Of a DNA stretch of 64,000 nt, positions 1 through 64,000 are shown piece by piece. This DNA comes from a virus. Taxonomy: Duplodnaviria > Caudoviricetes. Made by a program: the position numbers and the translations under genes. The notes under the pieces were generated by a model that worked only from the letters and a program-made list of their open reading frames with translations, was not told the DNA's origin and made no database searches. Positions within the stretch are counted from its first letter, which is position 1; every line of letters starts with the position of its first letter. The DNA lies in IMG/VR virus record IMGVR_UViG_3300050121_000032, positions 2,030 through 66,029 of that record; one strand, given 5' to 3'.

Positions 1-158
1 TGCGCACTGGCTTGAAGTCGGTCGAGACGAGTTTGCTCGCGGACGTCAAGACCTATCAGGCGTCCCTGATCCAGAAGCTCGCGCCCGTCCCCACCCCCGT
101 GGTCGCCGCTGCACCCACCCCCGTGGTTGCCGCTGCACCCACCCCGCCGGCGGCGTAA
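1..158 (+). CDS. 3' end of hypothetical protein (partial), Pro/Ala-rich tail with 24-bp duplication (PTPVVAAA x2)
   Basis: Open frame from position 3 to TAA at 156-158, 4 nt before the ATG at 163. Confidence 0.6.
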   Translation, partial: RTGLKSVETSLLADVKTYQASLIQKLAPVPTPVVAAAPTPVVAAAPTPPAA

Positions 159-162
159 TCCC

Positions 163-813
163 ATGGAGCCAGCCTCGATCCGCACCAAGAACCCCGGCGC
201 CATGTGGGGTAGTCCGCTCGCGAAGAAGTGGGGCTCGACCGAGACCATCGTGCTCCACGACGGGCTGGGTCAGGGCAACAACATCGCGGTCTTCCCGACC
301 TATGTGGACGGCATCTGCGCACAGCTCGATCTATGGCGCAGCTCGCCGCGCTACAAGAACAAGCGCTTCGGCGAAGCGATCGACACTTGGGATGGACACA
401 ACAATACGCCGAGCTATATCGCCTACGTGCTTGCTCGCGTGCCGGGGATGACGCGCGACACCGTCATGGACGACGACTTCTGGCGCGGACCGATGGGCAT
501 CGGCTTCCTCAAGGCGCAGGCCGGGCATGAAGCCGGCAAGACCTACCCCGCGCCCGACGCGGACTGGATCGAGGCGCAGCGCCGGGTTTTCGCCGGCTTC
601 GTCTACGCTGGCGTCCCTGCTGCTCCCGCTCCCGCGCCGCCGATCGTTCACCCGGTCCACAAGAAGACCGCGGCCGTTGTTACCTCCGCCGGCGCCGCCG
701 GTGCTGCAGCTCACGCTGCCGGTGCGAACCACAGCACGGTAGCGATCATCGTCATCGTCGTGGCCGTCGTGGCCATCGTCGGCTTCGTTATCCACAGCAG
801 GGCGACTTCGTGA
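163..813 (+). CDS. putative endolysin / lysozyme-like cell wall hydrolase with C-terminal transmembrane segment
   Basis: N-terminal SIRTKNPGAM resembles the R-x-x-NPG motif of phage lysozyme-like proteins; hydrophobic C-terminus; followed by holin-like genes. Confidence 0.6.
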   Translation: MEPASIRTKNPGAMWGSPLAKKWGSTETIVLHDGLGQGNNIAVFPTYVDGICAQLDLWRSSPRYKNKRFGEAIDTWDGHNNTPSYIAYVLARVPGMTRDTVMDDDFWRGPMGIGFLKAQAGHEAGKTYPAPDADWIEAQRRVFAGFVYAGVPAAPAPAPPIVHPVHKKTAAVVTSAGAAGAAAHAAGANHSTVAIIVIVVAVVAIVGFVIHSRATS

Positions 814-1058
814 TGTTGGACTGGATCAAACAGGCATACGCCTACCTCCACGGCACTTTCCATGACAGCTCCGTGATCGTCTGGTCGCGCGTGCAGGTCA
901 TCGCCATGTCGGTCTGGCTTGGGCTGCAGGGCGTCGACCTGTCCCCGGCGATCCATGATCCGAAGTGGATGATGTACTACGTCATCTTCTCCAACGTCGT
1001 GAACGAGCTTCTGCGCCGCCGCGGTGCAGAGTATCACGAGGACGGGAGCCTCAAGTGA
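810..1058 (+). CDS. small membrane protein, holin-like
   Basis: 82 aa, two hydrophobic stretches, overlaps the endolysin stop. Confidence 0.5.
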   Translation: MMLDWIKQAYAYLHGTFHDSSVIVWSRVQVIAMSVWLGLQGVDLSPAIHDPKWMMYYVIFSNVVNELLRRRGAEYHEDGSLK

Positions 1059-1495
1059 TCACTGCCATCCTCGCGTTTCTGCAGGCGATCCCCGCACTGG
1101 TCAACGGCGTCAACTCGTTCGCCGCGAAATACTATGACAGCAAGGTCAAGATCACCACGGCCCTGATCGGCGGCAACGTCGATGTGGCCAAACAGATGGT
1201 GAGCGGTATCGTGGCCGAAGGGCAGGTGCGCGTAAGTTTTCTGCAGACGGTGTCGCACAGCCCGTTCCTGATGTACCTCGTGGGCGGCTTCGCCACCCCG
1301 TGGATCGTCTACGAGTGGAAGGTCGTCGTCTGGGACAACATCATTTGCAAGTTCCTGTACGGCGTCTACGGCTTCACACCCCCGATCGAGGGCACCGTAG
1401 GCACATGGGCTGGCGTCATCATCGCCGGCATCTTCGGGACCGGCTCAGTCATGGCCGTCGGCCAGATGTACTTCAATCGCAAAGTAGGCGAGTGA
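1055..1495 (+). CDS. membrane protein, holin-like (lysis module)
   Basis: GTG start overlapping the upstream TGA; several hydrophobic segments, basic C-terminus. Confidence 0.55.
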   Translation: MITAILAFLQAIPALVNGVNSFAAKYYDSKVKITTALIGGNVDVAKQMVSGIVAEGQVRVSFLQTVSHSPFLMYLVGGFATPWIVYEWKVVVWDNIICKFLYGVYGFTPPIEGTVGTWAGVIIAGIFGTGSVMAVGQMYFNRKVGE

Positions 1496-1507
1496 GTAGG
1501 AAATCAA

Positions 1508-2089
1508 ATGGGCAAGAACAAACACCGCGCCTCTCGCGCGGCCGAACTGAGCGCGCTGATCACGGCGCCAACAAGTCCGCCTCCACAGGAGGCACTTCAG
1601 GAGAAGACCATGGAAGCATCTCAGGAGAAAGCCCCGGAAATGGAAGCGCCAGCGGAGCAGAGCGGCCCTACGGCCAAGGAAATGGCTAAGGCCGAAGAGG
1701 TCAATCAGCTGCGCATGCGGGCGCTGGCAGAGCAGGCCGACAAGCCGCCGGCGGAACCCGACGTCAATGTCATCGAAGTCGCCGCGCGCGGCTACGACGC
1801 CCTGCAGGAGGCCTTCGCCAAGCACAACGCGAAGAAGCCGCCCGAGTACATCCCCCCGCCGCGCACCGCCCGCCAGATGTCCGCCCTCGAAGAGGAGCTG
1901 GAAGCCGGCCGCCGGTCCCAGCAACGTGCCGAAGCCCAGAAGGCCGCGGCGCCGGCGAACCCCACCGATACCCGTAAGGAAGGGTTCTCGACGCCCGTGT
2001 TCAGGCCCGGCGACGTAGTCCCCGACCCGACCATCCCCGCCGCCGGCGGGTTCGCAGCCGGCAACCGTGTCTACGGGTCCGATGCCTAA
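1508..2089 (+). CDS. hypothetical protein (Pro/Ala/Glu-rich)
   Basis: AGGA RBS, phage-typical codon usage. Confidence 0.7.
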   Translation: MGKNKHRASRAAELSALITAPTSPPPQEALQEKTMEASQEKAPEMEAPAEQSGPTAKEMAKAEEVNQLRMRALAEQADKPPAEPDVNVIEVAARGYDALQEAFAKHNAKKPPEYIPPPRTARQMSALEEELEAGRRSQQRAEAQKAAAPANPTDTRKEGFSTPVFRPGDVVPDPTIPAAGGFAAGNRVYGSDA

Positions 2090-2474
2090 GCCGCGTTCAG
2101 TCGTCCAGAGGCGTTACCACCAGACGGAGAAAGGGCGAGCATCCCTTCTCCGCTATCAACAGTCTGACAAAGGTAAGGCGATGCTGCGGCGTAAGGCATT
2201 GCGGAAGATTGGCCTGACCCCAGAGGACTGGCAGACTTTATTTACCTCTCAGGGTTATTGCTGTGTGGTGTGTAAGGCGCCCACGCCCGGCCGAAAGACC
2301 GGACACTGGGCGACAGACCACGATCACGTAACCAACGCGGTGCGCGGGATTTTGTGTTGCGGGTGCAATCTAGCGCTCGGGCACGCAAGGGATAACCCGC
2401 TTCTGCTGCGGCAACTGGCCGACTATCTGGAGCGATTTAATGCCGGCGCAGCAGACCCAAACCTCCCCAGATAG
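2082..2474 (+). CDS. endonuclease VII-type HNH endonuclease (homing-like)
   Basis: CVVC...TDHDH...VRGILCCGCNLALG motif; overlaps both neighbours. Confidence 0.85.
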   Translation: MPKPRSVVQRRYHQTEKGRASLLRYQQSDKGKAMLRRKALRKIGLTPEDWQTLFTSQGYCCVVCKAPTPGRKTGHWATDHDHVTNAVRGILCCGCNLALGHARDNPLLLRQLADYLERFNAGAADPNLPR

Positions 2475-5172
2475 TCTGAAGCTCGAAAAATTTGGCGGGT
2501 CTTTGCCGGCATGGGATGACCACCTGCTGCCAGACGGGCAGGCGGCCAGTAATCTCAATGGATACTTGTTTTCCGGCTCGCTCCAAGGATGGCGCAAGCC
2601 GAAGCTGCTCTACACCATGCAGAGCAACGCCTCGCAGTTCGCCTATCGCCTACCGATCCGCAGCCAGAACATCGCGAGCGCGATTGCGAACTTCCTCGTT
2701 AATCCGCTCGACGGCGACCAGATCACGCTGGGCGAGGAGGTCTACACCTTCCGCAACGCGATCACGCAGGCCTACGATGTGGCGATCGGAGTTACCGCCG
2801 CGGTAACCGCGACGAATTTCTTCGAGGCCATCACGATCGACAACGGCAAGAGCACAAACGCGGGGACCGCATATGGTACTGCTACCGTCGCTAATCCTGC
2901 TATCAACCAGCACACTCCGGTTACTACGAACATCCTCGCAACGGATCAGCCTCGCGTGCAGGTATTTGCACCGACCTCTGGAGCTGCCTATAACTCAACG
3001 CTTGTCGGAGAGACCACTAATGCTGCGCGCATCAACTGGACGTACAATGGAACGACTACGACAACGCTCCAAGGCGGCACCAATCTATCCTTCGATGCCT
3101 CCATTACAGGAGCTTCAACATGGCTGGAGTTCGCTGATCCAGACACAGATGTCATGCGCTCACCAGTTGTCGATGACAGCTTTGACCGCTTTTATTTTGC
3201 CTGCCCATCTGTGGCTCCAACTTATAACACCCGAGACCGGATCGAAGCCGGCCAAGCCGCTTGGCTGCTCGGCGTCCCCGCTCCCGGATGCACGCCCGGC
3301 GTCACCGTCACGGGCGGCGGATCGAGCGTAACACTCGGCTTCCCGACCTCGACCTCGGCGAACTCCGCCGCGGTTGGCGCCAACACCATCTACCTCGTCC
3401 CGATCACGCCGACTGGCGCAATGATCCTGAACGACGTCACGTTCATGCCGGCGGCTGACAGCGCCACCGCGCGCTATGCTGCCGTGCTCTACGACGATCT
3501 CAACGGCTCTCCGCACACGCTGCTGAACACCGGCACCATCACGACGGCCGTGACCGCCGGCACTGCTGCCGCGAGCCCGTTCGTCAACCCGACCGGGCTG
3601 CTGATGAACGTCCAATACTGGATTGGCATCATGATCGACAGCGGGGTGCCGGTACAATACGCCGACGACACGGGCTCGAATGGTATCGTTAGCCTCAACA
3701 CCTTCTCGAACGGCCCCGAGCCCGTCGTCAACAACCTCACGACTGGCTATGCCGACCTGCAAGTGTGGGGTGACCTGACCTCCTCTGCCGTGCAGGAAGC
3801 GCGCAGCTACGTCTACACGTACATCACGGAGTACGGCGAAGAGAGCCCGCCCTCGCCGGCCACCGTCGTTACCGGGTGGAGCAACGGGACGTGGACGATC
3901 GACCTGTTCACGCCGCCCCCCGACCAGATGGGCGTCACCCGCAACCTCGTCAGCATCCGGCTCTACCGGTCCGTGACGGCTACCGCGGGCTCGACGACCT
4001 ACTTCCAAGTCACGCCGGTGGGCGGCGATCTGCCGATCACCACGGCTGTCTACTCGGACATCATCACCGATGACGTGATCGTGTCCAACAACCAGCTGCA
4101 GAGCCAGCTCTGGACCCCGCCTCCGGAAGACCTGCAGGGCATCATCGCGATGCCAAACGGTATGGCCGTGGGATGGCGCGCGAACGAGATGTGGTTTTGC
4201 GAGCCCTACCGCCCGCATGCGTGGCCGTCCTCCTACACGCTCACCACCGAGTACCCAATCGTCGGGCTTGGCGTCAGCGGCAACTCGGTTGTCGCCTGCA
4301 CCAGTGGCTCGCCCTACATCGCCACCGGCACCTCGCCGGGCTCCATGACCGCGACCAAGACCCAGATTAGCGAACCGTGCCACTCGCGCGGCTCCATCTG
4401 GGGCAACACCGATGGCGTTTATTATGCCTCGCCGAACGGGCTGATCCTCGTGACGCAATCCGGCTCCGTGACCAACACCTCCGAACTCTGGATCACGCGC
4501 GAGAAGTGGCAGCAGCAGACGCCGCAGAAGAACGTGCGCTGCGTGCCGCTGGTGTCATCTTATTTCGCACTAGGATGCGTTCGCAATGGCGACGCATCCG
4601 CTGCGCAAGAAGGCTTCACGATTGAACTCAACGCCGCTGACGCGCAGTCGTTCTCGATCTGGCCGCAGCCCGGTGGTCACCGTCTGGGCTTCGCTCAGCT
4701 CAATGGTCCGAACGGGTTTGACGTGGTCAATCTTCGCATCGACCCATGGTCTTCTGTTTGTCTCGTCATGCAGAACCACGCGGTCTATTACTACGACTTC
4801 TCCGACCCGGCCCCGGTCATGCAGACCTACAAGTGGCGCTCGAAACTCTTCCAGCAAAAGAGCAAGAAGAACTTCGCAGCCATGCGCATCTGGTTCGACG
4901 TCCCGCCGGGAACGCCGGCACAGAACGCCGTGCGCAACACCGCGGCGCATACGGACCCGAGCTGGAGCGCTCTAGCCGCGGGCCAGTATGGCATCGTGCG
5001 CGTCTACGCCGGCGGTGTGCTGGTTACCGCGCGCGAGATTTGGAAGACGCAGGAGCTGCTCCGGATCGAGTGCGGCTTCAAGCACGAGACATGGCAGTTC
5101 GAGTTTGAGGCCCGCGTGCCGATCTCGAACATTCAGATCGCAACCTCCGTCAAGGCATTGGCCCAGACATAA
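2440..5172 (+). CDS. virion tail protein (tail tubular B / stabilization protein-like)
   Basis: 910 aa, beta-rich; YVYTYITEYGEESPPSP, FCEPYRPHAWP and WRSK motifs typical of podovirus tail/stabilization proteins; precedes ejection proteins. Confidence 0.65.
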   Translation: MPAQQTQTSPDSLKLEKFGGSLPAWDDHLLPDGQAASNLNGYLFSGSLQGWRKPKLLYTMQSNASQFAYRLPIRSQNIASAIANFLVNPLDGDQITLGEEVYTFRNAITQAYDVAIGVTAAVTATNFFEAITIDNGKSTNAGTAYGTATVANPAINQHTPVTTNILATDQPRVQVFAPTSGAAYNSTLVGETTNAARINWTYNGTTTTTLQGGTNLSFDASITGASTWLEFADPDTDVMRSPVVDDSFDRFYFACPSVAPTYNTRDRIEAGQAAWLLGVPAPGCTPGVTVTGGGSSVTLGFPTSTSANSAAVGANTIYLVPITPTGAMILNDVTFMPAADSATARYAAVLYDDLNGSPHTLLNTGTITTAVTAGTAAASPFVNPTGLLMNVQYWIGIMIDSGVPVQYADDTGSNGIVSLNTFSNGPEPVVNNLTTGYADLQVWGDLTSSAVQEARSYVYTYITEYGEESPPSPATVVTGWSNGTWTIDLFTPPPDQMGVTRNLVSIRLYRSVTATAGSTTYFQVTPVGGDLPITTAVYSDIITDDVIVSNNQLQSQLWTPPPEDLQGIIAMPNGMAVGWRANEMWFCEPYRPHAWPSSYTLTTEYPIVGLGVSGNSVVACTSGSPYIATGTSPGSMTATKTQISEPCHSRGSIWGNTDGVYYASPNGLILVTQSGSVTNTSELWITREKWQQQTPQKNVRCVPLVSSYFALGCVRNGDASAAQEGFTIELNAADAQSFSIWPQPGGHRLGFAQLNGPNGFDVVNLRIDPWSSVCLVMQNHAVYYYDFSDPAPVMQTYKWRSKLFQQKSKKNFAAMRIWFDVPPGTPAQNAVRNTAAHTDPSWSALAAGQYGIVRVYAGGVLVTAREIWKTQELLRIECGFKHETWQFEFEARVPISNIQIATSVKALAQT
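2792..2806. promoter_or_regulatory. dispersed palindrome TTACCG-CCG-CGGTAA (intragenic, VTAAV)
   Basis: exact motif match. Confidence 0.85.
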
Positions 5173-5184
5173 GGAGAAACGCCA

Positions 5185-5562
5185 GTGACCACCGTCGGAC
5201 CCGTTTGTCACATCCCGCCGAAGAACAACATCAATCAGCCGGCACCGCAGAACCTGCCGGCGATCCCGCCTGCACAGCCTAACATCCAGTCGCTGATGAA
5301 CACCGTCAACGCGCTGCGCCAAGTCGTGAACCAGCTTACCGGGCGTCAAGGGTCGCAAGGTCCAGCCGGGCAAGCTGGGGCGCAAGGTACGCCGGGCACG
5401 AGCGCCAAGGGGACATGGAGCGAACAGAACCGTCAAGAGGAGACGGTCAAAATCTACCAGAACAACGATCCCTCCACCGGCAACTATGTCGAGGTGAAGC
5501 AGATCAACAAGCTGGTGATGGAGAACAAGGACACCGGCCAGACGTGGACGTGGAATAGGTAA
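5185..5562 (+). CDS. hypothetical virion-associated protein with short collagen-like stretch
   Basis: AAGGAG RBS, GTG start; GSQGPAGQAGAQGTPG. Confidence 0.7.
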   Translation: MTTVGPVCHIPPKNNINQPAPQNLPAIPPAQPNIQSLMNTVNALRQVVNQLTGRQGSQGPAGQAGAQGTPGTSAKGTWSEQNRQEETVKIYQNNDPSTGNYVEVKQINKLVMENKDTGQTWTWNR

Positions 5563-5572
5563 AGGGACGCCA

Positions 5573-6169
5573 GTGACCGATAAAGCCTATGGCCTCGACT
5601 TCTTTCACAAGATCACGGACGTCCATTTCGCCAGCGGGAACTGGCTGTGGGTCGAGACGTTCGGCGCGACCAACTCGTTCTTCCCCGTCATCATGCAAAC
5701 GGACTTCACCGACCAAGCTGGCGGCACGCCGGGCATCAAGACCTATGACGGGCTTACCCCCACCTCCGCGATGCACATCATCCCGTTCGCCCAGCTCCCG
5801 TTCGGCAACCTGCTGCCGCAGCTTCTGAAGGCCACAATTCGGACCGGCGCAGGCTCGACGCTGGACGGGTTCGGTGTGTCAGGTGATCCGGCAGAGTTCC
5901 CCGTCCCGGATACGTCGATCTACATCCGGCTGGATAATAAGATGCCGGCCACCACGTTCGGGATCAAGGTCTCGATCCAGTTCCAGTTCGACCGCGGCCC
6001 CAGCACCGCGCAGGACATGGTCGTGAAGACCCTGAAGGCGACGAAGGGGACGACCGACCCGAGCAAGATGGACGTGGCGTCGTTCAAGTTTGCCTCCGCC
6101 CCTCACTTCGGCGCCACCCGCAACTTCCGGATCAACCCGCACACCCTAGAGGTCACCGGGCCGTTCTGA
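5573..6169 (+). CDS. hypothetical protein (beta-rich, probably virion)
   Basis: GTG start with AAGGG RBS; lies in the structural operon. Confidence 0.7.
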   Translation: MTDKAYGLDFFHKITDVHFASGNWLWVETFGATNSFFPVIMQTDFTDQAGGTPGIKTYDGLTPTSAMHIIPFAQLPFGNLLPQLLKATIRTGAGSTLDGFGVSGDPAEFPVPDTSIYIRLDNKMPATTFGIKVSIQFQFDRGPSTAQDMVVKTLKATKGTTDPSKMDVASFKFASAPHFGATRNFRINPHTLEVTGPF

Positions 6170-6175
6170 CCCCGG

Positions 6176-6190
6176 TTAACGACCCTTTAA
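6176..6190. promoter_or_regulatory. CtrA-type box TTAA-N7-TTAA
   Basis: TTAACGACCCTTTAA, intergenic, upstream of the internal virion protein genes. Confidence 0.65.
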
Positions 6191-6235
6191 GCTGCTGCTG
6201 GTAGGGCTGAAGGGCCAATGTAAGGGGCCTGCCCT

Positions 6236-7873
6236 ATGTCCATGTCCATCTCGAACAGCAACTCGACCTCGACCCCGGTCGTCACCCAGACGCCGCAAAA
6301 TGCGATCCTTGACCAGATCGCCGGATACGCGCAGGGGCTGGCAGGCCAGATGTACAGCTGGGCGCAGAGCACCTTCGCTCACACCTCGCAGATCACCGAT
6401 CAGGCCGTCGGCAACTTCTTCAACGTCAGCCAGAAGATGCAGGGGCTCTCGGACAACCTCACTGGCCAGTACAACAACCTCTTCGCCCCCGAGAACGCGC
6501 AGCTCGTAGCTGACGCGAACAGCTATGCCTCGCCGTCGCGCATGGCCGTCGACATGGGGCAGGCCGGTGCGACACAGGCGCAGGCGGGCGAGAACCAGCT
6601 GGCGAAGACCCAGCAGGACCTTCAGTCGTACGGCATCGACCCGTCGTCGGGCCGCTACGCCGCGCTCGACAAGGCCGCGGCCGTGCAGAATTCCGCCAAC
6701 ATCGCCGGTGCCGAGAACACCCAGCGCAACGCGGACATCGCCACGGGCCAGAAGCTGCGCAGCGAAGCCGTGCAAGTGGGCGCGCAGCTCCCTGCCGCCA
6801 TCGCGAACGTCAACAACACCATGATCCAAGCCAACACCGGCGCGGCCAACGCGACCGATGCCAACGCCAACACCGGCGCCAACCTCATGAAGGTGCCGAA
6901 CGACTACCTCAACACGGCGATGGCGCTCAAGCTGCCCCTGCAGGGGCAGAACTCCCAATCGACCAGCCAAGGCTCTTCCAGCAGCCCCAACAACGGCGGT
7001 TCCAAGGGTGGCGGCTCCGGTGGGGGCGGTGGCTCACCCGGGGGCGGTGGTTCCGGCAGCGGTGGACCCGCTTGGGGTATGAACATGCCGACCGGAAACG
7101 GTAATGGCGGTGGCGGCGGTGGGGGTAACTTTCAGGGCGGCTCCTCGGTCATGCAGACCGGCTGGGGTAACGGCCAGCCCGACAGCGGCGTCATCACCGG
7201 TGCCGACAACCCGATGGGCGGCGCCAATGAGTTCGGCAACAGCTTCGGTCAGGACTGGGGCAACGGCAACACGGCCGACCCCAACACGTTCGGCGGCGGC
7301 AACACCAGCGGCTACAACGGCATGGACTTCACCGGTGGTGGCACCAGCGGCGGCAGCGGCTCGGACATGTCGGGTCTCGGCTCCTACGGCTACGATCCGA
7401 ACGCCAACACGTTCGACCCGAACTCCACGGGCGGCTGGCAGGACCCGGCGACCCAGACCTCTGACCCGAGCGTGTTCAGCTCGGGCTCGGGCGTGGACAT
7501 GTCGGGATACGGATCGAGCCCCGGGCTGCAGAGCGACCCGTTCACCTCGGGCGGCGGCGTCGATCTGTCCGGTGGCAGCTTCGATCCCAGTCAGATGACG
7601 GACCTCTCGGGCGGCGGCTACGCGCGCGGCGGAGCGATCTCCCCTGCCGGCCAGCAAATCCCGTCGCAGCTCAGTCCGTCCGGTGGCAAGCAAGTCGACG
7701 ACATCCCGGCGCAGGGCCCCGGCGGCCAGCAGCTCCGGATGAACGCCAACGAGTTCGTCATCCCGCAGGACGTTGCCCTGTGGAAGGGGCAGGAGTTTTT
7801 CCAGAACCTGATCGACCAGTCGCGCAAGCGGCGCGTCACCGCGTCTGCCCAGCCCACCCCCATGAGGACGTAA
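6236..7873 (+). CDS. internal virion (ejection) protein, Gly/Ser/Asn-rich
   Basis: Helical Gln/Ala-rich N-terminus with YGIDPSSGRY; C-terminal GYARGG...DDIP...NEFVIP block; podovirus gene order. Confidence 0.65.
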   Translation: MSMSISNSNSTSTPVVTQTPQNAILDQIAGYAQGLAGQMYSWAQSTFAHTSQITDQAVGNFFNVSQKMQGLSDNLTGQYNNLFAPENAQLVADANSYASPSRMAVDMGQAGATQAQAGENQLAKTQQDLQSYGIDPSSGRYAALDKAAAVQNSANIAGAENTQRNADIATGQKLRSEAVQVGAQLPAAIANVNNTMIQANTGAANATDANANTGANLMKVPNDYLNTAMALKLPLQGQNSQSTSQGSSSSPNNGGSKGGGSGGGGGSPGGGGSGSGGPAWGMNMPTGNGNGGGGGGGNFQGGSSVMQTGWGNGQPDSGVITGADNPMGGANEFGNSFGQDWGNGNTADPNTFGGGNTSGYNGMDFTGGGTSGGSGSDMSGLGSYGYDPNANTFDPNSTGGWQDPATQTSDPSVFSSGSGVDMSGYGSSPGLQSDPFTSGGGVDLSGGSFDPSQMTDLSGGGYARGGAISPAGQQIPSQLSPSGGKQVDDIPAQGPGGQQLRMNANEFVIPQDVALWKGQEFFQNLIDQSRKRRVTASAQPTPMRT

Positions 7874-7874
7874 G

Positions 7875-8336
7875 ATGTCAGACCAGTTTGATCATCAGGA
7901 CCTCGGTGGCCCCGGTAACCCGCAGCCGAACGCACCGTCCCCCGACCAGTTCATGTCGCAGGCCGGCTCGCTCGGTTTCTCGGACGGCGGAGCTATTTCC
8001 GACAGCGAGAGCGGCGAGGGTTCGCCCGAGCAGGACCAGATCAGCAAGGCGTTGGAGAGCGTCGATCAGGTGCTGGCGTTCGGCCGCAAGCTCCACGGTC
8101 TAGGCGGAGGGGATAACGAGGGCGCCATTCAAACCGCCGATGCCCGCATCCCGTCGATCCCGGGCACCCAGTCCAACAGCGGCGTCAAACCGATCCAGCC
8201 GATGCCCGGTCCTCTGCCGCCCACTGCCAACCCATTCGGCAAGCGCGCCGATGCGACGGGCAGTGATCCGGATCAGGACGGCGACAACGACAGCGGCAGC
8301 GCTGGTGCAATCGACACAGACGAGGATGCTGCGTGA
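7875..8336 (+). CDS. hypothetical acidic virion protein
   Basis: Tightly coupled ORF; GFSDGGAI motif. Confidence 0.65.
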   Translation: MSDQFDHQDLGGPGNPQPNAPSPDQFMSQAGSLGFSDGGAISDSESGEGSPEQDQISKALESVDQVLAFGRKLHGLGGGDNEGAIQTADARIPSIPGTQSNSGVKPIQPMPGPLPPTANPFGKRADATGSDPDQDGDNDSGSAGAIDTDEDAA

Positions 8337-10171
8337 TGGCTATGGCTCCTAAATCATTTTCCGAAGACGGCGCGTTCGGTGGTAGCTCGCCGGGACAACA
8401 GCAGGACTGGGCGGGCAGCGGCAGCTCATCTTCGTCGGACCCGTTCGCAGCGTACAGCGGTGACAGCAGCCTGTCCTACGGCGGCGTCTCCAACAGCTCG
8501 ATGTCCCCGTGGGGCTCCGACCTGCAGCCGGGTCAGGTTACCAAGGGACCGAACGGACAGATTTACGGCAACATGAGCAACGGTCCCGGTGCGGTTGATC
8601 CGGGCAACGGCGCCGGCGGCTTCCGGCTGGACGCCTCCCCGTGGAACCCGTCGACCGATCCGTTCATCACCCACAGCGGTGGTATGGGCTTCGCCGAGGG
8701 CGGTGCCATCCCGGAAGACGACAGCGACACCGGCACGCCCATGCAGCCCGCAGAGGACGATGCCACCGGCGTGAATGAACAGGTCGCCAGCCAGAGCCAG
8801 CCGCAGCAGCCCCAGCAGGGACAGCAGTCGCCGGGCTCGGATGGTGGACCGCTCAACCCGGTACCCGCGGCCAAGAAGATCATCGCCTACCTGATGGGCG
8901 CCGGTGCCGCACACCCGCAGAGCATCGACCAAGTTGGCCAGCAGGTCGACCCGGAAGGCAAGATGCCCCCCTCGGATCGCAACGTGCTGGCCATCGACAA
9001 GGTGCGCGAGACCCACGGCGATAATGCCGCGTGGTCGCTGATGCAGGCCAACCGCGTCGCCTACAACGCCAAAGCCGCGTTCGCCAAGACCGCGCTCGAT
9101 GGCACGCCGCAGAAGCCGGCTGACCTCAACGCGGCGGTCGACGCTGCCAATCAGGCGCAGACCCATGTGCTCGACGGCTCGAACGTGCTGTTCCAGCCCG
9201 CGCAGGGCGGAGTTACCGCCACGGTAAAGCTGCCCGGCAACTCGGAGCCGCAGCAGATCGCGCTCTCGCCGCAGGCCTTCAAGTCGTTCCTCGACGTCGG
9301 CGGCGACGGCCAGTGGGACAAGGTCGTGGATCACAGCGCGCCCGCCACGCTGGAGCGTCTCGCCAAGCAGTACCCGATCCAGCAGGGCCAGCCTCAGCAA
9401 GGATCACCGCAGCAGGGCCAGCCTCAGCCGGGAGCCCAGCCGCGCCCGCCGGTGCGCAATCCCGTGCCGGCTCCGAACCAGCCGGTCTTCTCGCGCGGTC
9501 CGACCACGTTCGGCAAGACGCCGTCGACGCTCAACCTCTCGGGCAGCGACGAGCGTGGCGAGGACATCAAGGCGCCGAACACCGACATCAGCCCGGAGAT
9601 CGAGGCCCGCGCGCGGCAGCTGTACCCCAGCGCTTCGCAGAGCGCCGAGCGTAACAAGTACATCGCCGGCGAGGTGACCAACGAAGCCAGCAACGAGAAC
9701 AAGATCGACGTGCAGAACGCCAAGGGCGACTTCGGCCTCAAGATCGCAGGCGTCAAGACGGAAGGGGCCAAGGCCGTCGGTGCCGGCCACGACACCGCGA
9801 AGGTCCAGTCGTCGCAGAACTTCAGTCAGGCGCGCATCGAAGCGGCCAAGCAGAAGTTGCAGTCGGCCGCGCTGCACGAGGAAGCCGTCAACGGCCGCAA
9901 CGCGATCACGCAGTCGATGCGCGGGCTCGTCGCCAAGGTGAATGCGGGCCAGAAGCTGAACCCGAACGAGCAGGGTATCTGGGATCGCGTCGTGCAGCAC
10001 ACGCCCGACCCGTCAGCAGCTGCGCCCCAACAGGCTCAGCCTCAGCAGCAGAATAACTCCTTCCCGGCGGCGCCGCCTGATCCGGCACAGCGCAAGGTCG
10101 GTCAGGTCTATTCGTCGCCCACCGGCAAGCGTGGGAAGTGGATGGGTAACGGCTGGCAAGCGGTGCAGTAA
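8333..10171 (+). CDS. internal virion (ejection) protein, Gln/Pro-rich
   Basis: 612 aa; GFAEGGAI motif; C-terminal KWMGNGWQ element; position before the giant ORF. Confidence 0.65.
   Translation: MMAMAPKSFSEDGAFGGSSPGQQQDWAGSGSSSSSDPFAAYSGDSSLSYGGVSNSSMSPWGSDLQPGQVTKGPNGQIYGNMSNGPGAVDPGNGAGGFRLDASPWNPSTDPFITHSGGMGFAEGGAIPEDDSDTGTPMQPAEDDATGVNEQVASQSQPQQPQQGQQSPGSDGGPLNPVPAAKKIIAYLMGAGAAHPQSIDQVGQQVDPEGKMPPSDRNVLAIDKVRETHGDNAAWSLMQANRVAYNAKAAFAKTALDGTPQKPADLNAAVDAANQAQTHVLDGSNVLFQPAQGGVTATVKLPGNSEPQQIALSPQAFKSFLDVGGDGQWDKVVDHSAPATLERLAKQYPIQQGQPQQGSPQQGQPQPGAQPRPPVRNPVPAPNQPVFSRGPTTFGKTPSTLNLSGSDERGEDIKAPNTDISPEIEARARQLYPSASQSAERNKYIAGEVTNEASNENKIDVQNAKGDFGLKIAGVKTEGAKAVGAGHDTAKVQSSQNFSQARIEAAKQKLQSAALHEEAVNGRNAITQSMRGLVAKVNAGQKLNPNEQGIWDRVVQHTPDPSAAAPQQAQPQQQNNSFPAAPPDPAQRKVGQVYSSPTGKRGKWMGNGWQAVQ
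9213..9227. promoter_or_regulatory. dispersed palindrome TTACCG-CCA-CGGTAA (intragenic, VTATV)
   Basis: exact motif match. Confidence 0.85.
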
Positions 10172-13100
10172 TGGCTGACGACTTGATGTCTGACAGCGAC
10201 TTCGGCTTGCAGTCCGACGAGCAGTTCATGGGCTCGCAATCGGCTGGCGGGAACACTATGTCCGACAAAGAGTTCGGACTGATGTCTGATGACGACTTCA
10301 TGGGAGGCCCGAATGGCGCTTCTGCAGCAGCCCCTGACCAAGGAAATGGCCAAGCAAATGGAGCACAGCCTTCAGGTGTGGCGCCTGAAGGTCCTGTTGC
10401 ACGAGGAGTTCGCAACGTCGCCCACGGCGTTGCTCCCGCCGTGGGGGGATACATGGGCGCCGTTCCCGGAGCAGAAATCGGAGCAAGTATCGGTGCAGCT
10501 GCCGGTCCGATCGGTGCCGCAGTCGGCGGTGTTGCAGGCGGATTGGTCGGTGCATTCGCGGGTGGTTTCGCCGGCGAAAAGGTAGCGCACGTAGTTCAGG
10601 ACGCCACGGGCTTCAACGACGACGAGCAGATGGCGGCCAACGTCGAGGCCCACCCGACCGAGGCCGCGATCGAGGGCGCCATCCCCGCGTTCGCCGGCAT
10701 GCGCTTCGACAAGGGCGCAACTGCGCTGGCGCGCGCCGGCTCCGCAGCTCTACAGGGCGGCATCGACGTCGCACAGCAGGCACAGAACAAGGGCTGGAGC
10801 AACATCGACCCGGCCGAGGTGCTGGCGGTCTCCGCTGCCGGCGCTGTGCTGCCGTCAACAAATCGCCTTGGTGAAGCCGTAAGCAACGTCGGTCGTCGCA
10901 TGGTACCGGGACGCCCCGGGCGCGCGGCGAACCCCGCAGCTGAGGTCGCACATCAGGATGTCGGTGATGACAGTGTCGAGACTGCGGTCGGTGATAGCGT
11001 TCTTGCGGAGAGCCCACCCCATGCCTCTGGAGAAACGATCGGCGCCGCGGTGGAGAACCGCCCGACTAATTCGCGTGGCGAAGTCGCGACCGGCAAGGCC
11101 GACGGCAGCTATGCCAAAGGCGGTGCGCCGGCGGACACCAGCCAAGTCACGTCCGGAGATGTGGACCCAGCAACGGCGGCTGCACTGGACGCAGCTAATC
11201 CCTCCCCGGCTCCGCAAGCACAACCAGCGCCGCAAGCCCCTGCACAAGCCCAGCCGCCGACCCAACGCCCGCTAGGGATGCCGGCGCGGAATTTCCGCGT
11301 CCCGACGCCAGACGACGTTCAGGCGGCGCTCGATCGGCATACGGCCGCCACCGAAGGCAAGGGCCCCGAGCCCGTCGTCGAGGCAGGCTTCCCGGAAGAA
11401 GGTGCCCCGGTCGCAGCCGGAGCCAACGACGTCGCTCCCATGCCGCACGATATGGCCGATCAGGTGCAGGCGGCGATCGAGCGCCACACTGCCGCAACTG
11501 AAGCGCCGAAGCCCGAGACCGAGGCCCCGCCGATCGTCGGCCGTGCTGCTGACCCTACCGAGGCCCAGAAGGAAGCCGGCAACTACACGCTTGCCCGCAT
11601 TCCGAAGAATGACTTCGGCAAGCCGCAGGCCGTCGAGACGCATCAGGGTCAGGTCCGCAGTGGCAAGGATGCCAACGGCGAGCCGTGGGAGAACACGTCG
11701 CCCTATCACTATGGCTACTTCAACAAGACGAAGGGGCCCGATGGGGACCACATCGACTTCGCGCGGCCCGACGAGAGCGATCCCGCGTTCGGCAGCAAGC
11801 ACTTCATCATCGACCAGAAGGACCCGGCCACCGGCAAGTACGACGAGCCGAAGGTGTTCACCTATGTCAAGGACAAGGACGCCGCGATCGACCTCTACAA
11901 CCGCAGCTTCTCCGACGGCAAGGGGCCGGAGCGCATGCACGACATCACTGAGGTCGAGCGGCCGCAGCTGGTGAAGTATCTCGCCAAGCACACCAACAAC
12001 CCGCCGAAGGGTCCCTACGGCGAGCCAATCCAGAAGGCCCCCAAGTCCGTCAAGGACAAGGCCGTCTTCAAGGACCTTGTCGCCAAGAAGCCCGAGCTGG
12101 CCGAGGCGTTGCAGAACGCCCCTGACGATGTCGTGGCCAAGGCGATCGAGGGCAAGCGGCTGCGCAAGTACGGCGTGGCCACTGGCAGCTCGAACGGTTA
12201 TCCGGTCGAGGGCATCCTCAACTCCGAGGGCAAGCTGATCACCGCCAACACCAAGGCGAAGGCGGCCGAGCGCACTGCTGCGCACAAGGCGCAGGTGGAC
12301 TGGTTCAACAAGAGCGCCCCCAAGGGTGATCCTGCCGTCGAGAGCAACGGCGATCTGCTTCAGCGGCTCAAGGGCGCCAACGTCGAAGGATGGCAACCCT
12401 CGTTCAAGCCGAAGGAGTGGATGCTGGCGCGCGAGGCCAAGAAGGTGATGGTCAAGCCGACGCCGGGCAACATCGCGAAGTACCGCGAGGCCGAGCGGCT
12501 GCTCCGCGGCGGCGACGAAGCCGTGCAGAATTACCGTGACAGTAACCGCACCGAGGCCGACATCGCGATGTCGAAGCGATCGGGTGATGACGCGGTCGCC
12601 GGCGCCGAGGCCAAGAACGTCGACCTCGGGCGCAACACCGAAGAGGACAAGCTGATCGAGGCGATCGACGCCAAGCGCGGCGGCCGGTTCGACGTGCCGC
12701 ATGAAGAGGCCGAGGGGATGGTGAAGCCGCGCCAGATCAAGACGGCTGCGGACATTAAGGAAGCGCCTCAGAAGGAAGTCCACGTCAACGACAGCGAGCT
12801 GGCCAAGATCGACCTCAAGAAGGTCGACGAGAGCGCGGCCGCGAAGCGTCGTGCCGAGGCTGCAGCGTTGGTCGGTAAGAAGACCAAGCAGGCCGACATC
12901 CCCTCCGAGGACCGCAGGACCAAGGGCATCTCCGTCAAGGATAAGTTCAACGACCCCGAGGTGCTCGCCAAGATGATCGAGGCGTCGAACAAGGCCGCCA
13001 AGAAGGGCGCTGCGCACGAGGAGGACCTCAACCGCGAGGACCTGACCAAGCAGGCCAGCGGCCGGCCGCGCTTCAACGAAGTGGCGCGTCTGTTCGGCGA

Positions 13101-15477
13101 CTTCGCCAACGACGAGGGCGGGGCCCTTCACGTCGGCAAGATTGCGGCTGACATCAAGAAGGCGATGGGCAGCGCTCGCGCGGCTGTGGGCAACAAGCTA
13201 GGTGCCCAGCTCAAGCACACGCCGGTGGACAACTTCAGCGCCCGCAAGCCCAACCCGGTATGGGAGCCGAACGCGAAGTACACCCGGCAGGCGTCGGACG
13301 AGCTGCACACGTTGGAGAACAAGAACACCCTGCACGAGCAGCACATCCTGCACGACTTCCTGCAGAAGCTGCCCAAGGAGGCGCTGGAGAACGACAGCGC
13401 GCCGCTGACGCGCATCCACAACGCGATGGAAGCCGACAGCGCCCGTAAGCCGGTGCCGGCTGGTGCGACCAGCCACATGGACGCCCTCTCGCCAGGCGAC
13501 AAGAAAATCTGGAACGACCACCTCAAGCCGTTCTACGACGAGGCGGACAGCTTCCACCAGCTGCTCAAGAACATCGACCCGGAGCGCGCCGGTCCCGATG
13601 TCGAGAATTACATGGCTCGCATCACCAAGGGCAACACCGCCGAGTTCAACGCGCTGAAGCGGAGCGACGACCCTGTTGCGCGCCGTAACGGCTTCGCCAT
13701 GAACGCCAGCATGGCAAACGAGCGCCCGTTCGTGGCACTGGAGAACGTCAAGACCGGTGAGCGCCATGTGATCCAGAACCGTCCCGAGGGCGGCTTCACG
13801 CTGTGGAAGAACCAGAAGGCGACACGCATCAAGGACCCGAACTATGAGTTCGAGGCCAACGCGCCCTACACCGTCAAGGGCAAGGGTGGCAACGTCGACT
13901 ACATCATGCGTCACGCCACCACCGACGAGGTCATGAAGAGCGGCGCACGGTTCGACCTTGGCAAAGACAAGACCGGTAAGAAGGTCACGATGCCGGCGAA
14001 GTACCACCAGAACGCCGCGCTCTCGATCGCGCTGTCCCACGCCAAGCTGGGCGCGATGACGCGCAACATCGTCGAGCTGGCCCGCATCTCTTCCACGCCC
14101 GAGTTCAGGGCGCTGACGACCACGCGCCCGACCAAGGAGCAGATCGCCGCCGGCTGGAAAGAGGGCACCATGCCGAACTTCAAGGGCACCAGCATGGCCC
14201 CGGAGCTGCGCGAGGTGTTCGATGACTTCGCTGGCCCCGCCGGCGACGGCTGGGATGGCCTGCGCAACCTCAACTCTGCAGTGACCAAGCTGCTGTTCTG
14301 GACCCCGACCGCGCACATCATGAACGTGGGCGCGCACTGGTTCGTCGGCCGCGGCTGGGACAACCTCAACCTCAAGCGCGGCTTTGATACCAGCATGCGC
14401 GCTGCACAGAGCGTGTGGAAGCAGGACCACATCCAGAAGGAGATGATGGAGAACGGTGCCAGCCTGATCTACCCGTCGGTGCAGACCCGCGACATGATTG
14501 GCCAGATCGCCAAGATGGTTGGCGAGAAGATGGACGACGGCCCAAAGAGCCCAATCCGTGCCGCGGCGGAAGCCGCCGGCGTGCCGGTGAAGGCGGTCCA
14601 CGACTGGATTTACAACAACTCCTCGAAGGTGATGTGGGCGGCGAACGACATGTTCCTGACCCAGCGCTATCTCGAACTAAAGCAGAAGGGCTACAGCCCA
14701 AAGGAAGCTATTGCGCGTGCCGAACGGGACATCCCGAACTATCGCATCCCAACCCGCATCGGCACGGGGGGCGGCTTCGGCCGCACGCTCTCGCTCGCCA
14801 TGCAGGACAACCGCCTGCTGGCATTCAGCCGCTACCACGTCGGCATGCTCAACGCCTACCGGGACATCCTGCGCAACGGTAACCCATTCAATGACGCCAC
14901 CGTCGCCGACCGGGTCGAGGCGCTGGGCAAGGTCTTCTCGCTCGGCCTGCTCGCTGCCGCCTACCCGCTGGCGGACAAGGCAGCTCAGCTGATCACCGGC
15001 AACGACGAGGCCACCCAGAACCGGCGCGGCCCGCTGGCGATCCCGTCGCACCTCTACGCCGCATCACAGGGCAAGGAGGACATGATGTCGGCCGCCCGCA
15101 CCACCATGGTGCTGCAGCCGCTGGTCTCCACGTTCTGGGAGACGGTTAACAACAAGGACTTCCGGGGCAAGAACATCGTCGAGCCGGATGACCTCGCCGC
15201 CGGCGCTCACGGTGATGTGAAGCGAGCGGCCAAGACGGCTACCCAGTTTGGGGAGCACGCCGCGCGCGGCCTGATCAGCCCGCTGGGCACCCTCGAAAGC
15301 GCCGCCAAAAAGGGCCTCAACCCGGCCACCGCGGTCCGGGATCAAGTGCTGGACGAGAAGAACCCGTCGGACGCCGCCAAGCGGTTCGCCGCCAAGCAGC
15401 CGATTATTAACCACAAGAACTCGGTCGCCCGGGACAAAAAGGGCGGCGCCGGTATCTTGGAGGGGCTCTTCGACTAA
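10171..15477 (+). CDS. large internal virion/ejection polyvalent protein with inorganic pyrophosphatase-like (InPase) domain
   Basis: 1768 aa; Gly-zipper hydrophobic N-terminus; PTEAQKEAGNY...YGYF...DGDHIDF...DQ...YDEPKV matches the polyvalent-protein InPase pattern. Confidence 0.75.
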   Translation: MADDLMSDSDFGLQSDEQFMGSQSAGGNTMSDKEFGLMSDDDFMGGPNGASAAAPDQGNGQANGAQPSGVAPEGPVARGVRNVAHGVAPAVGGYMGAVPGAEIGASIGAAAGPIGAAVGGVAGGLVGAFAGGFAGEKVAHVVQDATGFNDDEQMAANVEAHPTEAAIEGAIPAFAGMRFDKGATALARAGSAALQGGIDVAQQAQNKGWSNIDPAEVLAVSAAGAVLPSTNRLGEAVSNVGRRMVPGRPGRAANPAAEVAHQDVGDDSVETAVGDSVLAESPPHASGETIGAAVENRPTNSRGEVATGKADGSYAKGGAPADTSQVTSGDVDPATAAALDAANPSPAPQAQPAPQAPAQAQPPTQRPLGMPARNFRVPTPDDVQAALDRHTAATEGKGPEPVVEAGFPEEGAPVAAGANDVAPMPHDMADQVQAAIERHTAATEAPKPETEAPPIVGRAADPTEAQKEAGNYTLARIPKNDFGKPQAVETHQGQVRSGKDANGEPWENTSPYHYGYFNKTKGPDGDHIDFARPDESDPAFGSKHFIIDQKDPATGKYDEPKVFTYVKDKDAAIDLYNRSFSDGKGPERMHDITEVERPQLVKYLAKHTNNPPKGPYGEPIQKAPKSVKDKAVFKDLVAKKPELAEALQNAPDDVVAKAIEGKRLRKYGVATGSSNGYPVEGILNSEGKLITANTKAKAAERTAAHKAQVDWFNKSAPKGDPAVESNGDLLQRLKGANVEGWQPSFKPKEWMLAREAKKVMVKPTPGNIAKYREAERLLRGGDEAVQNYRDSNRTEADIAMSKRSGDDAVAGAEAKNVDLGRNTEEDKLIEAIDAKRGGRFDVPHEEAEGMVKPRQIKTAADIKEAPQKEVHVNDSELAKIDLKKVDESAAAKRRAEAAALVGKKTKQADIPSEDRRTKGISVKDKFNDPEVLAKMIEASNKAAKKGAAHEEDLNREDLTKQASGRPRFNEVARLFGDFANDEGGALHVGKIAADIKKAMGSARAAVGNKLGAQLKHTPVDNFSARKPNPVWEPNAKYTRQASDELHTLENKNTLHEQHILHDFLQKLPKEALENDSAPLTRIHNAMEADSARKPVPAGATSHMDALSPGDKKIWNDHLKPFYDEADSFHQLLKNIDPERAGPDVENYMARITKGNTAEFNALKRSDDPVARRNGFAMNASMANERPFVALENVKTGERHVIQNRPEGGFTLWKNQKATRIKDPNYEFEANAPYTVKGKGGNVDYIMRHATTDEVMKSGARFDLGKDKTGKKVTMPAKYHQNAALSIALSHAKLGAMTRNIVELARISSTPEFRALTTTRPTKEQIAAGWKEGTMPNFKGTSMAPELREVFDDFAGPAGDGWDGLRNLNSAVTKLLFWTPTAHIMNVGAHWFVGRGWDNLNLKRGFDTSMRAAQSVWKQDHIQKEMMENGASLIYPSVQTRDMIGQIAKMVGEKMDDGPKSPIRAAAEAAGVPVKAVHDWIYNNSSKVMWAANDMFLTQRYLELKQKGYSPKEAIARAERDIPNYRIPTRIGTGGGFGRTLSLAMQDNRLLAFSRYHVGMLNAYRDILRNGNPFNDATVADRVEALGKVFSLGLLAAAYPLADKAAQLITGNDEATQNRRGPLAIPSHLYAASQGKEDMMSAARTTMVLQPLVSTFWETVNNKDFRGKNIVEPDDLAAGAHGDVKRAAKTATQFGEHAARGLISPLGTLESAAKKGLNPATAVRDQVLDEKNPSDAAKRFAAKQPIINHKNSVARDKKGGAGILEGLFD

Positions 15478-15506
15478 TCCGATAGGCATTTTTTAACCCG
15501 CCGCAC

Positions 15507-15521
15507 TTACCGTGGCGGTAA
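15507..15521. promoter_or_regulatory. dispersed palindrome TTACCG-TGG-CGGTAA (intergenic, just upstream of an RBS)
   Basis: exact motif match. Confidence 0.85.
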
Positions 15522-15537
15522 ATCAAGGAGCACGACC

Positions 15538-15795
15538 ATGGAAGCCAAATACGCCAAGGGCGAGAAGCCTCGCGATCTCGACGCCGCCAAGGGTGGGCTC
15601 GTGCTCGATCGTGTCCGATCCTTCATCAAGGACCCGGATGACTTTCATCCCCTCGGGACCGGCATGAACGGTCCAGAGAACTGCCAGAGCTACGCGAAGG
15701 GTGGAGCGAACACGGCCGACAACGACGGCGACGAGCCCAAGCGGAAGGGCGACACCAAGTCGCTCCCCATGAAGGGTCTGACGGCGCGCAAATGA
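15538..15795 (+). CDS. small hypothetical protein with YAKG/AAKGG/YAKGG motifs
   Basis: AAGGAG RBS; three AKG(G) motifs in 85 aa. Confidence 0.75.
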   Translation: MEAKYAKGEKPRDLDAAKGGLVLDRVRSFIKDPDDFHPLGTGMNGPENCQSYAKGGANTADNDGDEPKRKGDTKSLPMKGLTARK

Positions 15796-15855
15796 CCGAC
15801 TGCCGGCATCTCGTCCCCGAGTTCCTGTGTCGCCGCTGTCACCCGGAGTTGAACC

Positions 15856-16008
15856 ATGAGCGCCAAGCCAAAGATCGCCCCGCCGAAAAGCCAGCGCAAG
15901 AAGAACACCACGATCGCTCCGCACAGGAGCCGGCGCTATCACACCGTTGACGATGACGCTACCGTGTTCGACTACGAGCTTCCCGACTGGCTTGTGGGGG
16001 CGAACTGA
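15856..16008 (+). CDS. small basic hypothetical protein (50 aa, not in ORF track)
   Basis: GGAG RBS; MSAKPKIAPP...; TGATG coupling to next gene. Confidence 0.5.
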   Translation: MSAKPKIAPPKSQRKKNTTIAPHRSRRYHTVDDDATVFDYELPDWLVGAN

Positions 16009-16175
16009 TGGCCGCCAAGAAGAAGCCAGTGGTGCATATAGACGATGGCGAGTGGGTCACCGTCGCGTGGTCAGGCCAGCACGAAGAGTGCTGCGAGTGT
16101 GGCCTGAAGCACCGTGTGGACTTCCGGGTTGCCGATGGTGGCAAGCTGCAGTTCAGAGCAACGAGGGTCAAATGA
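16008..16175 (+). CDS. small Zn-binding hypothetical protein (55 aa, not in ORF track)
   Basis: MAAKKKP...EECCECGLKH...; stop/start overlaps on both sides. Confidence 0.6.
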   Translation: MAAKKKPVVHIDDGEWVTVAWSGQHEECCECGLKHRVDFRVADGGKLQFRATRVK

Positions 16176-16387
16176 CATACCTCGCACCGATACTGGTCGT
16201 CTTCAGTCTGGTGTGCCTAACGGCACCGGACGGCAACCCCGTCTGGGTCACCCGCGAGGCCGTCATCTCGGTCGGTAATGCGGCGGACTGCGCCAAGGGC
16301 TCCAACGCCAAGATCGGTCTCAACCAAGGCACCATGTGCGTGCAGGAGACCCCGCAGCAGGTCCTCAAGAAGCTGGAAGAGAAGTGA
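16172..16387 (+). CDS. small secreted/periplasmic-like hypothetical protein
   Basis: ATGA overlap; hydrophobic N-terminus; VQETPQQVLKKL. Confidence 0.6.
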   Translation: MTYLAPILVVFSLVCLTAPDGNPVWVTREAVISVGNAADCAKGSNAKIGLNQGTMCVQETPQQVLKKLEEK

Positions 16388-16539
16388 CCTCGTCGTGGAT
16401 CATCGCGCTGGTGGGGCTGCTCTATGCGGCTACAGTGGTCTCATTGATGCGGGAGCACGAGCCGTGGAAAGCGCTGATCTTCACTGGATACACGATCGGA
16501 CAGATCGGATTTTATTTCGACATCACGCGGGGCGTTTAG
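16384..16539 (+). CDS. small membrane protein
   Basis: GTGA overlap; two hydrophobic segments. Confidence 0.55.
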   Translation: MTSSWIIALVGLLYAATVVSLMREHEPWKALIFTGYTIGQIGFYFDITRGV

Positions 16540-16750
16540 GGCGCGGCGTCGGCCACGCCTCCTCGGCCTTGTAAGGTCCTTTTTGGATCGTGATCCGCAT
16601 GCCGGGCGTGATCTGTACCAGCACCTCATCCCACGACTTCCCTGCCGCCTGCACCATCTTGTTGGCCGCCCTGATACACGACAGGGCCTCCGCGTCGTTG
16701 TCGGACTGGCTCAAGGCCAGCAGCTTCGCCAGTCGGGCCCGGTCAATCAC
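16523..16750 (-). CDS. hypothetical protein (DUF2786-like N-terminus)
   Basis: LAKLLALSQSDNDAEAL pattern; coupled to primase stop. Confidence 0.6.
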   Translation of the reverse strand: MIDRARLAKLLALSQSDNDAEALSCIRAANKMVQAAGKSWDEVLVQITPGMRITIQKGPYKAEEAWPTPRPKRPA

Positions 16751-19700
16751 CGCACAGCTCCCTGTACGAACGCCGCGACACTCGCCGCGGTCGCGAGCCC
16801 GTTACCGTCCACGGTAAGTCCGGTCTCGATCTGCTCGTCGACGATCTCGACGCCAGCCTCGATCTTCACCTTCTCCTCGGGCGCGGTGAAGTTGATCATG
16901 TATTCCCACAGCGGCGTGTTGGGCTTGATGTTCAGCACGAGGCAGTGCTCACGCAGCGGCGGGTGGGACGTGCCCGACAACAACTGCAGCTTCTGCTGGG
17001 TCATGCCGAACTCCTGACGCATCGAAGCGAAGACCTGCGCGTCGGAGAACTTCATCTTGACCAGCCAGTCGCTGAAGTCGCGCGAGGCGATCACCAGCTG
17101 GTGATTGGCGATGGCGAACCGGAACTCGATGCCGCCCTGCATGTTGGTGGGTTGGGTCGGACCCCGGATGATCTGCACGGGCTTGGGCGGCCGGCCCTTC
17201 TCGTTGTGCATGTAGTTCGTCCAGATGCCGCGCGCCGCCGCCTCACGTTCTTTAAGGTAGCGGGCCAGCACGTCCTCACTGTTGTCGATCTCGCCGCCCT
17301 GTGCGTACTGCTCGCGCGCCACGATGTTCTCGTTGTAGACCTTGTACATGAAGTCCTCGGTCTGGTCGGGGTCGACATCGAGCCCCAGCTGCTTGGCGTA
17401 CTTCGCCGCCAGCGTCATGATGGCCACGGTCGTGATCCAGTAGCGCTCCGACTTCTTGCCACCAGACTTGGACTGCACCTCGTTGCATTTCAGCCGGAAC
17501 TCCTCGGCAATCGCCGCATGGTTCTGGGCCAAGAATTTCGCATACAGAAGCCCCATGTGGCCGAAGTTGCGGTTGGTGCCCGACAGCAGCATCTCGGCGT
17601 CGGCATCGTTCAGCTGGCCGGGGCCACCGTTGATCCGCTTCACCTCCCACTCCAGCACCCGCATCTGCGAGGCGGTCGTGTTGAGGTTGTCCTTGCGCAG
17701 GAAACTGACGAGGCTGTCATTGGCGAGGTAGTGCAGCATCAGCTGGAACATGCCGACTTCCTGATGCTGTTTGCCGTCCTTCATGCGCGACTTCTCTTTG
17801 CCGCCATCCAGCTCGTGCATCACCGTCTTGAACTTCTTCCGCATCTCGTCGTCGGTGATCTCGTCCCAGTAGAAGGGGAGATGCCGCAGTGTCTTCATCA
17901 TGCTGGCGATGCTGTTGGGTGTCGCACGCTCGGTGATCTTGGTCGCGAGAGGATGGCCCCAGACAGAGAGCCCGATACGGCTCGCCGATGACTTGCCGGC
18001 GCCGCTGTCACGCCCGTAGGCGGAGAGCACCGCGGTGTTCTTGCCGTTGAGGTACAGCAGCGGCGAGGCGAAGGCCATGAGCAGGATCGTGTTCAGCTCG
18101 GCGCGCTTCTGCCCGGTGATGACCGTCGTCGCCTTCATCCAGTCTTCCATGGTGCCGGTCGGTGTGTACATCTGGACGAAGGTGGGGTCGACTGCGCCGC
18201 ATGGGCGCTCGGTCCCGTCGTCCATGAAGATTTTGCCGCCGTAGGCGAAGCCTCGTACCTTGCCATCTTCCTCGTGCCAACCGAATGGGATCGTCTGTTG
18301 TGCTGCCGCGTGGGCTCGCAATTTGCCGATGGTGCTCAAGAAAAACTCCTTCAGGAACCGTTCGCCTCTGATGTCGATCAGGACCCGCTTCTGGCTGAGG
18401 TACGCCGAGAAGCCCTGCTTGCAAACTTCGCCCATGTCCACCGACACCTGATCCTCAAACCCCTTGTCCATGGACGCGGTGAAGTTCAGGTGCTCGCCGG
18501 GGTGCTTCTGCAGCCAGAACCCTTTGAGCTGGCATTGGAACAGCGGGATCATCGCGGTGTTGAGTTCACCGTCCTTCTCGATCTCGATCACTTTACAGAT
18601 CAGACCGTCGTCATTCAACTCGAAGCTGGCGGGCAGCATCGAGGCAGCGGCCGCCGGCGACTGCACCGCGGGGCTTACCGTCGCGGTAACCGGCGTCGGT
18701 CTTATGTTGAGCGGTGATTTGCCCTTCGCGAAGAGCGGGCACGACGCGCACGATTTGCAGCCAGCGCCCTGAATGGTTGCACAAGAGGGATATCCAATTC
18801 CGCGATCATGTCGCTCAGCCATCTTGCGATCGTAGAGCGCCTGTGTGTCAGCCGCGGAATACGATGGGTGTCCCTGTGATATCCGGTGCGCGATGTCATT
18901 GCCGTTCTCCATGAAGGTGCTGCAGAGCACGGAGTACATCCACAGCGGCTGGTCGTAGTCCCGGCCTCCGGTGGTCAGGGCTTCGCGCAGGAAGCCGCAC
19001 TGGCGGAAGATCGGGAACGGGTCGAGCAGGTTGTCGGCGTTCTTGTTGATGCCGGCGTCGAGGCCGGGCTCACCCTTGAGGGCAGCGAATAGCGGGTGCG
19101 GCTTGCCGAAGGTGGCGAGCGTCACACCCTCGGCGAAGATCGAGGGAGCCGATGACTGCACATGTGCAGGACCGGCAACGGCGAACTGCTTCAGAAAATC
19201 CAGCTGGGCGAAGTCGTACATAGCCAGCGGCAGCGGGGCGAGCGTCACCTCGCGCGGCGGGTCGTACTTGTGATTGAGGGTGCCCGGCACCCGCAGGATG
19301 CGGGCGATGTCGGTGGTCAGGCCAGTGTCGCACTTGATGGCGTTAGCGAGGAGCAGCTGCTTCAACCCGCTGGCGTATGGGAGCCACTCTGCTGGCTGCA
19401 GGGGCGTCTTGCTGATCCAGTAGATGTGGAGCCCGCCGCCAGAGCGCACGATGGCGCTGGGCGTTGGCAGCTTCACGGTCTTGGCAAACAACAGGATGCT
19501 CTTAAGAGCATCCTCCTCGGTGCCGTAATGCTTGGGGTCGTTGGCCTTGACGTCGCAGTCGATCCAGATCGCCTTCTGGGCGATGGCGTTGGATGCGAGC
19601 CGCACCGCCTTCGGCTTGCCCTTTTTGTTGACGCCGGCCGTTGACTGCAGCGATGTGCAGAACCAGACGTCCTTGAACTTGTTGCCGGCGACGATCCAGC

Positions 19701-19878
19701 CAGCTCGGTTGACGAACTCGGTGACGTCCCGGAACGGCCAGCCCATGCCCTTCGTCAGCCCGGTCTTGGGGGGCTGCGCGGGCATGGAATAGTGGAGATT
19801 TACATACCCGACATCATTAGGACCGGGCCACGCAACCACATTCGCCAAGAAGGCTGATACGGCGTTCCAGTCAGTCAT
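16747..19878 (-). CDS. DNA primase-helicase (RepB-like primase + Cys-rich domain + DUF927/Cch-like helicase)
   Basis: WIDCD, SGGGLHIYW and RILRVPGTLN primase motifs; CKSCASCP; Walker A GRDSGAGKSS; WDE Walker B. Confidence 0.85.
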   Translation of the reverse strand: MTDWNAVSAFLANVVAWPGPNDVGYVNLHYSMPAQPPKTGLTKGMGWPFRDVTEFVNRAGWIVAGNKFKDVWFCTSLQSTAGVNKKGKPKAVRLASNAIAQKAIWIDCDVKANDPKHYGTEEDALKSILLFAKTVKLPTPSAIVRSGGGLHIYWISKTPLQPAEWLPYASGLKQLLLANAIKCDTGLTTDIARILRVPGTLNHKYDPPREVTLAPLPLAMYDFAQLDFLKQFAVAGPAHVQSSAPSIFAEGVTLATFGKPHPLFAALKGEPGLDAGINKNADNLLDPFPIFRQCGFLREALTTGGRDYDQPLWMYSVLCSTFMENGNDIAHRISQGHPSYSAADTQALYDRKMAERHDRGIGYPSCATIQGAGCKSCASCPLFAKGKSPLNIRPTPVTATVSPAVQSPAAAASMLPASFELNDDGLICKVIEIEKDGELNTAMIPLFQCQLKGFWLQKHPGEHLNFTASMDKGFEDQVSVDMGEVCKQGFSAYLSQKRVLIDIRGERFLKEFFLSTIGKLRAHAAAQQTIPFGWHEEDGKVRGFAYGGKIFMDDGTERPCGAVDPTFVQMYTPTGTMEDWMKATTVITGQKRAELNTILLMAFASPLLYLNGKNTAVLSAYGRDSGAGKSSASRIGLSVWGHPLATKITERATPNSIASMMKTLRHLPFYWDEITDDEMRKKFKTVMHELDGGKEKSRMKDGKQHQEVGMFQLMLHYLANDSLVSFLRKDNLNTTASQMRVLEWEVKRINGGPGQLNDADAEMLLSGTNRNFGHMGLLYAKFLAQNHAAIAEEFRLKCNEVQSKSGGKKSERYWITTVAIMTLAAKYAKQLGLDVDPDQTEDFMYKVYNENIVAREQYAQGGEIDNSEDVLARYLKEREAAARGIWTNYMHNEKGRPPKPVQIIRGPTQPTNMQGGIEFRFAIANHQLVIASRDFSDWLVKMKFSDAQVFASMRQEFGMTQQKLQLLSGTSHPPLREHCLVLNIKPNTPLWEYMINFTAPEEKVKIEAGVEIVDEQIETGLTVDGNGLATAASVAAFVQGAVR
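18675..18689. promoter_or_regulatory. dispersed palindrome TTACCG-TCG-CGGTAA (intragenic, primase linker VTATV)
   Basis: exact motif match. Confidence 0.85.
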
Positions 19879-20267
19879 TTGGAAAACCACTCTGCGGCCT
19901 GACGTAAAAGGCGTGGGTCGTCTCTAAAGCGCCCGCCACCGTTGTTGCAGTTGAGACATAGGATGCCGCGCACATAGCCGGGATCGCCCTTCTTTTTCTT
20001 GTGGTTGTGGTCTACGTGCCAGTGCTTGCTGACTGGGTCGGGGGATCGGCATATACCACAGCGGTGTTGCTGCTCCATTAAGAGGATATCGTACTGATCC
20101 TGAGTTAGCCCATACACACGCAGAACCCGGAGCGCCTTCTTACGCCCCGGAAATTTCGCGTAAGCAACCTTCTGCTCTCGACAGGCTCTCGCGATGGCCG
20201 CCGCACGGAAGTCTGGGTCCGTGCGGTACCGTTCTTTCCACCGCGAATATTTAGCGGCGTTCGGCAT
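19875..20267 (-). CDS. endonuclease VII-type HNH endonuclease
   Basis: QQHRCGIC...HVDHNH...VRGILCLNCN. Confidence 0.85.
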   Translation of the reverse strand: MPNAAKYSRWKERYRTDPDFRAAAIARACREQKVAYAKFPGRKKALRVLRVYGLTQDQYDILLMEQQHRCGICRSPDPVSKHWHVDHNHKKKKGDPGYVRGILCLNCNNGGGRFRDDPRLLRQAAEWFSK

Positions 20268-20268
20268 C

Positions 20269-21438
20269 TTAAGCCTTCGGCAGGAGGGCCGCTACGCGCG
20301 CATCGAGCAGAGCATCCGTCTCCTCGGGCTCGCCGGTGTCGGCGACCGTGTTCAGCTCCGCAGCTGCTACGGTCTGGACGGGCTGCTCCACACCGAACCC
20401 GGTGTCGATCGCGGCGCCAGCCGATGCAACAGGCCCAGCACTTACCGTCCCGGTAAGCGCGCCGAACCCGGTGTCGACATGAGCGGCCGCGGCAGCTTCC
20501 TCGGCGGCCTTGCGGGCAGCTTCGGCTTTGGCAGCAGCTTCAGCAGCAGCAGCCTTGGCGGCAGCTTCAGCAGCGAGCTTCGCAGCAGCGTCAGACGCAG
20601 CCTTGGCCACACGAGCAGCTTCGACAGCGGCAGCGTCCACCACGTTGCCAGCGGGCGTGGCAGCGGTCGCAGCAGCAGCCGGGCGGTGCGCCCCGATCTC
20701 GGTCTCGCCGGTGATGCGCAGCGACAGCGGGTCGTCACGCATGGGCAGGACCAGCGGGGCTTCCTTGTCCGTCAACGCCTGCAGGGCCCGGAAGGTCATC
20801 TGCGGGTGCGGCTTCTCGGGGTTGAACCCGATCCGCGTGATGAAGGACGCGAAGTGGAAGCCCTGTGCCGCCATGCCTTCACCCAGCAGGGCAAGGTCGT
20901 TGAGCGATGCAGCGGGCACGCGCAGGAAGACGGGCTCCATGAGCGGGGCGCCCAGCAGACGCGCGGTCAGGCTCGGCAGGACCAGCACAGCCAGACGCTT
21001 GTAGTCGGAGCAGTCGCGGGTCTTGCGGCCGTCCGGGTTCACCTTGAACACGTTCTTGGGGCAGATCGCGCAGGCCGTGGACTGCGGCGTGGCGATGTCG
21101 GCGTCGGGCGTGACACCGTCGAGCGCCGCGCAAACCGGGCGCGTACCGATAGCGCCGTCGGAGTACGTGCCCGGCGGGTAGTAGCTCTTCGACTTGTTCG
21201 GTAATTGTCTCAAGACAATTACGTCTAAAAAAGCAGCCGGCGAGCCGTCATCGGGGCGGGTGAAGGTATAGGTCTCACCGCGCAGGCGGAGCGTCCAGAC
21301 TTTGCCCTTATAGCCGATGATGCCGTAGCTCGAACCGATACCATCGGCCAAGCTCTCGGAGTGCGGGTCCAGTGCAGCGAACGCTGCAGCGGGCGCCATG
21401 CCTTTGAACGCGGAGATGTTCATCATATCAGTAGACAT
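20269..21438 (-). CDS. conserved replication-module protein (possible ssDNA-binding protein)
   Basis: CAICPKN...C Zn motif, acidic Ala-rich C-terminus, position between helicase and primase. Confidence 0.55.
   Translation of the reverse strand: MSTDMMNISAFKGMAPAAAFAALDPHSESLADGIGSSYGIIGYKGKVWTLRLRGETYTFTRPDDGSPAAFLDVIVLRQLPNKSKSYYPPGTYSDGAIGTRPVCAALDGVTPDADIATPQSTACAICPKNVFKVNPDGRKTRDCSDYKRLAVLVLPSLTARLLGAPLMEPVFLRVPAASLNDLALLGEGMAAQGFHFASFITRIGFNPEKPHPQMTFRALQALTDKEAPLVLPMRDDPLSLRITGETEIGAHRPAAAATAATPAGNVVDAAAVEAARVAKAASDAAAKLAAEAAAKAAAAEAAAKAEAARKAAEEAAAAAHVDTGFGALTGTVSAGPVASAGAAIDTGFGVEQPVQTVAAAELNTVADTGEPEETDALLDARVAALLPKA
20442..20456. promoter_or_regulatory. dispersed palindrome TTACCG-TCC-CGGTAA (intragenic, LTGTV)
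   Basis: exact arm match. Confidence 0.8.
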
Positions 21439-21460
21439 AGAAGTGGTTCCTTCGTTGGGT

Positions 21461-21475
21461 TTACCGCGGCGGTAA
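21461..21475. promoter_or_regulatory. dispersed palindrome TTACCG-CGG-CGGTAA (intergenic, 1 nt after a stop)
   Basis: exact motif match. Confidence 0.85.
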
Positions 21476-21476
21476 C

Positions 21477-21911
21477 TTAGGTGCCGGAAGCGCGGCGCAC
21501 TCCGACAGTGCTGATCGCACTCAGATTGACCCCGGGGGGTAGGGTTCCATGCTCGGAAACATAGTCACGGACGGAGGTCACGTTGGCCTTGCGGTCGAGG
21601 AGGTCGTAGCTCTCGGTGTCTTTGACGAACTTCATGAAGGCTTCCGGGTCCGCGAGCGAGGCACTGTACCGGGTCGTGGTGTAACAGGTGCCGTAGGTGG
21701 TCTTGACGCTGTCAGCGCCAGCGGTCTCCATGAACTCTTGCAGCCATCCGGTTAACATATTCTGAAGTTCGACGAGCGGCTTGATCTGCAAATCGTGCTT
21801 GTCGTTCGCAGCTTTGATCGCGTCACGCACGCGAATGTACTCACTGATGCGCTGTTCGACCTTCACCTTTACAGCCGTGTCCGTGTCCGGGGCCGGTGCA
21901 GTTTCAGACAT
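21477..21911 (-). CDS. conserved phage hypothetical protein (replication module)
   Basis: AAGGAG RBS; coiled N-terminus, SVKTTYGT...LPPGVN. Confidence 0.7.
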   Translation of the reverse strand: MSETAPAPDTDTAVKVKVEQRISEYIRVRDAIKAANDKHDLQIKPLVELQNMLTGWLQEFMETAGADSVKTTYGTCYTTTRYSASLADPEAFMKFVKDTESYDLLDRKANVTSVRDYVSEHGTLPPGVNLSAISTVGVRRASGT

Positions 21912-21963
21912 GTAAGTTCTCCTTTGTTTGCAGGGGTTATTGTGATCTGGCGCGTCGGGCAAA

Positions 21964-23511
21964 CTACGCTGCGCCGGTGGCTTCTCCCAACATCTCCAGC
22001 AGCATGTTCTGGACCTTCTCTTTTCGCTGCAGGAGGGCGTATATTTTCTTCTCCACTGGTGTGGACTGGAGGTGGAGGATTTTCTGTTTGTAGCGTTGCC
22101 CGACGCGCGTGATGCGGGCGTTAGCCTGCTCGTAGATTTCGAGGCTCGTGATCGGGAGATACCAGATGATGGTGTCGGCGGCCGTCAGCGTCAGACCGTG
22201 GGCCACACAAACCGGATGCGCCAGCAGCACCTTGTATTTGGTCGTGTGCTGGAACAGGTTGAACAGCTCGCCGCGTCCGGACACATCTCCGTGAACGATA
22301 GCGTGCTCGATCCCGGCGGCTTCAAGAATTGGTGATAGGCCTTCGATGGCATGGCGGAAGGGGACATAGACGATCACCTTGCGCTCGTTTTCGTTGATCA
22401 GGTCGACCAGCATCTGGTGGCGTGGCATCGGCTCGTCTGGCTTGAAGACTGGGATCGCCCCGAGTGGATTGGCGTAGACCCAGCCGCCGCTCACCTGCAG
22501 CAACTTGCCCATCGCCACGGCCGCATTGACTGCCGTGACTTGCCCGCCAGCCACATCGGCTTTGAACTCGGTCGCCAGCGTCTTGTAGACCTTGCTCTGC
22601 AGTGGGGTCATCGGCACGTCGATGGTGCGCGAGATTACCTCGGGCAGCTCCACCACGGCATCCAGATCGAACCGCACGTTTGGCTGCAGCATGCGCATGG
22701 CACGCTCGATCGCCTCAGGCTTCGGCACCCACTTAAAATTGTTGATCTTGTTCATCAGCATTTCCTGCGCCTGCCGGAAATACTTTGGTGCGGTGTTGGG
22801 CGTCACGATCTTGGCCTGCGCCCAGACGTCGGTAGGTTCGTTGGGCATCGGTCTTCCAGTGAGGCCCCAAACAATCTTGAAGCGTTCGGCGAATTTTCGC
22901 ATATGCTTGGAACGATCCGAATTATTGCGGTAAACAGCAAGCTCATCAAGACAAAGCACGTCAATGTCAGTGCGGAGGCTAAGCTCGGCCGCGATCGTCT
23001 TGAGCCCGTCGTGGTTGATGACGTAGATGTCGGCGTCGGAGGCGAGGGCTTCGAGCCGCTTTGCTTTTGTGCCATGGAGGATTGCTACCTTTATATTGGG
23101 CAGGGTCGAGAACGCCTCGGCCTGCCATACGAACCGGAGCGTCGAGAGGGTGGCCACAACGAGCATCTTGCCGCAGTAGCCCTTACCGTGAAGGTAATCC
23201 CAAGCCCACAGCGTGCTCTTCGTCTTGCCGGTCCCCATCGAGTTGAGGACGTAGCTGCGCGGCGCGGTCGTCATCATGTCCATCGTGCGCCGCTGCACGG
23301 CGAACGGCTTGACGTGTCCGAAGTCGTAGTAGCACAGCATCGGGTTCGGCACCTTGTGCCCCAGATGCCGCAGCATGATGGTCTCTTGCAGGCCGTGCGG
23401 CACCACCAGAGCAGCATCGTCCAACGACAACGCACTCGGGAACATGTTCTCGGTCTTCGGATCGCGTGGGATCACGAGGGCTTGGTTGGGCCGGGAGATT
23501 TTGATACTCAT
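21964..23511 (-). CDS. SNF2-like (superfamily 2) DNA helicase
   Basis: MGTGKT, LDE, LTGRP, GLTLTAA and QANARITRVGQ motifs. Confidence 0.9.
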   Translation of the reverse strand: MSIKISRPNQALVIPRDPKTENMFPSALSLDDAALVVPHGLQETIMLRHLGHKVPNPMLCYYDFGHVKPFAVQRRTMDMMTTAPRSYVLNSMGTGKTKSTLWAWDYLHGKGYCGKMLVVATLSTLRFVWQAEAFSTLPNIKVAILHGTKAKRLEALASDADIYVINHDGLKTIAAELSLRTDIDVLCLDELAVYRNNSDRSKHMRKFAERFKIVWGLTGRPMPNEPTDVWAQAKIVTPNTAPKYFRQAQEMLMNKINNFKWVPKPEAIERAMRMLQPNVRFDLDAVVELPEVISRTIDVPMTPLQSKVYKTLATEFKADVAGGQVTAVNAAVAMGKLLQVSGGWVYANPLGAIPVFKPDEPMPRHQMLVDLINENERKVIVYVPFRHAIEGLSPILEAAGIEHAIVHGDVSGRGELFNLFQHTTKYKVLLAHPVCVAHGLTLTAADTIIWYLPITSLEIYEQANARITRVGQRYKQKILHLQSTPVEKKIYALLQRKEKVQNMLLEMLGEATGAA

Positions 23512-23813
23512 CTGACTTTTCTCTTGGAGCGCAACACGGGGGTCGTCGGCGGATAGAGTTTCTGCTCGCAAGCCGGGCACCATACTAGCTCGGCCCGGTA
23601 GGATCGTTCGCAGTTGATGCAGAAGAGCAGGTCCCCGAACTGGTGGTGGAGGAAGCGGCCGGCGTCTTCCTCCTCACTCAGCCCGGTCTGTATTGGCGCG
23701 GCCCGGTTCTCGGGCTGGGGGTCGGTCACCTCAGCGAGGTGCCAATCTTCCAGCCCCAACGGGTCGCTATAGCTTGTCGGCTCGGGCAATGGCGGCCGTT
23801 TTTGAAAAGCCAT
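23508..23813 (-). CDS. hypothetical protein with Zn ribbon (start uncertain)
   Basis: CINC...CPAC; ATGA overlap with helicase. Confidence 0.45.
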   Translation of the reverse strand: MAFQKRPPLPEPTSYSDPLGLEDWHLAEVTDPQPENRAAPIQTGLSEEEDAGRFLHHQFGDLLFCINCERSYRAELVWCPACEQKLYPPTTPVLRSKRKVR

Positions 23814-24114
23814 CGGGGTATCTCTTCTGCAGTTTGGTGATGTTGCCTGCGATCACGTCAGCGAACGACACGTCCATCTTGATGCACAGCATCGTGAAGT
23901 AGTGCAGCACGTCGCCCATCTCTTCGAGCACCTTCTCGCGGTCGATGTGCTTGTCGTAGACCCACATCTTCTTCATGTGGTCGAGCACCTCCGCACTCTC
24001 GCCGGCGAGCCCTACGGCTGCGTGCAGGAAGCCGTCAGCGCCGGTGCGCTTGGACTGGAAGAGGCCGTCGACGAACTCTCGGAAGTTAGCTTCTGTTGGG
24101 GCGATGAAGGGCAT
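23767..24114 (-). CDS. MazG-like nucleotide pyrophosphohydrolase
   Basis: GLAGESAEVLD...EEMGDVLHY...NITKLQKRYPDGF; GAGG RBS. Confidence 0.9.
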   Translation of the reverse strand: MPFIAPTEANFREFVDGLFQSKRTGADGFLHAAVGLAGESAEVLDHMKKMWVYDKHIDREKVLEEMGDVLHYFTMLCIKMDVSFADVIAGNITKLQKRYPDGFSKTAAIARADKL

Positions 24115-24332
24115 GGTTTGCTTTCCTCGTAAGTGATATGGGCGCGATGTCGAATTGCGGCGCTGCGCTTGGGGTCGTTGTGGTAGCGTAGCCGCTCGTA
24201 GGCGGCCCTGCACTGTTTGCACCGTCGCACGCGATACTTCTTACCGTTCTGCGGCGTGACGGTCGTGTGGCCGGTATTCGGCACGGTGAACTTGTGCCCG
24301 CGATCACAGTGGGTCTTGAGTTGGGGGGCCAT
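24012..24332 (-). CDS. small Zn-binding protein (HNH-associated THC-x-RGH...RCxxC module)
   Basis: KTHCDRGHKF...RRCKQC. Confidence 0.55.
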   Translation of the reverse strand: MAPQLKTHCDRGHKFTVPNTGHTTVTPQNGKKYRVRRCKQCRAAYERLRYHNDPKRSAAIRHRAHITYEESKPCPSSPQQKLTSESSSTASSSPSAPALTASCTQP

Positions 24333-24855
24333 TCTCAGTTACCGCCGCAGTAACTGCTCGATCGTCGCCACCCGCTGCCGGCTTAGCGCGTCGTTGGGAT
24401 TTTTTACGAGGTGCGCCATGATCCCCGCCAGTTGCTGCGTTAGCCGCTTTGTCTTGCTGCTCGTGGCGCAAGTGTTGTTCGTAATACCTTTGCGTTTCCG
24501 CGGGGGTTGCGTTACCTGCCCAGTTGGCGAGGGATCGTGCGAGGCCATTGTCTGCAAACTCCAGTGCGAGGATGATCTTCATTGCGATGGCGAGCGAGCC
24601 CTCGTCCCAGACGACAAGCACAATGCCACCAGCGGCCTCCATTGCCGCCTTGGTACCTTCCTGCATCGGGGTTAATTTTTTCCCCGGTGCCTTGGTCTCG
24701 ATGGCGACAAAGCGCCCGCGTATGCACAGCAGATAGTCGAGGGCCGGCACTCCGAAGCCGGTTTGGACGGGCATAAAGCGCCAGCAGTCTGGTCCCAGAC
24801 TGTCCAGCGCCTTCTTCACCAGTCGTTTTACTTTTGCTTCGGGAGTAGTTCCCAC
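24304..24855 (-). CDS. VRR-NUC domain nuclease (Holliday junction resolvase-like)
   Basis: PEAKVK...GVPALD...FVAIETKAPGKKLTPMQ. Confidence 0.85.
   Translation of the reverse strand: MGTTPEAKVKRLVKKALDSLGPDCWRFMPVQTGFGVPALDYLLCIRGRFVAIETKAPGKKLTPMQEGTKAAMEAAGGIVLVVWDEGSLAIAMKIILALEFADNGLARSLANWAGNATPAETQRYYEQHLRHEQQDKAANAATGGDHGAPRKKSQRRAKPAAGGDDRAVTAAVTENGPPTQDPL
24339..24548 (-). CDS. small basic hypothetical protein nested in the VRR-NUC C-terminal extension
   Basis: GGAG RBS before MASHD...; different frame from VRR-NUC. Confidence 0.45.
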   Translation of the reverse strand: MASHDPSPTGQVTQPPRKRKGITNNTCATSSKTKRLTQQLAGIMAHLVKNPNDALSRQRVATIEQLLRR

Positions 24856-25289
24856 GTTCGCCCCCTTTCCAGCGTTCCCCATGTCTTCCAACGCCACGAA
24901 GCAAGAGCAACGCTTATGCCGAGGGCAGAGGCCCATTCGCCTAGTGTCTTCGTTTGCCCATGATGCAGCCAGCGTTTTGTAGCCCGTTTGTTTTTCTCTT
25001 GGTCGCTGGCAGTCGCCCAGCGCACGTTTCCCGGCCTGTAGTCGCCAGTTGTATCGGGGTAGCGATCAATAGACATCCCTCTGGGGCGGGAGCCAACATG
25101 TTCAAGGAACGCCGGAAAGCTCTCCCTCCATACGGCACACACCTGCACACCGAGGCCGCCGTAGCGAGGATAATCTTTGGCGTTGGGGTTGTGGCAGCGC
25201 TGTATCATACCCCGCCAGATCGCGTGCTCGCTGGTTTCACGATTGCCAACATAGGCACCATGACTAACAGCTATTCCCTTGGAAGCCAT
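24828..25289 (-). CDS. HNH homing endonuclease-like protein
   Basis: WRGMIQRCHNPN..YPRYGG...SIDRYPD...YRPGNVRWAT. Confidence 0.85.
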   Translation of the reverse strand: MASKGIAVSHGAYVGNRETSEHAIWRGMIQRCHNPNAKDYPRYGGLGVQVCAVWRESFPAFLEHVGSRPRGMSIDRYPDTTGDYRPGNVRWATASDQEKNKRATKRWLHHGQTKTLGEWASALGISVALASWRWKTWGTLERGRTWELLPKQK

Positions 25290-25293
25290 TTGC

Positions 25294-25839
25294 TCACTTC
25301 CTCCACCCATGCTCCCACAGCCGCTCGATCTGCATTTTGCAATCGCCAAGCGGGTGGTGGGCGAGATAGTCCTCGGTGCTCCCCAGATGCGTGACTTCGG
25401 GGTTGGTATCGTAGAAAGTCCTCGCGTCACGAGGAGCGCTGTACTTCCACGGCGGCTCCATGTTGTTGGCCCGGTAGAGGCTCTCCATGATGCCGATATC
25501 GAACACGATGCCGTTAGCCCAGACGCGGGGGGCGTCCTTTACGAACTCGGCCAGCCCCATGAGCGCTTCACGCACGGACTTGTAGTCGACGTTGGGGCCG
25601 TGCCAGTGATCGGATGCGCTGAGCGGTTGCTTCTGCCAGAACTCCTGCGTCTTCTGGTCGATGTGCCGACCGGTCATGATCTGCTCCATCAAGCTCGGCA
25701 CCGCGAAGAACGTCGCCTGAAAGACAGGTCCGTCGTCGCCACAGCTGAAGCGTACGGCGCCGATCGACAGCACCAGAGCATTGGGTCGGGTCGACAGCGT
25801 TTCGATGTCGAGCATCACGTCTAGGCCTTCGGTAGCCAT
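25294..25839 (-). CDS. 3'-5' exonuclease (DEDD, DUF5051 / exoVIII-like)
   Basis: LDIETL, WANG..FD, RDART, HHPLGDC. Confidence 0.85.
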   Translation of the reverse strand: MATEGLDVMLDIETLSTRPNALVLSIGAVRFSCGDDGPVFQATFFAVPSLMEQIMTGRHIDQKTQEFWQKQPLSASDHWHGPNVDYKSVREALMGLAEFVKDAPRVWANGIVFDIGIMESLYRANNMEPPWKYSAPRDARTFYDTNPEVTHLGSTEDYLAHHPLGDCKMQIERLWEHGWRK

Positions 25840-26129
25840 GTTTCGATGTCCTCCTGTTGGGGTTTTACCGTGGCGGTAACTTCGTGGTCGGCGAGCGGCG
25901 GGTTCGTCGGTGCGGCTCGGCGGGGCGCCTTGGGCAGTGCCTTGAGGACTGCGGCCAGCGCTTCCGCCGGGTCGGTGGTCGTCACCTGCACGTAGGAGTG
26001 CGCCGACGAGGGCGTCGCCTTGGCGTGCCAGTAGGTCGTCTTGCGGTCTTCGCTCTCAACCGGGTACAGGGTGAGATGCGTCAGGCCCTTCGCTGCCGCT
26101 TCGCGCAGGGCCTCTTCGAGCGTGCTCAT
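25821..26129 (-). CDS. hypothetical protein
   Basis: ATGA coupling; MSTLEEALREAAAKG... Confidence 0.65.
   Translation of the reverse strand: MSTLEEALREAAAKGLTHLTLYPVESEDRKTTYWHAKATPSSAHSYVQVTTTDPAEALAAVLKALPKAPRRAAPTNPPLADHEVTATVKPQQEDIETWLPKA
25865..25879. promoter_or_regulatory. dispersed palindrome TTACCG-TGG-CGGTAA (intragenic near gene end, VTATV)
   Basis: exact motif match. Confidence 0.85.
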
Positions 26130-26287
26130 CGCAGCAGCCACACGCCGATCACTGCGATGGTCAGCACCACGATGGCGAGCACGCGCAGGTCGATCTCGAT
26201 AACTGTCTGTGCCCCCGGGGGCAGGTCTTCTTTTTTCAAAGGGTCTCTCCCATTCCATGCGCGGTCCCACCCGCGACGTTGTTTCAT
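26126..26287 (-). CDS. small membrane protein
   Basis: C-terminal TM helix; ATGA overlaps. Confidence 0.6.
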   Translation of the reverse strand: MKQRRGWDRAWNGRDPLKKEDLPPGAQTVIEIDLRVLAIVVLTIAVIGVWLLR

Positions 26288-26436
26288 TGTCCCGCCAGCT
26301 TGGCGGTGTGGGACTTCCCGATCCACTCGGGACCGGTATAGACCGGCGGCTTGTAGGGGCCGCGCTTCTTGCCGCGTCGGGCAGGCGGCTTTTTAGCTGA
26401 AGATGGTGAGGGGTTGTCCTGCTTCTTCTTGGCCAT
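26284..26436 (-). CDS. small basic protein (50 aa, not in ORF track)
   Basis: GGAG RBS; MAKKKQDNPSPSSAKKPPARRGKKRGPYKPP...; ATGA overlap. Confidence 0.55.
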   Translation of the reverse strand: MAKKKQDNPSPSSAKKPPARRGKKRGPYKPPVYTGPEWIGKSHTAKLAGQ

Positions 26437-26713
26437 AATGCTCCTCCAGTGATTGCCGTGCTCTCTGCTTGTGGGTCTGGTATTCCCAGCGCAGGTCGAC
26501 GCCGGTGTATGTGTTGTCGTCGTAGGTCGGGCGGCGCCAGCGGTGTCCGAACCAGTAGCGAGGATGCCACTTCGGGGTCTGTTGCCAATCGTTGTGCAGG
26601 AGCTTGTCCACTGTTTTCTGCAGCACCTTGTTGACTTCGTCGTCCCACTTCTTCTTTACCGCCGCGGTAAGATAGAACTGGGCCTGCTGCATGCGAACCC
26701 TGATCTCAGTCAC
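26393..26713 (-). CDS. hypothetical protein
   Basis: GTG 2 nt after the nuclease stop; Trp-rich. Confidence 0.55.
   Translation of the reverse strand: MTEIRVRMQQAQFYLTAAVKKKWDDEVNKVLQKTVDKLLHNDWQQTPKWHPRYWFGHRWRRPTYDDNTYTGVDLRWEYQTHKQRARQSLEEHYGQEEAGQPLTIFS
26656..26670. promoter_or_regulatory. dispersed palindrome TTACCG-CCG-CGGTAA (intragenic, LTAAV)
   Basis: exact motif match. Confidence 0.85.
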
Positions 26714-26715
26714 CG

Positions 26716-27438
26716 TTATTTGGCGCCTTTCTTCCAGAACGGGCAGCTCGCCACAGGACAGTAGCTCTTGCATAGCCTGCCGGGCTTCGGCGGATAGGTC
26801 AGCGTCTTCGATGCGTTCTCCAAGGCGTTGACACGCTCCATCAGGTGGACCCATTGGTTCGCTACCTCCTGCCGTGTGAATAGCTCGGGCGTCTGGGCGT
26901 CGAACTTGAGCCAGACGAACTCGCTGCGGACATATTTGAGTTGCGGGTAATGGCTGAACAGACACTGCGCCATCAGCATCAGCTGCACGCTGTCCTCGAC
27001 GATCTTGCCGGTCTTCCAATCCAGCACCAGCGCCAGATCGCTGTCCAGCCGCACCACGTCGCCAATGCCGCGGTACCATGCGTCGGGTGCGAAGTAGGCG
27101 GTCTTCTGGAAGTCGCGATTGATGGCGTACTTCTGCTCGACCAGCAGCTGGCCGGGGCCAGCTCGCACGCGGTCTACCCAACCCTGATACGCCGCCATCT
27201 CGGGCGGCATCTTGTGCGGCGGGTTTATGAGGGTGTGCTTGAAGGCATCGTGAACACGGTTGCCCCAGTTGAGCGCGCTGTCAGGGTCGTCGCTCTGCGT
27301 CTCGACATGACTCTTGGCGATGTCGACCTCGTAGTGCTTCTTCGGGCACTCCTCGAAATTCTTCAGCTTGCTGTAGCTCCAGCTCCAGTCCTTGCCGATC
27401 CGTGGTGCCGCTATCGTGTCGCCGGTAATCTTCGCCAT
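26716..27438 (-). CDS. PD-(D/E)XK nuclease, RecB/Cas4-like exonuclease
   Basis: WSYSKL...CP, GNRVH, D...DWKTG, QL and C-terminal Cys cluster. Confidence 0.85.
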   Translation of the reverse strand: MAKITGDTIAAPRIGKDWSWSYSKLKNFEECPKKHYEVDIAKSHVETQSDDPDSALNWGNRVHDAFKHTLINPPHKMPPEMAAYQGWVDRVRAGPGQLLVEQKYAINRDFQKTAYFAPDAWYRGIGDVVRLDSDLALVLDWKTGKIVEDSVQLMLMAQCLFSHYPQLKYVRSEFVWLKFDAQTPELFTRQEVANQWVHLMERVNALENASKTLTYPPKPGRLCKSYCPVASCPFWKKGAK

Positions 27439-27893
27439 TATCTGCTCCCGCTCGGGTGATGTTGCTCCCACAGGGCCAGCTGCGCCATCAGCGCGTCGGA
27501 TGGGAAAATAAGTGCGTCGTCCTGTATCTGGAACGGCTCGTAGTTGGAGTTGGTCGGGTGGAGCGACACCCATACCTTGTCACCGTGCTGGCTTGCCAGC
27601 AGCTTGAACGGTAGCTCGTAGCCGAAGTCGCGATGGCCCTCCTTTACCGCCTTGGTGCGATACCAGCGGTCCCAGATCGCGTCTTCCAGTGACTGGATGG
27701 ACTGGATGCGCGTCTCGGGGACCATCACCGGCGGGGGATCGCACACTGGCACCACGTTGCCGATATTGATGGCCACGCCGGCTTTGGCGAGGCGCTCGAT
27801 GTCGGACACCGGCAGTTGGTGCATGAACTGCGGCTGCGAGTTCACGTGGTCGACGAACCCATAGCGCGGGTCGTAGTCTTTTCCAACAGCCAT
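27438..27893 (-). CDS. hypothetical protein
   Basis: Coupled ORF with GGAGG RBS. Confidence 0.65.
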   Translation of the reverse strand: MAVGKDYDPRYGFVDHVNSQPQFMHQLPVSDIERLAKAGVAINIGNVVPVCDPPPVMVPETRIQSIQSLEDAIWDRWYRTKAVKEGHRDFGYELPFKLLASQHGDKVWVSLHPTNSNYEPFQIQDDALIFPSDALMAQLALWEQHHPSGSR

Positions 27894-28315
27894 CACTTCC
27901 TCCGCTTCTTTACCGTCGCGGTAATCCGCGCCACGTTGTGGTAGCCGACTTCGAGCAGCGCCGATCGTTCAAAGTTGCGTTTCCATGCCACCGGTCGGGC
28001 GTACTCCAACGGGTCGCTATCCTTGTAGTCGTTTATCCGAACCCGGTTTCGCTCCGACATTCCGGAGTGGATGGCCAGTGCGATGCCCGCCACGAGCTGT
28101 TCGCTCGGAAAGTCCTTGCGCGCCTCGGCAAATATCTGGTCCTCGATCTGCAGCCTCAACGCGTCGGGGTCGTTGTCCTCGAGCACGCGCAGGTGGCCGG
28201 CGTTGATCCAGCCACCGATCCGGTTGACGCGCTCTTGGTGCAGGTGGGCGCGCATCAGCACATCCGCATCCCGCTCGAAATTGTCGTCGTCTGCGACCAC
28301 CACGATCCGGCTCAC
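27893..28315 (-). CDS. hypothetical protein
   Basis: GTGA overlap, AAGGAG RBS; FPSEQLVA resembles FPSDALMA of the downstream gene. Confidence 0.65.
   Translation of the reverse strand: MSRIVVVADDDNFERDADVLMRAHLHQERVNRIGGWINAGHLRVLEDNDPDALRLQIEDQIFAEARKDFPSEQLVAGIALAIHSGMSERNRVRINDYKDSDPLEYARPVAWKRNFERSALLEVGYHNVARITATVKKRRK
27910..27924. promoter_or_regulatory. dispersed palindrome TTACCG-TCG-CGGTAA (gene end, ITATV)
   Basis: exact motif match. Confidence 0.85.
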
Positions 28316-28527
28316 TTGAAGCGCTCCTTGTTCTGCTCGCGCAGGCGTCGGTTATATTCCTTGGCGCTGACATGGTGCGTCGGCGTCGGGGGCTCGTAAT
28401 TCGGGTCGAACTGGCGGGCCAGCAGGTCCTGCAGGGCTCCGTACTTTTGGTTGGTAACCTCGGCGCCACGGTTCATCTCCGCGTCTCGGATTTGCTCGGG
28501 TGTCAGGCCGGTCCGCCAGTCGCTCAT
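28312..28527 (-). CDS. hypothetical protein
   Basis: MSDWRTGLTPEQ...; coupled to next gene. Confidence 0.55.
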   Translation of the reverse strand: MSDWRTGLTPEQIRDAEMNRGAEVTNQKYGALQDLLARQFDPNYEPPTPTHHVSAKEYNRRLREQNKERFK

Positions 28528-28540
28528 TGCATGCTCTGTT

Positions 28541-28555
28541 TTACCGTCGCGGTAA
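28541..28555. promoter_or_regulatory. dispersed palindrome TTACCG-TCG-CGGTAA (intergenic, abutting a stop)
   Basis: exact motif match. Confidence 0.85.
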
Positions 28556-29029
28556 CTATGCCTTCGCGCCTCGCGGCAGCGGGAGACCGTGCTCTTTCTC
28601 CAGCTCCTCCTGCAGCAGAGCCATCGCGCGCCACGCCAGCGCTGCGGTGTGGCGGATATCACCGTCAAAGCCGCCGCGCTCGGTCAGGTGCCGCATGATG
28701 CAGTCCGCGTGATCCATGCTCTTGCCTCGGGCATGGTGCATCGGTTCACCGGGGTTATGCTTCTGGTTGCCCTTGAAGCTCACCTCGGCCACTGCAGCAC
28801 AGGCGTCGGGGAAATAATCCAGCAGGCCCGTGGTCAACGGGAAGCGTTTGCGGTGAGCGCTGTCGCCCTCGATCAGTCGCTGTCGCTTCATGATCTCAGG
28901 GGCGGGCGCCCAACTCGCGAGGCCCGGCGCCCAACTCGCGAGGCCCGGCGCCCAACTCGCGAGGCCCGGCGCGGCCGATTTTAAAGAACGCGCGCGGTGG
29001 GCAGTCTTTTGCTTGCTGGTCTTACGCAC
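28556..29029 (-). CDS. dATP/dGTP diphosphohydrolase-like protein (DUF5664-like)
   Basis: FPDACAAVAEVSFKGNQKHNPG...DHADCIMRHL...AWRAMALLQ. Confidence 0.75.
   Translation of the reverse strand: MRKTSKQKTAHRARSLKSAAPGLASWAPGLASWAPGLASWAPAPEIMKRQRLIEGDSAHRKRFPLTTGLLDYFPDACAAVAEVSFKGNQKHNPGEPMHHARGKSMDHADCIMRHLTERGGFDGDIRHTAALAWRAMALLQEELEKEHGLPLPRGAKA
28905..28972. repeat. 21-bp tandem repeat x3 (GGCGCCCAACTCGCGAGGCCC)
   Basis: Three identical units; encodes APGLASW x3 on the minus strand. Confidence 0.95.
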
Positions 29030-29471
29030 TGGCCTTCTCCCCAATGGAGGCAGCAAGCTCCATCATCTCGCACAGCTCGTCTGCGATATAGACGATTTCC
29101 ATGCCTTCGGATTGGAGGGCCACTGCAGTGCGATGCTCAGCCTGCGCACCATTGCTCTTCTCCCAACCGGGGAGCATCACGATGGTGTTGGCTTCAGCAC
29201 AGATGTAGTGGAGGTCTTCGGCCAGCGCTCGGCGGAGCGAGAAGCCATGCTGCACCTTGGAGGCTTCAAGATTGCCCGTGGGGTTGTCAGCGGAGATATC
29301 CACGCCGTCATGGCGCTCGATATCTTTTTCGGCGGGGTTGAACACTTCGTGGCCGCCTTGTCGAAGCGCCTTGGTGACGGCATTGAAGCGGGGGAAGTTG
29401 AATTGCGGATAGCCCTGCATGGGGCCGGCGAGATAGATACGCTTTTTTGGGGATGGGCTTGGTGACGACAT
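29022..29471 (-). CDS. DUF4406 / nucleoside 2-deoxyribosyltransferase-like protein
   Basis: IYLAGPMQGYPQFNFPRF...FNPAE...LPGWEKSNGAQAE. Confidence 0.85.
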   Translation of the reverse strand: MSSPSPSPKKRIYLAGPMQGYPQFNFPRFNAVTKALRQGGHEVFNPAEKDIERHDGVDISADNPTGNLEASKVQHGFSLRRALAEDLHYICAEANTIVMLPGWEKSNGAQAEHRTAVALQSEGMEIVYIADELCEMMELAASIGEKASA

Positions 29472-31477
29472 TATTTTGCTTCTCCGTATGATGCGCCTTC
29501 GCCAAGCTCAGCATCTATGGGCGCGTCTTTTGCCCACGAGGGTCGGCGCGTCATCTCTTCTAGAATAATCTTTTTGGCGCTGTCAAGTTGCGCCGTCTTG
29601 ACGATGAAAACTAATTCATCGTGCGCTTGCAAAACGAACAGGTAGTCCCGCGGGCTAACCGTATAGAGACCACGATCACGAATGCGCAGTGCAGCGTTCA
29701 TCACCACGATACGCGCGAGGGCCTGCACTATGTTCTCCAAGAACTTAGCACCATAGAGCGTGTGCCAAAATTTACCGTAGCGGTAACGATACTCGGTGCG
29801 GCCGTCTTCGCCCATGCGTTGCAACGGCTCGGCATAGCGCAGGCTCAGTCCGCTCGGCAACAACACATTGCCGTGACTGATCTCCACCGGGCCGAACTTG
29901 ATGGTGTGGCCGCCAGACAACCACGCAGTGCGAACTGCATGATCCAGCGTGCGCCAGCCCTGCGGGATTTCGTGGTAGCGCAAACGGTAGCGATCCACAG
30001 CCTTGTCGCCAAGGTCGCGGTTGTAAATCTGCGAGATGTCCAGTCCGTCCTTACGGGCGCTCTGTATCACCATGGTGTCGAAGCGCTCCTTGCCCGCGCC
30101 ATAGCCCAGCCCCAGAATGCCGGTCTTGCCAATGAAGCCTTCGATCGGAAACACCAGCGTTCCGTCGGGGTGCTTGAGCTTGCGGTTGACCGGGTAGCCG
30201 AAGATGTCGGTCGCCAGCTGTGAGTACGGGTCCAGCTTGTTGGCGAACTCAGTGACTAGCCGTGTGCAGCCACATATCCACGCGCTCAGTCGCGCTTCGA
30301 TCTGCGACAAGTCGCACGTCACGATGGTCTCGTCGGGGCCACAGATCAGGCTCTGGCGTAGTTTGCTTTTACCTTTTGACCCTCGAACGGTCGGCATGTT
30401 CTGCATGTTCATCTTCCACTCGCCAGACAGGCGGTGGGTATGCGCACCGCCATACCGGAGGGGCACGGGCATTAAGGGCGCGGTCGGCCACGGCAGAGCG
30501 GCGATGCTCAGCAGCTTCTCCGTCCGCGTCTCTTCAAGCGTAGACTTGAAGCCCAGCCGTGCAGCAGCCATCGCAGCCACCACGGGATCGGGATGGTCCT
30601 GCAGCTTCTCCATGAACTCGTCGGTCTTGGCGAACGCGGGTGTTTCCTTGCCGGTCGTGGGGGAGACCTTCATCTCCACCTCCACGCCGTACTTCTCCAG
30701 CTCCGTTTTGAACTTCGGAGTGGACATGATGATCTTGGGGCTGATGCCGTTGGCGTCCTGAAGGAGCAGCTCCTTTGCAGCCTGCACGTCGATCAGGTGC
30801 TGGCTCAGCATGGGCACGTCGACTTGGAAGCGCGGCTCTACGCAACAGCGGAGCACCATGTCCATGAGGCGGCGTTCGGAGCGGGGGAATTTCGGATACA
30901 GCTGCAGGAAGATTTGCTCCTGCAAATAGTTGTCCTGTAGTGCGTAGACGCAGAACTCGTCCCACAGGCCCATGGAGACGATCTGTTCGCGGGTCAGGCC
31001 GTCCATCTTGGCCAGCGCGGTGCCCTTGGCGCCTAGCCCCATATAGTCGGCGATGTCGCGCAGGGAGTGGCCACGCAGCTGGTGGCCCAGCAAGGCGCGC
31101 GCCATGCCCATGATGTCGATCATGGTGTGCGGCACGAAGCCGTGGCGCCACGCGAGGATGGAATTGTCGAAGAGGGAGTTGAAAGTTACCGTGGTGGTAA
31201 GCGCGGGATCGAACTGCGAGAGCCAATGCGGGAAGTCCGGGCCGGCGATAATCTGGTGTTCTTCGGTCGGGGCTGGGTTGAATTTGGAATTTAGCGCCGC
31301 GGTCGCCATCGCTGGCTGGCTCAAGTCCATGGCTTTGACAGCCCACATGATCTCCTCGAACCGTGGATCGAGGATGTAGTTCGGTGTCGGCATCTTCCTC
31401 AACGAGTAGCCGTTCTTGCTATCGTAGAACGTCTCCGCGTCGAGGAAGAGCAGATGCTGTTTGGGTGGGGATGGCAC
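29471..31477 (-). CDS. DNA polymerase, family A (phage type, with 3'-5' exonuclease)
   Basis: LDAET (ExoI), THRLSG...NMQNMP, DLSQIEAR (motif A), KTGILGLGYG (motif B), ENIVQALAR, QAHDELV (motif C). Confidence 0.95.
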   Translation of the reverse strand: MPSPPKQHLLFLDAETFYDSKNGYSLRKMPTPNYILDPRFEEIMWAVKAMDLSQPAMATAALNSKFNPAPTEEHQIIAGPDFPHWLSQFDPALTTTVTFNSLFDNSILAWRHGFVPHTMIDIMGMARALLGHQLRGHSLRDIADYMGLGAKGTALAKMDGLTREQIVSMGLWDEFCVYALQDNYLQEQIFLQLYPKFPRSERRLMDMVLRCCVEPRFQVDVPMLSQHLIDVQAAKELLLQDANGISPKIIMSTPKFKTELEKYGVEVEMKVSPTTGKETPAFAKTDEFMEKLQDHPDPVVAAMAAARLGFKSTLEETRTEKLLSIAALPWPTAPLMPVPLRYGGAHTHRLSGEWKMNMQNMPTVRGSKGKSKLRQSLICGPDETIVTCDLSQIEARLSAWICGCTRLVTEFANKLDPYSQLATDIFGYPVNRKLKHPDGTLVFPIEGFIGKTGILGLGYGAGKERFDTMVIQSARKDGLDISQIYNRDLGDKAVDRYRLRYHEIPQGWRTLDHAVRTAWLSGGHTIKFGPVEISHGNVLLPSGLSLRYAEPLQRMGEDGRTEYRYRYGKFWHTLYGAKFLENIVQALARIVVMNAALRIRDRGLYTVSPRDYLFVLQAHDELVFIVKTAQLDSAKKIILEEMTRRPSWAKDAPIDAELGEGASYGEAK
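29772..29786. promoter_or_regulatory. dispersed palindrome TTACCG-TAG-CGGTAA (inside polymerase, YRYGK)
   Basis: exact arm match. Confidence 0.8.
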
Positions 31478-32175
31478 TAGATATACGCGCTCACTTGGTC
31501 GGTTGAATGTCGGCCATCTCCGACCGTAATATGTCGCGTGTTGAAGGTCAACAGCAGGCTGCTGTGCCCGCGACCCACAGCGCCGTCGCTCAGCAGCTTG
31601 GCTGACGCCATCGTGGTTGCGGTGTCACGGAACAGCTGGCTCATGGTCTCGATCTTGTTGGGCTCAGCAAAGCGCTGGGGGCACTCTTGGTACTCGGCGA
31701 ACTCGCTCGGCAGGAGTTGCAGGATCGTCGGCCAGTAGTAGCGTATCGCGGCTTTGGTTGCGTTTTTATTAAGCCAGCGCAGCGCTACCTTCACATGCTC
31801 AAACTTGAGGTAGATTTCTTCCATCTGGTCAACCACGCCCCGCAGGGGTCCGATCAGGTGCTGCTGCTGCATGTAGAGCGCCGGCTTGATCGGCAGGCAC
31901 TGCGCGCCGTCATAACTCAGGTTCAGCACTACATAGTCCTTGATGGTGTAGGGCAGCGTCATCATGGGGTCACGCACGACGCCCTTCGCTGCAGTCGCTC
32001 TGGCGATGACGTCGGGGTCGAACAGCATCGCTATGGTCTGGTCGACCGTCGGCGTGTATTCGGTCAGCACGTTGAAGCTGACTTCCATCAGCTTGTTGAT
32101 CTGCTTGATGGCTTTCTCCATCGCGCCAGTGCCGATGTAGTCGCCCGTCTTTGGGCCTCCATAACGTCTACCCAT
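31477..32175 (-). CDS. hypothetical protein
   Basis: GAGGAG RBS; 232 aa; abuts the polymerase start. Confidence 0.7.
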   Translation of the reverse strand: MGRRYGGPKTGDYIGTGAMEKAIKQINKLMEVSFNVLTEYTPTVDQTIAMLFDPDVIARATAAKGVVRDPMMTLPYTIKDYVVLNLSYDGAQCLPIKPALYMQQQHLIGPLRGVVDQMEEIYLKFEHVKVALRWLNKNATKAAIRYYWPTILQLLPSEFAEYQECPQRFAEPNKIETMSQLFRDTATTMASAKLLSDGAVGRGHSSLLLTFNTRHITVGDGRHSTDQVSAYI

Positions 32176-32258
32176 GTTTGGTTCTCCTCTGGTTTGACAA
32201 ATTAATCTTCAGCCCCTAAAATTGCTGAACCACAGTGACGCAATTCTAGGGGCTGTTT

Positions 32259-32273
32259 TTACCGCGACGGTAA
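32259..32273. promoter_or_regulatory. dispersed palindrome TTACCG-CGA-CGGTAA (intergenic, 2 nt after a stop)
   Basis: exact motif match. Confidence 0.85.
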
Positions 32274-32275
32274 CC

Positions 32276-33583
32276 TCAGTCGTTCTTCGGGTTGATGCGC
32301 ACCGTGTCACCATAGGGCGCGTCTTGCTCCGTCGTCATCGCCCAGATCATCACCGGGATCGGGGGCACGTCGGTCGGGTACGACACATAGCCGTCGGTGA
32401 AGCCGATGAACACTTCGGGCACTTCGGTCTGCTCGTTGATCCAGTCGAACACCGGCGTGCAGTCCGTACCGCCGCCGCCCTTCACGCCACCATACTTGAT
32501 GGCTTCCAGATCGCAGGCTTCCTCCACCTCGTCGATGGTGGGCGAGCCATCGTCGCGGACACCGATGCCGTCGTCACACCACACGATGGTGATGCGGGTC
32601 GGTTGACAGTCGTCGATGATGCCAGACAGCTCGGCGAGATACCGGCACATCTCGTCTTCGCCGATCGAGCCAGAGGTGTCACCCCAGCACACGATCCAGC
32701 CAGCACCGTTGCCAGAACGTGAGGGATAGTAGACGTCCCGCACGATGTGGCGCCGGTCAGGCCGCTTCCAGTTGTAGCTGCCCGTTCCTACCTTGCGATT
32801 GAAGATGCCGCGAATGTGATCGGTCCACGGCACCACGGGGTTGAGCACCTTGTTGAAGAAGCGATCCAGCGCTCCGTTGCCCTTGCCCTGCGACTTCATG
32901 GCTTCCAGCGTCTGCGCTGCTGCCACCTCCACCGCCCACTGCTGCCCGTTGCGCGGCGTCGAGCTGCCGTTGCTCACGCCGGGCTTGAGCACGATGTCGA
33001 AAGACTGGTGCTTGCCGGTCTTGCTGCCGCCGCTCTCCTCGTCTTCGTACACCTTCTTGTAGGCCGACACTGCGCTGTCCTGCGCCGTGGCGATCTCGTC
33101 GTCCAGACACACACCGGAAGGCGGTGTACCGATCTTGCTGTCGCGCAGTAAGGCGTTGATGCGGTAGTCCATCGCCTTCTGCATGGTCTCGTTGCGGAAC
33201 GGCAGGGTGGTGCCGTCATCCATGGGCACCGTGCCGCTGGCGCTGCATCTTTTCAGCCACTCCACATCGCCATAGACGTTGTGAACCACCTCGTGGCCCA
33301 GCACGAACACGCGCTCCCTCAGATTGAATTTGAAGAACGTATCCGGGTTGATGATGATGTTCTTGGCGTCGGTCGCCGCGAACGGCACGCTCCGCGAAGG
33401 AACGGCGCCATACTGCCCGTCGTTGTTGGACAGCAGCTTATAGAACAGATGGCGGAAGCCCGGACAATTCCACGCCATCAGCGACATGGTGTCCTGCCAC
33501 TGGTTATTCTGCTGTGGCGTCAGCCCGGTCGGAGTGATCTTCTCGATCTCCTCCAGCGGGTCTGGGAGTGTACTTGCGGTCAT
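32276..33583 (-). CDS. metallopeptidase-VWA domain protein (DUF2201-like)
   Basis: AATD, HEVVH zincin motif, DTSGS MIDAS, GGGGTD, FTDGY. Confidence 0.9.
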   Translation of the reverse strand: MTASTLPDPLEEIEKITPTGLTPQQNNQWQDTMSLMAWNCPGFRHLFYKLLSNNDGQYGAVPSRSVPFAATDAKNIIINPDTFFKFNLRERVFVLGHEVVHNVYGDVEWLKRCSASGTVPMDDGTTLPFRNETMQKAMDYRINALLRDSKIGTPPSGVCLDDEIATAQDSAVSAYKKVYEDEESGGSKTGKHQSFDIVLKPGVSNGSSTPRNGQQWAVEVAAAQTLEAMKSQGKGNGALDRFFNKVLNPVVPWTDHIRGIFNRKVGTGSYNWKRPDRRHIVRDVYYPSRSGNGAGWIVCWGDTSGSIGEDEMCRYLAELSGIIDDCQPTRITIVWCDDGIGVRDDGSPTIDEVEEACDLEAIKYGGVKGGGGTDCTPVFDWINEQTEVPEVFIGFTDGYVSYPTDVPPIPVMIWAMTTEQDAPYGDTVRINPKND

Positions 33584-33833
33584 CAGCTTTTCTCCTCTGG
33601 TTGTATCGCTTCTCTTCCGTCGCCGCACGAATTTCGGCGTCGAACATGGCCCGTCGGGCATTAACCCAATCGCGCCATGCCATCCATTGGATGTAGCATG
33701 CTCCTTTTGGGACACCCTTCCGCTCGATGTAGTACTTGTAACGCTGCCGAGCCGCGATCAGGCGTGCCAGTCTTGTCGCGGGAATGTTACCGTACCCTCG
33801 CGATGGGGCTCCTGTAGGTCCCGTCCCACTCAT
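33504..33833 (-). CDS. hypothetical protein
   Basis: TAATG coupling with the upstream gene; 3' end overlaps the VWA gene. Confidence 0.5.
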   Translation of the reverse strand: MSGTGPTGAPSRGYGNIPATRLARLIAARQRYKYYIERKGVPKGACYIQWMAWRDWVNARRAMFDAEIRAATEEKRYNQRRKADDRKYTPRPAGGDREDHSDRADATAE

Positions 33834-34075
33834 TAGTCGTCCTGCACGTTGATGCCGACTTCACCAATGAGCTTGTAGACGCGCTTGGCATCCAGCACGC
33901 ACTTCCAGATGTCCTCCTGCAGCCCGGCCTCGTCCTGCCTGAAGAACGCTGACCGGGTGACGAGATAGCGCTCCGCAAAGGAGCGGAAGCGCATGTTGCT
34001 GCTGCGACGTTGCTCGCCGATCGGATTGGACGCTGGCCACGGCGGCGTGGCTGGGTGGATGGGGTTAGATGCCAT
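33833..34075 (-). CDS. hypothetical protein
   Basis: Coupled ORF; ASNPI duplicated at the N-terminus. Confidence 0.55.
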   Translation of the reverse strand: MASNPIHPATPPWPASNPIGEQRRSSNMRFRSFAERYLVTRSAFFRQDEAGLQEDIWKCVLDAKRVYKLIGEVGINVQDD

Positions 34076-34517
34076 CGCTCACCGCCGACATCAGATCACT
34101 GGACACGTTGTCGCTGCCGGTCTCGTTGCCGGTGGCATCCAGCCCCTCTTGGATCACATCCGTCATGATCTCGATCTGCTGGTGGCCGGCGAAGAAGTCG
34201 TCGGAGTACACCACGATCTGGGTGCTCTTGGGGTTGTCGCTGATCAGGCGTGCCGTAGCGAGGCAGTGCCGTGCAGCCTGCTGCAGCGTCTGCGTCAGCG
34301 GTTCCAGCTTGTCCGCATCTGCGAAGTCGACGCGCAGCTCAATCGTAAACTGTCGTTGCATGTGTGCTCCTCTCGTTATCGTGTCCATCTTGTAGTGCTT
34401 CAGCACCGCGATGCTGCCGGCTCTCCACTCGATCAGCTGATCGAGGTCTTCGAAAGAACCGGCGAATGCCTCGACGTTCTTGAACTGCATCATGCGTTTT
34501 TTGACGAAATGGGGCAT
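34065..34517 (-). CDS. hypothetical protein (alternative start 34361 with GAGGAG RBS)
   Basis: ORF track; internal strong RBS. Confidence 0.6.
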   Translation of the reverse strand: MPHFVKKRMMQFKNVEAFAGSFEDLDQLIEWRAGSIAVLKHYKMDTITRGAHMQRQFTIELRVDFADADKLEPLTQTLQQAARHCLATARLISDNPKSTQIVVYSDDFFAGHQQIEIMTDVIQEGLDATGNETGSDNVSSDLMSAVSDGI

Positions 34518-34534
34518 TCGTTGGTTCTACCTTT

Positions 34535-34549
34535 TTACCGTGGCGGTAA
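34535..34549. promoter_or_regulatory. dispersed palindrome TTACCG-TGG-CGGTAA (intergenic)
   Basis: exact motif match. Confidence 0.85.
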
Positions 34550-34602
34550 GCGGGGCCTGACGCCGGTATTCGCCGGATCGTCAGGCCCCTACCCGGCCGG
34601 GG

Positions 34603-35751
34603 TTACTGCGAAAGCGAGCTGATCACAGAGACCAGAGCCGCGTTCTTGTTGATCCACGCCTGCATCGCAGGCTGGTTGATGATGCCTTTGTAATCCCGCC
34701 GCAACAAGGCCGAGATGTACGTGACCCCCATGTCCTTGGGCAGTCGTTGGATATACTGGATGCACGGCGGCAGATCGGGCACCTGAGTGTATGCAGCCAG
34801 CTGATACGCCATCAGCATCTGCAGATCGGCCTTGACAGGCAGATCGCAATTCGCGGGGTCTGCGATGACGTCCTGATAGGACGGCAGTTGCAGGAGGAAC
34901 TGGAAGTGGCCCAACATGGACTGCGCCCCTCCCATGCCGATCGTGCCGGCGATCACGCTGGTCATTTCGGGCGTGATCTCTTGGTTGCCAGCGATCTCCC
35001 AGCTGGTCTGGATGTAGCGATCCACAGCGCACAGCTGCCGCGGGTTACACCACGGTCCCTGCTCTTTGGGCTCCTGCTCGAACACGCTCTCGGGATGCTG
35101 CGCAGCCCACGCCTTGACGACGGGCAGGGTCTGCCACTGCTTGCCCTGATGATAGTAGGGCTTGTCGAGGTAGTTCATCGTGACGTTGATGTCCCCGTCG
35201 ATGTGGATCGTGGTGCGGCGTGCGATGGCGAAGTCGAAGTCTTTCGACACGCCATAGCGGGGACCGGCGTTGGTGCACGCGAGACGGACACTGCCGGCCG
35301 GCAGATACCACGGCGGGGTGCCACCGTTGAGGAAGATTTCAGCGATGGAGCGCTTCACCTCGCCGTCGCCCTGACCGTACTCGTCGATCAGGAGGAACAC
35401 CTTGTCGTACATGAAGGCAGGCAGGCCTTCGCTCGACATCATCCACAATGGGATGGCCGGGTCGGTGACGGTAATCTTCTTGGTCTCGGGCTGGCCCGAT
35501 ACCGGGTTGGTGAAGTTGTACTCGCGTTCACCCTTGAACTCCAAGCCGATCAAACTGCCGGGGTTCTGGGTTGCAGCGAAGAACGAACAGAAGCCCCAAC
35601 GAATGCCTTTCGGAGCGTCGCGATCACGCAGCTCCTCGAACATGTTGTAGGCCACGGTGCTCTTGCCGAGACCGGAGCCACTCTCCCAGATCACGGCATT
35701 GCCGGCGGCCAACAGCGCCATGGTCTCACGTTTTGCTTGCAGAATGTTCAT
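34603..35751 (-). CDS. MoxR-like AAA+ ATPase
   Basis: Walker A SGSGLGKS, Walker B LLIDE, NPRQL; near the VWA gene. Confidence 0.85.
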   Translation of the reverse strand: MNILQAKRETMALLAAGNAVIWESGSGLGKSTVAYNMFEELRDRDAPKGIRWGFCSFFAATQNPGSLIGLEFKGEREYNFTNPVSGQPETKKITVTDPAIPLWMMSSEGLPAFMYDKVFLLIDEYGQGDGEVKRSIAEIFLNGGTPPWYLPAGSVRLACTNAGPRYGVSKDFDFAIARRTTIHIDGDINVTMNYLDKPYYHQGKQWQTLPVVKAWAAQHPESVFEQEPKEQGPWCNPRQLCAVDRYIQTSWEIAGNQEITPEMTSVIAGTIGMGGAQSMLGHFQFLLQLPSYQDVIADPANCDLPVKADLQMLMAYQLAAYTQVPDLPPCIQYIQRLPKDMGVTYISALLRRDYKGIINQPAMQAWINKNAALVSVISSLSQ

Positions 35752-35812
35752 GCAAACTCCTCAGTTTGTGTGGTCTGACGGGCATCGTCAGGTGCAGTCT
35801 CACTGCACGAGG

Positions 35813-35827
35813 TTACCGTGACGGTAA
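35813..35827. promoter_or_regulatory. dispersed palindrome TTACCG-TGA-CGGTAA (intergenic; arms extend to AGGTTACCG/CGGTAACCT)
   Basis: exact motif match. Confidence 0.85.
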
Positions 35828-35848
35828 CCTTTCGCCCTTGAGGTCAGA

Positions 35849-36430
35849 CTAGGCTGCGATGCCCAGCATCTTGTTGAGGTCCGCCATCGCAATCGCAGGC
35901 AGGCCGGGAGGTGTCGGCACTGCGGCCTTGGCACCTTTGTAGAACTTGTGGCCCTCGGGCCAGACGTCCTTGAGCTGCTCCAGCGTGCGCACACCCTTGA
36001 GCAACGCCATCAGGGTCTTCTCCGCCTTATCACGCTCTGCAGCGAGCGTCTTCTTGTCGTGCTGGTAGTCGTGCCCACTCCCACGAGCGATCAACGCACG
36101 GTGCTTGTCCATCGTCAATGTGCCGATGCCCGTCCACGTATCAGCCGGCAGGCGTAGCGTGTTGGTAACGGGGCCACCAGTGCTGCCGTCGCCATTGAAA
36201 GCCCAGTCGTGACGTTCGCCGCCCATATTGAAGCGGTGACTTGTGCCCGTGGTGTAGAAACACTTTGGCAGGGCGTTGATGTGCTCCTGCTGCGTCTTGG
36301 TGAAGAGGGCATCGTAGATTGCCTTGGCGATGCGATCGTACTCCACATCGAGCGCGAGCTTGCGCTTGCCGAATGCGCTTTCCAGCGCGGTGTTGAGAAT
36401 GAACTGCCGGGAAGCTGAGTTGAGTAACAT
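35849..36430 (-). CDS. Nmad5-like (nucleotide modification associated domain 5) protein
   Basis: C-terminal LKGVRTLEQLKDVWPE signature. Confidence 0.65.
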   Translation of the reverse strand: MLLNSASRQFILNTALESAFGKRKLALDVEYDRIAKAIYDALFTKTQQEHINALPKCFYTTGTSHRFNMGGERHDWAFNGDGSTGGPVTNTLRLPADTWTGIGTLTMDKHRALIARGSGHDYQHDKKTLAAERDKAEKTLMALLKGVRTLEQLKDVWPEGHKFYKGAKAAVPTPPGLPAIAMADLNKMLGIAA

Positions 36431-36547
36431 GTTGGGGTCTCCGTCTCCTCACTGTGAAAGTATGGGTGGCAAGGCGCTGAGGAGCAACCACCTTGCCACC
36501 CTCACTGCGGCTAGTACGTGAACTCTAGGCGCGCAGCGAAACTCGTA

Positions 36548-36664
36548 TCACCAACACTTGGTGATGACATGAAGTGCGATGTAACCCGCACCACCGAAGA
36601 TCACGGCCATGCACGTGAGATAGGCGATGGTGGCCGCAATGAACACTTTGTCGTCCCCAATCAC
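36548..36664 (-). CDS. small membrane protein (38 aa, not in ORF track)
   Basis: GTGA overlap; VFIAATIAYLTCMAVIFGGAGYIALHVITKCW. Confidence 0.55.
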   Translation of the reverse strand: MIGDDKVFIAATIAYLTCMAVIFGGAGYIALHVITKCW

Positions 36665-37377
36665 GGGCTAACTCCCGCTTGAGCGGCGGGCTGGGTGGCG
36701 CCGTTACCCTTGGCAGCGCCACGGGTCGTGGCGATCGAGGACAGCTCCTTGCGCAGCGCCTGCCGTGCGTTGAGCACGTTCGGGCTGTTGCACTGGGCGT
36801 TACCGCCGGCAGCGCTGCCGTCGATCAGCTTGTCCAGCTTCTTGGTCAGCGCTTCGATGATCTCTTCAGCTGTTGCCGGCTCAGGCGTCTTGCGGAAGCA
36901 CAGATCACGCAGCTCGTCGTCACCCATCAGCGTGTCGCGCTTGAGCTGGGCACGCGCATACTTCATCAGGGTGTTGGCTGCGTCGTCCAGCTTCTTCGCA
37001 GTAGCCGGGTTCTTCTTCAGCCCCTGACGGATCGTCATCAGGTTGTTGACGGTGGCCAGCGGCTCGCCATTGCCACCCTTGGGCCATGCGCCCAGCCTGA
37101 TCGAAGTTCTCACTGTGCTCATCAGCTTCTGCTGATTGTCGGCCTTGGCGTCGAAAATCACGGAGCCAGTGCGAGCCTTGTAGTAGACTTCAGCCAGCTT
37201 GCGGGCATCGTCCATGTCGGTGCCGTGCTTGTTCTTGGCGAGGTCCACTGCGCCGTGGTAGCCGCCCTCGACGGCAGCGAGCAGGAACTTGACCTGTGTA
37301 TCGGCGCCCTTGCCGGCTTGCTCGCCCAGCTCGGTTGCCTTCTGCAGCAGGTCAGTGAACGTTGGTTGGTTGGCCAT
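36661..37377 (-). CDS. hypothetical protein (helical)
   Basis: GAGGAG RBS; strong phage codon bias. Confidence 0.75.
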   Translation of the reverse strand: MANQPTFTDLLQKATELGEQAGKGADTQVKFLLAAVEGGYHGAVDLAKNKHGTDMDDARKLAEVYYKARTGSVIFDAKADNQQKLMSTVRTSIRLGAWPKGGNGEPLATVNNLMTIRQGLKKNPATAKKLDDAANTLMKYARAQLKRDTLMGDDELRDLCFRKTPEPATAEEIIEALTKKLDKLIDGSAAGGNAQCNSPNVLNARQALRKELSSIATTRGAAKGNGATQPAAQAGVSP

Positions 37378-37424
37378 GATGTTGAACACTCCTCAGTGCT
37401 TTTGCCAGATAGGCTGGCGCCTTT

Positions 37425-37439
37425 TTACCGTGGCGGTAA
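37425..37439. promoter_or_regulatory. dispersed palindrome TTACCG-TGG-CGGTAA (encodes LPPR-stop of the upstream gene)
   Basis: exact motif match. Confidence 0.85.
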
Positions 37440-37772
37440 ATAGTTAGCGATGTGGTCGTCCCCATAGACGACGCGGCCGGTCGGCGAAGCGGTCGCGATC
37501 GCCCCGTCGGGCAAAACGTCGGGCTCGCCCGTGGCTGCTATGCCGAGATTGCTACAGGCACGCTCAACAGCCTCATGTTTGGTGTGGTATGGGCCAGAGA
37601 TATAGCCGGCCTTGAAGTGGTCGGGCATCGTGTAGTACCAACGCTTAGTTAACGACGGCGCTTGTGACGCAGAGCCATGCCACTCCCAGCGGAACGTGAC
37701 GCCAATCAGCACGCACTGTGCGTGCATCAGCTCGCGAGCATTGCGCTCTCTTACCTTTTTAACTTTCTGCAT
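37425..37772 (-). CDS. hypothetical early protein (LxGVxF family)
   Basis: GAGG RBS; AQCVLIGVTF. Confidence 0.6.
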   Translation of the reverse strand: MQKVKKVRERNARELMHAQCVLIGVTFRWEWHGSASQAPSLTKRWYYTMPDHFKAGYISGPYHTKHEAVERACSNLGIAATGEPDVLPDGAIATASPTGRVVYGDDHIANYLPPR

Positions 37773-38028
37773 AGTCGACCTCGCACTCTTGCACACCGCC
37801 GCAGTCGGTGCGCAATTGGTAGTCGCGCATCTCTTCGTCCGAGATCAATCCAAGACGATGCAGCGCTATGCAGGCGGCCCGTCCAATCGTGTATTTGGCG
37901 ATCGTTGATCGGCCTTCAAAATCAGGGTGTGTTGCAGTCCAGCATTCATTCATGGTGACGCGGCCGAACTTGACGCCTATCAGCGCTGCCCGCGCCACAA
38001 GGTTTTGATCCTCCTCAGTGAGCTTCAT
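37759..38028 (-). CDS. hypothetical early protein (LxGVxF family)
   Basis: GGAG RBS; ARAALIGVKF. Confidence 0.6.
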   Translation of the reverse strand: MKLTEEDQNLVARAALIGVKFGRVTMNECWTATHPDFEGRSTIAKYTIGRAACIALHRLGLISDEEMRDYQLRTDCGGVQECEVDYAES

Positions 38029-38263
38029 AGGGTACTCCCTGCCACACGACGTCGTAGCCCACCAAATCCTCCAGCAGTAGCAGCAGCGTGTTGGACACGC
38101 GGCTGGCATGTCTCGGGACAGTATCGGGAGCCCATGCTCGCCAGTTGTGGGCGCCGTCTATAAATTCCCTGCGCTCAAAGCGCCAGCCCTTCAGCACGAG
38201 CATCGCCATGCGCTGCTGCAGCTTAGGCGGCAAGCTCAGCACACTGCGCTCTTCCTCACTCAT
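38015..38263 (-). CDS. hypothetical early protein (LxGVxF family)
   Basis: AMLVLKGWRF; overlapping chain of small genes. Confidence 0.55.
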   Translation of the reverse strand: MSEEERSVLSLPPKLQQRMAMLVLKGWRFERREFIDGAHNWRAWAPDTVPRHASRVSNTLLLLLEDLVGYDVVWQGVPYEAH

Positions 38264-38486
38264 GGGTGGCCACGTTCGCACGATCCAATTCCTCCAATGC
38301 CCGCTTTGCGGTCGCGAATTTCGATGATCCCTCAACCCAGCCATGCTCGGCGGGGAGGAACGCAACCCAGATGCATAGTTTCGTATAGCGCGTGTTGCGT
38401 CCAGCACGCTTGTGGAACGTGACGCCAGCGAGTGATGCCGTAGCAATCACTCGCTGCCACTCTTTGCTGTGCCGGCTGATCGCCAC
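38256..38486 (-). CDS. hypothetical early protein (LxGVxF family)
   Basis: TAGTG coupling; ATASLAGVTF. Confidence 0.55.
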   Translation of the reverse strand: MAISRHSKEWQRVIATASLAGVTFHKRAGRNTRYTKLCIWVAFLPAEHGWVEGSSKFATAKRALEELDRANVATHE

Positions 38487-38917
38487 TAGTCGCGTATCCC
38501 CATGATCGCCTGAGTGTGGTAGGCGCGCAGCTCTTCCCGCACCTTGGGCTCGGACGCTACCCAAATCTCGTGGATGCGGTCAAGATGATCCTGATCGAGC
38601 AGCGACCACGGCGATGCGCTGACACGCTCTATTTTGGTACCGTCTTGCGTGATGAACGCCTCGGGAGCGGGCACGCCTTGCTCCTCCAGCATGTCGTTGA
38701 TCCGTGCATCCATGGCACGGTTCATCTGCCCGTAGTCGAAGGGCGTGTCCACCATCGCCGACGAGATGCCGTAGATGTGATGGCGCAGATCGTAGTTGGC
38801 GCAGTGCCCAGAGCGCGGACATTGATCTTCCGGACGACAACCGCAGCACGGTGCCGTGTAGTCGACGAAGCCTTCGCTGTCGAGCTGTGGGTCTCGCAGA
38901 AACTTAGTCTTGTCCAT
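38486..38917 (-). CDS. hypothetical protein with Cys-rich N-terminus
   Basis: GAGGAG RBS; CCGC...C...C. Confidence 0.65.
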   Translation of the reverse strand: MDKTKFLRDPQLDSEGFVDYTAPCCGCRPEDQCPRSGHCANYDLRHHIYGISSAMVDTPFDYGQMNRAMDARINDMLEEQGVPAPEAFITQDGTKIERVSASPWSLLDQDHLDRIHEIWVASEPKVREELRAYHTQAIMGIRD

Positions 38918-38922
38918 AGTGG

Positions 38923-39117
38923 CTACTCCTCAGTTGCCTTGTTGTAAGCGTTGAACTTGGCCACTGCCTGCTTGTGTGTGCAGTGGTTCGACGCTGCTCG
39001 AATGAGAAGCGCAACGGTGGCTCGCACCATGTTGCCCTTGGCATGTTCTAGCTCCGCCCTTGCCACCTTCAGGCGAAGGCGAAGCAGGTCTTCGTAGTGG
39101 TTATCCAGCCGTCGCAT
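38923..39117 (-). CDS. hypothetical protein
   Basis: GAGG RBS; overlapping chain. Confidence 0.5.
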   Translation of the reverse strand: MRRLDNHYEDLLRLRLKVARAELEHAKGNMVRATVALLIRAASNHCTHKQAVAKFNAYNKATEE

Positions 39118-39424
39118 CGCCCTCGTCCTCCTCTTCGAGTGCTCTCTCACGATCCTCGGCCTCGAACTCTTCGATGCCTTGGGCTGTCTCAGGCGTCAGC
39201 TCGCCGTGCAGGAAGTGCTCAGCCAGCGCCTTCTGGTGCTCCACATTGGGCACACCCTCGTCGTATTGCATGATCACGCCGTTCTCGGGCTTGATGGTCT
39301 CGTGCACCATGGCGCTGACGCGCCTCGCCTTCTCACGTTCACCTTGGCCCTTGGCCCGATAGGTGAGCGCCTTGATCTCGCGCTTCAGCAGGCGAGCATC
39401 TTTCTTACTGATCTTCTGTCGCAT
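39101..39424 (-). CDS. hypothetical protein
   Basis: AGGAGGAG RBS; basic N-terminus, acidic C-terminus. Confidence 0.7.
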   Translation of the reverse strand: MRQKISKKDARLLKREIKALTYRAKGQGEREKARRVSAMVHETIKPENGVIMQYDEGVPNVEHQKALAEHFLHGELTPETAQGIEEFEAEDRERALEEEDEGDATAG

Positions 39425-39530
39425 GTGGCTCCTCCTGATGGGTGTACGGCAGGTGCAGCCCGTACTCGTTAAGTATTTCCCTGATCTCGTTCAGCGTGAC
39501 CCTGCCCAGATTGGGGACGCCTCGAAATGG
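39405..39530 (-). pseudogene. RNA polymerase alpha-CTD-like fragment without a nearby in-frame start
   Basis: RGVPNLGRVTLNEIREILNEYGLHL resembles the alpha-CTD PNLGxKSLxEIKxxL..GL helix-hairpin. Confidence 0.4.
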
Positions 39531-39579
39531 TGCTGGCCTACAATGCCGACCAGCGGGCGGGCTTGCGCCCTTGGTATCT

Positions 39580-39831
39580 TCACGAATGGGTGTAGCCGTC
39601 GGGTTCGATGCCCAGCCACATGCCCGACCACGGCAGCATGACGCAACCCGGTCCGGGTTGCACCCTCTTGCGGAACCGCCGATACTGGATCGTCGGCACC
39701 TTGACGATGCTGTCCCTGCCACTCCCCGGCCACATGATCGCTCGTTTGCCGGGTGACAGCCATCGTGGGAAGTCCCGCTGGAACACCCTGAAGATCGCTT
39801 CACGCTGTAACCTTGTTGTCTTGACCATCAC
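39580..39831 (-). CDS. hypothetical protein
   Basis: GAGGAG RBS; ends GMWLGIEPDGYTHS. Confidence 0.7.
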   Translation of the reverse strand: MMVKTTRLQREAIFRVFQRDFPRWLSPGKRAIMWPGSGRDSIVKVPTIQYRRFRKRVQPGPGCVMLPWSGMWLGIEPDGYTHS

Positions 39832-39866
39832 CGTGCTCCTCAGCCGGTTCGAGAGGTGGGAAGGGT

Positions 39867-39881
39867 TTACCGCGGCGGTAA
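39867..39881. promoter_or_regulatory. dispersed palindrome TTACCG-CGG-CGGTAA (intergenic)
   Basis: exact motif match. Confidence 0.85.
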
Positions 39882-39954
39882 GTGGGGCGGCGAGTTAGCG
39901 TTTGCACCCTTGCGGAGTGTGCTTGTTCTCGCCGCCCCTACCCGGCCGGGGTTC

Positions 39955-40203
39955 CTAGTCGAAGCGGCCGACGAGGGTGCAGCCATTGGTGCAGGCCGGA
40001 TGACCACACGATGCAGCGCACACCTGATGCGGGGCGAGGTGCCTTTTGCCGAACACAGGGCGCAGCCCGTTGTGGCTCGGGGTGAAGCAGGCCAGAGTGG
40101 GCGTCTTGCCGTACACGATCTGGCGCTCGAACTGCTGTGCCTTATAGAAGGCAGCGGCGGCGGCGGGGTCACGATTGTACAACTTGCGGGAGAATGAGGT
40201 CAT
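39955..40203 (-). CDS. first leftward early gene, Cys-rich C-terminus
   Basis: GAGGAG RBS; CAASCGHPACTNGC. Confidence 0.6.
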   Translation of the reverse strand: MTSFSRKLYNRDPAAAAAFYKAQQFERQIVYGKTPTLACFTPSHNGLRPVFGKRHLAPHQVCAASCGHPACTNGCTLVGRFD

Positions 40204-40436
40204 TGGATGCTCCTCAGCGATCCGGGTTTGTGCCCTGCACCCCCTGATGGGGATCGACGCCAGTTGGGGCGCGAGGGTCGCATTTGGCCCGTCGGGCCGG
40301 CCTCGCGCGCGCAGAAGCATCGCCCGCGCGTTGGTTCACTGGTGGCTGGCGCCACCCTTTTTAGGCTCTGCAGGAGGGGATTTTATAGCTGCAGCGCTGG
40401 CGCGCTGCAGCCGCTGGCGCTCCTTTACGTTTTTCT

Positions 40437-40990
40437 GGACATTTAGCCTAATCGTTAACGTATGGGGGTTCCATCACTCGTCTGTGATTGGCCATTTATC
40501 GGACATTTAGCGATGTGGTTAACGTATGGGGGTTCCATCACGGGTTTGTGTTGGGACATTTATGGGGCTGGAGCGAGCCATGTCATTTTGTGGGTCTACC
40601 TTGGCACCTTCTCGAATAAATGGCCTAAATGTCCAAATGTCCCAGCATACCCTCGGACCGGTTGGTACCACCCACTTAAAGAAAGGTAAATGCGAAGGTG
40701 TACCCACTTAAGAAAGGGTAAAGATCGGCTAAGTCACTCGAAAATATGGTGAAAAGGCCACGAACCCCCTATTTGTTCTTTTAAGATAGACATTTGGACA
40801 TTTAGGATTTTCCTGCCGTTGTTAACCTACGGTTTTGCCCCAAATCGCCTGCCTACCCAAAATGGGTATGGGGGGTATGGGGGGTACGACCGGTGGGGGG
40901 GAGTATGCTGGACATTTGGACATTTGGACATTTAAGAAAAGGTTAAGATGAAAAGGTAGCAAGATCAAACACTTAGCTATTATAGCGTAA
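40437..40990. repeat. repeat-rich non-coding control region (GGACATTT iterons, 41-bp direct repeat, long imperfect inverted repeat); candidate origin or genome-end region
   Basis: GGACATTT at 40437, 40501, 40554, 40796, 40910, 40918, 40926 and inverted at 40627, 40635; AT-richer; lies between divergent arms. Confidence 0.7.
40932..40946. promoter_or_regulatory. CtrA-type box TTAA-N7-TTAA
   Basis: TTAAGAAAAGGTTAA. Confidence 0.55.
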
Positions 40991-41290
40991 AAGTCGGCTG
41001 ATTTGGACATATAGTCTTACTCTGATACCGTCGAGCTATGCGTTTTGCGCAATGGTCTTTTTGAGGTTACATTCTCGTAAGGTACTACCTTGATACCTTG
41101 AAACCGCTCAGCAGCTTCTCTTCCAGCCTTGGGCTGGCAGGCTGGCGCCAGCCTTCCCGCGCGCGGATGTGAAGAACGCGCGCATCACGCGCGTGTGGTC
41201 TGTCCTGCCGTGAAAGCCGGCGACGCCGTTTGCCCGACGGGCCAAAGGCATCGGCCAACCGGTCGACAACCCAACGTTGAGGAGCGTAAA

Positions 41291-41473
41291 ATGGATATCA
41301 AGGTACAGGGCGACAAGCTGGTTATCACCATTGACATTTCGGCTGAAGCCTTCAAGGGCGCACTGCCCTCTTCCAGCGGCAAAACCCGGGTGGTCGCTTC
41401 CACCCATGGTTTCGCCAACTATGTGACGCCCAACGGTTCGCTGGGCCTTTCCCTGAATGCCACCACGAAGTGA
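41291..41473 (+). CDS. small hypothetical protein (60 aa)
   Basis: GAGGAG RBS; MDIKVQGDKLVITID...PSSSGKTRVVASTHG. Confidence 0.8.
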   Translation: MDIKVQGDKLVITIDISAEAFKGALPSSSGKTRVVASTHGFANYVTPNGSLGLSLNATTK

Positions 41474-41613
41474 GGTTTCCCCTGCCCGGCTAGCGTCGGG
41501 CAGGCACTCCACCGCCCGGCCCTTGCTGGTATCCCCCCACCAGCATGGACCGGGCGGCCCCATCTCACTGCGTGAGACGTACCCTGAAAATATATTTTGG
41601 TCCAAAAGGTATA

Positions 41614-41628
41614 TTAACCTTTTGTTAA
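41614..41628. promoter_or_regulatory. CtrA-type box TTAA-N7-TTAA
   Basis: TTAACCTTTTGTTAA, intergenic. Confidence 0.65.
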
Positions 41629-41781
41629 GGTACCACCCCCTAAAACACTCAGACGACATGGTTGCGGGCACAGGTTGCCCAAAGGCGTTGTGCTTACCGG
41701 GAGCGATACCCCGACGAAGAGGCCCCCGAGACCACAGGGGGCCTTTACCTTTTATAAAGGTACCGCCCCCAAAATCCCCCC

Positions 41782-41991
41782 ATGTCCGAAGCCCTTAAAC
41801 GCCTCACCAGATGTGGCCGCTGCGGCGACTGGTTCTATCGCTGCCCGCACATCGGAGTGCCGGTGAAAATGGCCGACGAAGAAGCCGAGCGCGTCCGGGC
41901 CCGCTACGCGATCGGCCGGCGGCTCAATCCGGAGCATGACGTGACCAGTTACCGTGACGGTAAAGACATAGGAGACCCCAATGTGGTTTGA
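41782..41991 (+). CDS. small hypothetical protein (CxxC)
   Basis: CGRCGDWFYRC. Confidence 0.5.
   Translation: MSEALKRLTRCGRCGDWFYRCPHIGVPVKMADEEAERVRARYAIGRRLNPEHDVTSYRDGKDIGDPNVV
41949..41963. promoter_or_regulatory. dispersed palindrome TTACCG-TGA-CGGTAA (YRDGK, just upstream of the next RBS)
   Basis: exact motif match. Confidence 0.85.
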
Positions 41992-42112
41992 AGCTGGAGA
42001 GTACGCATGGCCCGGAGTGAACTTCCTTCTCCACTGCGGGGGTATCGCCCTTTTGATTGGCGCGCTCACCCTCGCCTATAACGTTCACCGATCGTGGAGC
42101 GCGCCATCATGA
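41981..42112 (+). CDS. small membrane protein (43 aa, not in ORF track)
   Basis: AGGAG RBS; hydrophobic stretch; ATGA overlap. Confidence 0.55.
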   Translation: MWFEAGEYAWPGVNFLLHCGGIALLIGALTLAYNVHRSWSAPS

Positions 42113-42387
42113 TCCTCTCGATCGTAGTCACCGTCTGCCATATGGCACTCAGCGCGCCACCCGACCAAGGCTACCTGATCGAGCCCGAGCGGATGCGCCC
42201 TGCCAGCTTTATGGACCTATGTCACGATGATGTGCTCGCCGAGGAAGATATGCCCATGCAGACCTGCATGCTCAGCGAGCCGCAGATCGCCTACTGGAAA
42301 GAGCACAGTGTCTACGCCGCGTCGGGCTGGACGGTAAAAAAGTGGAGGTGCATCCCCGGTCACTATGTCGTGAAGGATGCGATCTAG
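42109..42387 (+). CDS. hypothetical secreted-like protein
   Basis: Hydrophobic N-terminus, four Cys, VKKWRC. Confidence 0.65.
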   Translation: MILSIVVTVCHMALSAPPDQGYLIEPERMRPASFMDLCHDDVLAEEDMPMQTCMLSEPQIAYWKEHSVYAASGWTVKKWRCIPGHYVVKDAI

Positions 42388-42433
42388 CAAAGCTCCTGCT
42401 TCTTGTGCTGCGCGCGCCACCGACCCGGTGCCA

Positions 42434-42448
42434 TTAAGGTTCTATTAA
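42434..42448. promoter_or_regulatory. CtrA-type box TTAA-N7-TTAA
   Basis: TTAAGGTTCTATTAA, intergenic. Confidence 0.65.
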
Positions 42449-42635
42449 GGTGTCACGGGCAAGGATTTGTCGCGGGCAAAAGCCCTACCAGGATAATGGT
42501 GGTGCCGGGCCTGATGTCCAGAGACCGGGTGGGCGTTGGAACTCACGCCTGATCTCTGGTGGGAAACTTGGTGGCGGCATCGTCGCTGCCTCCGTTACAG
42601 CTCGCCGGCAGTACGCGCCGGGGAGCATCAATACA

Positions 42636-42650
42636 TTAAGACTTCCTTAA
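42636..42650. promoter_or_regulatory. CtrA-type box TTAA-N7-TTAA
   Basis: TTAAGACTTCCTTAA, intergenic. Confidence 0.65.
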
Positions 42651-42772
42651 GGGGAGTAACAGGGTCGAGCGGAAATCGTTCGATCACGTTGTGGTGAAGC
42701 GCGTCGGACCCTACGGATGTACTAGGGGACCACCCGACTACCTTCCCACCTTGATGTCGAGAAGGATGCGCG

Positions 42773-43084
42773 ATGGCGGCCAGCTTCGACGAACATATCT
42801 TCCGGGAAGCCCGGGTCATTGCGCTCTGCTGCACGCTCCCGAGCAAGGCGGCCGCGCTCGAGGAGGCCTCCGGTGCGTGCCGGGAAGTTTTCGATCGCTT
42901 CAATATATCGGCGAGCCGCACGGACTTTCAGCTGCTGGTGGGTCTCTGGACCCGCATGCTCCTCGCGATGGACGACTGCGGCCCGTGGCTCGGCAAGGGT
43001 CCTCCTGATCCTGATCGACTGGCTCACTCAGATCAGGCCGTTGCCAAGGACGTGGCGGCAGTTCTGGCGTCGGATCGGAGCTAA
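42773..43084 (+). CDS. hypothetical protein
   Basis: AAGGA RBS. Confidence 0.6.
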   Translation: MAASFDEHIFREARVIALCCTLPSKAAALEEASGACREVFDRFNISASRTDFQLLVGLWTRMLLAMDDCGPWLGKGPPDPDRLAHSDQAVAKDVAAVLASDRS

Positions 43085-43107
43085 CAAATCGTAAAGGACC
43101 ACCCGGT

Positions 43108-43377
43108 ATGTTCGACTTCTCTGCGATCTTCGGCAAGGGGCTCGACGCCACCACCGATAGAGAACTTCTTCATCACATCATAAAGGAACTTCACACCATG
43201 GCAGTCGATGTCTCCAAGCTCTCCGCTGCAGTCGCCAAGCTCTCCACCGACGTGGACACGCTCGTCGCTGCGCATACCGATCCGGCCGCGCAGAACGCGG
43301 TCGATGCAGCCACCGCGGCCGTCGAAGGTCTCTCCGTCAAGGTCGAGGCCGCACTGGCGCCGGCGCCCGCGGCTTAA
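43108..43377 (+). CDS. Ala-rich coiled-coil hypothetical protein (alternative start 43198)
   Basis: AAGGA RBS before both starts. Confidence 0.65.
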   Translation: MFDFSAIFGKGLDATTDRELLHHIIKELHTMAVDVSKLSAAVAKLSTDVDTLVAAHTDPAAQNAVDAATAAVEGLSVKVEAALAPAPAA

Positions 43378-43501
43378 CCATCCTTCAACCCGCTCCCCGA
43401 TATAAAGGGAGCGGGCCCGCGCCGCGCGCGATCGGATCAATCTCCGCCGGTCACCGTTGGGGGTGTTGCGATGCGGGCCCACTCTCTCCCGGAGAATACC
43501 A

Positions 43502-43618
43502 ATGCTGATCGCGGCAATCGCCATCCTCTACATCATCCTCGGGCTCGGGCTCGCCGCCGCTGTTGTCGCCGGATATTTCTACTGGCTCTCCGCCAACGGC
43601 AAGAACCCGTTCCAGTAA
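43502..43618 (+). CDS. small single-TM membrane protein (38 aa, not in ORF track)
   Basis: GGAG RBS; MLIAAIAILYIILGLGLAAAVVAGYFYW... Confidence 0.6.
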   Translation: MLIAAIAILYIILGLGLAAAVVAGYFYWLSANGKNPFQ

Positions 43619-43639
43619 TTCAATTCAATGTGAGGTTCG

Positions 43640-43837
43640 ATGCTGTTGACAATCACGCTTGCGTGGTCACTGGCCAAGTGTTGCCCCATCGTGGATCACT
43701 ACCGGCAACAAGGTTTCACGGACGCGCAGATCGAAGAAGGCGCCCGCGCGCAGGGTGTTCCGTCTTGGATCATCGCGCTGGCGAAGCGACATTGCAAAGC
43801 GCAAGTCCCGAACAGCTCACTTCGTAAAGATAGTTGA
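43640..43837 (+). CDS. small hypothetical protein
   Basis: GAGG RBS. Confidence 0.55.
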   Translation: MLLTITLAWSLAKCCPIVDHYRQQGFTDAQIEEGARAQGVPSWIIALAKRHCKAQVPNSSLRKDS

Positions 43838-43896
43838 CACCGGACAAAACGTCGCATCTATTCGAGAGGCAGTCGCGTCACGGGGAAAAAACAAAA

Positions 43897-44478
43897 ATGA
43901 ATGCGCTCACCGTCGTTGAACAAGACCCAAGCCTCAAGCCCTTCGCCGACGCCATCGCGATCCGCATGGCCGACGAAGGGATACCAGTCCGGGCTATCGC
44001 GCGCTCGGTGAGACTTCCATCAGAAGACGTCTACGAAATTCTCAAGGAAGCAATTGGCCGCGGCTCACTCGTCGAGCTACCAAAAGATGACTGGCCGGCC
44101 GGGACTACACGGGGCTCACGCAGTGCATTCAACAGGACATCAGTCGAAACCGACGAAGCTCTCAAAGCCGCATGCGCAAGGGTGTTTCGTGCCACCCCAC
44201 TGGAAGCCGCATTGCTGGCCGTCCTGCTAAGGCGGGGCCAAGTAACCAAGACACAGCTGCACATCGTCATCGAGCAGAACCGCCCGAGTGAAAACCGGGA
44301 GGAGACCGACCCCAAGATGGTCGACGTGATGATCTGCCACCTCCGCAAAAAACTGAAGCCGCACAAGATCGAGATCACGACGATGTGGGGCCTCGGCTAC
44401 CTTATCGAGACGTCGCACCGCACGAAAGCGGTCGCGCTGCTGCAACCGCCGGAAGAGCTAAAGGTGATCTGTGGCTGA
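43897..44478 (+). CDS. transcriptional regulator: N-terminal HTH + OmpR/PhoB-type winged helix resembling the CtrA DNA-binding domain
   Basis: KMVDVMICHLRKKL...ITTMWGLGY vs CtrA KIIDVFICKLRKKL...IETVWGRGY; GIPVRAIARSV HTH; no receiver domain. Confidence 0.8.
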   Translation: MNALTVVEQDPSLKPFADAIAIRMADEGIPVRAIARSVRLPSEDVYEILKEAIGRGSLVELPKDDWPAGTTRGSRSAFNRTSVETDEALKAACARVFRATPLEAALLAVLLRRGQVTKTQLHIVIEQNRPSENREETDPKMVDVMICHLRKKLKPHKIEITTMWGLGYLIETSHRTKAVALLQPPEELKVICG

Positions 44479-44836
44479 CCCGATCTTTGACGAAGCGTAC
44501 ATCATGCACCTGCTCAACGCGCCGCCCTCGCTGGAGAACTGTGAGTTCCACCAGACCGGCGCCGCGCAAGCACTGGTCGATCTCTACGATCGCAAGGTGA
44601 CACGGGAGGAGTTTATCGCTGCCGCCTCGCAGTGCCTCTCGCTCTACAGCACGACGTCGAAGCTGCGCATGGTTCACGCCATCAGGGATACCTTCGACAC
44701 CGACGGGCTCAGCAAGGAGAAGTTCGACAAGGCCGACCACGACTGCCGCGAGGTGATCACCAAGCAAGCGGGCGTACTGATCGCCACGGTGAAGCGCCTG
44801 ATGCAGTGTCCGCTGTCCGAGGACAAAGTCCATTGA
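44471..44836 (+). CDS. hypothetical protein
   Basis: GTG start with AAGGTG RBS, overlapping chain. Confidence 0.65.
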   Translation: MADPIFDEAYIMHLLNAPPSLENCEFHQTGAAQALVDLYDRKVTREEFIAAASQCLSLYSTTSKLRMVHAIRDTFDTDGLSKEKFDKADHDCREVITKQAGVLIATVKRLMQCPLSEDKVH

Positions 44837-45000
44837 AGAGGATCATCTCCAGCGAGGGCGTTCTGCCGGCTGGCCTGTTCATCACGAACGGCCCAACCTA
44901 CGGCCTCGGCTATAACGGCGCGGGAACGGGCTGCTACCGCTGGCTCCTCGGCTGGTCGCCGTGGGTTGGTTGGCGCCGCTGCTGGGAGCGGATCACATGA
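44833..45000 (+). CDS. small hypothetical protein
   Basis: TTGA and ATGA overlaps on both sides. Confidence 0.4.
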   Translation: MKRIISSEGVLPAGLFITNGPTYGLGYNGAGTGCYRWLLGWSPWVGWRRCWERIT

Positions 45001-45722
45001 CCGACCACGTCGACACAGGCTTCGACGCAGTGCTCGCCGGCGAGGTGTGGACCCCGCCGGAAGAGCCGCAACCAACCATCACCATATCTGAAGCGCCACC
45101 GCAGGAGCCGCACACCTGCGCGAACGCGCATGGCGGCACCACCTGCGACGTCTGCTTCGGCCCAGTTACCGCGACGGTAACTCCCGGCCTCACCCCCGCC
45201 GGCGTGCAGGCCGCGAAGGCACTCGTCCAGCTGCCGCCCTTGTCGCCACCCGATCTGGCGAAGCTCGCGCGCGAGATGGCGATGGACATCAAGGAGCGCT
45301 CCGCGATCCTCACCGAGTTCAAGCTTAGCGAGACCCAGTATGACTTCCTCGAAGCGAACAACGAGTTCTACAAGGCCGCGCTCCACGCCGCCTGCATCGA
45401 GTGGCACGCTCCTCTCTCCACTCAGGAGAGGATTAAGGTTGAGGCTGCAGCGATCCTCGAAGACAGCCTCCCCGGTCTGGGCGCTCGAATGCAGAACAAA
45501 GGGGAAGGCCTACCCGGGGTTATCGAAGCTGCTAAGCTATTTGCAAAAGTCGCCGGTGTTGGTGAGCGAGAAGTTGGGCCGGGAAATTCTGGCGAACGTT
45601 TCGTTATTAACATTGACCTCGGCGGAGACCAAAAAATTACCGTTGAAACGGCGCCAGCTCCGACAGCGGCTGTTCAATCGGATCATGTGCGCGCGCTTCC
45701 GAAGGACGGAGGCACGTCGTGA
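44997..45722 (+). CDS. putative terminase small subunit
   Basis: Helical core, C-terminal GERFVINIDLG strand; upstream of TerL. Confidence 0.55.
   Translation: MTDHVDTGFDAVLAGEVWTPPEEPQPTITISEAPPQEPHTCANAHGGTTCDVCFGPVTATVTPGLTPAGVQAAKALVQLPPLSPPDLAKLAREMAMDIKERSAILTEFKLSETQYDFLEANNEFYKAALHAACIEWHAPLSTQERIKVEAAAILEDSLPGLGARMQNKGEGLPGVIEAAKLFAKVAGVGEREVGPGNSGERFVINIDLGGDQKITVETAPAPTAAVQSDHVRALPKDGGTS
45166..45180. promoter_or_regulatory. dispersed palindrome TTACCG-CGA-CGGTAA (intragenic, VTATV)
   Basis: exact motif match. Confidence 0.85.
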
Positions 45723-46011
45723 GCAGAGCAACCGCTACGCCGCCAGCCCCAAGGGCAGGCGCCGCAATAGGGCCTTCAAGGCCTCCCCGAAAGGGCTGGA
45801 GTGCCAGCGCCGCTACGATAATTCATTATTAGGACTTGAGCGCTACCGTCGGGCTGGATCATCACCGGCCGGGCTTGAGCGTCGACGCAGGTTCAACAAC
45901 TCGCCCAAGGGCATCGAGAACATCTGGAGATACAGGAATGGCATCCAGCGAACGCAAGACCGACCAAGAGAAGCTGGCGGACGCGATGGTGATCATCCGC
46001 GAAAAAAATAA
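45685..46011 (+). CDS. basic protein built of 13-aa [YF]xxS[PL]xG repeats (start uncertain)
   Basis: YAASPKG, FKASPKG, YDNSLLG, AGSSPAG, FNNSPKG at 13-aa period; fills the gap between neighbours. Confidence 0.5.
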   Translation: MCARFRRTEARREQSNRYAASPKGRRRNRAFKASPKGLECQRRYDNSLLGLERYRRAGSSPAGLERRRRFNNSPKGIENIWRYRNGIQRTQDRPREAGGRDGDHPRKK

Positions 46012-47071
46012 GGTGCTCAACGAACAGAAGAAGCGGATCGAGCTGCTGACACAGGAGGGTGACAATGCAAAAACCGTCCGAGAAAACATTTATCGTATCG
46101 CAGCCTACGATCCTACCCCTCCCGAATGGACTGTCCGAGAAGGCCGAGCGGGCGCTCGCGGCGTACCGGCTACGATCTGGAGCGACTGGCACTACGGCGA
46201 AGTCGTCCGAATGCCCGGCATCAACAACTACGACAAGCACGTCGCCAAGCGACGCATCAAGCACCTCTGCGAGACCACCGTCGATCTCGCCTACAACCAC
46301 ATGGGCCGAGCGAAGATTACCTATCCGGGCTGTATTGTGGCACTGGGCGGTGACATGCTGGGAGGCGATATTCATGAGGAGCTGATGAAGACGAACGACC
46401 GCACCACGCAGCAGTCGATCGAGGACCTCATCGACCTGATCTGCGGCGGCCTCGACATGATGGCCGGGGCGTTCGGAAAGCTCTTCGTTCCATGCGTCGT
46501 GGGCAACCACGGACGCTCTACCCGCAAAATGCAAGCCAAGGAGCGCGTGTTCACCTCGCACGAGTGGAACGTGTACTGCGGTGTTGCTCGCCACTTCCGG
46601 AGGAGCAAACATGTCCAGTTCGCGATACCCGAGACTGCAGATTGCGCTTTCAATATTTTTGGCCACCGTTATCTTCTTACTCATGGTGACAGTCTTGGTA
46701 CTAAGGGTGGCGATGGGATTATCGGCGCTCTGGGCCCGATCATGCGGGGCACTCTCAAGACGCATCGCTCTGAGGCTCAGATTGGTCGAGATTTCGACAC
46801 GCTACTCATTGGGCACTGGCACCAGTACATCACGCTCCCCGGACTTATCTGCAACAACAGCCTCAAGGGTTACGACGAGTTCGCCCACCTGTTCCTGCGG
46901 GCGCCATACAGTCGACCATCACAGGCACTTTGGTTTACCCACCCCGAACACGGGCTCACTGCCCACTGGCAAGTCTACCTCGAAAAGCAGCTGACCCCGC
47001 TGACACAGGCCAAGCCATGGGTGTCATGGCAGGACTTCGCGGACAGCCGACTGGACAACAATGCAGCTTAA
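45938..47071 (+). CDS. calcineurin-like metallophosphoesterase
   Basis: SDWH, GGD, GNHGR, THGD and GHWH motifs. Confidence 0.85.
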   Translation: MASSERKTDQEKLADAMVIIREKNKVLNEQKKRIELLTQEGDNAKTVRENIYRIAAYDPTPPEWTVREGRAGARGVPATIWSDWHYGEVVRMPGINNYDKHVAKRRIKHLCETTVDLAYNHMGRAKITYPGCIVALGGDMLGGDIHEELMKTNDRTTQQSIEDLIDLICGGLDMMAGAFGKLFVPCVVGNHGRSTRKMQAKERVFTSHEWNVYCGVARHFRRSKHVQFAIPETADCAFNIFGHRYLLTHGDSLGTKGGDGIIGALGPIMRGTLKTHRSEAQIGRDFDTLLIGHWHQYITLPGLICNNSLKGYDEFAHLFLRAPYSRPSQALWFTHPEHGLTAHWQVYLEKQLTPLTQAKPWVSWQDFADSRLDNNAA

Positions 47072-48512
47072 CTATTCCGCCCCTCCGACCGGTGCGCGCT
47101 TCATGAAGAGCGCCGCGTTCGGCCGTCTCATTGCCGGCCCCGTGGGCTCTGGCAAGACGGTCGCGTGCGTGATCGAGCTGCTGCGCCGGGCAGTAGGGCA
47201 GAGCAAGGGCAAGGACGGCTACCGGCACACACGCTTCGCCGTAGTCCGCCAGACCCTCAAGCAACTCAAGGACACCGTCCTGAAGGACTGCCAGCAGTGG
47301 CTGCAGGGCCTCGGATCGTGGAAGGTTTCGGAAAACACTTTTCATTTGGAGTTCGGCGATGTCAGATCGGAGTGGGTCTTCATCCCGCTGGAAAACGCTG
47401 AGGACCAAGCTCGCCTCCTGTCTATGCAGCTCACCGGCGGTTGGCTCTCGGAGTGCATCGAAATGGACCTCGATGTTCTTGGTCCCCTATCGGGCCGACT
47501 GGGACGCTATCCTTCGGGAGAGCAAGGCTCACCGACGTGGTTCGGATGGATTGCGGACACGAACTTCCCCACGGAGATGACGCCATGGCACACGTTCATG
47601 GAGAACCCTCCCATGGGCGTGCAGATATTCAAGCAGCCGTCGGGGCTGTCCCCAGAGGCCGAGAACCTCAACTGGCTGGTGCAGACCGAAGAGACCGTTA
47701 AGCTGCCGACTGACCACCCAGACCGGATCAAGCAGGGCCGCCGCTACTACGAACGCTTCGTCGAGATGTACGGCGAAGAGAGCGACTGGGTGAGGCGCTA
47801 CGTCAAGGCCGAGTATGGCGACGACCCGAGCGGCGCCGCGGTCTTCAAGAACACCTTCATCTCCAACTTCCACATCGTCGAGGACACGCTGCTGATCCCC
47901 GGCTACCCGCTGCTGATCGGGCAGGACTTCGGGCGCAACCCGTGGAGCCTGATCGCGCAGATGGATCACATGGGCCGCCTGCTCGTGCATCAGGAAGTGC
48001 CGGGCACCAACGTCGGGCTGGAGAAGCACGTCTTCCAGAACCTCAAGCCGGTGCTCTACAGCCAGAAGTACATGGGCTTCCGGGTCGCCGCGGTGGGCGA
48101 TCCCAGCGGCGTGGCCAAGGGCAATGTCGCCGAAGAGAGCTGCGTCGAAGCCATGACGCGCCTCGGGGTGCCGTGCTTCCCGGCGCCGACTAACGACATC
48201 GAGCCGCGGCTGCGCGCCGTCGAGGCATTGCTGGGCAGGCAGATCAATGGCGGACCCGCGCTGATGATCTCACGCGCCGGTTGTCCGCACCTGTGCCGCG
48301 CCATGAGCGGCGGCTATCGGTTCACGAAGTTCAAGACTGGGGCGCTGCGTACCAAACCCGACAAGGATGACAAGGATGGCTTCTCGCATGTTGCAGACGA
48401 TCTCCAATATCTGTCACTCTGCGTTCACGGGGGGATCGTCCCCGAGATCACCCGACGCATTCAGCCCCGCACAAAAAAACGAGCCGCTGTCTCTGCTGCT
48501 GGGTGGACTTAA
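47061..48512 (+). CDS. terL: terminase large subunit
   Basis: Walker A GPVGSGKT, WLSE, DTN, nuclease GQDFG, GDPSG, SHVADDLQY. Confidence 0.93.
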   Translation: MQLNYSAPPTGARFMKSAAFGRLIAGPVGSGKTVACVIELLRRAVGQSKGKDGYRHTRFAVVRQTLKQLKDTVLKDCQQWLQGLGSWKVSENTFHLEFGDVRSEWVFIPLENAEDQARLLSMQLTGGWLSECIEMDLDVLGPLSGRLGRYPSGEQGSPTWFGWIADTNFPTEMTPWHTFMENPPMGVQIFKQPSGLSPEAENLNWLVQTEETVKLPTDHPDRIKQGRRYYERFVEMYGEESDWVRRYVKAEYGDDPSGAAVFKNTFISNFHIVEDTLLIPGYPLLIGQDFGRNPWSLIAQMDHMGRLLVHQEVPGTNVGLEKHVFQNLKPVLYSQKYMGFRVAAVGDPSGVAKGNVAEESCVEAMTRLGVPCFPAPTNDIEPRLRAVEALLGRQINGGPALMISRAGCPHLCRAMSGGYRFTKFKTGALRTKPDKDDKDGFSHVADDLQYLSLCVHGGIVPEITRRIQPRTKKRAAVSAAGWT

Positions 48513-48769
48513 TCGTCCTCGGCCTCAGTTTTCACGACGAGAGATGGAAGCCGGGTTATCGCTTCCAGCATTACGACTTTCGCCCGGAGCGCCGCAATCT
48601 TGCGCAGGCGCCGAGACGTCAACCAACGTTGTACCGTTTCGCTCTCGTAAATCTGGATCACATACCAGCACAGCGCGACCCCGGCCGCTATAATCGGAAA
48701 CCAGCCGAAGATCGTGCCGAGGACGGCCGACCCGGCGATCCACTGGTTGAAGTGATCATTGTGATCCAT
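48509..48769 (-). CDS. small membrane protein, holin-like, antisense to the late operon
   Basis: GGAG RBS; hydrophobic N-half, WYVIQIYESETVQRW, basic tail. Confidence 0.65.
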   Translation of the reverse strand: MDHNDHFNQWIAGSAVLGTIFGWFPIIAAGVALCWYVIQIYESETVQRWLTSRRLRKIAALRAKVVMLEAITRLPSLVVKTEAEDD

Positions 48770-48893
48770 GGTAGTGCTCCCGCTGCGGTGGCACTACCCA
48801 TGGCACGTACGGGTTAAGAATTTGGATCGTTAAGGAGTTTTTAGGCCCTGCCATGCGAGGTGGTTATACGCAACCCGCGGGAATGCTATAACC

Positions 48894-51212
48894 ATGGCTG
48901 ATCAACTCGGACAGAACGGCGTCATCCAGTTCACGGCACCGGACCAACTGGAGAAGCAGCTCGATGCCGCTGCCGCCCAGAAGGCGTCCGCCGCGCAGGC
49001 TGCGCAGCAGACACAGCAGCCGCAATTCCCCCAGCTCGCCGGCTACGTCAAAGGCCAGTTCGAGATTTTCCGCAACCACCGCAACACGGTAGCAGGGTGG
49101 AGCAATCGCATGCTCGCCGCGCTCCGATCGTTCAACGGTCAGTACGACCCCACCAAGCTCGCCGAGGTGACGAAGTTCGGTGGCTCGACTGTGTTCGCCC
49201 GCCTCACCGCGCAGAAGTGCCGCGCCGCCTCCTCGCTGCTCCGCGACATCTATCTCGGGCAGGATATCCCGTGGGCGCTGCAGCCGCCGAAGAACCCCGA
49301 AATTCCTCCCGAGATCAAGTCCAAGATCGACCAGCTGATCCAAGCCGAGGCCCAGCAGGTCGCCCAGCAGCTGGGTCAGCCGCCGGCGGCCGCCGATCTG
49401 GCCGAGCGCAAGCGCGCGCTGCTGGAGAGTGCCTCCGACGCCGCCAAGAAGAAAGCGGCTCAGCAGGCTCGCGACAGCTCCGACAAGATCGAGGACATGC
49501 TGCGGCAGGGCGGCTACTACCATGCGCTCGCCGAGTTCCTCGTTGACCTGCCGATCTTCCCGTTCGCCTGCATCAAGGGCCCCGTCGTCAAGGTGATCCC
49601 CACCGTGATCTGGCCCCCGGGCGGCGGCCGGCCGACTGTCAAGCAGGTTCCGACGCTGACATGGAACCGGGTCTCGCCGTTCGACATCTGGTTCACCCCC
49701 GGCGTGGCCGACATCGAAAACGCCAACGTGATCGAGAAGCTGCGCGTCACCCGCGCCGAGCTGAACGATCTGCTCGACCTGCCCGGCTACAACACCGACG
49801 AGATCAGGGCGGTGCTCGACGAGTACGGCCGCGGCGGCCTCTACGACAACTGGGACACCACCGACGCCGAGCGCAGCGTGCTCGAGCAGCGGGAGAACCC
49901 GGCGTGGAACCGATCGGGCATGATCTCGATGATGGAGTTCAACGGCAACGTCCAAGGCCGCCTCCTGCAGGATTACGGCATGCCGGTCGACGACGAACTG
50001 CGCGACTACCACGTTCAAATTTGGGTGATCGGCTCGCACGTCATCAAGTGCCACCAGTCGCCGTCGCCGCGGCAGCGCCACCCCTACTTCATCACCTCGT
50101 TCGAGAAGGTGCCCGGCACGCCAGTCGGAAATGGGCTTTCCGACCTGCTCGCCGACATGCAGGAGAGCGCGAATGCGACCTTGCGGTCGCTTATCAACAA
50201 CCTCTCGATCTCCTCGGGGCCGCAAGTCGTCATCAACGACGACATGCTCGCGCCCGGCGAAAACGGCGAGGACATGTACCCATGGAAGCGCTGGCACACC
50301 AAGAACGATCCCATGACGAGCGCCGGCAAGCAGCCGATCAGCTTCTTCATGCCGGCCTCGAACGCGCAGTCGCTGATCGAGTGCTACTCGAAGTTTGTGG
50401 ACATTGCGGACGACGTATCGGCCATCCCGAAGTATGTGGGTGGACAGGCTGGTGGTGGTGCGGGTCGGACAGCGTCTGGCCTCGCGATGCTGATGGGCAA
50501 CGCAAGCAAAATCCTCCAGACCGTGTCCGCGAATATTGACCGCGACATCATCGAAGGCTCGATGCAGCAGCTGCAGGACTTGCTCCTGCTCACCGATACG
50601 AGCGGCCTGCTCACCGGTGAAGAGCGGCTGACCGTGCAGGGTGTCAACGTGGCGATCCAGCGCGAGACGCTGCGCCAGCGCCAGATCGAGTTCCTGACTG
50701 CGACGAACAACCCGACCGACATGCACATCATGGGCATCAAGGGCCGCGCCACCGTGCTGCGCTCCGTGTCCTCGACGATCGGCATGCCGGGCGACGAGAT
50801 CGTGCCGAACGAACAGCAGATCGAGCGCATGGCGATGGACGAGCAGAAGTCGCAGCAGTCCGGTCCGATCGACCAGATGATCCAGAAGGCCGTCGACGAG
50901 GGTGTCGCCGCCGGTGTCAAGCGCATCACCACGGAGCTGACGGCCGGCCGCATCGCGCCGACCGAAGGCATGGCCGAAGGGCCGCCCGCGCACATCGGTA
51001 CCCCCGGTTCGCCCGGAGGTAGTACGCCGCAAACAAACAACCCGGGGATGGACCTCGGCCAGCAGCATCCGAACGACGGCACCACGGAGCGCGCGCAGGC
51101 TGCACAGGGCAACCAGCCCTCGCCGCTCTCGCGCAGCATGGGACCGCAGACGCATCTTGTGGGCAATCAGCCCGGCCGCGGCGCCATGCCGGTTAGCGGA
51201 GGCGTCGGATGA
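48894..51212 (+). CDS. portal protein
   Basis: 772 aa after TerL; VSPFDIW, GNGLSDLL, RTASGLAMLM patterns of P22-like/podovirus portals. Confidence 0.88.
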   Translation: MADQLGQNGVIQFTAPDQLEKQLDAAAAQKASAAQAAQQTQQPQFPQLAGYVKGQFEIFRNHRNTVAGWSNRMLAALRSFNGQYDPTKLAEVTKFGGSTVFARLTAQKCRAASSLLRDIYLGQDIPWALQPPKNPEIPPEIKSKIDQLIQAEAQQVAQQLGQPPAAADLAERKRALLESASDAAKKKAAQQARDSSDKIEDMLRQGGYYHALAEFLVDLPIFPFACIKGPVVKVIPTVIWPPGGGRPTVKQVPTLTWNRVSPFDIWFTPGVADIENANVIEKLRVTRAELNDLLDLPGYNTDEIRAVLDEYGRGGLYDNWDTTDAERSVLEQRENPAWNRSGMISMMEFNGNVQGRLLQDYGMPVDDELRDYHVQIWVIGSHVIKCHQSPSPRQRHPYFITSFEKVPGTPVGNGLSDLLADMQESANATLRSLINNLSISSGPQVVINDDMLAPGENGEDMYPWKRWHTKNDPMTSAGKQPISFFMPASNAQSLIECYSKFVDIADDVSAIPKYVGGQAGGGAGRTASGLAMLMGNASKILQTVSANIDRDIIEGSMQQLQDLLLLTDTSGLLTGEERLTVQGVNVAIQRETLRQRQIEFLTATNNPTDMHIMGIKGRATVLRSVSSTIGMPGDEIVPNEQQIERMAMDEQKSQQSGPIDQMIQKAVDEGVAAGVKRITTELTAGRIAPTEGMAEGPPAHIGTPGSPGGSTPQTNNPGMDLGQQHPNDGTTERAQAAQGNQPSPLSRSMGPQTHLVGNQPGRGAMPVSGGVG

Positions 51213-51466
51213 CCGCCAACACGCAGAAGCTCGTGCGCGTGCTCGCCGGCCCCACGGGACCGACCGGCACCGTGCGTGGCGTACGCATCCTCTCGACGTT
51301 CACCGGACCGACCGGGACCTTCCCGGTGTGGGGACAGATCAACGCTGCGCAGCAGGCCAGTGGCCCGAGCGGCACGTTCAAGGAAGTCTATCCGGTCTCC
51401 GGAGCCACCGGTGCCGCGCACGATATCAAGACCGTGATCATCCTCGGCTACACGGGGCCCGCTTAA
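51209..51466 (+). CDS. small virion protein with GPTG motifs
   Basis: ATGA overlap; repeated GPTG/GATG. Confidence 0.7.
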   Translation: MTANTQKLVRVLAGPTGPTGTVRGVRILSTFTGPTGTFPVWGQINAAQQASGPSGTFKEVYPVSGATGAAHDIKTVIILGYTGPA

Positions 51467-51548
51467 GGAACTCGTAAGGGTTTCGACCTAGACACGATGG
51501 CATGTTCGGCGATGCCGAGGCCAAGGACAACCTTGACAGGGGACTACC

Positions 51549-52058
51549 ATGACAATTCTTTCGAGCCGCAACTACGACCGGAATATTCTCGGCAGCATCC
51601 TCAAGCAGGTTGTCGACGTCCTCAACGGCGGCTCGGTGGGTGGACCCACGGGCGTTACCGGACCTGTTGGTCCGACTGGCTCTTCGACTGGCGCAACCGG
51701 CCCGACCGGTGCCGCCGGCGCAACCGGCCCGACCGGCTCTTCGGTTGGCACTCAGGGTCCCGCGGGACCGCAGGGTGCCATAGGCAACACTGGCCCGACC
51801 GGCGCGACTGGTCAGGGCGCAACCGGACCCGCTGGCCCCATCGGCGCGACCGGCCCGACCCCGGGATCAACTGGCGTCACCGGCCCCACGGGCGCGGGCG
51901 TCACCGGACCGACCGGCGCTGCAGGCCCCACGGGCGCTGCGGGCGCGACCGGCCCGACTGGCACCATCGGTGTCGTCATCGTTCCGCCGGCCTCCGACCC
52001 GCACGTCAGCGGACAGGTCTGGAATAACGCGGGCGTCCTCACCGTTTCGGCCGGCTAA
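51549..52058 (+). CDS. collagen-like (Gly-X-Thr) virion fibre protein
   Basis: GPT/GAT triplets; C-terminal [14 protein letters not shown]. Confidence 0.8.
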
Positions 52059-52070
52059 TAGGGGGCTGAC

Positions 52071-52676
52071 ATGGCAGTAGGCAACAGCGTCATCGGTGTT
52101 CCGATCACTCCCGATCCCTCCGCGACCGGGAAGAACACCTATGACGACAACCGCATCCCGGCTATCCTCAAGGAAGTCGTGGACCTGATCAACACCAAGA
52201 ACATCCCCGGACCGGTTGGCCCGGCGGGTGCGAAGGGACCGCTTGCCACCGGTGCCAGCTCGACTGGCCCGACTGGTGCGGCCGGCGCAAGCCCGACAGG
52301 ACCGATCAACTCTGCGCTGATCGGCGTCACTGGAAACACAGGCTATCAGGGCCCGCTTGGCCCGATCGGCCCGCTTGCCGGTGCCGGCCAGAACAGCAAC
52401 GCCACCGGACCGACCGGCTATACCGGACCGACCGGCTCTTCGACGGGACCTGCTGGTCCCACCGGAGCGGCCTCAGCAACTGGCAACACCGGACCCGCCG
52501 GCGTTACCGGCCCGCGTAATCCAACCGTCGGGACCCCGGGTCCGCTGAACTCCACGGGTGGTGTTGTGTGGATACCGCCAACGGTCGATCCCGGCATTGC
52601 CGGCGCCGTGTGGAACCCCCGAGGCCAGACTGGCGTCGGCGTCCTCAAAATCTCGACGGGTGGCTCCCGACCGTAA
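52071..52676 (+). CDS. collagen-like virion fibre protein, paralog of the upstream gene
   Basis: [10 protein letters not shown] vs [10 protein letters not shown]; GPT triplets; [14 protein letters not shown]. Confidence 0.8.
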
Positions 52677-52722
52677 GGAGCCACCTCCCATAACCCTGAA
52701 CCCCAACGTCAGGATGTCTCTT

Positions 52723-54759
52723 ATGCCGAAGCCATCGGTCTGTCTGAACATGATCGTCAAGAACGAGAGCGCCCGCATCGAGCGGGCCCTCGCCTCGGTT
52801 ACCGCCACGGTAAAAGTCATCTTCCTCCACGACACCGGATCGACTGACGACACCATCGCCAAGGCCTACGAGTTCGCCGACGCGCACAACATCCCGATCC
52901 ACGTCTCGTGCGGGACCTTCGAGAATTTCTCGCAAGCGCGCAACGAAGCCTTCCGGATAGCCAAGACCATGAACGGCGCCGGTGATCTGCCGTGGTGCCA
53001 GTTCGCGCTGCTGATGGACGCCGACATGGAGCTGGTGGTCGAGGCGCCCTCGGTCTTCCACAAGCTCAAGGCTACCGCCGTCAGCTATGACATGATGCAG
53101 AAGGGCGGCACGGTCTCCTACATGAACCGCCGGCTCGTCAACCTGCAGACCGGCAAGGACGACATCTATGTCGGCGTGACGCACGAATACATCGACCTGC
53201 CGGCTTACGGCCTGATCAGCGGCGCCATGTTCGTCGACCACGCCGACGGCGCCAACCGGACCGAGAAATACAAGCGCGATGCCCAGCTGCTGGAGGAAGA
53301 CCTCCGCACCAACCCGAACAACGGCCGCTCGCTGTTCTATCTCGGCAACTCCTATGCCGACTGGGGCCTAGCTGACAGCACTGTGCTGCCGTATGCGATC
53401 GACGCCTACACCAAGCGGATCACGCTGGGAGGCTGGGACGAGGAGACGCATCAGGCGATGATCAGCCGGGCTTCGTGCGAGCTGCGGCGTGACAATCCAG
53501 CCCGTTTCGTGCAGGGTATGGTCGAAGCCTACAACTTCCGGCCATCCCGGGCCGAGCCGCTCTATGAGCTGGCGAAATACTATCGCGAGAGGGGCGACCA
53601 CGCCGCGTCCCTGCTGTTCTCCAAAGCCGGCGTCAACATCCCAAGACCCAACGATGTCCTTTTTGTTAACGACTTTGTCTACTCTCACGGTCTGCGTTAT
53701 GAGTACGCTGTTGAGGGATACTACGACGAGGCGGAGCGCAATCGCGCGTTTCAGGTTACGGATGACCTCGCACTCGATCCAACATGCCCGGCGGACCTCC
53801 GCTGGAGCGCGCGCTCGAACCTCTACTGGTTCACGAAGCCGCTGAGCCACTACTGCGGCAGCTTCAAGGATCGACAGATCAACTTCCTGCCGCCCCGCGG
53901 CTACACCGCGATGAACCCTTCGATCGAGGTCTGCAACGGCAAGATCAAATGCAACGTGCGCGCGGTCAACTACAAGATCGACGAGCACGGCCGCTACATG
54001 ATCGGTGACAAGGGGTGCCAAGAAGCCCCGATCGACACCCGAAATTTCGTGCTGACGCTGGACGACAGTCTCGATACGCAGAAGGTGAGCGAGGTGATCT
54101 GGCACCGCCCCGAGGCCACGTTCCCGCTGGTCACCGGGCTCGAAGATATCCGGCTGTGGCGCTTCCACGGCGAGATGTACTTCACCGCCACCGTGCGTGA
54201 GCAGAACTATCACGGCCATTGCCAGATGGTGCAGGGCAAGCTCGTCCACGACATCGACGACAAGTACATGATGGTCGATGACTGGAAGGTCATCTCCGAC
54301 GGCGACAAGCCAGAGAAGAACTGGATGCCCATGCCGGCCAACGGCGGCGCTCCGCGCTTCATGTATCGCTGCGACACCGTGACCATCCCAGAGGGTCTCA
54401 AGCGCGTGGCGACGGTCCATCCGGTCAAGATCGACGTCAACAACATCAGCGGCTCTTCGCAGCTGATCGAGTTCAAGAGCGGCCTGCTGGGCATCGTCCA
54501 CGAGGCCGCCACCGGACCCGACGGCAAGCGCACCTATTGGCATCGCTTCGCATGGTTCGAGAAGGACGGCATGTTGCGCCGGCTCTCGCTGCCGTTCGTG
54601 TTCCTCGATCGGCAGATCGAGTTCTGCGCCGGCCTCGCGTACCACCCCAACCGCAACGACCTGATCATCTCATTCGGCGTGCGCGATGCCGAGGCCCATC
54701 TGGCCACCGTGTCGATCGAGGAAGTTGCAATGATGTGCTGGAAGTTCCATGAAAACTAA
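52723..54759 (+). CDS. GT2 glycosyltransferase + TPR + C-terminal beta-propeller (glycosidase-like) domain
   Basis: CLNMIVKNE, DTGSTDDT, NFSQARN, DAD, GVTHEY; TPR-like helices; NPSI, GLEDIRL, EKNWMP, IEFCAGL. Confidence 0.88.
   Translation: MPKPSVCLNMIVKNESARIERALASVTATVKVIFLHDTGSTDDTIAKAYEFADAHNIPIHVSCGTFENFSQARNEAFRIAKTMNGAGDLPWCQFALLMDADMELVVEAPSVFHKLKATAVSYDMMQKGGTVSYMNRRLVNLQTGKDDIYVGVTHEYIDLPAYGLISGAMFVDHADGANRTEKYKRDAQLLEEDLRTNPNNGRSLFYLGNSYADWGLADSTVLPYAIDAYTKRITLGGWDEETHQAMISRASCELRRDNPARFVQGMVEAYNFRPSRAEPLYELAKYYRERGDHAASLLFSKAGVNIPRPNDVLFVNDFVYSHGLRYEYAVEGYYDEAERNRAFQVTDDLALDPTCPADLRWSARSNLYWFTKPLSHYCGSFKDRQINFLPPRGYTAMNPSIEVCNGKIKCNVRAVNYKIDEHGRYMIGDKGCQEAPIDTRNFVLTLDDSLDTQKVSEVIWHRPEATFPLVTGLEDIRLWRFHGEMYFTATVREQNYHGHCQMVQGKLVHDIDDKYMMVDDWKVISDGDKPEKNWMPMPANGGAPRFMYRCDTVTIPEGLKRVATVHPVKIDVNNISGSSQLIEFKSGLLGIVHEAATGPDGKRTYWHRFAWFEKDGMLRRLSLPFVFLDRQIEFCAGLAYHPNRNDLIISFGVRDAEAHLATVSIEEVAMMCWKFHEN
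52799..52813. promoter_or_regulatory. dispersed palindrome TTACCG-CCA-CGGTAA (intragenic, VTATV)
   Basis: exact motif match. Confidence 0.85.
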
Positions 54760-55408
54760 ACTGGTCACGGCCTACGTCCCGATCCCAAACCACCCACGCA
54801 CGCCGAAGGAATACGGCGATCTCGGCGAACAGCTGGGAGGCGTCCCGGTGCGCAAGAAGTGCTTCTACAACAAGCTCGACGAGCTGTGGATGACGAAGTA
54901 CGTCGCCAAGCTGCCGTTCACGCCGCGCGCGTCGGAGCACGACAACCCGCTCAAGAACACGCTGGCCTACCACGCCGTCAACCACCAGAAGACCTCGTGG
55001 CTGGTGCAGGCCGCAGATGAAGACCCGGATGCCGACGTGCTGGTCTGGGTCGACTACGGCATCTTCCGCCTGCCCGGGGTCAACAACCAAGCGATCTACG
55101 AGTTCATGGAGAAGCTCGACGACCGCGCGATCTACGCGCCCGGCTGTTGGCAGAAGCCGCAGGTGGTCGAGGCCGCCTATCCGAACTGGCGCTTCTGCGG
55201 CTCTGTGCTCGCTGTGCCGCGCAAGATGGTCGACCAGCTCGACTACGAATGCCGCGTGGCTGCGCGCCACCACATCTCCTCGACCAAGAATGTCGAGTTT
55301 GAGGTGAATACATGGGCTAGAGTAGAAGCCCGGACTAAGCTCCCTTTCCACTGGTACAAGGCTGACCACGATGTCTCAATGTTCACAAATCTGGAGCTGA
55401 AGCCGTGA
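54749..55408 (+). CDS. HtrL/YibB-like putative glycosyltransferase
   Basis: LVTAY, K..W, WVDYGI, WRFCGSV, EVNTWA, WYKADHD. Confidence 0.7.
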   Translation: MKTKLVTAYVPIPNHPRTPKEYGDLGEQLGGVPVRKKCFYNKLDELWMTKYVAKLPFTPRASEHDNPLKNTLAYHAVNHQKTSWLVQAADEDPDADVLVWVDYGIFRLPGVNNQAIYEFMEKLDDRAIYAPGCWQKPQVVEAAYPNWRFCGSVLAVPRKMVDQLDYECRVAARHHISSTKNVEFEVNTWARVEARTKLPFHWYKADHDVSMFTNLELKP

Positions 55409-55770
55409 CGCCGGAGTATCATCGAAACTACCTCAACCAAGGGGATAATCGCGACCGTCACAACCAACGGGTCCGCTCTGCGTATGCAAAGAACCCCCGC
55501 GGATATAAGGCTGCGAAACATAAATATCGATATGGCGAAAGTCTTGAAGAGACCGAAGCTCGTTTCGTGAACCAAGGATTGATTTGCGCTGCTTGCGGTG
55601 CGGACGATCCGGGATCGAAGACTGGGTGGCATACGGACCATAACCATAAGACAAAGACCGTGCGCGGCGTTCTTTGTTCTCCTTGCAACCGCGCACTCGG
55701 CTACGCGAAGGAAGACCCGCGACGTTTGCGGCTCCTCGCCAGCTATTTGGAGAAGCACAATGGCATTTAG
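55405..55770 (+). CDS. endonuclease VII-type HNH endonuclease
   Basis: QGLICAAC...HTDHNH...VRGVLCSPCNRALG. Confidence 0.85.
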   Translation: MTPEYHRNYLNQGDNRDRHNQRVRSAYAKNPRGYKAAKHKYRYGESLEETEARFVNQGLICAACGADDPGSKTGWHTDHNHKTKTVRGVLCSPCNRALGYAKEDPRRLRLLASYLEKHNGI

Positions 55771-56326
55771 CTTCGGACCGCTGTTTACTACCTTTGGAAC
55801 CGACAAAGGGACGTGGGGGTACACACCGTTCTACGACGCGATCATGGGCCCCCGACGTTTCGAAGTGGAGCGAGTGTTGGAGATTGGGATTTGTGGGTAC
55901 CGCGATATCCCGGGGAATGTGGTCGGCGCATCGTTGTTTGTCTGGCGCGATGCATTTCCCAATGCTGAGATATACGGCGTTGACATCGACGGGCGGTTCA
56001 TCTTCAACGACCAGCCGCGTATCCACACTGTGCAGTGTGATGCTTACGACGCCGACGCGCTCCACGCCGCACTCGTGCGGTTCGGCGGTCTGCCGTTCGA
56101 TATGATTGTCGACGACGCTGTGCACGATCCGGAGCCGCAGATTGGCCTGATGAACATGCTGCAGCCGTGGATGGCTGACGGTGGCAATTATTTTGTCGAG
56201 GATGTCGGTCCTTACAAATGCCCCAACGGTCTCGACGCCGACATGATCGAAAAGATCAAGGGCTATGGGGCCGTCACCGTCGGCCGGGTCCACAAGCCGG
56301 AAGTGCTGGTGATCGGGATTAAGTAG
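55760..56326 (+). CDS. class I SAM-dependent methyltransferase (sugar O-methyltransferase-like)
   Basis: GTDK, VLEIGI, GASL..WRD.FPNAEIYGVDI, FDMIVDDAVH, YFVED. Confidence 0.85.
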   Translation: MAFSFGPLFTTFGTDKGTWGYTPFYDAIMGPRRFEVERVLEIGICGYRDIPGNVVGASLFVWRDAFPNAEIYGVDIDGRFIFNDQPRIHTVQCDAYDADALHAALVRFGGLPFDMIVDDAVHDPEPQIGLMNMLQPWMADGGNYFVEDVGPYKCPNGLDADMIEKIKGYGAVTVGRVHKPEVLVIGIK

Positions 56327-56333
56327 TTTTTAA
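56319..56333. promoter_or_regulatory. CtrA-type box TTAA-N7-TTAA upstream of the head-gene cluster
   Basis: TTAAGTAGTTTTTAA, spanning the methyltransferase stop. Confidence 0.65.
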
Positions 56334-56385
56334 TCCCTCGGCGATATCGGTGGGTCTCAGGACTTTTCCTCAAGGAGCGATAATC

Positions 56386-56607
56386 ATGGCTGGCTTCCTC
56401 AAGAAGAACGAGAAGAGCGCCGACTTCGCCAAGGGCGGCAACACCCACATGTTCGGCGAACAGGCCGCGGCCGAGATGCCCTCGGGCACCACGGACAAGG
56501 GCGACAAGGGCGGTCCGGGCGAGAAGTTCGCCAAGGGCGGCTCCGGGAAGATGTTCGGCTATGCCGGCTCCGTCTCCGCCACCGCCGGCCAGACCGGCGC
56601 GCGCTGA
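56386..56607 (+). CDS. small protein with duplicated FAKGG...MFG repeat
   Basis: AAGGAG RBS; DFAKGGNTHMFG and KFAKGGSGKMFG. Confidence 0.75.
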   Translation: MAGFLKKNEKSADFAKGGNTHMFGEQAAAEMPSGTTDKGDKGGPGEKFAKGGSGKMFGYAGSVSATAGQTGAR

Positions 56608-56608
56608 C

Positions 56609-56827
56609 ATGCAGCGCCAGAGCATCAAGCCCATGGGTACCGGTGCCCCGAAGACCGTACCCACTCCGGGCGCGGTCTCCTCGGTCGGTCCCTCGGGCGC
56701 GGCTCCCAAGCCCCGGATGAAGAACACCCGGGACTACGGCAAGCAGGCTCCGGCGGCGCAGCCGCTGGCACCCTCCCCGAACCCGTTCGGTCCGACCGAA
56801 GGTGGCTCGCGGATCGGAGGAATTTGA
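56609..56827 (+). CDS. small Pro-rich hypothetical protein
   Basis: Coupled ORF; DYGK. Confidence 0.6.
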   Translation: MQRQSIKPMGTGAPKTVPTPGAVSSVGPSGAAPKPRMKNTRDYGKQAPAAQPLAPSPNPFGPTEGGSRIGGI

Positions 56828-56828
56828 G

Positions 56829-57047
56829 ATGTTCAAGAAGCACATGACGCCGATCGGCATCCACAAGAAGGGCACGCTGGACAACACCCCGGATAAGGGC
56901 TCGTCCCAGCGCGACCTCCCCGCAGCGGCCACCGGCGGCGGCCCGTCCAGTTTTCAATCCTACGGCAAGGCAACCCCAATGGCCCAGCCGGCACCCGCCC
57001 CTGACGGGCTCGGGTCCGGAAGCTGGCCCGGAAACGCAATCGCTTGA
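56829..57047 (+). CDS. small hypothetical protein
   Basis: GGAGG RBS; MTPIG and SYGK resemble the upstream gene. Confidence 0.65.
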   Translation: MFKKHMTPIGIHKKGTLDNTPDKGSSQRDLPAAATGGGPSSFQSYGKATPMAQPAPAPDGLGSGSWPGNAIA

Positions 57048-57298
57048 CAGCCCCAATTCACCTCATAACGGCCCACTACCTGCAGTCCCTCCGCGTTGCG
57101 GCGCCCAAGGAATACGAGGCGTTCGTCGAGGCGTTTGACGCATGGGCGACCGAAGTTACCGTGGCGGTAACCACCGCCCCGCAGGATCAGGTCCTGCAGC
57201 AGCAGGGCCGCGCGCAGGCCTACCTGCACCTGCTCAAGATGTTCCGAGACCCAACCAACCATCTCCAACAGCAGCAGTCCAACCCGCCCTCGGCCTGA
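57044..57298 (+). CDS. conserved small head-module protein
   Basis: QQQGRAQAYLHL motif typical of pre-scaffold proteins. Confidence 0.7.
   Translation: MTAPIHLITAHYLQSLRVAAPKEYEAFVEAFDAWATEVTVAVTTAPQDQVLQQQGRAQAYLHLLKMFRDPTNHLQQQQSNPPSA
57156..57170. promoter_or_regulatory. dispersed palindrome TTACCG-TGG-CGGTAA (intragenic, VTVAV)
   Basis: exact motif match. Confidence 0.85.
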
Positions 57299-57328
57299 TG
57301 AAGCCCGAGCGCAAAAGGAGCTACCTCT

Positions 57329-58432
57329 ATGGCCGTCAATGAAGGCTTGAAGCCAGTCGACCCCACCGCCGCCGTCCCCACCGATCCGAATGTCAAGGTA
57401 CCCGATCACGTCCGCCGCGCCGCCGAAGAGGCGGAGGCGATCTACAAGCGGGCTTACCCGACTGAGGTGCCTGCCGAAGTTAAGCCCGAGCCGGCCGCCC
57501 CTGCCCCGGTAGCGCAGGAGCAACCGGCCCCCGCCGCGGAAGCACAGCCTGAACAGGTCCCGCAGCAGGCCCAGCCCGAGCACACGCCGCTCAAGCCGGG
57601 CGAAGAGAATATCAGCGCCGAGGAATGGCGCCATCGCTTTCTCTCGATGCAGGGCCGCTATAACTCCGCGGCCAAGCAGATCGGCTCCATGGAGCAGCAG
57701 ATGCAGGAGCTGGGTCAGGAGCTGGTCCGCACCCAGAACATGATCGCTCACGCACAGGCCCAGCCCCAGCAGCAGGCGGCCCCGCAGCGTCCCGCTCACG
57801 GAAACTTGATCACGGACGAGGACCGCCAGAACTATGGCGACGACCTGATCGACCTCGCTCGCCGCGCCGCGATGGACAGCGTGCAGCCGCAGTTGTCGCA
57901 TCTCGAAGAAGAGAACAAGCGCCTGACAAATCAAGTGCGTAACACAGCCAAGCGCGAGCTGTTCATCACCTTGGACGGCAAGCTCCCGAACTGGCGCGCG
58001 ATCAACAACTCGATCCAGTTCAAATCGTGGCTGCGTTTACCAAATCTTTATACTGGTCGTATTAGAGGTCAGATGCTTCAGGATGGCGTCGCCGGCGCTA
58101 ACGCCCCGGTAGTCATCCAGTTGTTCAAAGACTTCCTCGCGGAAGCAAACGCCACGGGCCAGATGGTTCCGGCACCGCAGATAGAGCAGACCGCCCCCCT
58201 CGCGTCTCCTCGTGCCCCTGCAGTCGCTCTGGAAACACTCGCAGCTCCCGGCAGGGCCAGACCGCCGTCAGGTGACAGCCAGACGTCCGTCGACAAGCCG
58301 ATCTACACACGCGCCCAAATCTCCAAGTTCTATGAGGACAGCCGCAAAGGGCTCTACGCCGGCCGACAGGCCGACTACGACGCGATGCAGGCCGATCTCA
58401 CAGCAGCCCAGAGGGAAGGACGCATTCGGTAA
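57329..58432 (+). CDS. capsid scaffolding protein
   Basis: AAGGAG RBS; coiled coil, ends AQREGRIR; directly before MCP. Confidence 0.75.
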   Translation: MAVNEGLKPVDPTAAVPTDPNVKVPDHVRRAAEEAEAIYKRAYPTEVPAEVKPEPAAPAPVAQEQPAPAAEAQPEQVPQQAQPEHTPLKPGEENISAEEWRHRFLSMQGRYNSAAKQIGSMEQQMQELGQELVRTQNMIAHAQAQPQQQAAPQRPAHGNLITDEDRQNYGDDLIDLARRAAMDSVQPQLSHLEEENKRLTNQVRNTAKRELFITLDGKLPNWRAINNSIQFKSWLRLPNLYTGRIRGQMLQDGVAGANAPVVIQLFKDFLAEANATGQMVPAPQIEQTAPLASPRAPAVALETLAAPGRARPPSGDSQTSVDKPIYTRAQISKFYEDSRKGLYAGRQADYDAMQADLTAAQREGRIR

Positions 58433-58491
58433 ACCCGGGGGCTTCTGTGTCACACATGTGCCAAGCCCCCTAGCATAAGGGGGCTTTGGCT

Positions 58492-59502
58492 ATGGCCATT
58501 CCCAGTTCAGGCTTTCCCGGCGCAACGTCCGGTTCAACTCCGGCGATCTACCCCACCGGTAGCTCGGGCAACTCCCTGCAGTCGACCGGTTTCATTCCCG
58601 AAATCTGGTCGGGCAAGCTCGTCGAGAAGTTCTACGCCTCGACCGTCCTCGCCGCGATCTCGAACACCGACTACGAAGGCGAGATCAAGAACAAGGGCGA
58701 CCGCGTCAAAATCCGCACGAAGCCGACGATCACGATCCACAACTACCAGTCCGACGGTCTGCTCGGTCTGGACCGCCCGACCGGCGGCACCGTGGAGCTG
58801 TACATCGGCAACGGCAAATACTTCTCGCTGATCCTCGACGACGTGATGGAAATTCAGAGCGATCTGAACGTCCTCTCCATGTGGTCGGACGATGCGGCGC
58901 AGCAGCTGAAGATCACCGTGGACAGCGATGTCCTCGACGGCATCGTCGGCCAGATGGTGGCGGCCAACCGCGGCACGTCCGCCGGCGTCATCACCGGCAA
59001 CATCAACCTCGGCGTCAAGGGTACCCCGCTCTCGGTGGTCTCCAAGAACCCGGGCGTGGGTGACATCGAACTGCTCGACGTCCTGATGCGTATGGGTCAG
59101 GTGCTCGACGAGCAGAACATTCCGGAGGTCGGCCGTTGGGTCGTCATGCCGGCGTGGGCGGGCCGCATGATCAAGCAGTCCGAACTGCGTCAGGCGTACC
59201 TCTCGGGCGACAGCGTCTCGATGCTGCGGAACGGCCGGCTGGGCATGGTTGATCGGTTCACGATCTACATCTCCAACCTCCTGCCGAACAACAGCACCGA
59301 CAGCACGAACTTCAACGCCGGTGAATGGCCGATCTTCGCGGGCCACGCGCACGGTCTGACGTTCGCCTCGCAGATCAGCAAGGTGGAAACGTTGCGTTCC
59401 GAGCTTACATTTGGCCAAATCCTGCGCGGCCTGCAGGTCTACGGCTATCAGGTCGTGGACGGGAAGGCCTTGGTCCAGGCCCAGGTGACCCCGAACTCCT
59501 GA
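58492..59502 (+). CDS. major capsid protein
   Basis: FIPEIWSGKL...ISNTDYEGEI...GDRVKIR, LDEQNIPEVGRWVV, RGLQVYG; followed by terminator. Confidence 0.92.
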   Translation: MAIPSSGFPGATSGSTPAIYPTGSSGNSLQSTGFIPEIWSGKLVEKFYASTVLAAISNTDYEGEIKNKGDRVKIRTKPTITIHNYQSDGLLGLDRPTGGTVELYIGNGKYFSLILDDVMEIQSDLNVLSMWSDDAAQQLKITVDSDVLDGIVGQMVAANRGTSAGVITGNINLGVKGTPLSVVSKNPGVGDIELLDVLMRMGQVLDEQNIPEVGRWVVMPAWAGRMIKQSELRQAYLSGDSVSMLRNGRLGMVDRFTIYISNLLPNNSTDSTNFNAGEWPIFAGHAHGLTFASQISKVETLRSELTFGQILRGLQVYGYQVVDGKALVQAQVTPNS

Positions 59503-59528
59503 TCCGGGGCTATCTAAACCAAAGATTA

Positions 59529-59562
59529 AGAGCCCCGGGGGTAATGCTCCGGGGCTCTCTTT
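59529..59562 (+). terminator. intrinsic terminator-like hairpin after MCP
   Basis: AGAGCCCCGGGG-GTAATG-CTCCGGGGCTCT followed by CTTT. Confidence 0.65.
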
Positions 59563-59576
59563 GTGTGGGTGGCCGC

Positions 59577-59975
59577 ATGTCCTCAGCGCTCGAAACGATC
59601 ACAGACTACATCAACGACGCGCGCACCCTGCTGCAGGACACGCTCGCGCCGTATCGCTACGACGACCCCAGTCTGGTTACCGCGATGAACGTGACGCTGC
59701 TGGAGGGCCGCCGTATCCGCCCCGACCTGTTCATCTACCGGCGCTGCAAGCCCGGCGAGAGCCTCGTGCAGAGCTTCCAAGCCAACGATGGCACCAAGCT
59801 GGATATGGAAGAGCAGTTCCGGCTCGCCTTCCTCCACGGCATGTGTGCGCACGCGCTGGAGCGGGATCAGGAAGACCTTCAGGATCAGCGCGCCACCATG
59901 TTCTTCAACATCTTTAACGAGCTGCTGCTCGGCGTCCGAGTGGCCGGTGTTCGTTCGCCTCCGGTGCCGACATGA
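59577..59975 (+). CDS. head-tail adaptor-like protein
   Basis: INDARTLLQD...RY...RPDLF; follows MCP. Confidence 0.6.
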   Translation: MSSALETITDYINDARTLLQDTLAPYRYDDPSLVTAMNVTLLEGRRIRPDLFIYRRCKPGESLVQSFQANDGTKLDMEEQFRLAFLHGMCAHALERDQEDLQDQRATMFFNIFNELLLGVRVAGVRSPPVPT

Positions 59976-60652
59976 TCGCAAAGCATGACCTCGATCAGCT
60001 GCTGAACCAAGCCCGCGTGTACTGCGTCGGCGCGTCTGACGCCGGCCTGAAGGCGGAGCTGTACGACGTGCTCACGGAGTTCTGCCGCGACAGCGGCGTG
60101 TGGACGCAGGACATTGTGGTGGCCTACCAGCCCAACGTGCAGACCTATCCGCTGTTCGTGCCGTCGGGACAGATTTACGATCTCGTCGGGGTCAGTGATT
60201 GGGGCACCACCGTGCCCACTCCCACGACGTCGACCCCGGCTAACGCTTCGTTCGTCCCGGCGTTGATGCCCGACTTCGACACGCTGGTGGTGAAGAACAA
60301 GCCGCAGCTCGCAGGCTACTTCGTCGTCACCGTGCGCACCAACGTGGTGCTGCCGACCGACCGCAACATGGTCACCGACGCGCCTGACTGGATGCTGCCG
60401 CGCTATCATCTCGGCATTCTCGATGGGCTGATCGCGAAGATGATGTCGCAGCCCAGCAAGAGCTACTCCAACACGGAGCGCGGGGTCTACCACCTCAAGC
60501 GTTTCCGTGACGCCATCGCGCAGGCTCGCGTGCAGAAGCTGCGCGCCAACACACTGGGGGGCACCGCGTGGCGCTTCCCGCAGAACTATCGCTCCGTCAG
60601 CCAACAGAGCGGCGTGCCGGCGATCGGCAGCGCCAATGAGAGGAGCTTCTGA
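59972..60652 (+). CDS. virion structural protein (adaptor / tail tubular A-like)
   Basis: EFCRDSGVW...GLIAKMMSQPSKSYSN. Confidence 0.6.
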   Translation: MIAKHDLDQLLNQARVYCVGASDAGLKAELYDVLTEFCRDSGVWTQDIVVAYQPNVQTYPLFVPSGQIYDLVGVSDWGTTVPTPTTSTPANASFVPALMPDFDTLVVKNKPQLAGYFVVTVRTNVVLPTDRNMVTDAPDWMLPRYHLGILDGLIAKMMSQPSKSYSNTERGVYHLKRFRDAIAQARVQKLRANTLGGTAWRFPQNYRSVSQQSGVPAIGSANERSF

Positions 60653-61026
60653 TGTGGGGCCCGTCAACAGCATCTGAAGTCGACATCGTCGCCGCGAACA
60701 CCGTGACGTGTCAGGAGGCGTTCCAGTTCGGGCTCTCGACCGACACATGGAATTTCACTGGCCAGAATTTCAAGATGGAGATCAAGGCCGATCGAGCGGA
60801 CAGCGCCGCGATCGTCGCCTTCACCAGCGGCGCCGGCAGCATCGTTGTCGACGACGTGACCAATCGTATCCTGCACCTCAACGTTCCGGAGGCTACCTTC
60901 ACTGCGTCCCTGCCGCCCGGTGAATACGTCTACGACCTCGTCATGTACGACGCCTCCTCGCCGCCGATCCGCACGATGCTGATGTACGGCAAGTTCTGTG
61001 TCACCCAAGGCGTCACGGAGAGCTAA
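60652..61026 (+). CDS. virion beta-sandwich protein (BppU N-terminal-like)
   Basis: NFTG..FKMEI...GEYVYDLVM...G.F.V..GVT. Confidence 0.55.
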
Positions 61027-61027
61027 C

Positions 61028-61939
61028 ATGGTAACCATCGTCTCCCCCGCTCCAATCTACGCGCGCCCCGTCGTGGTCGTTGTTGGGCCTACCGGCCCCG
61101 CCGGCGGCGCCACTGGCGGTGCTGGTTCAACCGGCCCGACCGGTGCCGCGGCCGCAACCGGCCCGACTGGATCAACGGGCCCGACCGGGCTCGGCGCGAC
61201 CGGCGCGACCGGCGTTACCGGACCGCGTGGTCTGACTGGCTACACCGGTCCTCCGGGAAACTCGTTCACCGGCCCGACTGGTCTTGCCGCTACGGGTGTG
61301 ACCGGTTCGACTGGCCCCCAAGGCGTGACCGGAGCCACGGGCAACACGGGCCCTCAAGGCGTGACTGGCCCGACCGGCAACACCGGTCCGACGGGCGTCC
61401 CCGGCTCGGCAACGAACACCGGCGCCACTGGCCCCACGGGCTTCAATGGCACCACTGGCGGCACCGGACCGACCGGTCCGACCGGTCCGACCGGTGTCAC
61501 CGGCGCTGCCGGTACGGCAACGAACACCGGCTCGACCGGGCCCACCGGCGCCACGGGGCCGTCGCAGATTTGCGATCTCGCCTTCGTCATCGACGGCGGC
61601 GGGTCAGTGCTGACCACCGGCGTGAAGGGATACATCACCGTCGACTTCGCCGGCACGATCCAGCAGAGCACCCTGCTTGCCGATCAGTCGGGCTCGATCG
61701 TGATTGACATCTGGAAGTGTACCTACGCGCAGTTCGACGCGGGCGCCACGCACCCGGTTGCGGCCGACAAGATCACTGCATCGGCCCCGCCGACGATCTC
61801 GACCGCGACCAAGGCACAGGACAGCACGCTCACCGGCTGGACGAAGACCTTCTCTGCCGGCGACATCTTCGCCTTCAGCATCACCAGTGTGACGACCATC
61901 CAGCGCGCCACCATCGCCCTTAAAGCGCTGAGGTCGTAA
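61028..61939 (+). CDS. collagen-like (Gly-X-Thr) fibre protein with C-terminal globular domain
   Basis: Long GPT/GAT/GVT array; [16 protein letters not shown]...[13 protein letters not shown]. Confidence 0.8.
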
Positions 61940-62562
61940 TGGGTACAATCTTCAACCCAGCTGACATCAATACTTTCGCGACACTGTCAAATGGCAATTT
62001 GACGGTGACGGGGAACAACGCCACGAGCAATGGCGGCGTGCGCGGCACGACCCAGTACAGCGCTGGCAAGGTCGTGCTCGGGTTCAAGAACATCACGATC
62101 ACCGACAGTCTCGACTACATCGGCGTCGGCCTGATCACGGATACGCTCGGGCTGGCTAACGGGTCGCAGGACCAAGCCATCATGTGCGGTATCCCGGGCA
62201 ACGCATGGGCGAAGTTTTCGGGCGGCTTCATCGGCAACACCGGCCCGATAACTGGCGAGACCCAGTTCGGCGCGAACAGCTCGGTCGACATCGCGCTCGA
62301 TCTCACGAATAACTCGTTCTGGTTTCGCTACAATGGCGGCGCGTGGTTCGGCACAAACAACACGACTGCCGATCCGGCGACCAATACGGCCGGCGCCGGC
62401 CTAAGTCCGGGTTCGCGAGGAGTGGCGCTCTACCCGTATGTCCGCGTCACGAACAGCGGCACGATCACGCTTAACCCGACGCCCACTTCCCTCCCTTCCG
62501 GCTTCAGCGCGTGGGACGTCATACCGCCGTTCCGCCGGTCTTCTGGATTGATCATCACATGA
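61939..62562 (+). CDS. SPRY/ConA-like beta-sandwich virion protein
   Basis: TLSNGNLT, AGK, IALDLTN..WF..NG, LPSGFSAW. Confidence 0.65.
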   Translation: MGTIFNPADINTFATLSNGNLTVTGNNATSNGGVRGTTQYSAGKVVLGFKNITITDSLDYIGVGLITDTLGLANGSQDQAIMCGIPGNAWAKFSGGFIGNTGPITGETQFGANSSVDIALDLTNNSFWFRYNGGAWFGTNNTTADPATNTAGAGLSPGSRGVALYPYVRVTNSGTITLNPTPTSLPSGFSAWDVIPPFRRSSGLIIT

Positions 62563-62684
62563 GCGAGCAAACTGACACCATCAAGGTGCCACCTGATAAC
62601 AACTGGTTCGTCGTGCCACGCGAAGACGTCACGTTCGTCGTGCCTCCCGAGGACAACGTCTTCCGCGTCCCAGCGAGGGCCTGA
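62559..62684 (+). CDS. small protein of 9-aa VPx[ED] repeats (41 aa, not in ORF track)
   Basis: [29 protein letters not shown]; ATGA overlap. Confidence 0.6.
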
Positions 62685-62685
62685 C

Positions 62686-63561
62686 ATGCCCCTCGTCGGT
62701 AGCGAAGTTCAGCAGGTAAGCGACCGCATTCGCTACCACCAAGAGTGCCCGTGGCTTGACCGTGACGAGCGTCTCAGCGGCGTGACCGCGACCGTCGACA
62801 ACGGGACCGCGACCGTCGACACGATCACGCTCGATGCTGATCATGCCGGCTTCCACTACTTCGTCGGCAACGGCACGCTCGGACAGGGCTTCAACGTGAT
62901 TTTCGCGCAGTCGACGACGCGCGGCCAGCTTCGCTATGACCATGTCGCCTTCAACATCGTTACCAACGGCGGCACGGTGTCAGGGTACACAGGGCCTTCG
63001 GTGCCGTTGATTTCGATCCTCGGACCCACGGGACCCACAGGTGCAGGGTCAGGAGGCGGTGGTGGAACAGGATACACAGGACCCACGGGCCCAACTGGTT
63101 TTGGCGCAACTGGCGCTGCTGCAACTGGCCCCACCGGACCAACAGGCCTTGGAGCTACCGGAGCTGCGGGGGCGAATGGCGCAACTGGTAACACAGGTCC
63201 CACCGGATACACCGGAGCGCAGGGAGCTGGTGGAGCTGTGGGCGCGACAGGCCCTACCGGTGTTACGGGCTTGCAGGGAAATAGCGGTACCGCGGGAAAC
63301 ACGGGGCCAACAGGTGTGGGCGGAAGTGTCGGAGCGACAGGCGTTACGGGACCAAGCGGCCCACAAGGGCCTCAAGGAGTAACAGGCATCCAAGGCGTGA
63401 CCGGCACAACTGGCCCAACGGGCGCTGCTTCATCCGTCGCTGGACCAACGGGCCTCGCCGGAAGCGCCGGCGCGACAGGACCGACTGGCGCTGCGTCCAC
63501 GGTCACGGGACCAACCGGAACAACAAACGGGTTGTACTGGGCACTTGTATTGGGAGCATGA
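62686..63561 (+). CDS. fibre adaptor domain + collagen-like (Gly-X-Thr) region
   Basis: N-terminal beta domain (WLDRDERL...TTRGQ), long GPT/GAT array. Confidence 0.75.
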
Positions 63562-63562
63562 C

Positions 63563-64000
63563 ATGATTTTAGACGCAACAAATAAATCTGTGACCGTTGT
63601 TCTTGGAGAGGCCAAGACTACGAGCGACTGCGACATCACGGTTGCGTTCGAGGATATCACGACGACCACGTACCTCGCGGGTGCGTCTGATGGCGTCACC
63701 AACGGCGTCACCCCGGCTACGCTCGTCGCGGCGCCCGCCGCGAGCACCCAGCGACGCGTGAGGGAGTTGACGCTCGTCAACAACGACACCATCAGCCACA
63801 CGGTGACCGTGGGATACGTGGACGGCGCGAACACTCGGCAGCTATGGAAGGGTCCGGTGGGGGTCGGCGGCCTTTTGCAGTACGCCAACGGAGTGTGGAA
63901 TAGCGCGCCGCGTCAGACGCTGCTCTCGACCGACATCTCGGACAGCACCACAATTGGGCGCGGGCTGCTCACCGCCGCCTCGGATGTGATCGCACGGCCT
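63563..64000 (+). CDS. virion/tail fibre protein, partial (runs off the window)
   Basis: GGAG RBS, ATG at 63563; MILDATNKSVTVVL...LVAAPAASTQRRV; no stop noticed before the window end. Confidence 0.6.
   Translation, partial: MILDATNKSVTVVLGEAKTTSDCDITVAFEDITTTTYLAGASDGVTNGVTPATLVAAPAASTQRRVRELTLVNNDTISHTVTVGYVDGANTRQLWKGPVGVGGLLQYANGVWNSAPRQTLLSTDISDSTTIGRGLLTAASDVIARP

Follow-up and report, generated by a model that had tools for sequence, protein, structure and literature searches.

A repeated TTACCG-N3-CGGTAA palindrome in a soil phage and its relatives co-occurs with a five-gene early module

The window analysed here is a 64-kb stretch (64,000 nucleotides) of a 66,029-bp phage record. The phage is a soil phage. 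Its early/replication arm contains genes for a DUF927 primase-helicase, an SNF2 helicase, a PD-(D/E)XK nuclease and a DNA polymerase A, with a module of five early genes (g41, g42, g44, g45 and g48) adjoining the polymerase gene (Table 1). The window holds 20 copies of the palindrome TTACCG-N3-CGGTAA, and the whole record has one more, located 308 bp ahead of the window start, for a total of 21. The original prediction had listed 20 perfect-arm copies, four near-copies and one copy with a 4-nt spacer, and all of these were found where they had been placed, each near-copy carrying a single mismatch. The symmetry described for the spacer was likewise confirmed, with Y-N-R in 19 of the 20 copies (exception TCC) and a central G or C in 19 of the 20 (exception TAG), as was the concentration of copies between 15507 and 41949, in the early/replication arm and its borders, with 15 of the 20 window copies (15 of 21 in the record). 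The density of sites is three times higher in the early arm.

Table 1. Palindrome sites and early genes, in window coordinates.
Feature	Position	Strand	Context
Palindrome copy	2792..2806		Inside gene 2440-5172 (+), codon phase 1
Palindrome copy	9213..9227		Inside gene 8336-10171 (+), phase 1
Near-copy, one mismatch (CAGTAA arm)	12531..12545		Inside 1768-aa gene
Copy, intergenic	15507..15521		Stop of 10171-15477 29 nt before; start 15538 16 nt after
Variant copy, 4-nt spacer	16802..16817		
Palindrome copy	18675..18689		Inside DUF927 primase-helicase gene (-), phase 1
Palindrome copy	20442..20456		Inside gene 20269-21438 (-), phase 1; spacer TCC
Copy, intergenic	21461..21475		1 nt past upstream stop; 22 nt ahead of start 21438 (-)
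Near-copy, one mismatch	23183..23197		Inside SNF2 helicase gene
Near-copy, one mismatch	24339..24353		Hybrid TTACTG/CGGTAA on sense strand
Palindrome copy	25865..25879		3' end of 25821-26129 (-); start 25839 25 nt further
Palindrome copy	26656..26670		45 nt past PD-(D/E)XK nuclease stop; called 5' end of 26393-26692 (-)
Palindrome copy	27910..27924		3' end of 27893-28315 (-); 16 nt ahead of start 27893
Copy, intergenic	28541..28555		Adjoins stop of 28556-29029; 13 nt ahead of start 28527 (-)
Palindrome copy	29772..29786		Inside DNA polymerase A gene (-), phase 2; spacer TAG
Near-copy, one mismatch	31186..31200		Inside DNA polymerase gene
g41, 232 aa	31477..32175	-	Module member
Copy, intergenic	32259..32273		Between DUF2201 gene and g41
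g42, DUF2201_N + DUF2201 (VWA-like)	32276..33583	-	14 of 14 array genomes, 0 of 3 array-less
g43, 80 aa	33833..34075	-	10 of 14 array genomes, 0 of 3 array-less
g44, small acidic protein, pI 5.0	34065..34517	-	Module member
Copy, intergenic	34535..34549		Between ATPase gene and g44; g44 start 17 nt away
g45, ATPase	34603..35751	-	phrog_1297; module member
Copy, intergenic	35813..35827		Between Nmad5 gene and ATPase gene
g48, 238 aa, pI 9.3, all-helical	36661..37377	-	Leading candidate for reader
Palindrome copy	37425..37439		Final 3 letters are stop codon of 37425-37772 (-); 47 nt ahead of g48 start
Copy, intergenic	39867..39881		Close to divergent control region
Palindrome copy	41949..41963		Rightward arm start, inside doubtful 42-aa ORF
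Palindrome copy	45166..45180		Inside 44997-45722 (+), phase 1
Palindrome copy	52799..52813		Inside GT2-domain gene (+), phase 1
Palindrome copy	57156..57170		Inside 57044-57298 (+), phase 1

The array is far beyond chance, as had been proposed. When every palindrome with 6-bp arms separated by 0-9 nt was counted without bias, TTACCG-N3-CGGTAA came first with 21 copies and the runner-up had 4. By comparison, 100 dinucleotide-preserving shuffles of the window gave 0 copies and a reversed control pattern gave 0 in the whole record. Matches with up to two mismatches numbered 24, whereas shuffles averaged 1.04 and reached 5 at most. When synonymous codons were permuted 1000 times inside each called gene, in-gene copies averaged 0.44 and never exceeded 2, versus the 14 observed. 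Of the 13 peptide contexts compatible with the motif in the usual frame, 11 encode it (0.013 expected from codon usage). Genes were called with a codon-log-odds caller made for this analysis, and the division into junction and in-gene sites is only approximate because gene starts are uncertain. The array is under selection at the level of the DNA.

The same array or a retuned version of it was observed in relatives of the phage, and the array is a family trait. TTACCG-YNR-CGGTAA occurs in 12-21 copies per genome in G000, G005-G010 and G012-G014, while other genomes carry (T)TACTG..CAGTA(A) (G001, 15 copies), TTACGG..CCGTAA (G002, 18 copies), GTTACCG-RNY-CGGTAAC (G011, 18 copies) or, in the cultured Rhizobium phage TM27A, TTACC-N6-GGTAA (26 copies). 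The spelling is thus uniform within a genome and different between sister lineages, and the positions are conserved. The position orthologous to site 9213 carries the spelling of its own lineage in 10 of 16 relatives (nine of the TTACCG type, and TTACTG..CAGTAA in G001), and both arms were also converted in place to the G001 and/or G002 spelling at sites -308, 18675, 45166 and 57156. At 18675, 45166 and 57156 G002 has TTACGG..CCGTAA, and G001 has TTACTG..CAGTAG at 57156 and a one-off TTGCTG..CAGTAA at 18675. Such a switch is silent because the switched position is a codon third base in the usual frame (ACN, NCN). Site 29772 is identical at the orthologous position in six relatives, the hybrid spelling of near-copy 24339 recurs in G006, G007, G009 and G013, and site 52799 had a counterpart at the orthologous position in none of the 16 relatives. 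Spacing was significantly even in 7 of 13 genomes; this phage was not among them (CV 0.72, P 0.09).

Three of the 17 genomes lack the array, and all three also lack g41, g42, g44, g45 and g48. These five families were found in 13-14 of the 14 array genomes and 0 of the 3 array-less genomes, the misses being g44, g45 and g48 in one truncated contig and g41 in TM27A, so that the array was found only where the module was found. The array-less genomes do not form one clade, since G004, in which the orthologous positions have decayed, groups with G005 and G012 (support 95), and the tree requires at least two changes, that is, at least two independent losses of array and module. Because the five genes are always lost together, the comparison is equally compatible with each of them as the gene that reads the sites. 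A scan of related phages for the motif and for co-occurring genes had been part of the original prediction, and three of the four proteins named there as possible readers do not follow the array: the winged-helix protein (43897) was also found in two of the three genomes without the array, the family of 41291 occurs in only 5 of 17 genomes, and 26284 had matches in only 3. The fourth, 36661, is g48. The ATPase g45 had no Pfam match and is termed MoxR-like because of its pairing with a VWA protein. The N4-like phage LIT1 has an ATPase/VWA pair and no dominant palindrome; the pair by itself brings no array.

The product of g48 had no Pfam or PHROG family; its TM27A homologue is encoded at positions 18372-19100 of that phage's record. 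The homodimer model of g48 scored 0.61 (best control 0.00). Among solved homodimers 20 of 30 attained that mark, compared with 1 of 23 monomers. At least 92% of contacts agreed between runs, the partner pLDDT was at least 82, and on this modelling the protein is probably homodimeric. A TTAC-type palindrome is present at every viral locus found with a g48 relative and is the commonest 5-bp-arm palindrome in 22 of 22 of them. In a distant g48 subfamily TTACC-N6-GGTAA ranked on top in 7 of 9 loci, and the remaining two had three copies of TTACC-N5-GGTAA. The pentapeptide DTQ[VI]K is conserved across all TTACCG-YNR genomes and is replaced by DVLIK in G002, DSWSK in G011, DTQAK in G001 and DSLPK in the N6 subfamily, a residue-to-motif correlation confounded by descent, since the N5 and N6 types form two separate clades. 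Residues 27-28 of DTQVK lie in the interface of the dimer model and therefore may not touch bases, and 0 of 59 g48 columns were altered in both G001 and G002. The largest share of otherwise-fixed residues altered in variant-motif genomes was found in g44. Structure comparison by Foldseek and VIA recognised no DNA-binding fold in g48 or g41: for g48, no Foldseek match reached E <= 0.001, and the highest VIA Z, 6.8, was confined to a C-terminal helical hairpin, and for the very divergent g41 (27-37% identity) a confident structure model had no fold match (best Z 4.1).

Since the array is lost wherever the early genes are lost, the palindromes are most likely docking sites for a protein pair made by the phage. 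Our preferred reading, to which we give a probability of roughly 0.6, is that they are docking sites on double-stranded phage DNA for a dimer encoded by the five-gene module, with a two-fold symmetric protein from that module reading them. The proposal that the sites bind a dimeric protein thereby receives indirect support from the single spelling per genome, the concerted arm changes, the co-loss of the module and the homodimer model of g48, one of the candidates named in the original prediction. The reader may be the basic g48, an assignment we make tentatively, with g41 or a g44 complex as alternatives. Bound g48 could anchor the ATPase/VWA machine at intervals of 2-4 kb along the chromosome for a replication-linked, genome-wide task and not for ordinary promoter control. 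We regard this last step as rather unlikely to be correct in full; it is suggested by the N4-like replication module, which has the ATPase/VWA pair without the array, and by the loss of the pair along with the array here.

That the functional form is DNA and not mRNA is indicated by the mismatch classes among 57 one-mismatch copies read on the sense strand, of which 21 were G-U-compatible, 14 A-C and 22 of other, non-pairing kinds. A hairpin in RNA or single-stranded DNA with a 6-7 bp stem and a 1-3 nt loop, recognised by a sequence-specific factor, for example as a processing or translation signal preceding ribosome-binding sites or as a lagging-strand priming or loading signal, would explain why the arm changes from C-G to T-A to G-C across lineages keep pairing. 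Many sites lie 15-29 nt ahead of start codons, the 3' arm AGGTAA in TM27A often doubles as the ribosome-binding site, and N4 virion RNA polymerase promoters are hairpins of comparable stem and loop size. However, G-U pairs are not enriched in the mismatch classes above, and an element selected for structure only would covary site by site and not converge on one spelling genome-wide. No Rfam family matched, and a giant virion RNA polymerase was not recognised, the largest protein (1768 aa) having only an InPase domain. We therefore consider the hairpin quite improbable. Spacers show a modest bias on the sense strand, with 99 C-rich versus 57 G-rich forms, which favours the hairpin and is not predicted by a purely symmetric duplex reader, although codon choice may explain it.

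The palindrome could also serve as a self-mark by which phage DNA is protected or flagged, as the target of sequence-specific modification, nicking or a restriction-like activity, and the original prediction had included DNA marking among its options. The phage does encode Nmad5, MazG, a dGTP_diPhyd_N domain and DUF4406, nucleotide-metabolism genes often tied to modified DNA, and modification and restriction systems typically switch specificity among close relatives. Nothing in the comparison points to marking, however: a DNA methyltransferase or nuclease domain was not detected in the module, Nmad5 had matches in only 3 of 16 relatives, restriction targets are usually depleted and not enriched, and the modification sites known to us are far shorter than a 15-bp site with 7-bp half-sites. 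A self-mark is accordingly very improbable.

The positions of the sites bear on a further explanation, in which an early dimeric repressor bound between early genes would shut off or pace read-through by the host polymerase in the manner of the stoperators of Cluster A mycobacteriophages, and the late-arm in-gene sites would be weaker by-products or pause sites. Across 14 genomes, 87 of 236 sites fall in the approximately 8-10% of the DNA outside called genes, and 46 of 189 sites are located at most 60 nt upstream of a start, with 30 of these 46 at 15-29 nt before the start codon, directly before the ribosome-binding site. Sites also precede g48, g44, g45 and g41, so autoregulation would be allowed. 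The early-arm density (15 of 21 sites) and the 15-29-nt positions are explained by control of transcription or translation no less well than by a role in replication. Such an operator or roadblock array is nevertheless unlikely in our judgment. The phage looks lytic, and a scan of 51 ORFs turned up no recognisable integrase and no CI-type repressor, as originally noted. The sites are palindromic and without orientation, some with conserved positions lie deep within large virion genes (9213, 57156), and a simple repressor would not be expected to be lost together with an AAA+ ATPase and a VWA protein. According to the available text on Cluster O mycobacteriophages (PMC4351075), its authors judged a transcriptional role unlikely for an analogous repeat.

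Finally, the sites could play no part in the infection cycle itself and be hot spots or scars of recombination by which related phages shuffle gene cassettes. Two sites bound the block 37425-39867, where most genes are without homologues among the 16 relatives, several lie at borders between conserved and variable genes (e.g. 28541, 35813), and indels bounded by repeats are described for Cluster O in the text available (PMC4351075). Many conserved/variable borders are without a site, however, in-gene sites are kept at fixed codon positions of core genes, and the genome-wide respelling and module co-loss require a trans-acting reader, which makes this explanation extremely improbable.

Docking sites for a module-encoded dimer would resemble several known systems in part. 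Cluster A stoperators (L5 gp71, Bxb1) are 20-30 genome-wide copies of a short site read by one phage protein and vary in spelling by subcluster, and the array shares with them a short site repeated genome-wide and spelled differently between lineages. Stoperators are asymmetric, oriented with transcription, almost only intergenic and serve the immunity repressor of temperate phages, whereas the site here is palindromic, two thirds of its copies lie in genes and neither an integrase nor a repressor was recognised. The CIRs of the Streptomyces phage phiC31 are many-copy palindromic sites bound by a phage protein, repressor c, and are alike in their palindromic form, comparable length and many genome positions; phiC31 is temperate and its CIRs lie at early promoters. 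By hhalign, repressor c (NC_001978) is unrelated to the g48 family (probability 0.2%). MatP/matS of enterobacterial chromosomes, where matS has 5-bp arms around R-N-Y, and KorB/OB of IncP plasmids also use dispersed short palindromes with a short spacer, whose reader is a dimer containing a coiled coil and which serve organisation or global control and not a single promoter. These are cellular and plasmid systems, whereas ours is a phage that looks lytic, and the scan of 51 ORFs detected no MatP, ParB or KorB domain.

The closest published parallel, as far as the available text goes, is the 17-bp repeat of Cluster O mycobacteriophages (Corndog and relatives), TGTTCGG-N3-CCGAACA, which has 7-bp inverted arms, a 3-bp spacer and 34 invariant copies per approximately 70-kb genome, was not found in the host genome and was suggested by its authors, who doubted a transcriptional role, to bind a dimeric protein (PMC4351075). 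The original prediction had called the present system undescribed, which calls for a qualification as to kind, since such an array was already in print for Cluster O (PMC4351075, available text). In both arrays short intergenic sites are mixed with others near the 5' ends of genes or far inside them, the intergenic sites are concentrated in one transcription arm, and site positions are kept among relatives (PMC4351075, same portion). They differ in sequence, host phylum and virion type as far as that text describes the Cluster O phages, and no mycobacteriophage was among our 33 portal matches. Lineage-specific respelling, array-less relatives and a linked gene module were observed here and are not reported for Cluster O in the portion of that paper available (PMC4351075).

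CheckV rated the 66,029-bp IMG/VR record, of which the window spans bases 2030-66029, as complete. Within the window we observed all 20 copies of the palindrome TTACCG-N3-CGGTAA at the positions given in the original prediction, against 0 in 100 dinucleotide-preserving shuffles, and the four one-mismatch copies and the copy with a 4-nt spacer were also confirmed. A 21st copy was located 308 bp ahead of the window, and the reversed control pattern gave 0 matches in the whole record. In a census of palindromes (6-bp arms, gaps of 0-9) TTACCG-N3-CGGTAA accounted for 21 copies and the runner-up for 4. As predicted, the spacer was Y-N-R in 19 of the 20 copies, with a central G or C in 19 of 20, and the site as a whole consists of six invariant base pairs per arm, a Y/R seventh position and one free base in the middle. 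Seven of the sites were intergenic and 14 were within genes. Gaps between sites were not more even than random in this genome (CV 0.72, P 0.09); more even spacing than random was observed in 7 of 13 genomes.

Genes were called with our own codon-log-odds script, which gave 92 genes with uncertain starts and the arrangement listed in the table. Products of the replication arm include a DUF927 primase-helicase, endonuclease VII, an SNF2 helicase, MazG, a PD-(D/E)XK nuclease, a dGTP_diPhyd_N protein, DUF4406, DNA polymerase A, the DUF2201/VWA protein, an ATPase and Nmad5.

Features of the window, from our own gene calls and Pfam matches (window positions)
Feature	Position	Direction or strand	Remark
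Virion/tail arm	up to ~16.5 kb	rightward	
Largest protein, 1768 aa	10171-15477		InPase the sole Pfam domain (residues 464-604)
Replication arm	16.5 to 40.3 kb	leftward	
MazG	23767-24114		replication arm
dATP/dGTP diphosphohydrolase N-terminal domain	28556-29029		replication arm
DUF4406	29022-29471		replication arm
g41	31477-32175	-	module
g42	32276-33583	-	module; DUF2201/VWA
g44	34065-34517	-	module
g45	34603-35751	-	module; ATPase
Nmad5	35849-36430		replication arm
g48	36661-37377	-	module; candidate reader
Palindrome-bounded block	37425-39867		
Control region	~1 kb, after replication arm		
Small genes, terminase, portal, glycosyltransferase cassette, capsid	after control region	rightward	
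Winged-helix protein	43834-44478		Trans_reg_C, residues 119-190
ACCGG-N5-CCGGT copies	51696-51710 and 61130-61513		
GT2 glycosyltransferase-domain protein	52723-54759		

The copies were expected to outnumber those in codon-preserving shuffles, and this was borne out, as in-gene copies averaged 0.44 and never exceeded 2 over 1000 rounds of synonymous-codon permutation within genes, against the 14 observed. Eleven of these 14 share the frame xTT ACC GNN NCG GTA Axx, encoding V-T-[AV]-[TA]-V. A tally across 14 genomes placed 114 sites in this usual frame and 25 in a second open frame, while 10 ended on a stop codon and 87 were outside called genes. Of the peptide contexts in this genome able to spell the motif in the usual frame, 11 of 13 do so where 0.013 would be expected, and the DNA word therefore dictates the peptide rather than the reverse. 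In this genome of 62% G+C the central G or C of the spacer falls on a codon third base. The Y-N-R rule is nevertheless a property of the site itself, since each of the 7 intergenic copies obeys it too.

Among cultured phages the nearest are the Rhizobium phages RHph_TM27A, TM27B, TM29 and TM3_14A, with 57.7% identity in the portal (over 79% of the query) and 38.8% in the polymerase. TM27A contained 0 copies of TTACCG-N3-CGGTAA, with 26 of TTACC-N6-GGTAA and 8 of TTACC-N5-GGTAA, many of them directly ahead of start codons. At record positions 20437, 24206, 33750 and 39303 start codons follow the 3' arm, A/GAGGTAA, at a distance of 2-4 nt, and the arm probably serves as a ribosome-binding site as well; the 5' arm (TTACCTCC) is similar to the anti-Shine-Dalgarno sequence.

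A portal search of IMG/VR returned 136 related stretches, from which 15 long relatives (G001-G015) were taken whole and the unbiased census repeated. Nine of these (G005-G010, G012-G014) carried TTACCG-YNR-CGGTAA in 12-19 copies, G001 carried (T)TACTG-N3-CAGTA(A) in 15 copies, G002 carried TTACGG-N3-CCGTAA in 18 copies and G011 carried GTTACCG-RNY-CGGTAAC in 18 copies, with full GTTACCG arms in 18 of 18; G003, G004 and G015 had no dominant palindrome (0 copies). We then projected the in-gene sites of this genome onto the relatives through protein alignments. The orthologues of 9213, 18675 and 57156 in G001 read TTACTG..CAGTAA or a one-off copy, those of -308 (the copy ahead of the window), 18675, 45166 and 57156 in G002 read TTACGG..CCGTAA, and TTACCG genomes retained TTACCG at orthologous positions. 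Aligned in this way, the positions show that sites were converted in place between lineages. Such respelling is silent in the usual frame because the arm position that switches falls on the third base of the codons ACN and NCN. Several TTACCG genomes still contain hybrid TTACTG/CGGTAA copies, suggestive of a tolerant intermediate.

We clustered the 1,458 called proteins of 17 genomes and compared families between the 14 array genomes and the three array-less ones. Five families were restricted to array genomes (each 0 of 3 in array-less genomes): g42 was found in 14 of 14, while g41, g44, g45 and g48 were each found in 13 of 14, the miss being TM27A for g41 and the truncated contig G014 for the other three. 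Both here and in G005 the five genes immediately follow the polymerase gene, all inside a 6-kb stretch in this genome. In a quick IQ-TREE phylogeny, midpoint-rooted and built from terminase, portal, SNF2 helicase and polymerase, the array-less genomes did not form a clade, G004 grouping with G005 and G012/G014 (support 95), and the well-supported branches of this four-protein tree force at least two changes. The module is gone from G004 and the orthologous site positions of that genome hold decayed sequence, indicating that sites are kept up only as long as the module is there. The array is real, under selection and tied to a phage gene module. At the module's place G004 has two large genes of 547 and 469 aa (L212:7637-10682), which match no Pfam family, lack relatives in the other 16 genomes and may be a functional replacement of the module; the genes at this place in G003 include a DUF932 protein.

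Matches to g42 were observed in 422 phage records, and the ATPase/VWA pair is common in N4-like phages. One of these, LIT1, has the pair beside its helicase and polymerase genes and no dominant palindrome, so the array is not accounted for by this pair on its own. The titles and abstract openings listed in a DUF2201 literature search held nothing on function.

The reader and function of the array are inferred. The winged-helix protein put forward in the original prediction did not hold up as a reader: it is also present in array-less G003 and G004, and it therefore regulates something else. It is of the OmpR/CtrA type with no receiver domain. Among the module proteins, g41 was modelled with confidence (pLDDT 85), but its fold matched no other (nothing in Foldseek PDB at E <= 0.001, VIA-wide best Z 4.1) and a PDB sequence profile returned nothing below E 0.8; g44 is a small acidic protein, and the g45 ATPase matched no PDB sequence at E <= 1. 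The g48 protein is basic (pI 9.3) and all-helical (model pLDDT 83). Its whole-protein model matched nothing in Foldseek PDB at E <= 0.001, its VIA-wide best Z of 6.8 was confined to a C-terminal helical hairpin, and two uncharacterised phage proteins were its sole matches in BFVD. Pfam gave nothing meaningful for 11 members and no match in 80 members at E <= 0.01, and neither a PHROG nor a PDB sequence relative was found. The g48 homodimer model scored 0.61 against 0.00 for the best control; of 30 solved homodimers 20 scored this high, as did 1 of 23 monomers. At least 92% of contacts agreed between runs and partner pLDDT was at least 82. The modelling supports g48 pairing as a homodimer.

In public metagenomes the g48 family comprised 321 clusters at 50% identity (E <= 0.001), with no annotation. 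A TTAC-type palindrome was the commonest 5-bp-arm palindrome in 22 of 22 viral loci retrieved with the g48 profile. In a distant subfamily, TTACC-N6-GGTAA ranked first in 7 of 9 loci (6-21 copies) and the other two had 3 copies of the N5 form. Across these loci the g48 family tracks palindrome type. We also took positions fixed in the nine TTACCG-YNR genomes and counted changes in G001, G002 and G011, respectively: 6, 4 and 2 of 12 in g44; 11, 14 and 11 of 59 in g48; 10, 13 and 16 of 404 in the portal; and 15, 22 and 20 of 233 in the polymerase. Fixed residues thus changed more often in g44 and g48 than in portal or polymerase. The g48 stretch DTQ[VI]K, part of which is within the modelled dimer interface, reads DVLIK in G002, DSWSK in G011, DTQAK in G001 and DSLPK in the N6 subfamily; no g48 column changed in both G001 and G002. 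The association with palindrome type and these residue changes are leads to a candidate reader, confounded by descent.

Stoperators, phiC31 CIRs, matS and KorB sites work in related ways. Cluster A stoperators are asymmetric sites of 13-14 bp, set in one orientation relative to transcription and bound by a cognate HTH immunity repressor in temperate phages with an integrase, whereas the site described here is a perfect palindrome with only a modest sense-strand spacer bias (99 vs 57). Pfam recognised no integrase or CI-type repressor in the 51 window ORFs scanned (50 of the 92 gene calls), consistent with the original prediction. Elements using ParB/parS, KorB/OB or Noc/NBS encode a ParB-type (ParBc/HTH) protein, and no such domain was found in the same 51 ORFs. 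In contrast to the phiC31 CIR system, g48 is unrelated to repressor c (Phage_Repressor_c); a protein-atlas lead to that family (score 0.80) was rejected at an hhalign probability of 0.2% with an 80-member alignment. At least 120 stretches of bacterial genomes contained GTTACCG-N3-CGGTAAC, and among the matches listed (~80) all but one were single sites in taxonomically scattered genomes. The genomes listed gave no sign of a host regulon.

A small number of phage groups are known to carry a single exact palindrome in genome-wide arrays. The closest published case is the 17-bp TGTTCGG-N3-CCGAACA of Cluster O mycobacteriophages, with 34 invariant copies, to which its authors assign no function; they propose a dimeric reader and doubt a transcriptional role (PMC4351075). 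Both arrays are built of inverted arms of ~7 bp around a 3-bp spacer, with one sequence throughout a genome, and comprise tens of copies genome-wide, inside and between genes, at positions common to relatives. The sequence of the repeat described there differs, and 0 of 33 phage records with a portal match are mycobacteriophages. Cluster O indels are described as bounded by 17-bp repeats (PMC4351075), and the palindrome-bounded block is similarly edged, exactly, by two copies; most of its small genes are without a homologue in the 16 relatives compared. Among the matches listed, searches for half-sites in full-text literature returned primers and unrelated motifs only, and literature on dispersed phage palindromes held nothing on this phage family. 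Beyond Cluster O, this family offers natural variants whose shared site positions bear a changed address, natural knock-outs that lost the five-gene module along with the array at least twice, and a cultured member, TM27A, for testing the candidate reader and sites.

Hairpins with a 5-7 bp stem and 3-nt loop are read by the virion RNA polymerase at N4-type promoters. An mRNA hairpin is not favoured here, because the 57 one-mismatch copies on the sense strand comprised 21 G-U-compatible, 14 A-C and 22 non-pairing mismatches, and Rfam had no match to the palindrome. The matching sequencing runs listed (3 peat, 1 pond; all assembled contigs) included no RNA data. Sites were 3-4 times enriched outside genes in the 14 genomes. 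In 12 genomes, 46 of 189 sites were within 60 nt upstream of a start, 30 of them 15-29 nt away, immediately before the ribosome-binding site. We read this placement as that of a duplex site set where it costs least, whether in intergenic DNA or in the mildest frame, with the array serving a genome-wide task linked to the ATPase/VWA pair of the replication module; a roadblock role in early-gene control is a serious rival to this reading.

The array may more specifically be a lineage barcode, with a g48 dimer recruiting the AAA+/VWA machine solely to DNA bearing its own address, a reading we put at roughly one chance in eight. Replication or another genome-wide step would be reserved for 'self' by the 15-bp address of the lineage, and sister lineages meeting in the same cells could evade each other's machinery by respelling ~20 addresses and the reader, the addresses through silent third-base changes. 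If true, the barcode would give phages an equivalent of the incompatibility groups of plasmids, evolving under diversifying selection. Solving g48 would name a common phage protein, since its family is large and unannotated, and the answer may explain the AAA+/VWA pair in replication modules of N4-like and related phages.

ACCGG-N5-CCGGT was considered as a second site system (7 copies vs 0.14 expected) and rejected as a coding artefact, since all copies are in Gly-X-Thr coding repeats, collagen-like with a period of 9. InPase is an odd activity for the 1768-aa virion-arm protein, presumed to be ejected or a tail component. No PurZ-like protein was seen among the ORFs scanned. MazG, the dGTP_diPhyd_N protein, Nmad5 and DUF4406, which is nucleoside deoxyribosyltransferase-like, together hint at non-canonical or modified nucleotides in the phage DNA. 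The GT2 glycosyltransferase-domain protein and its neighbours lie between the portal and capsid genes.
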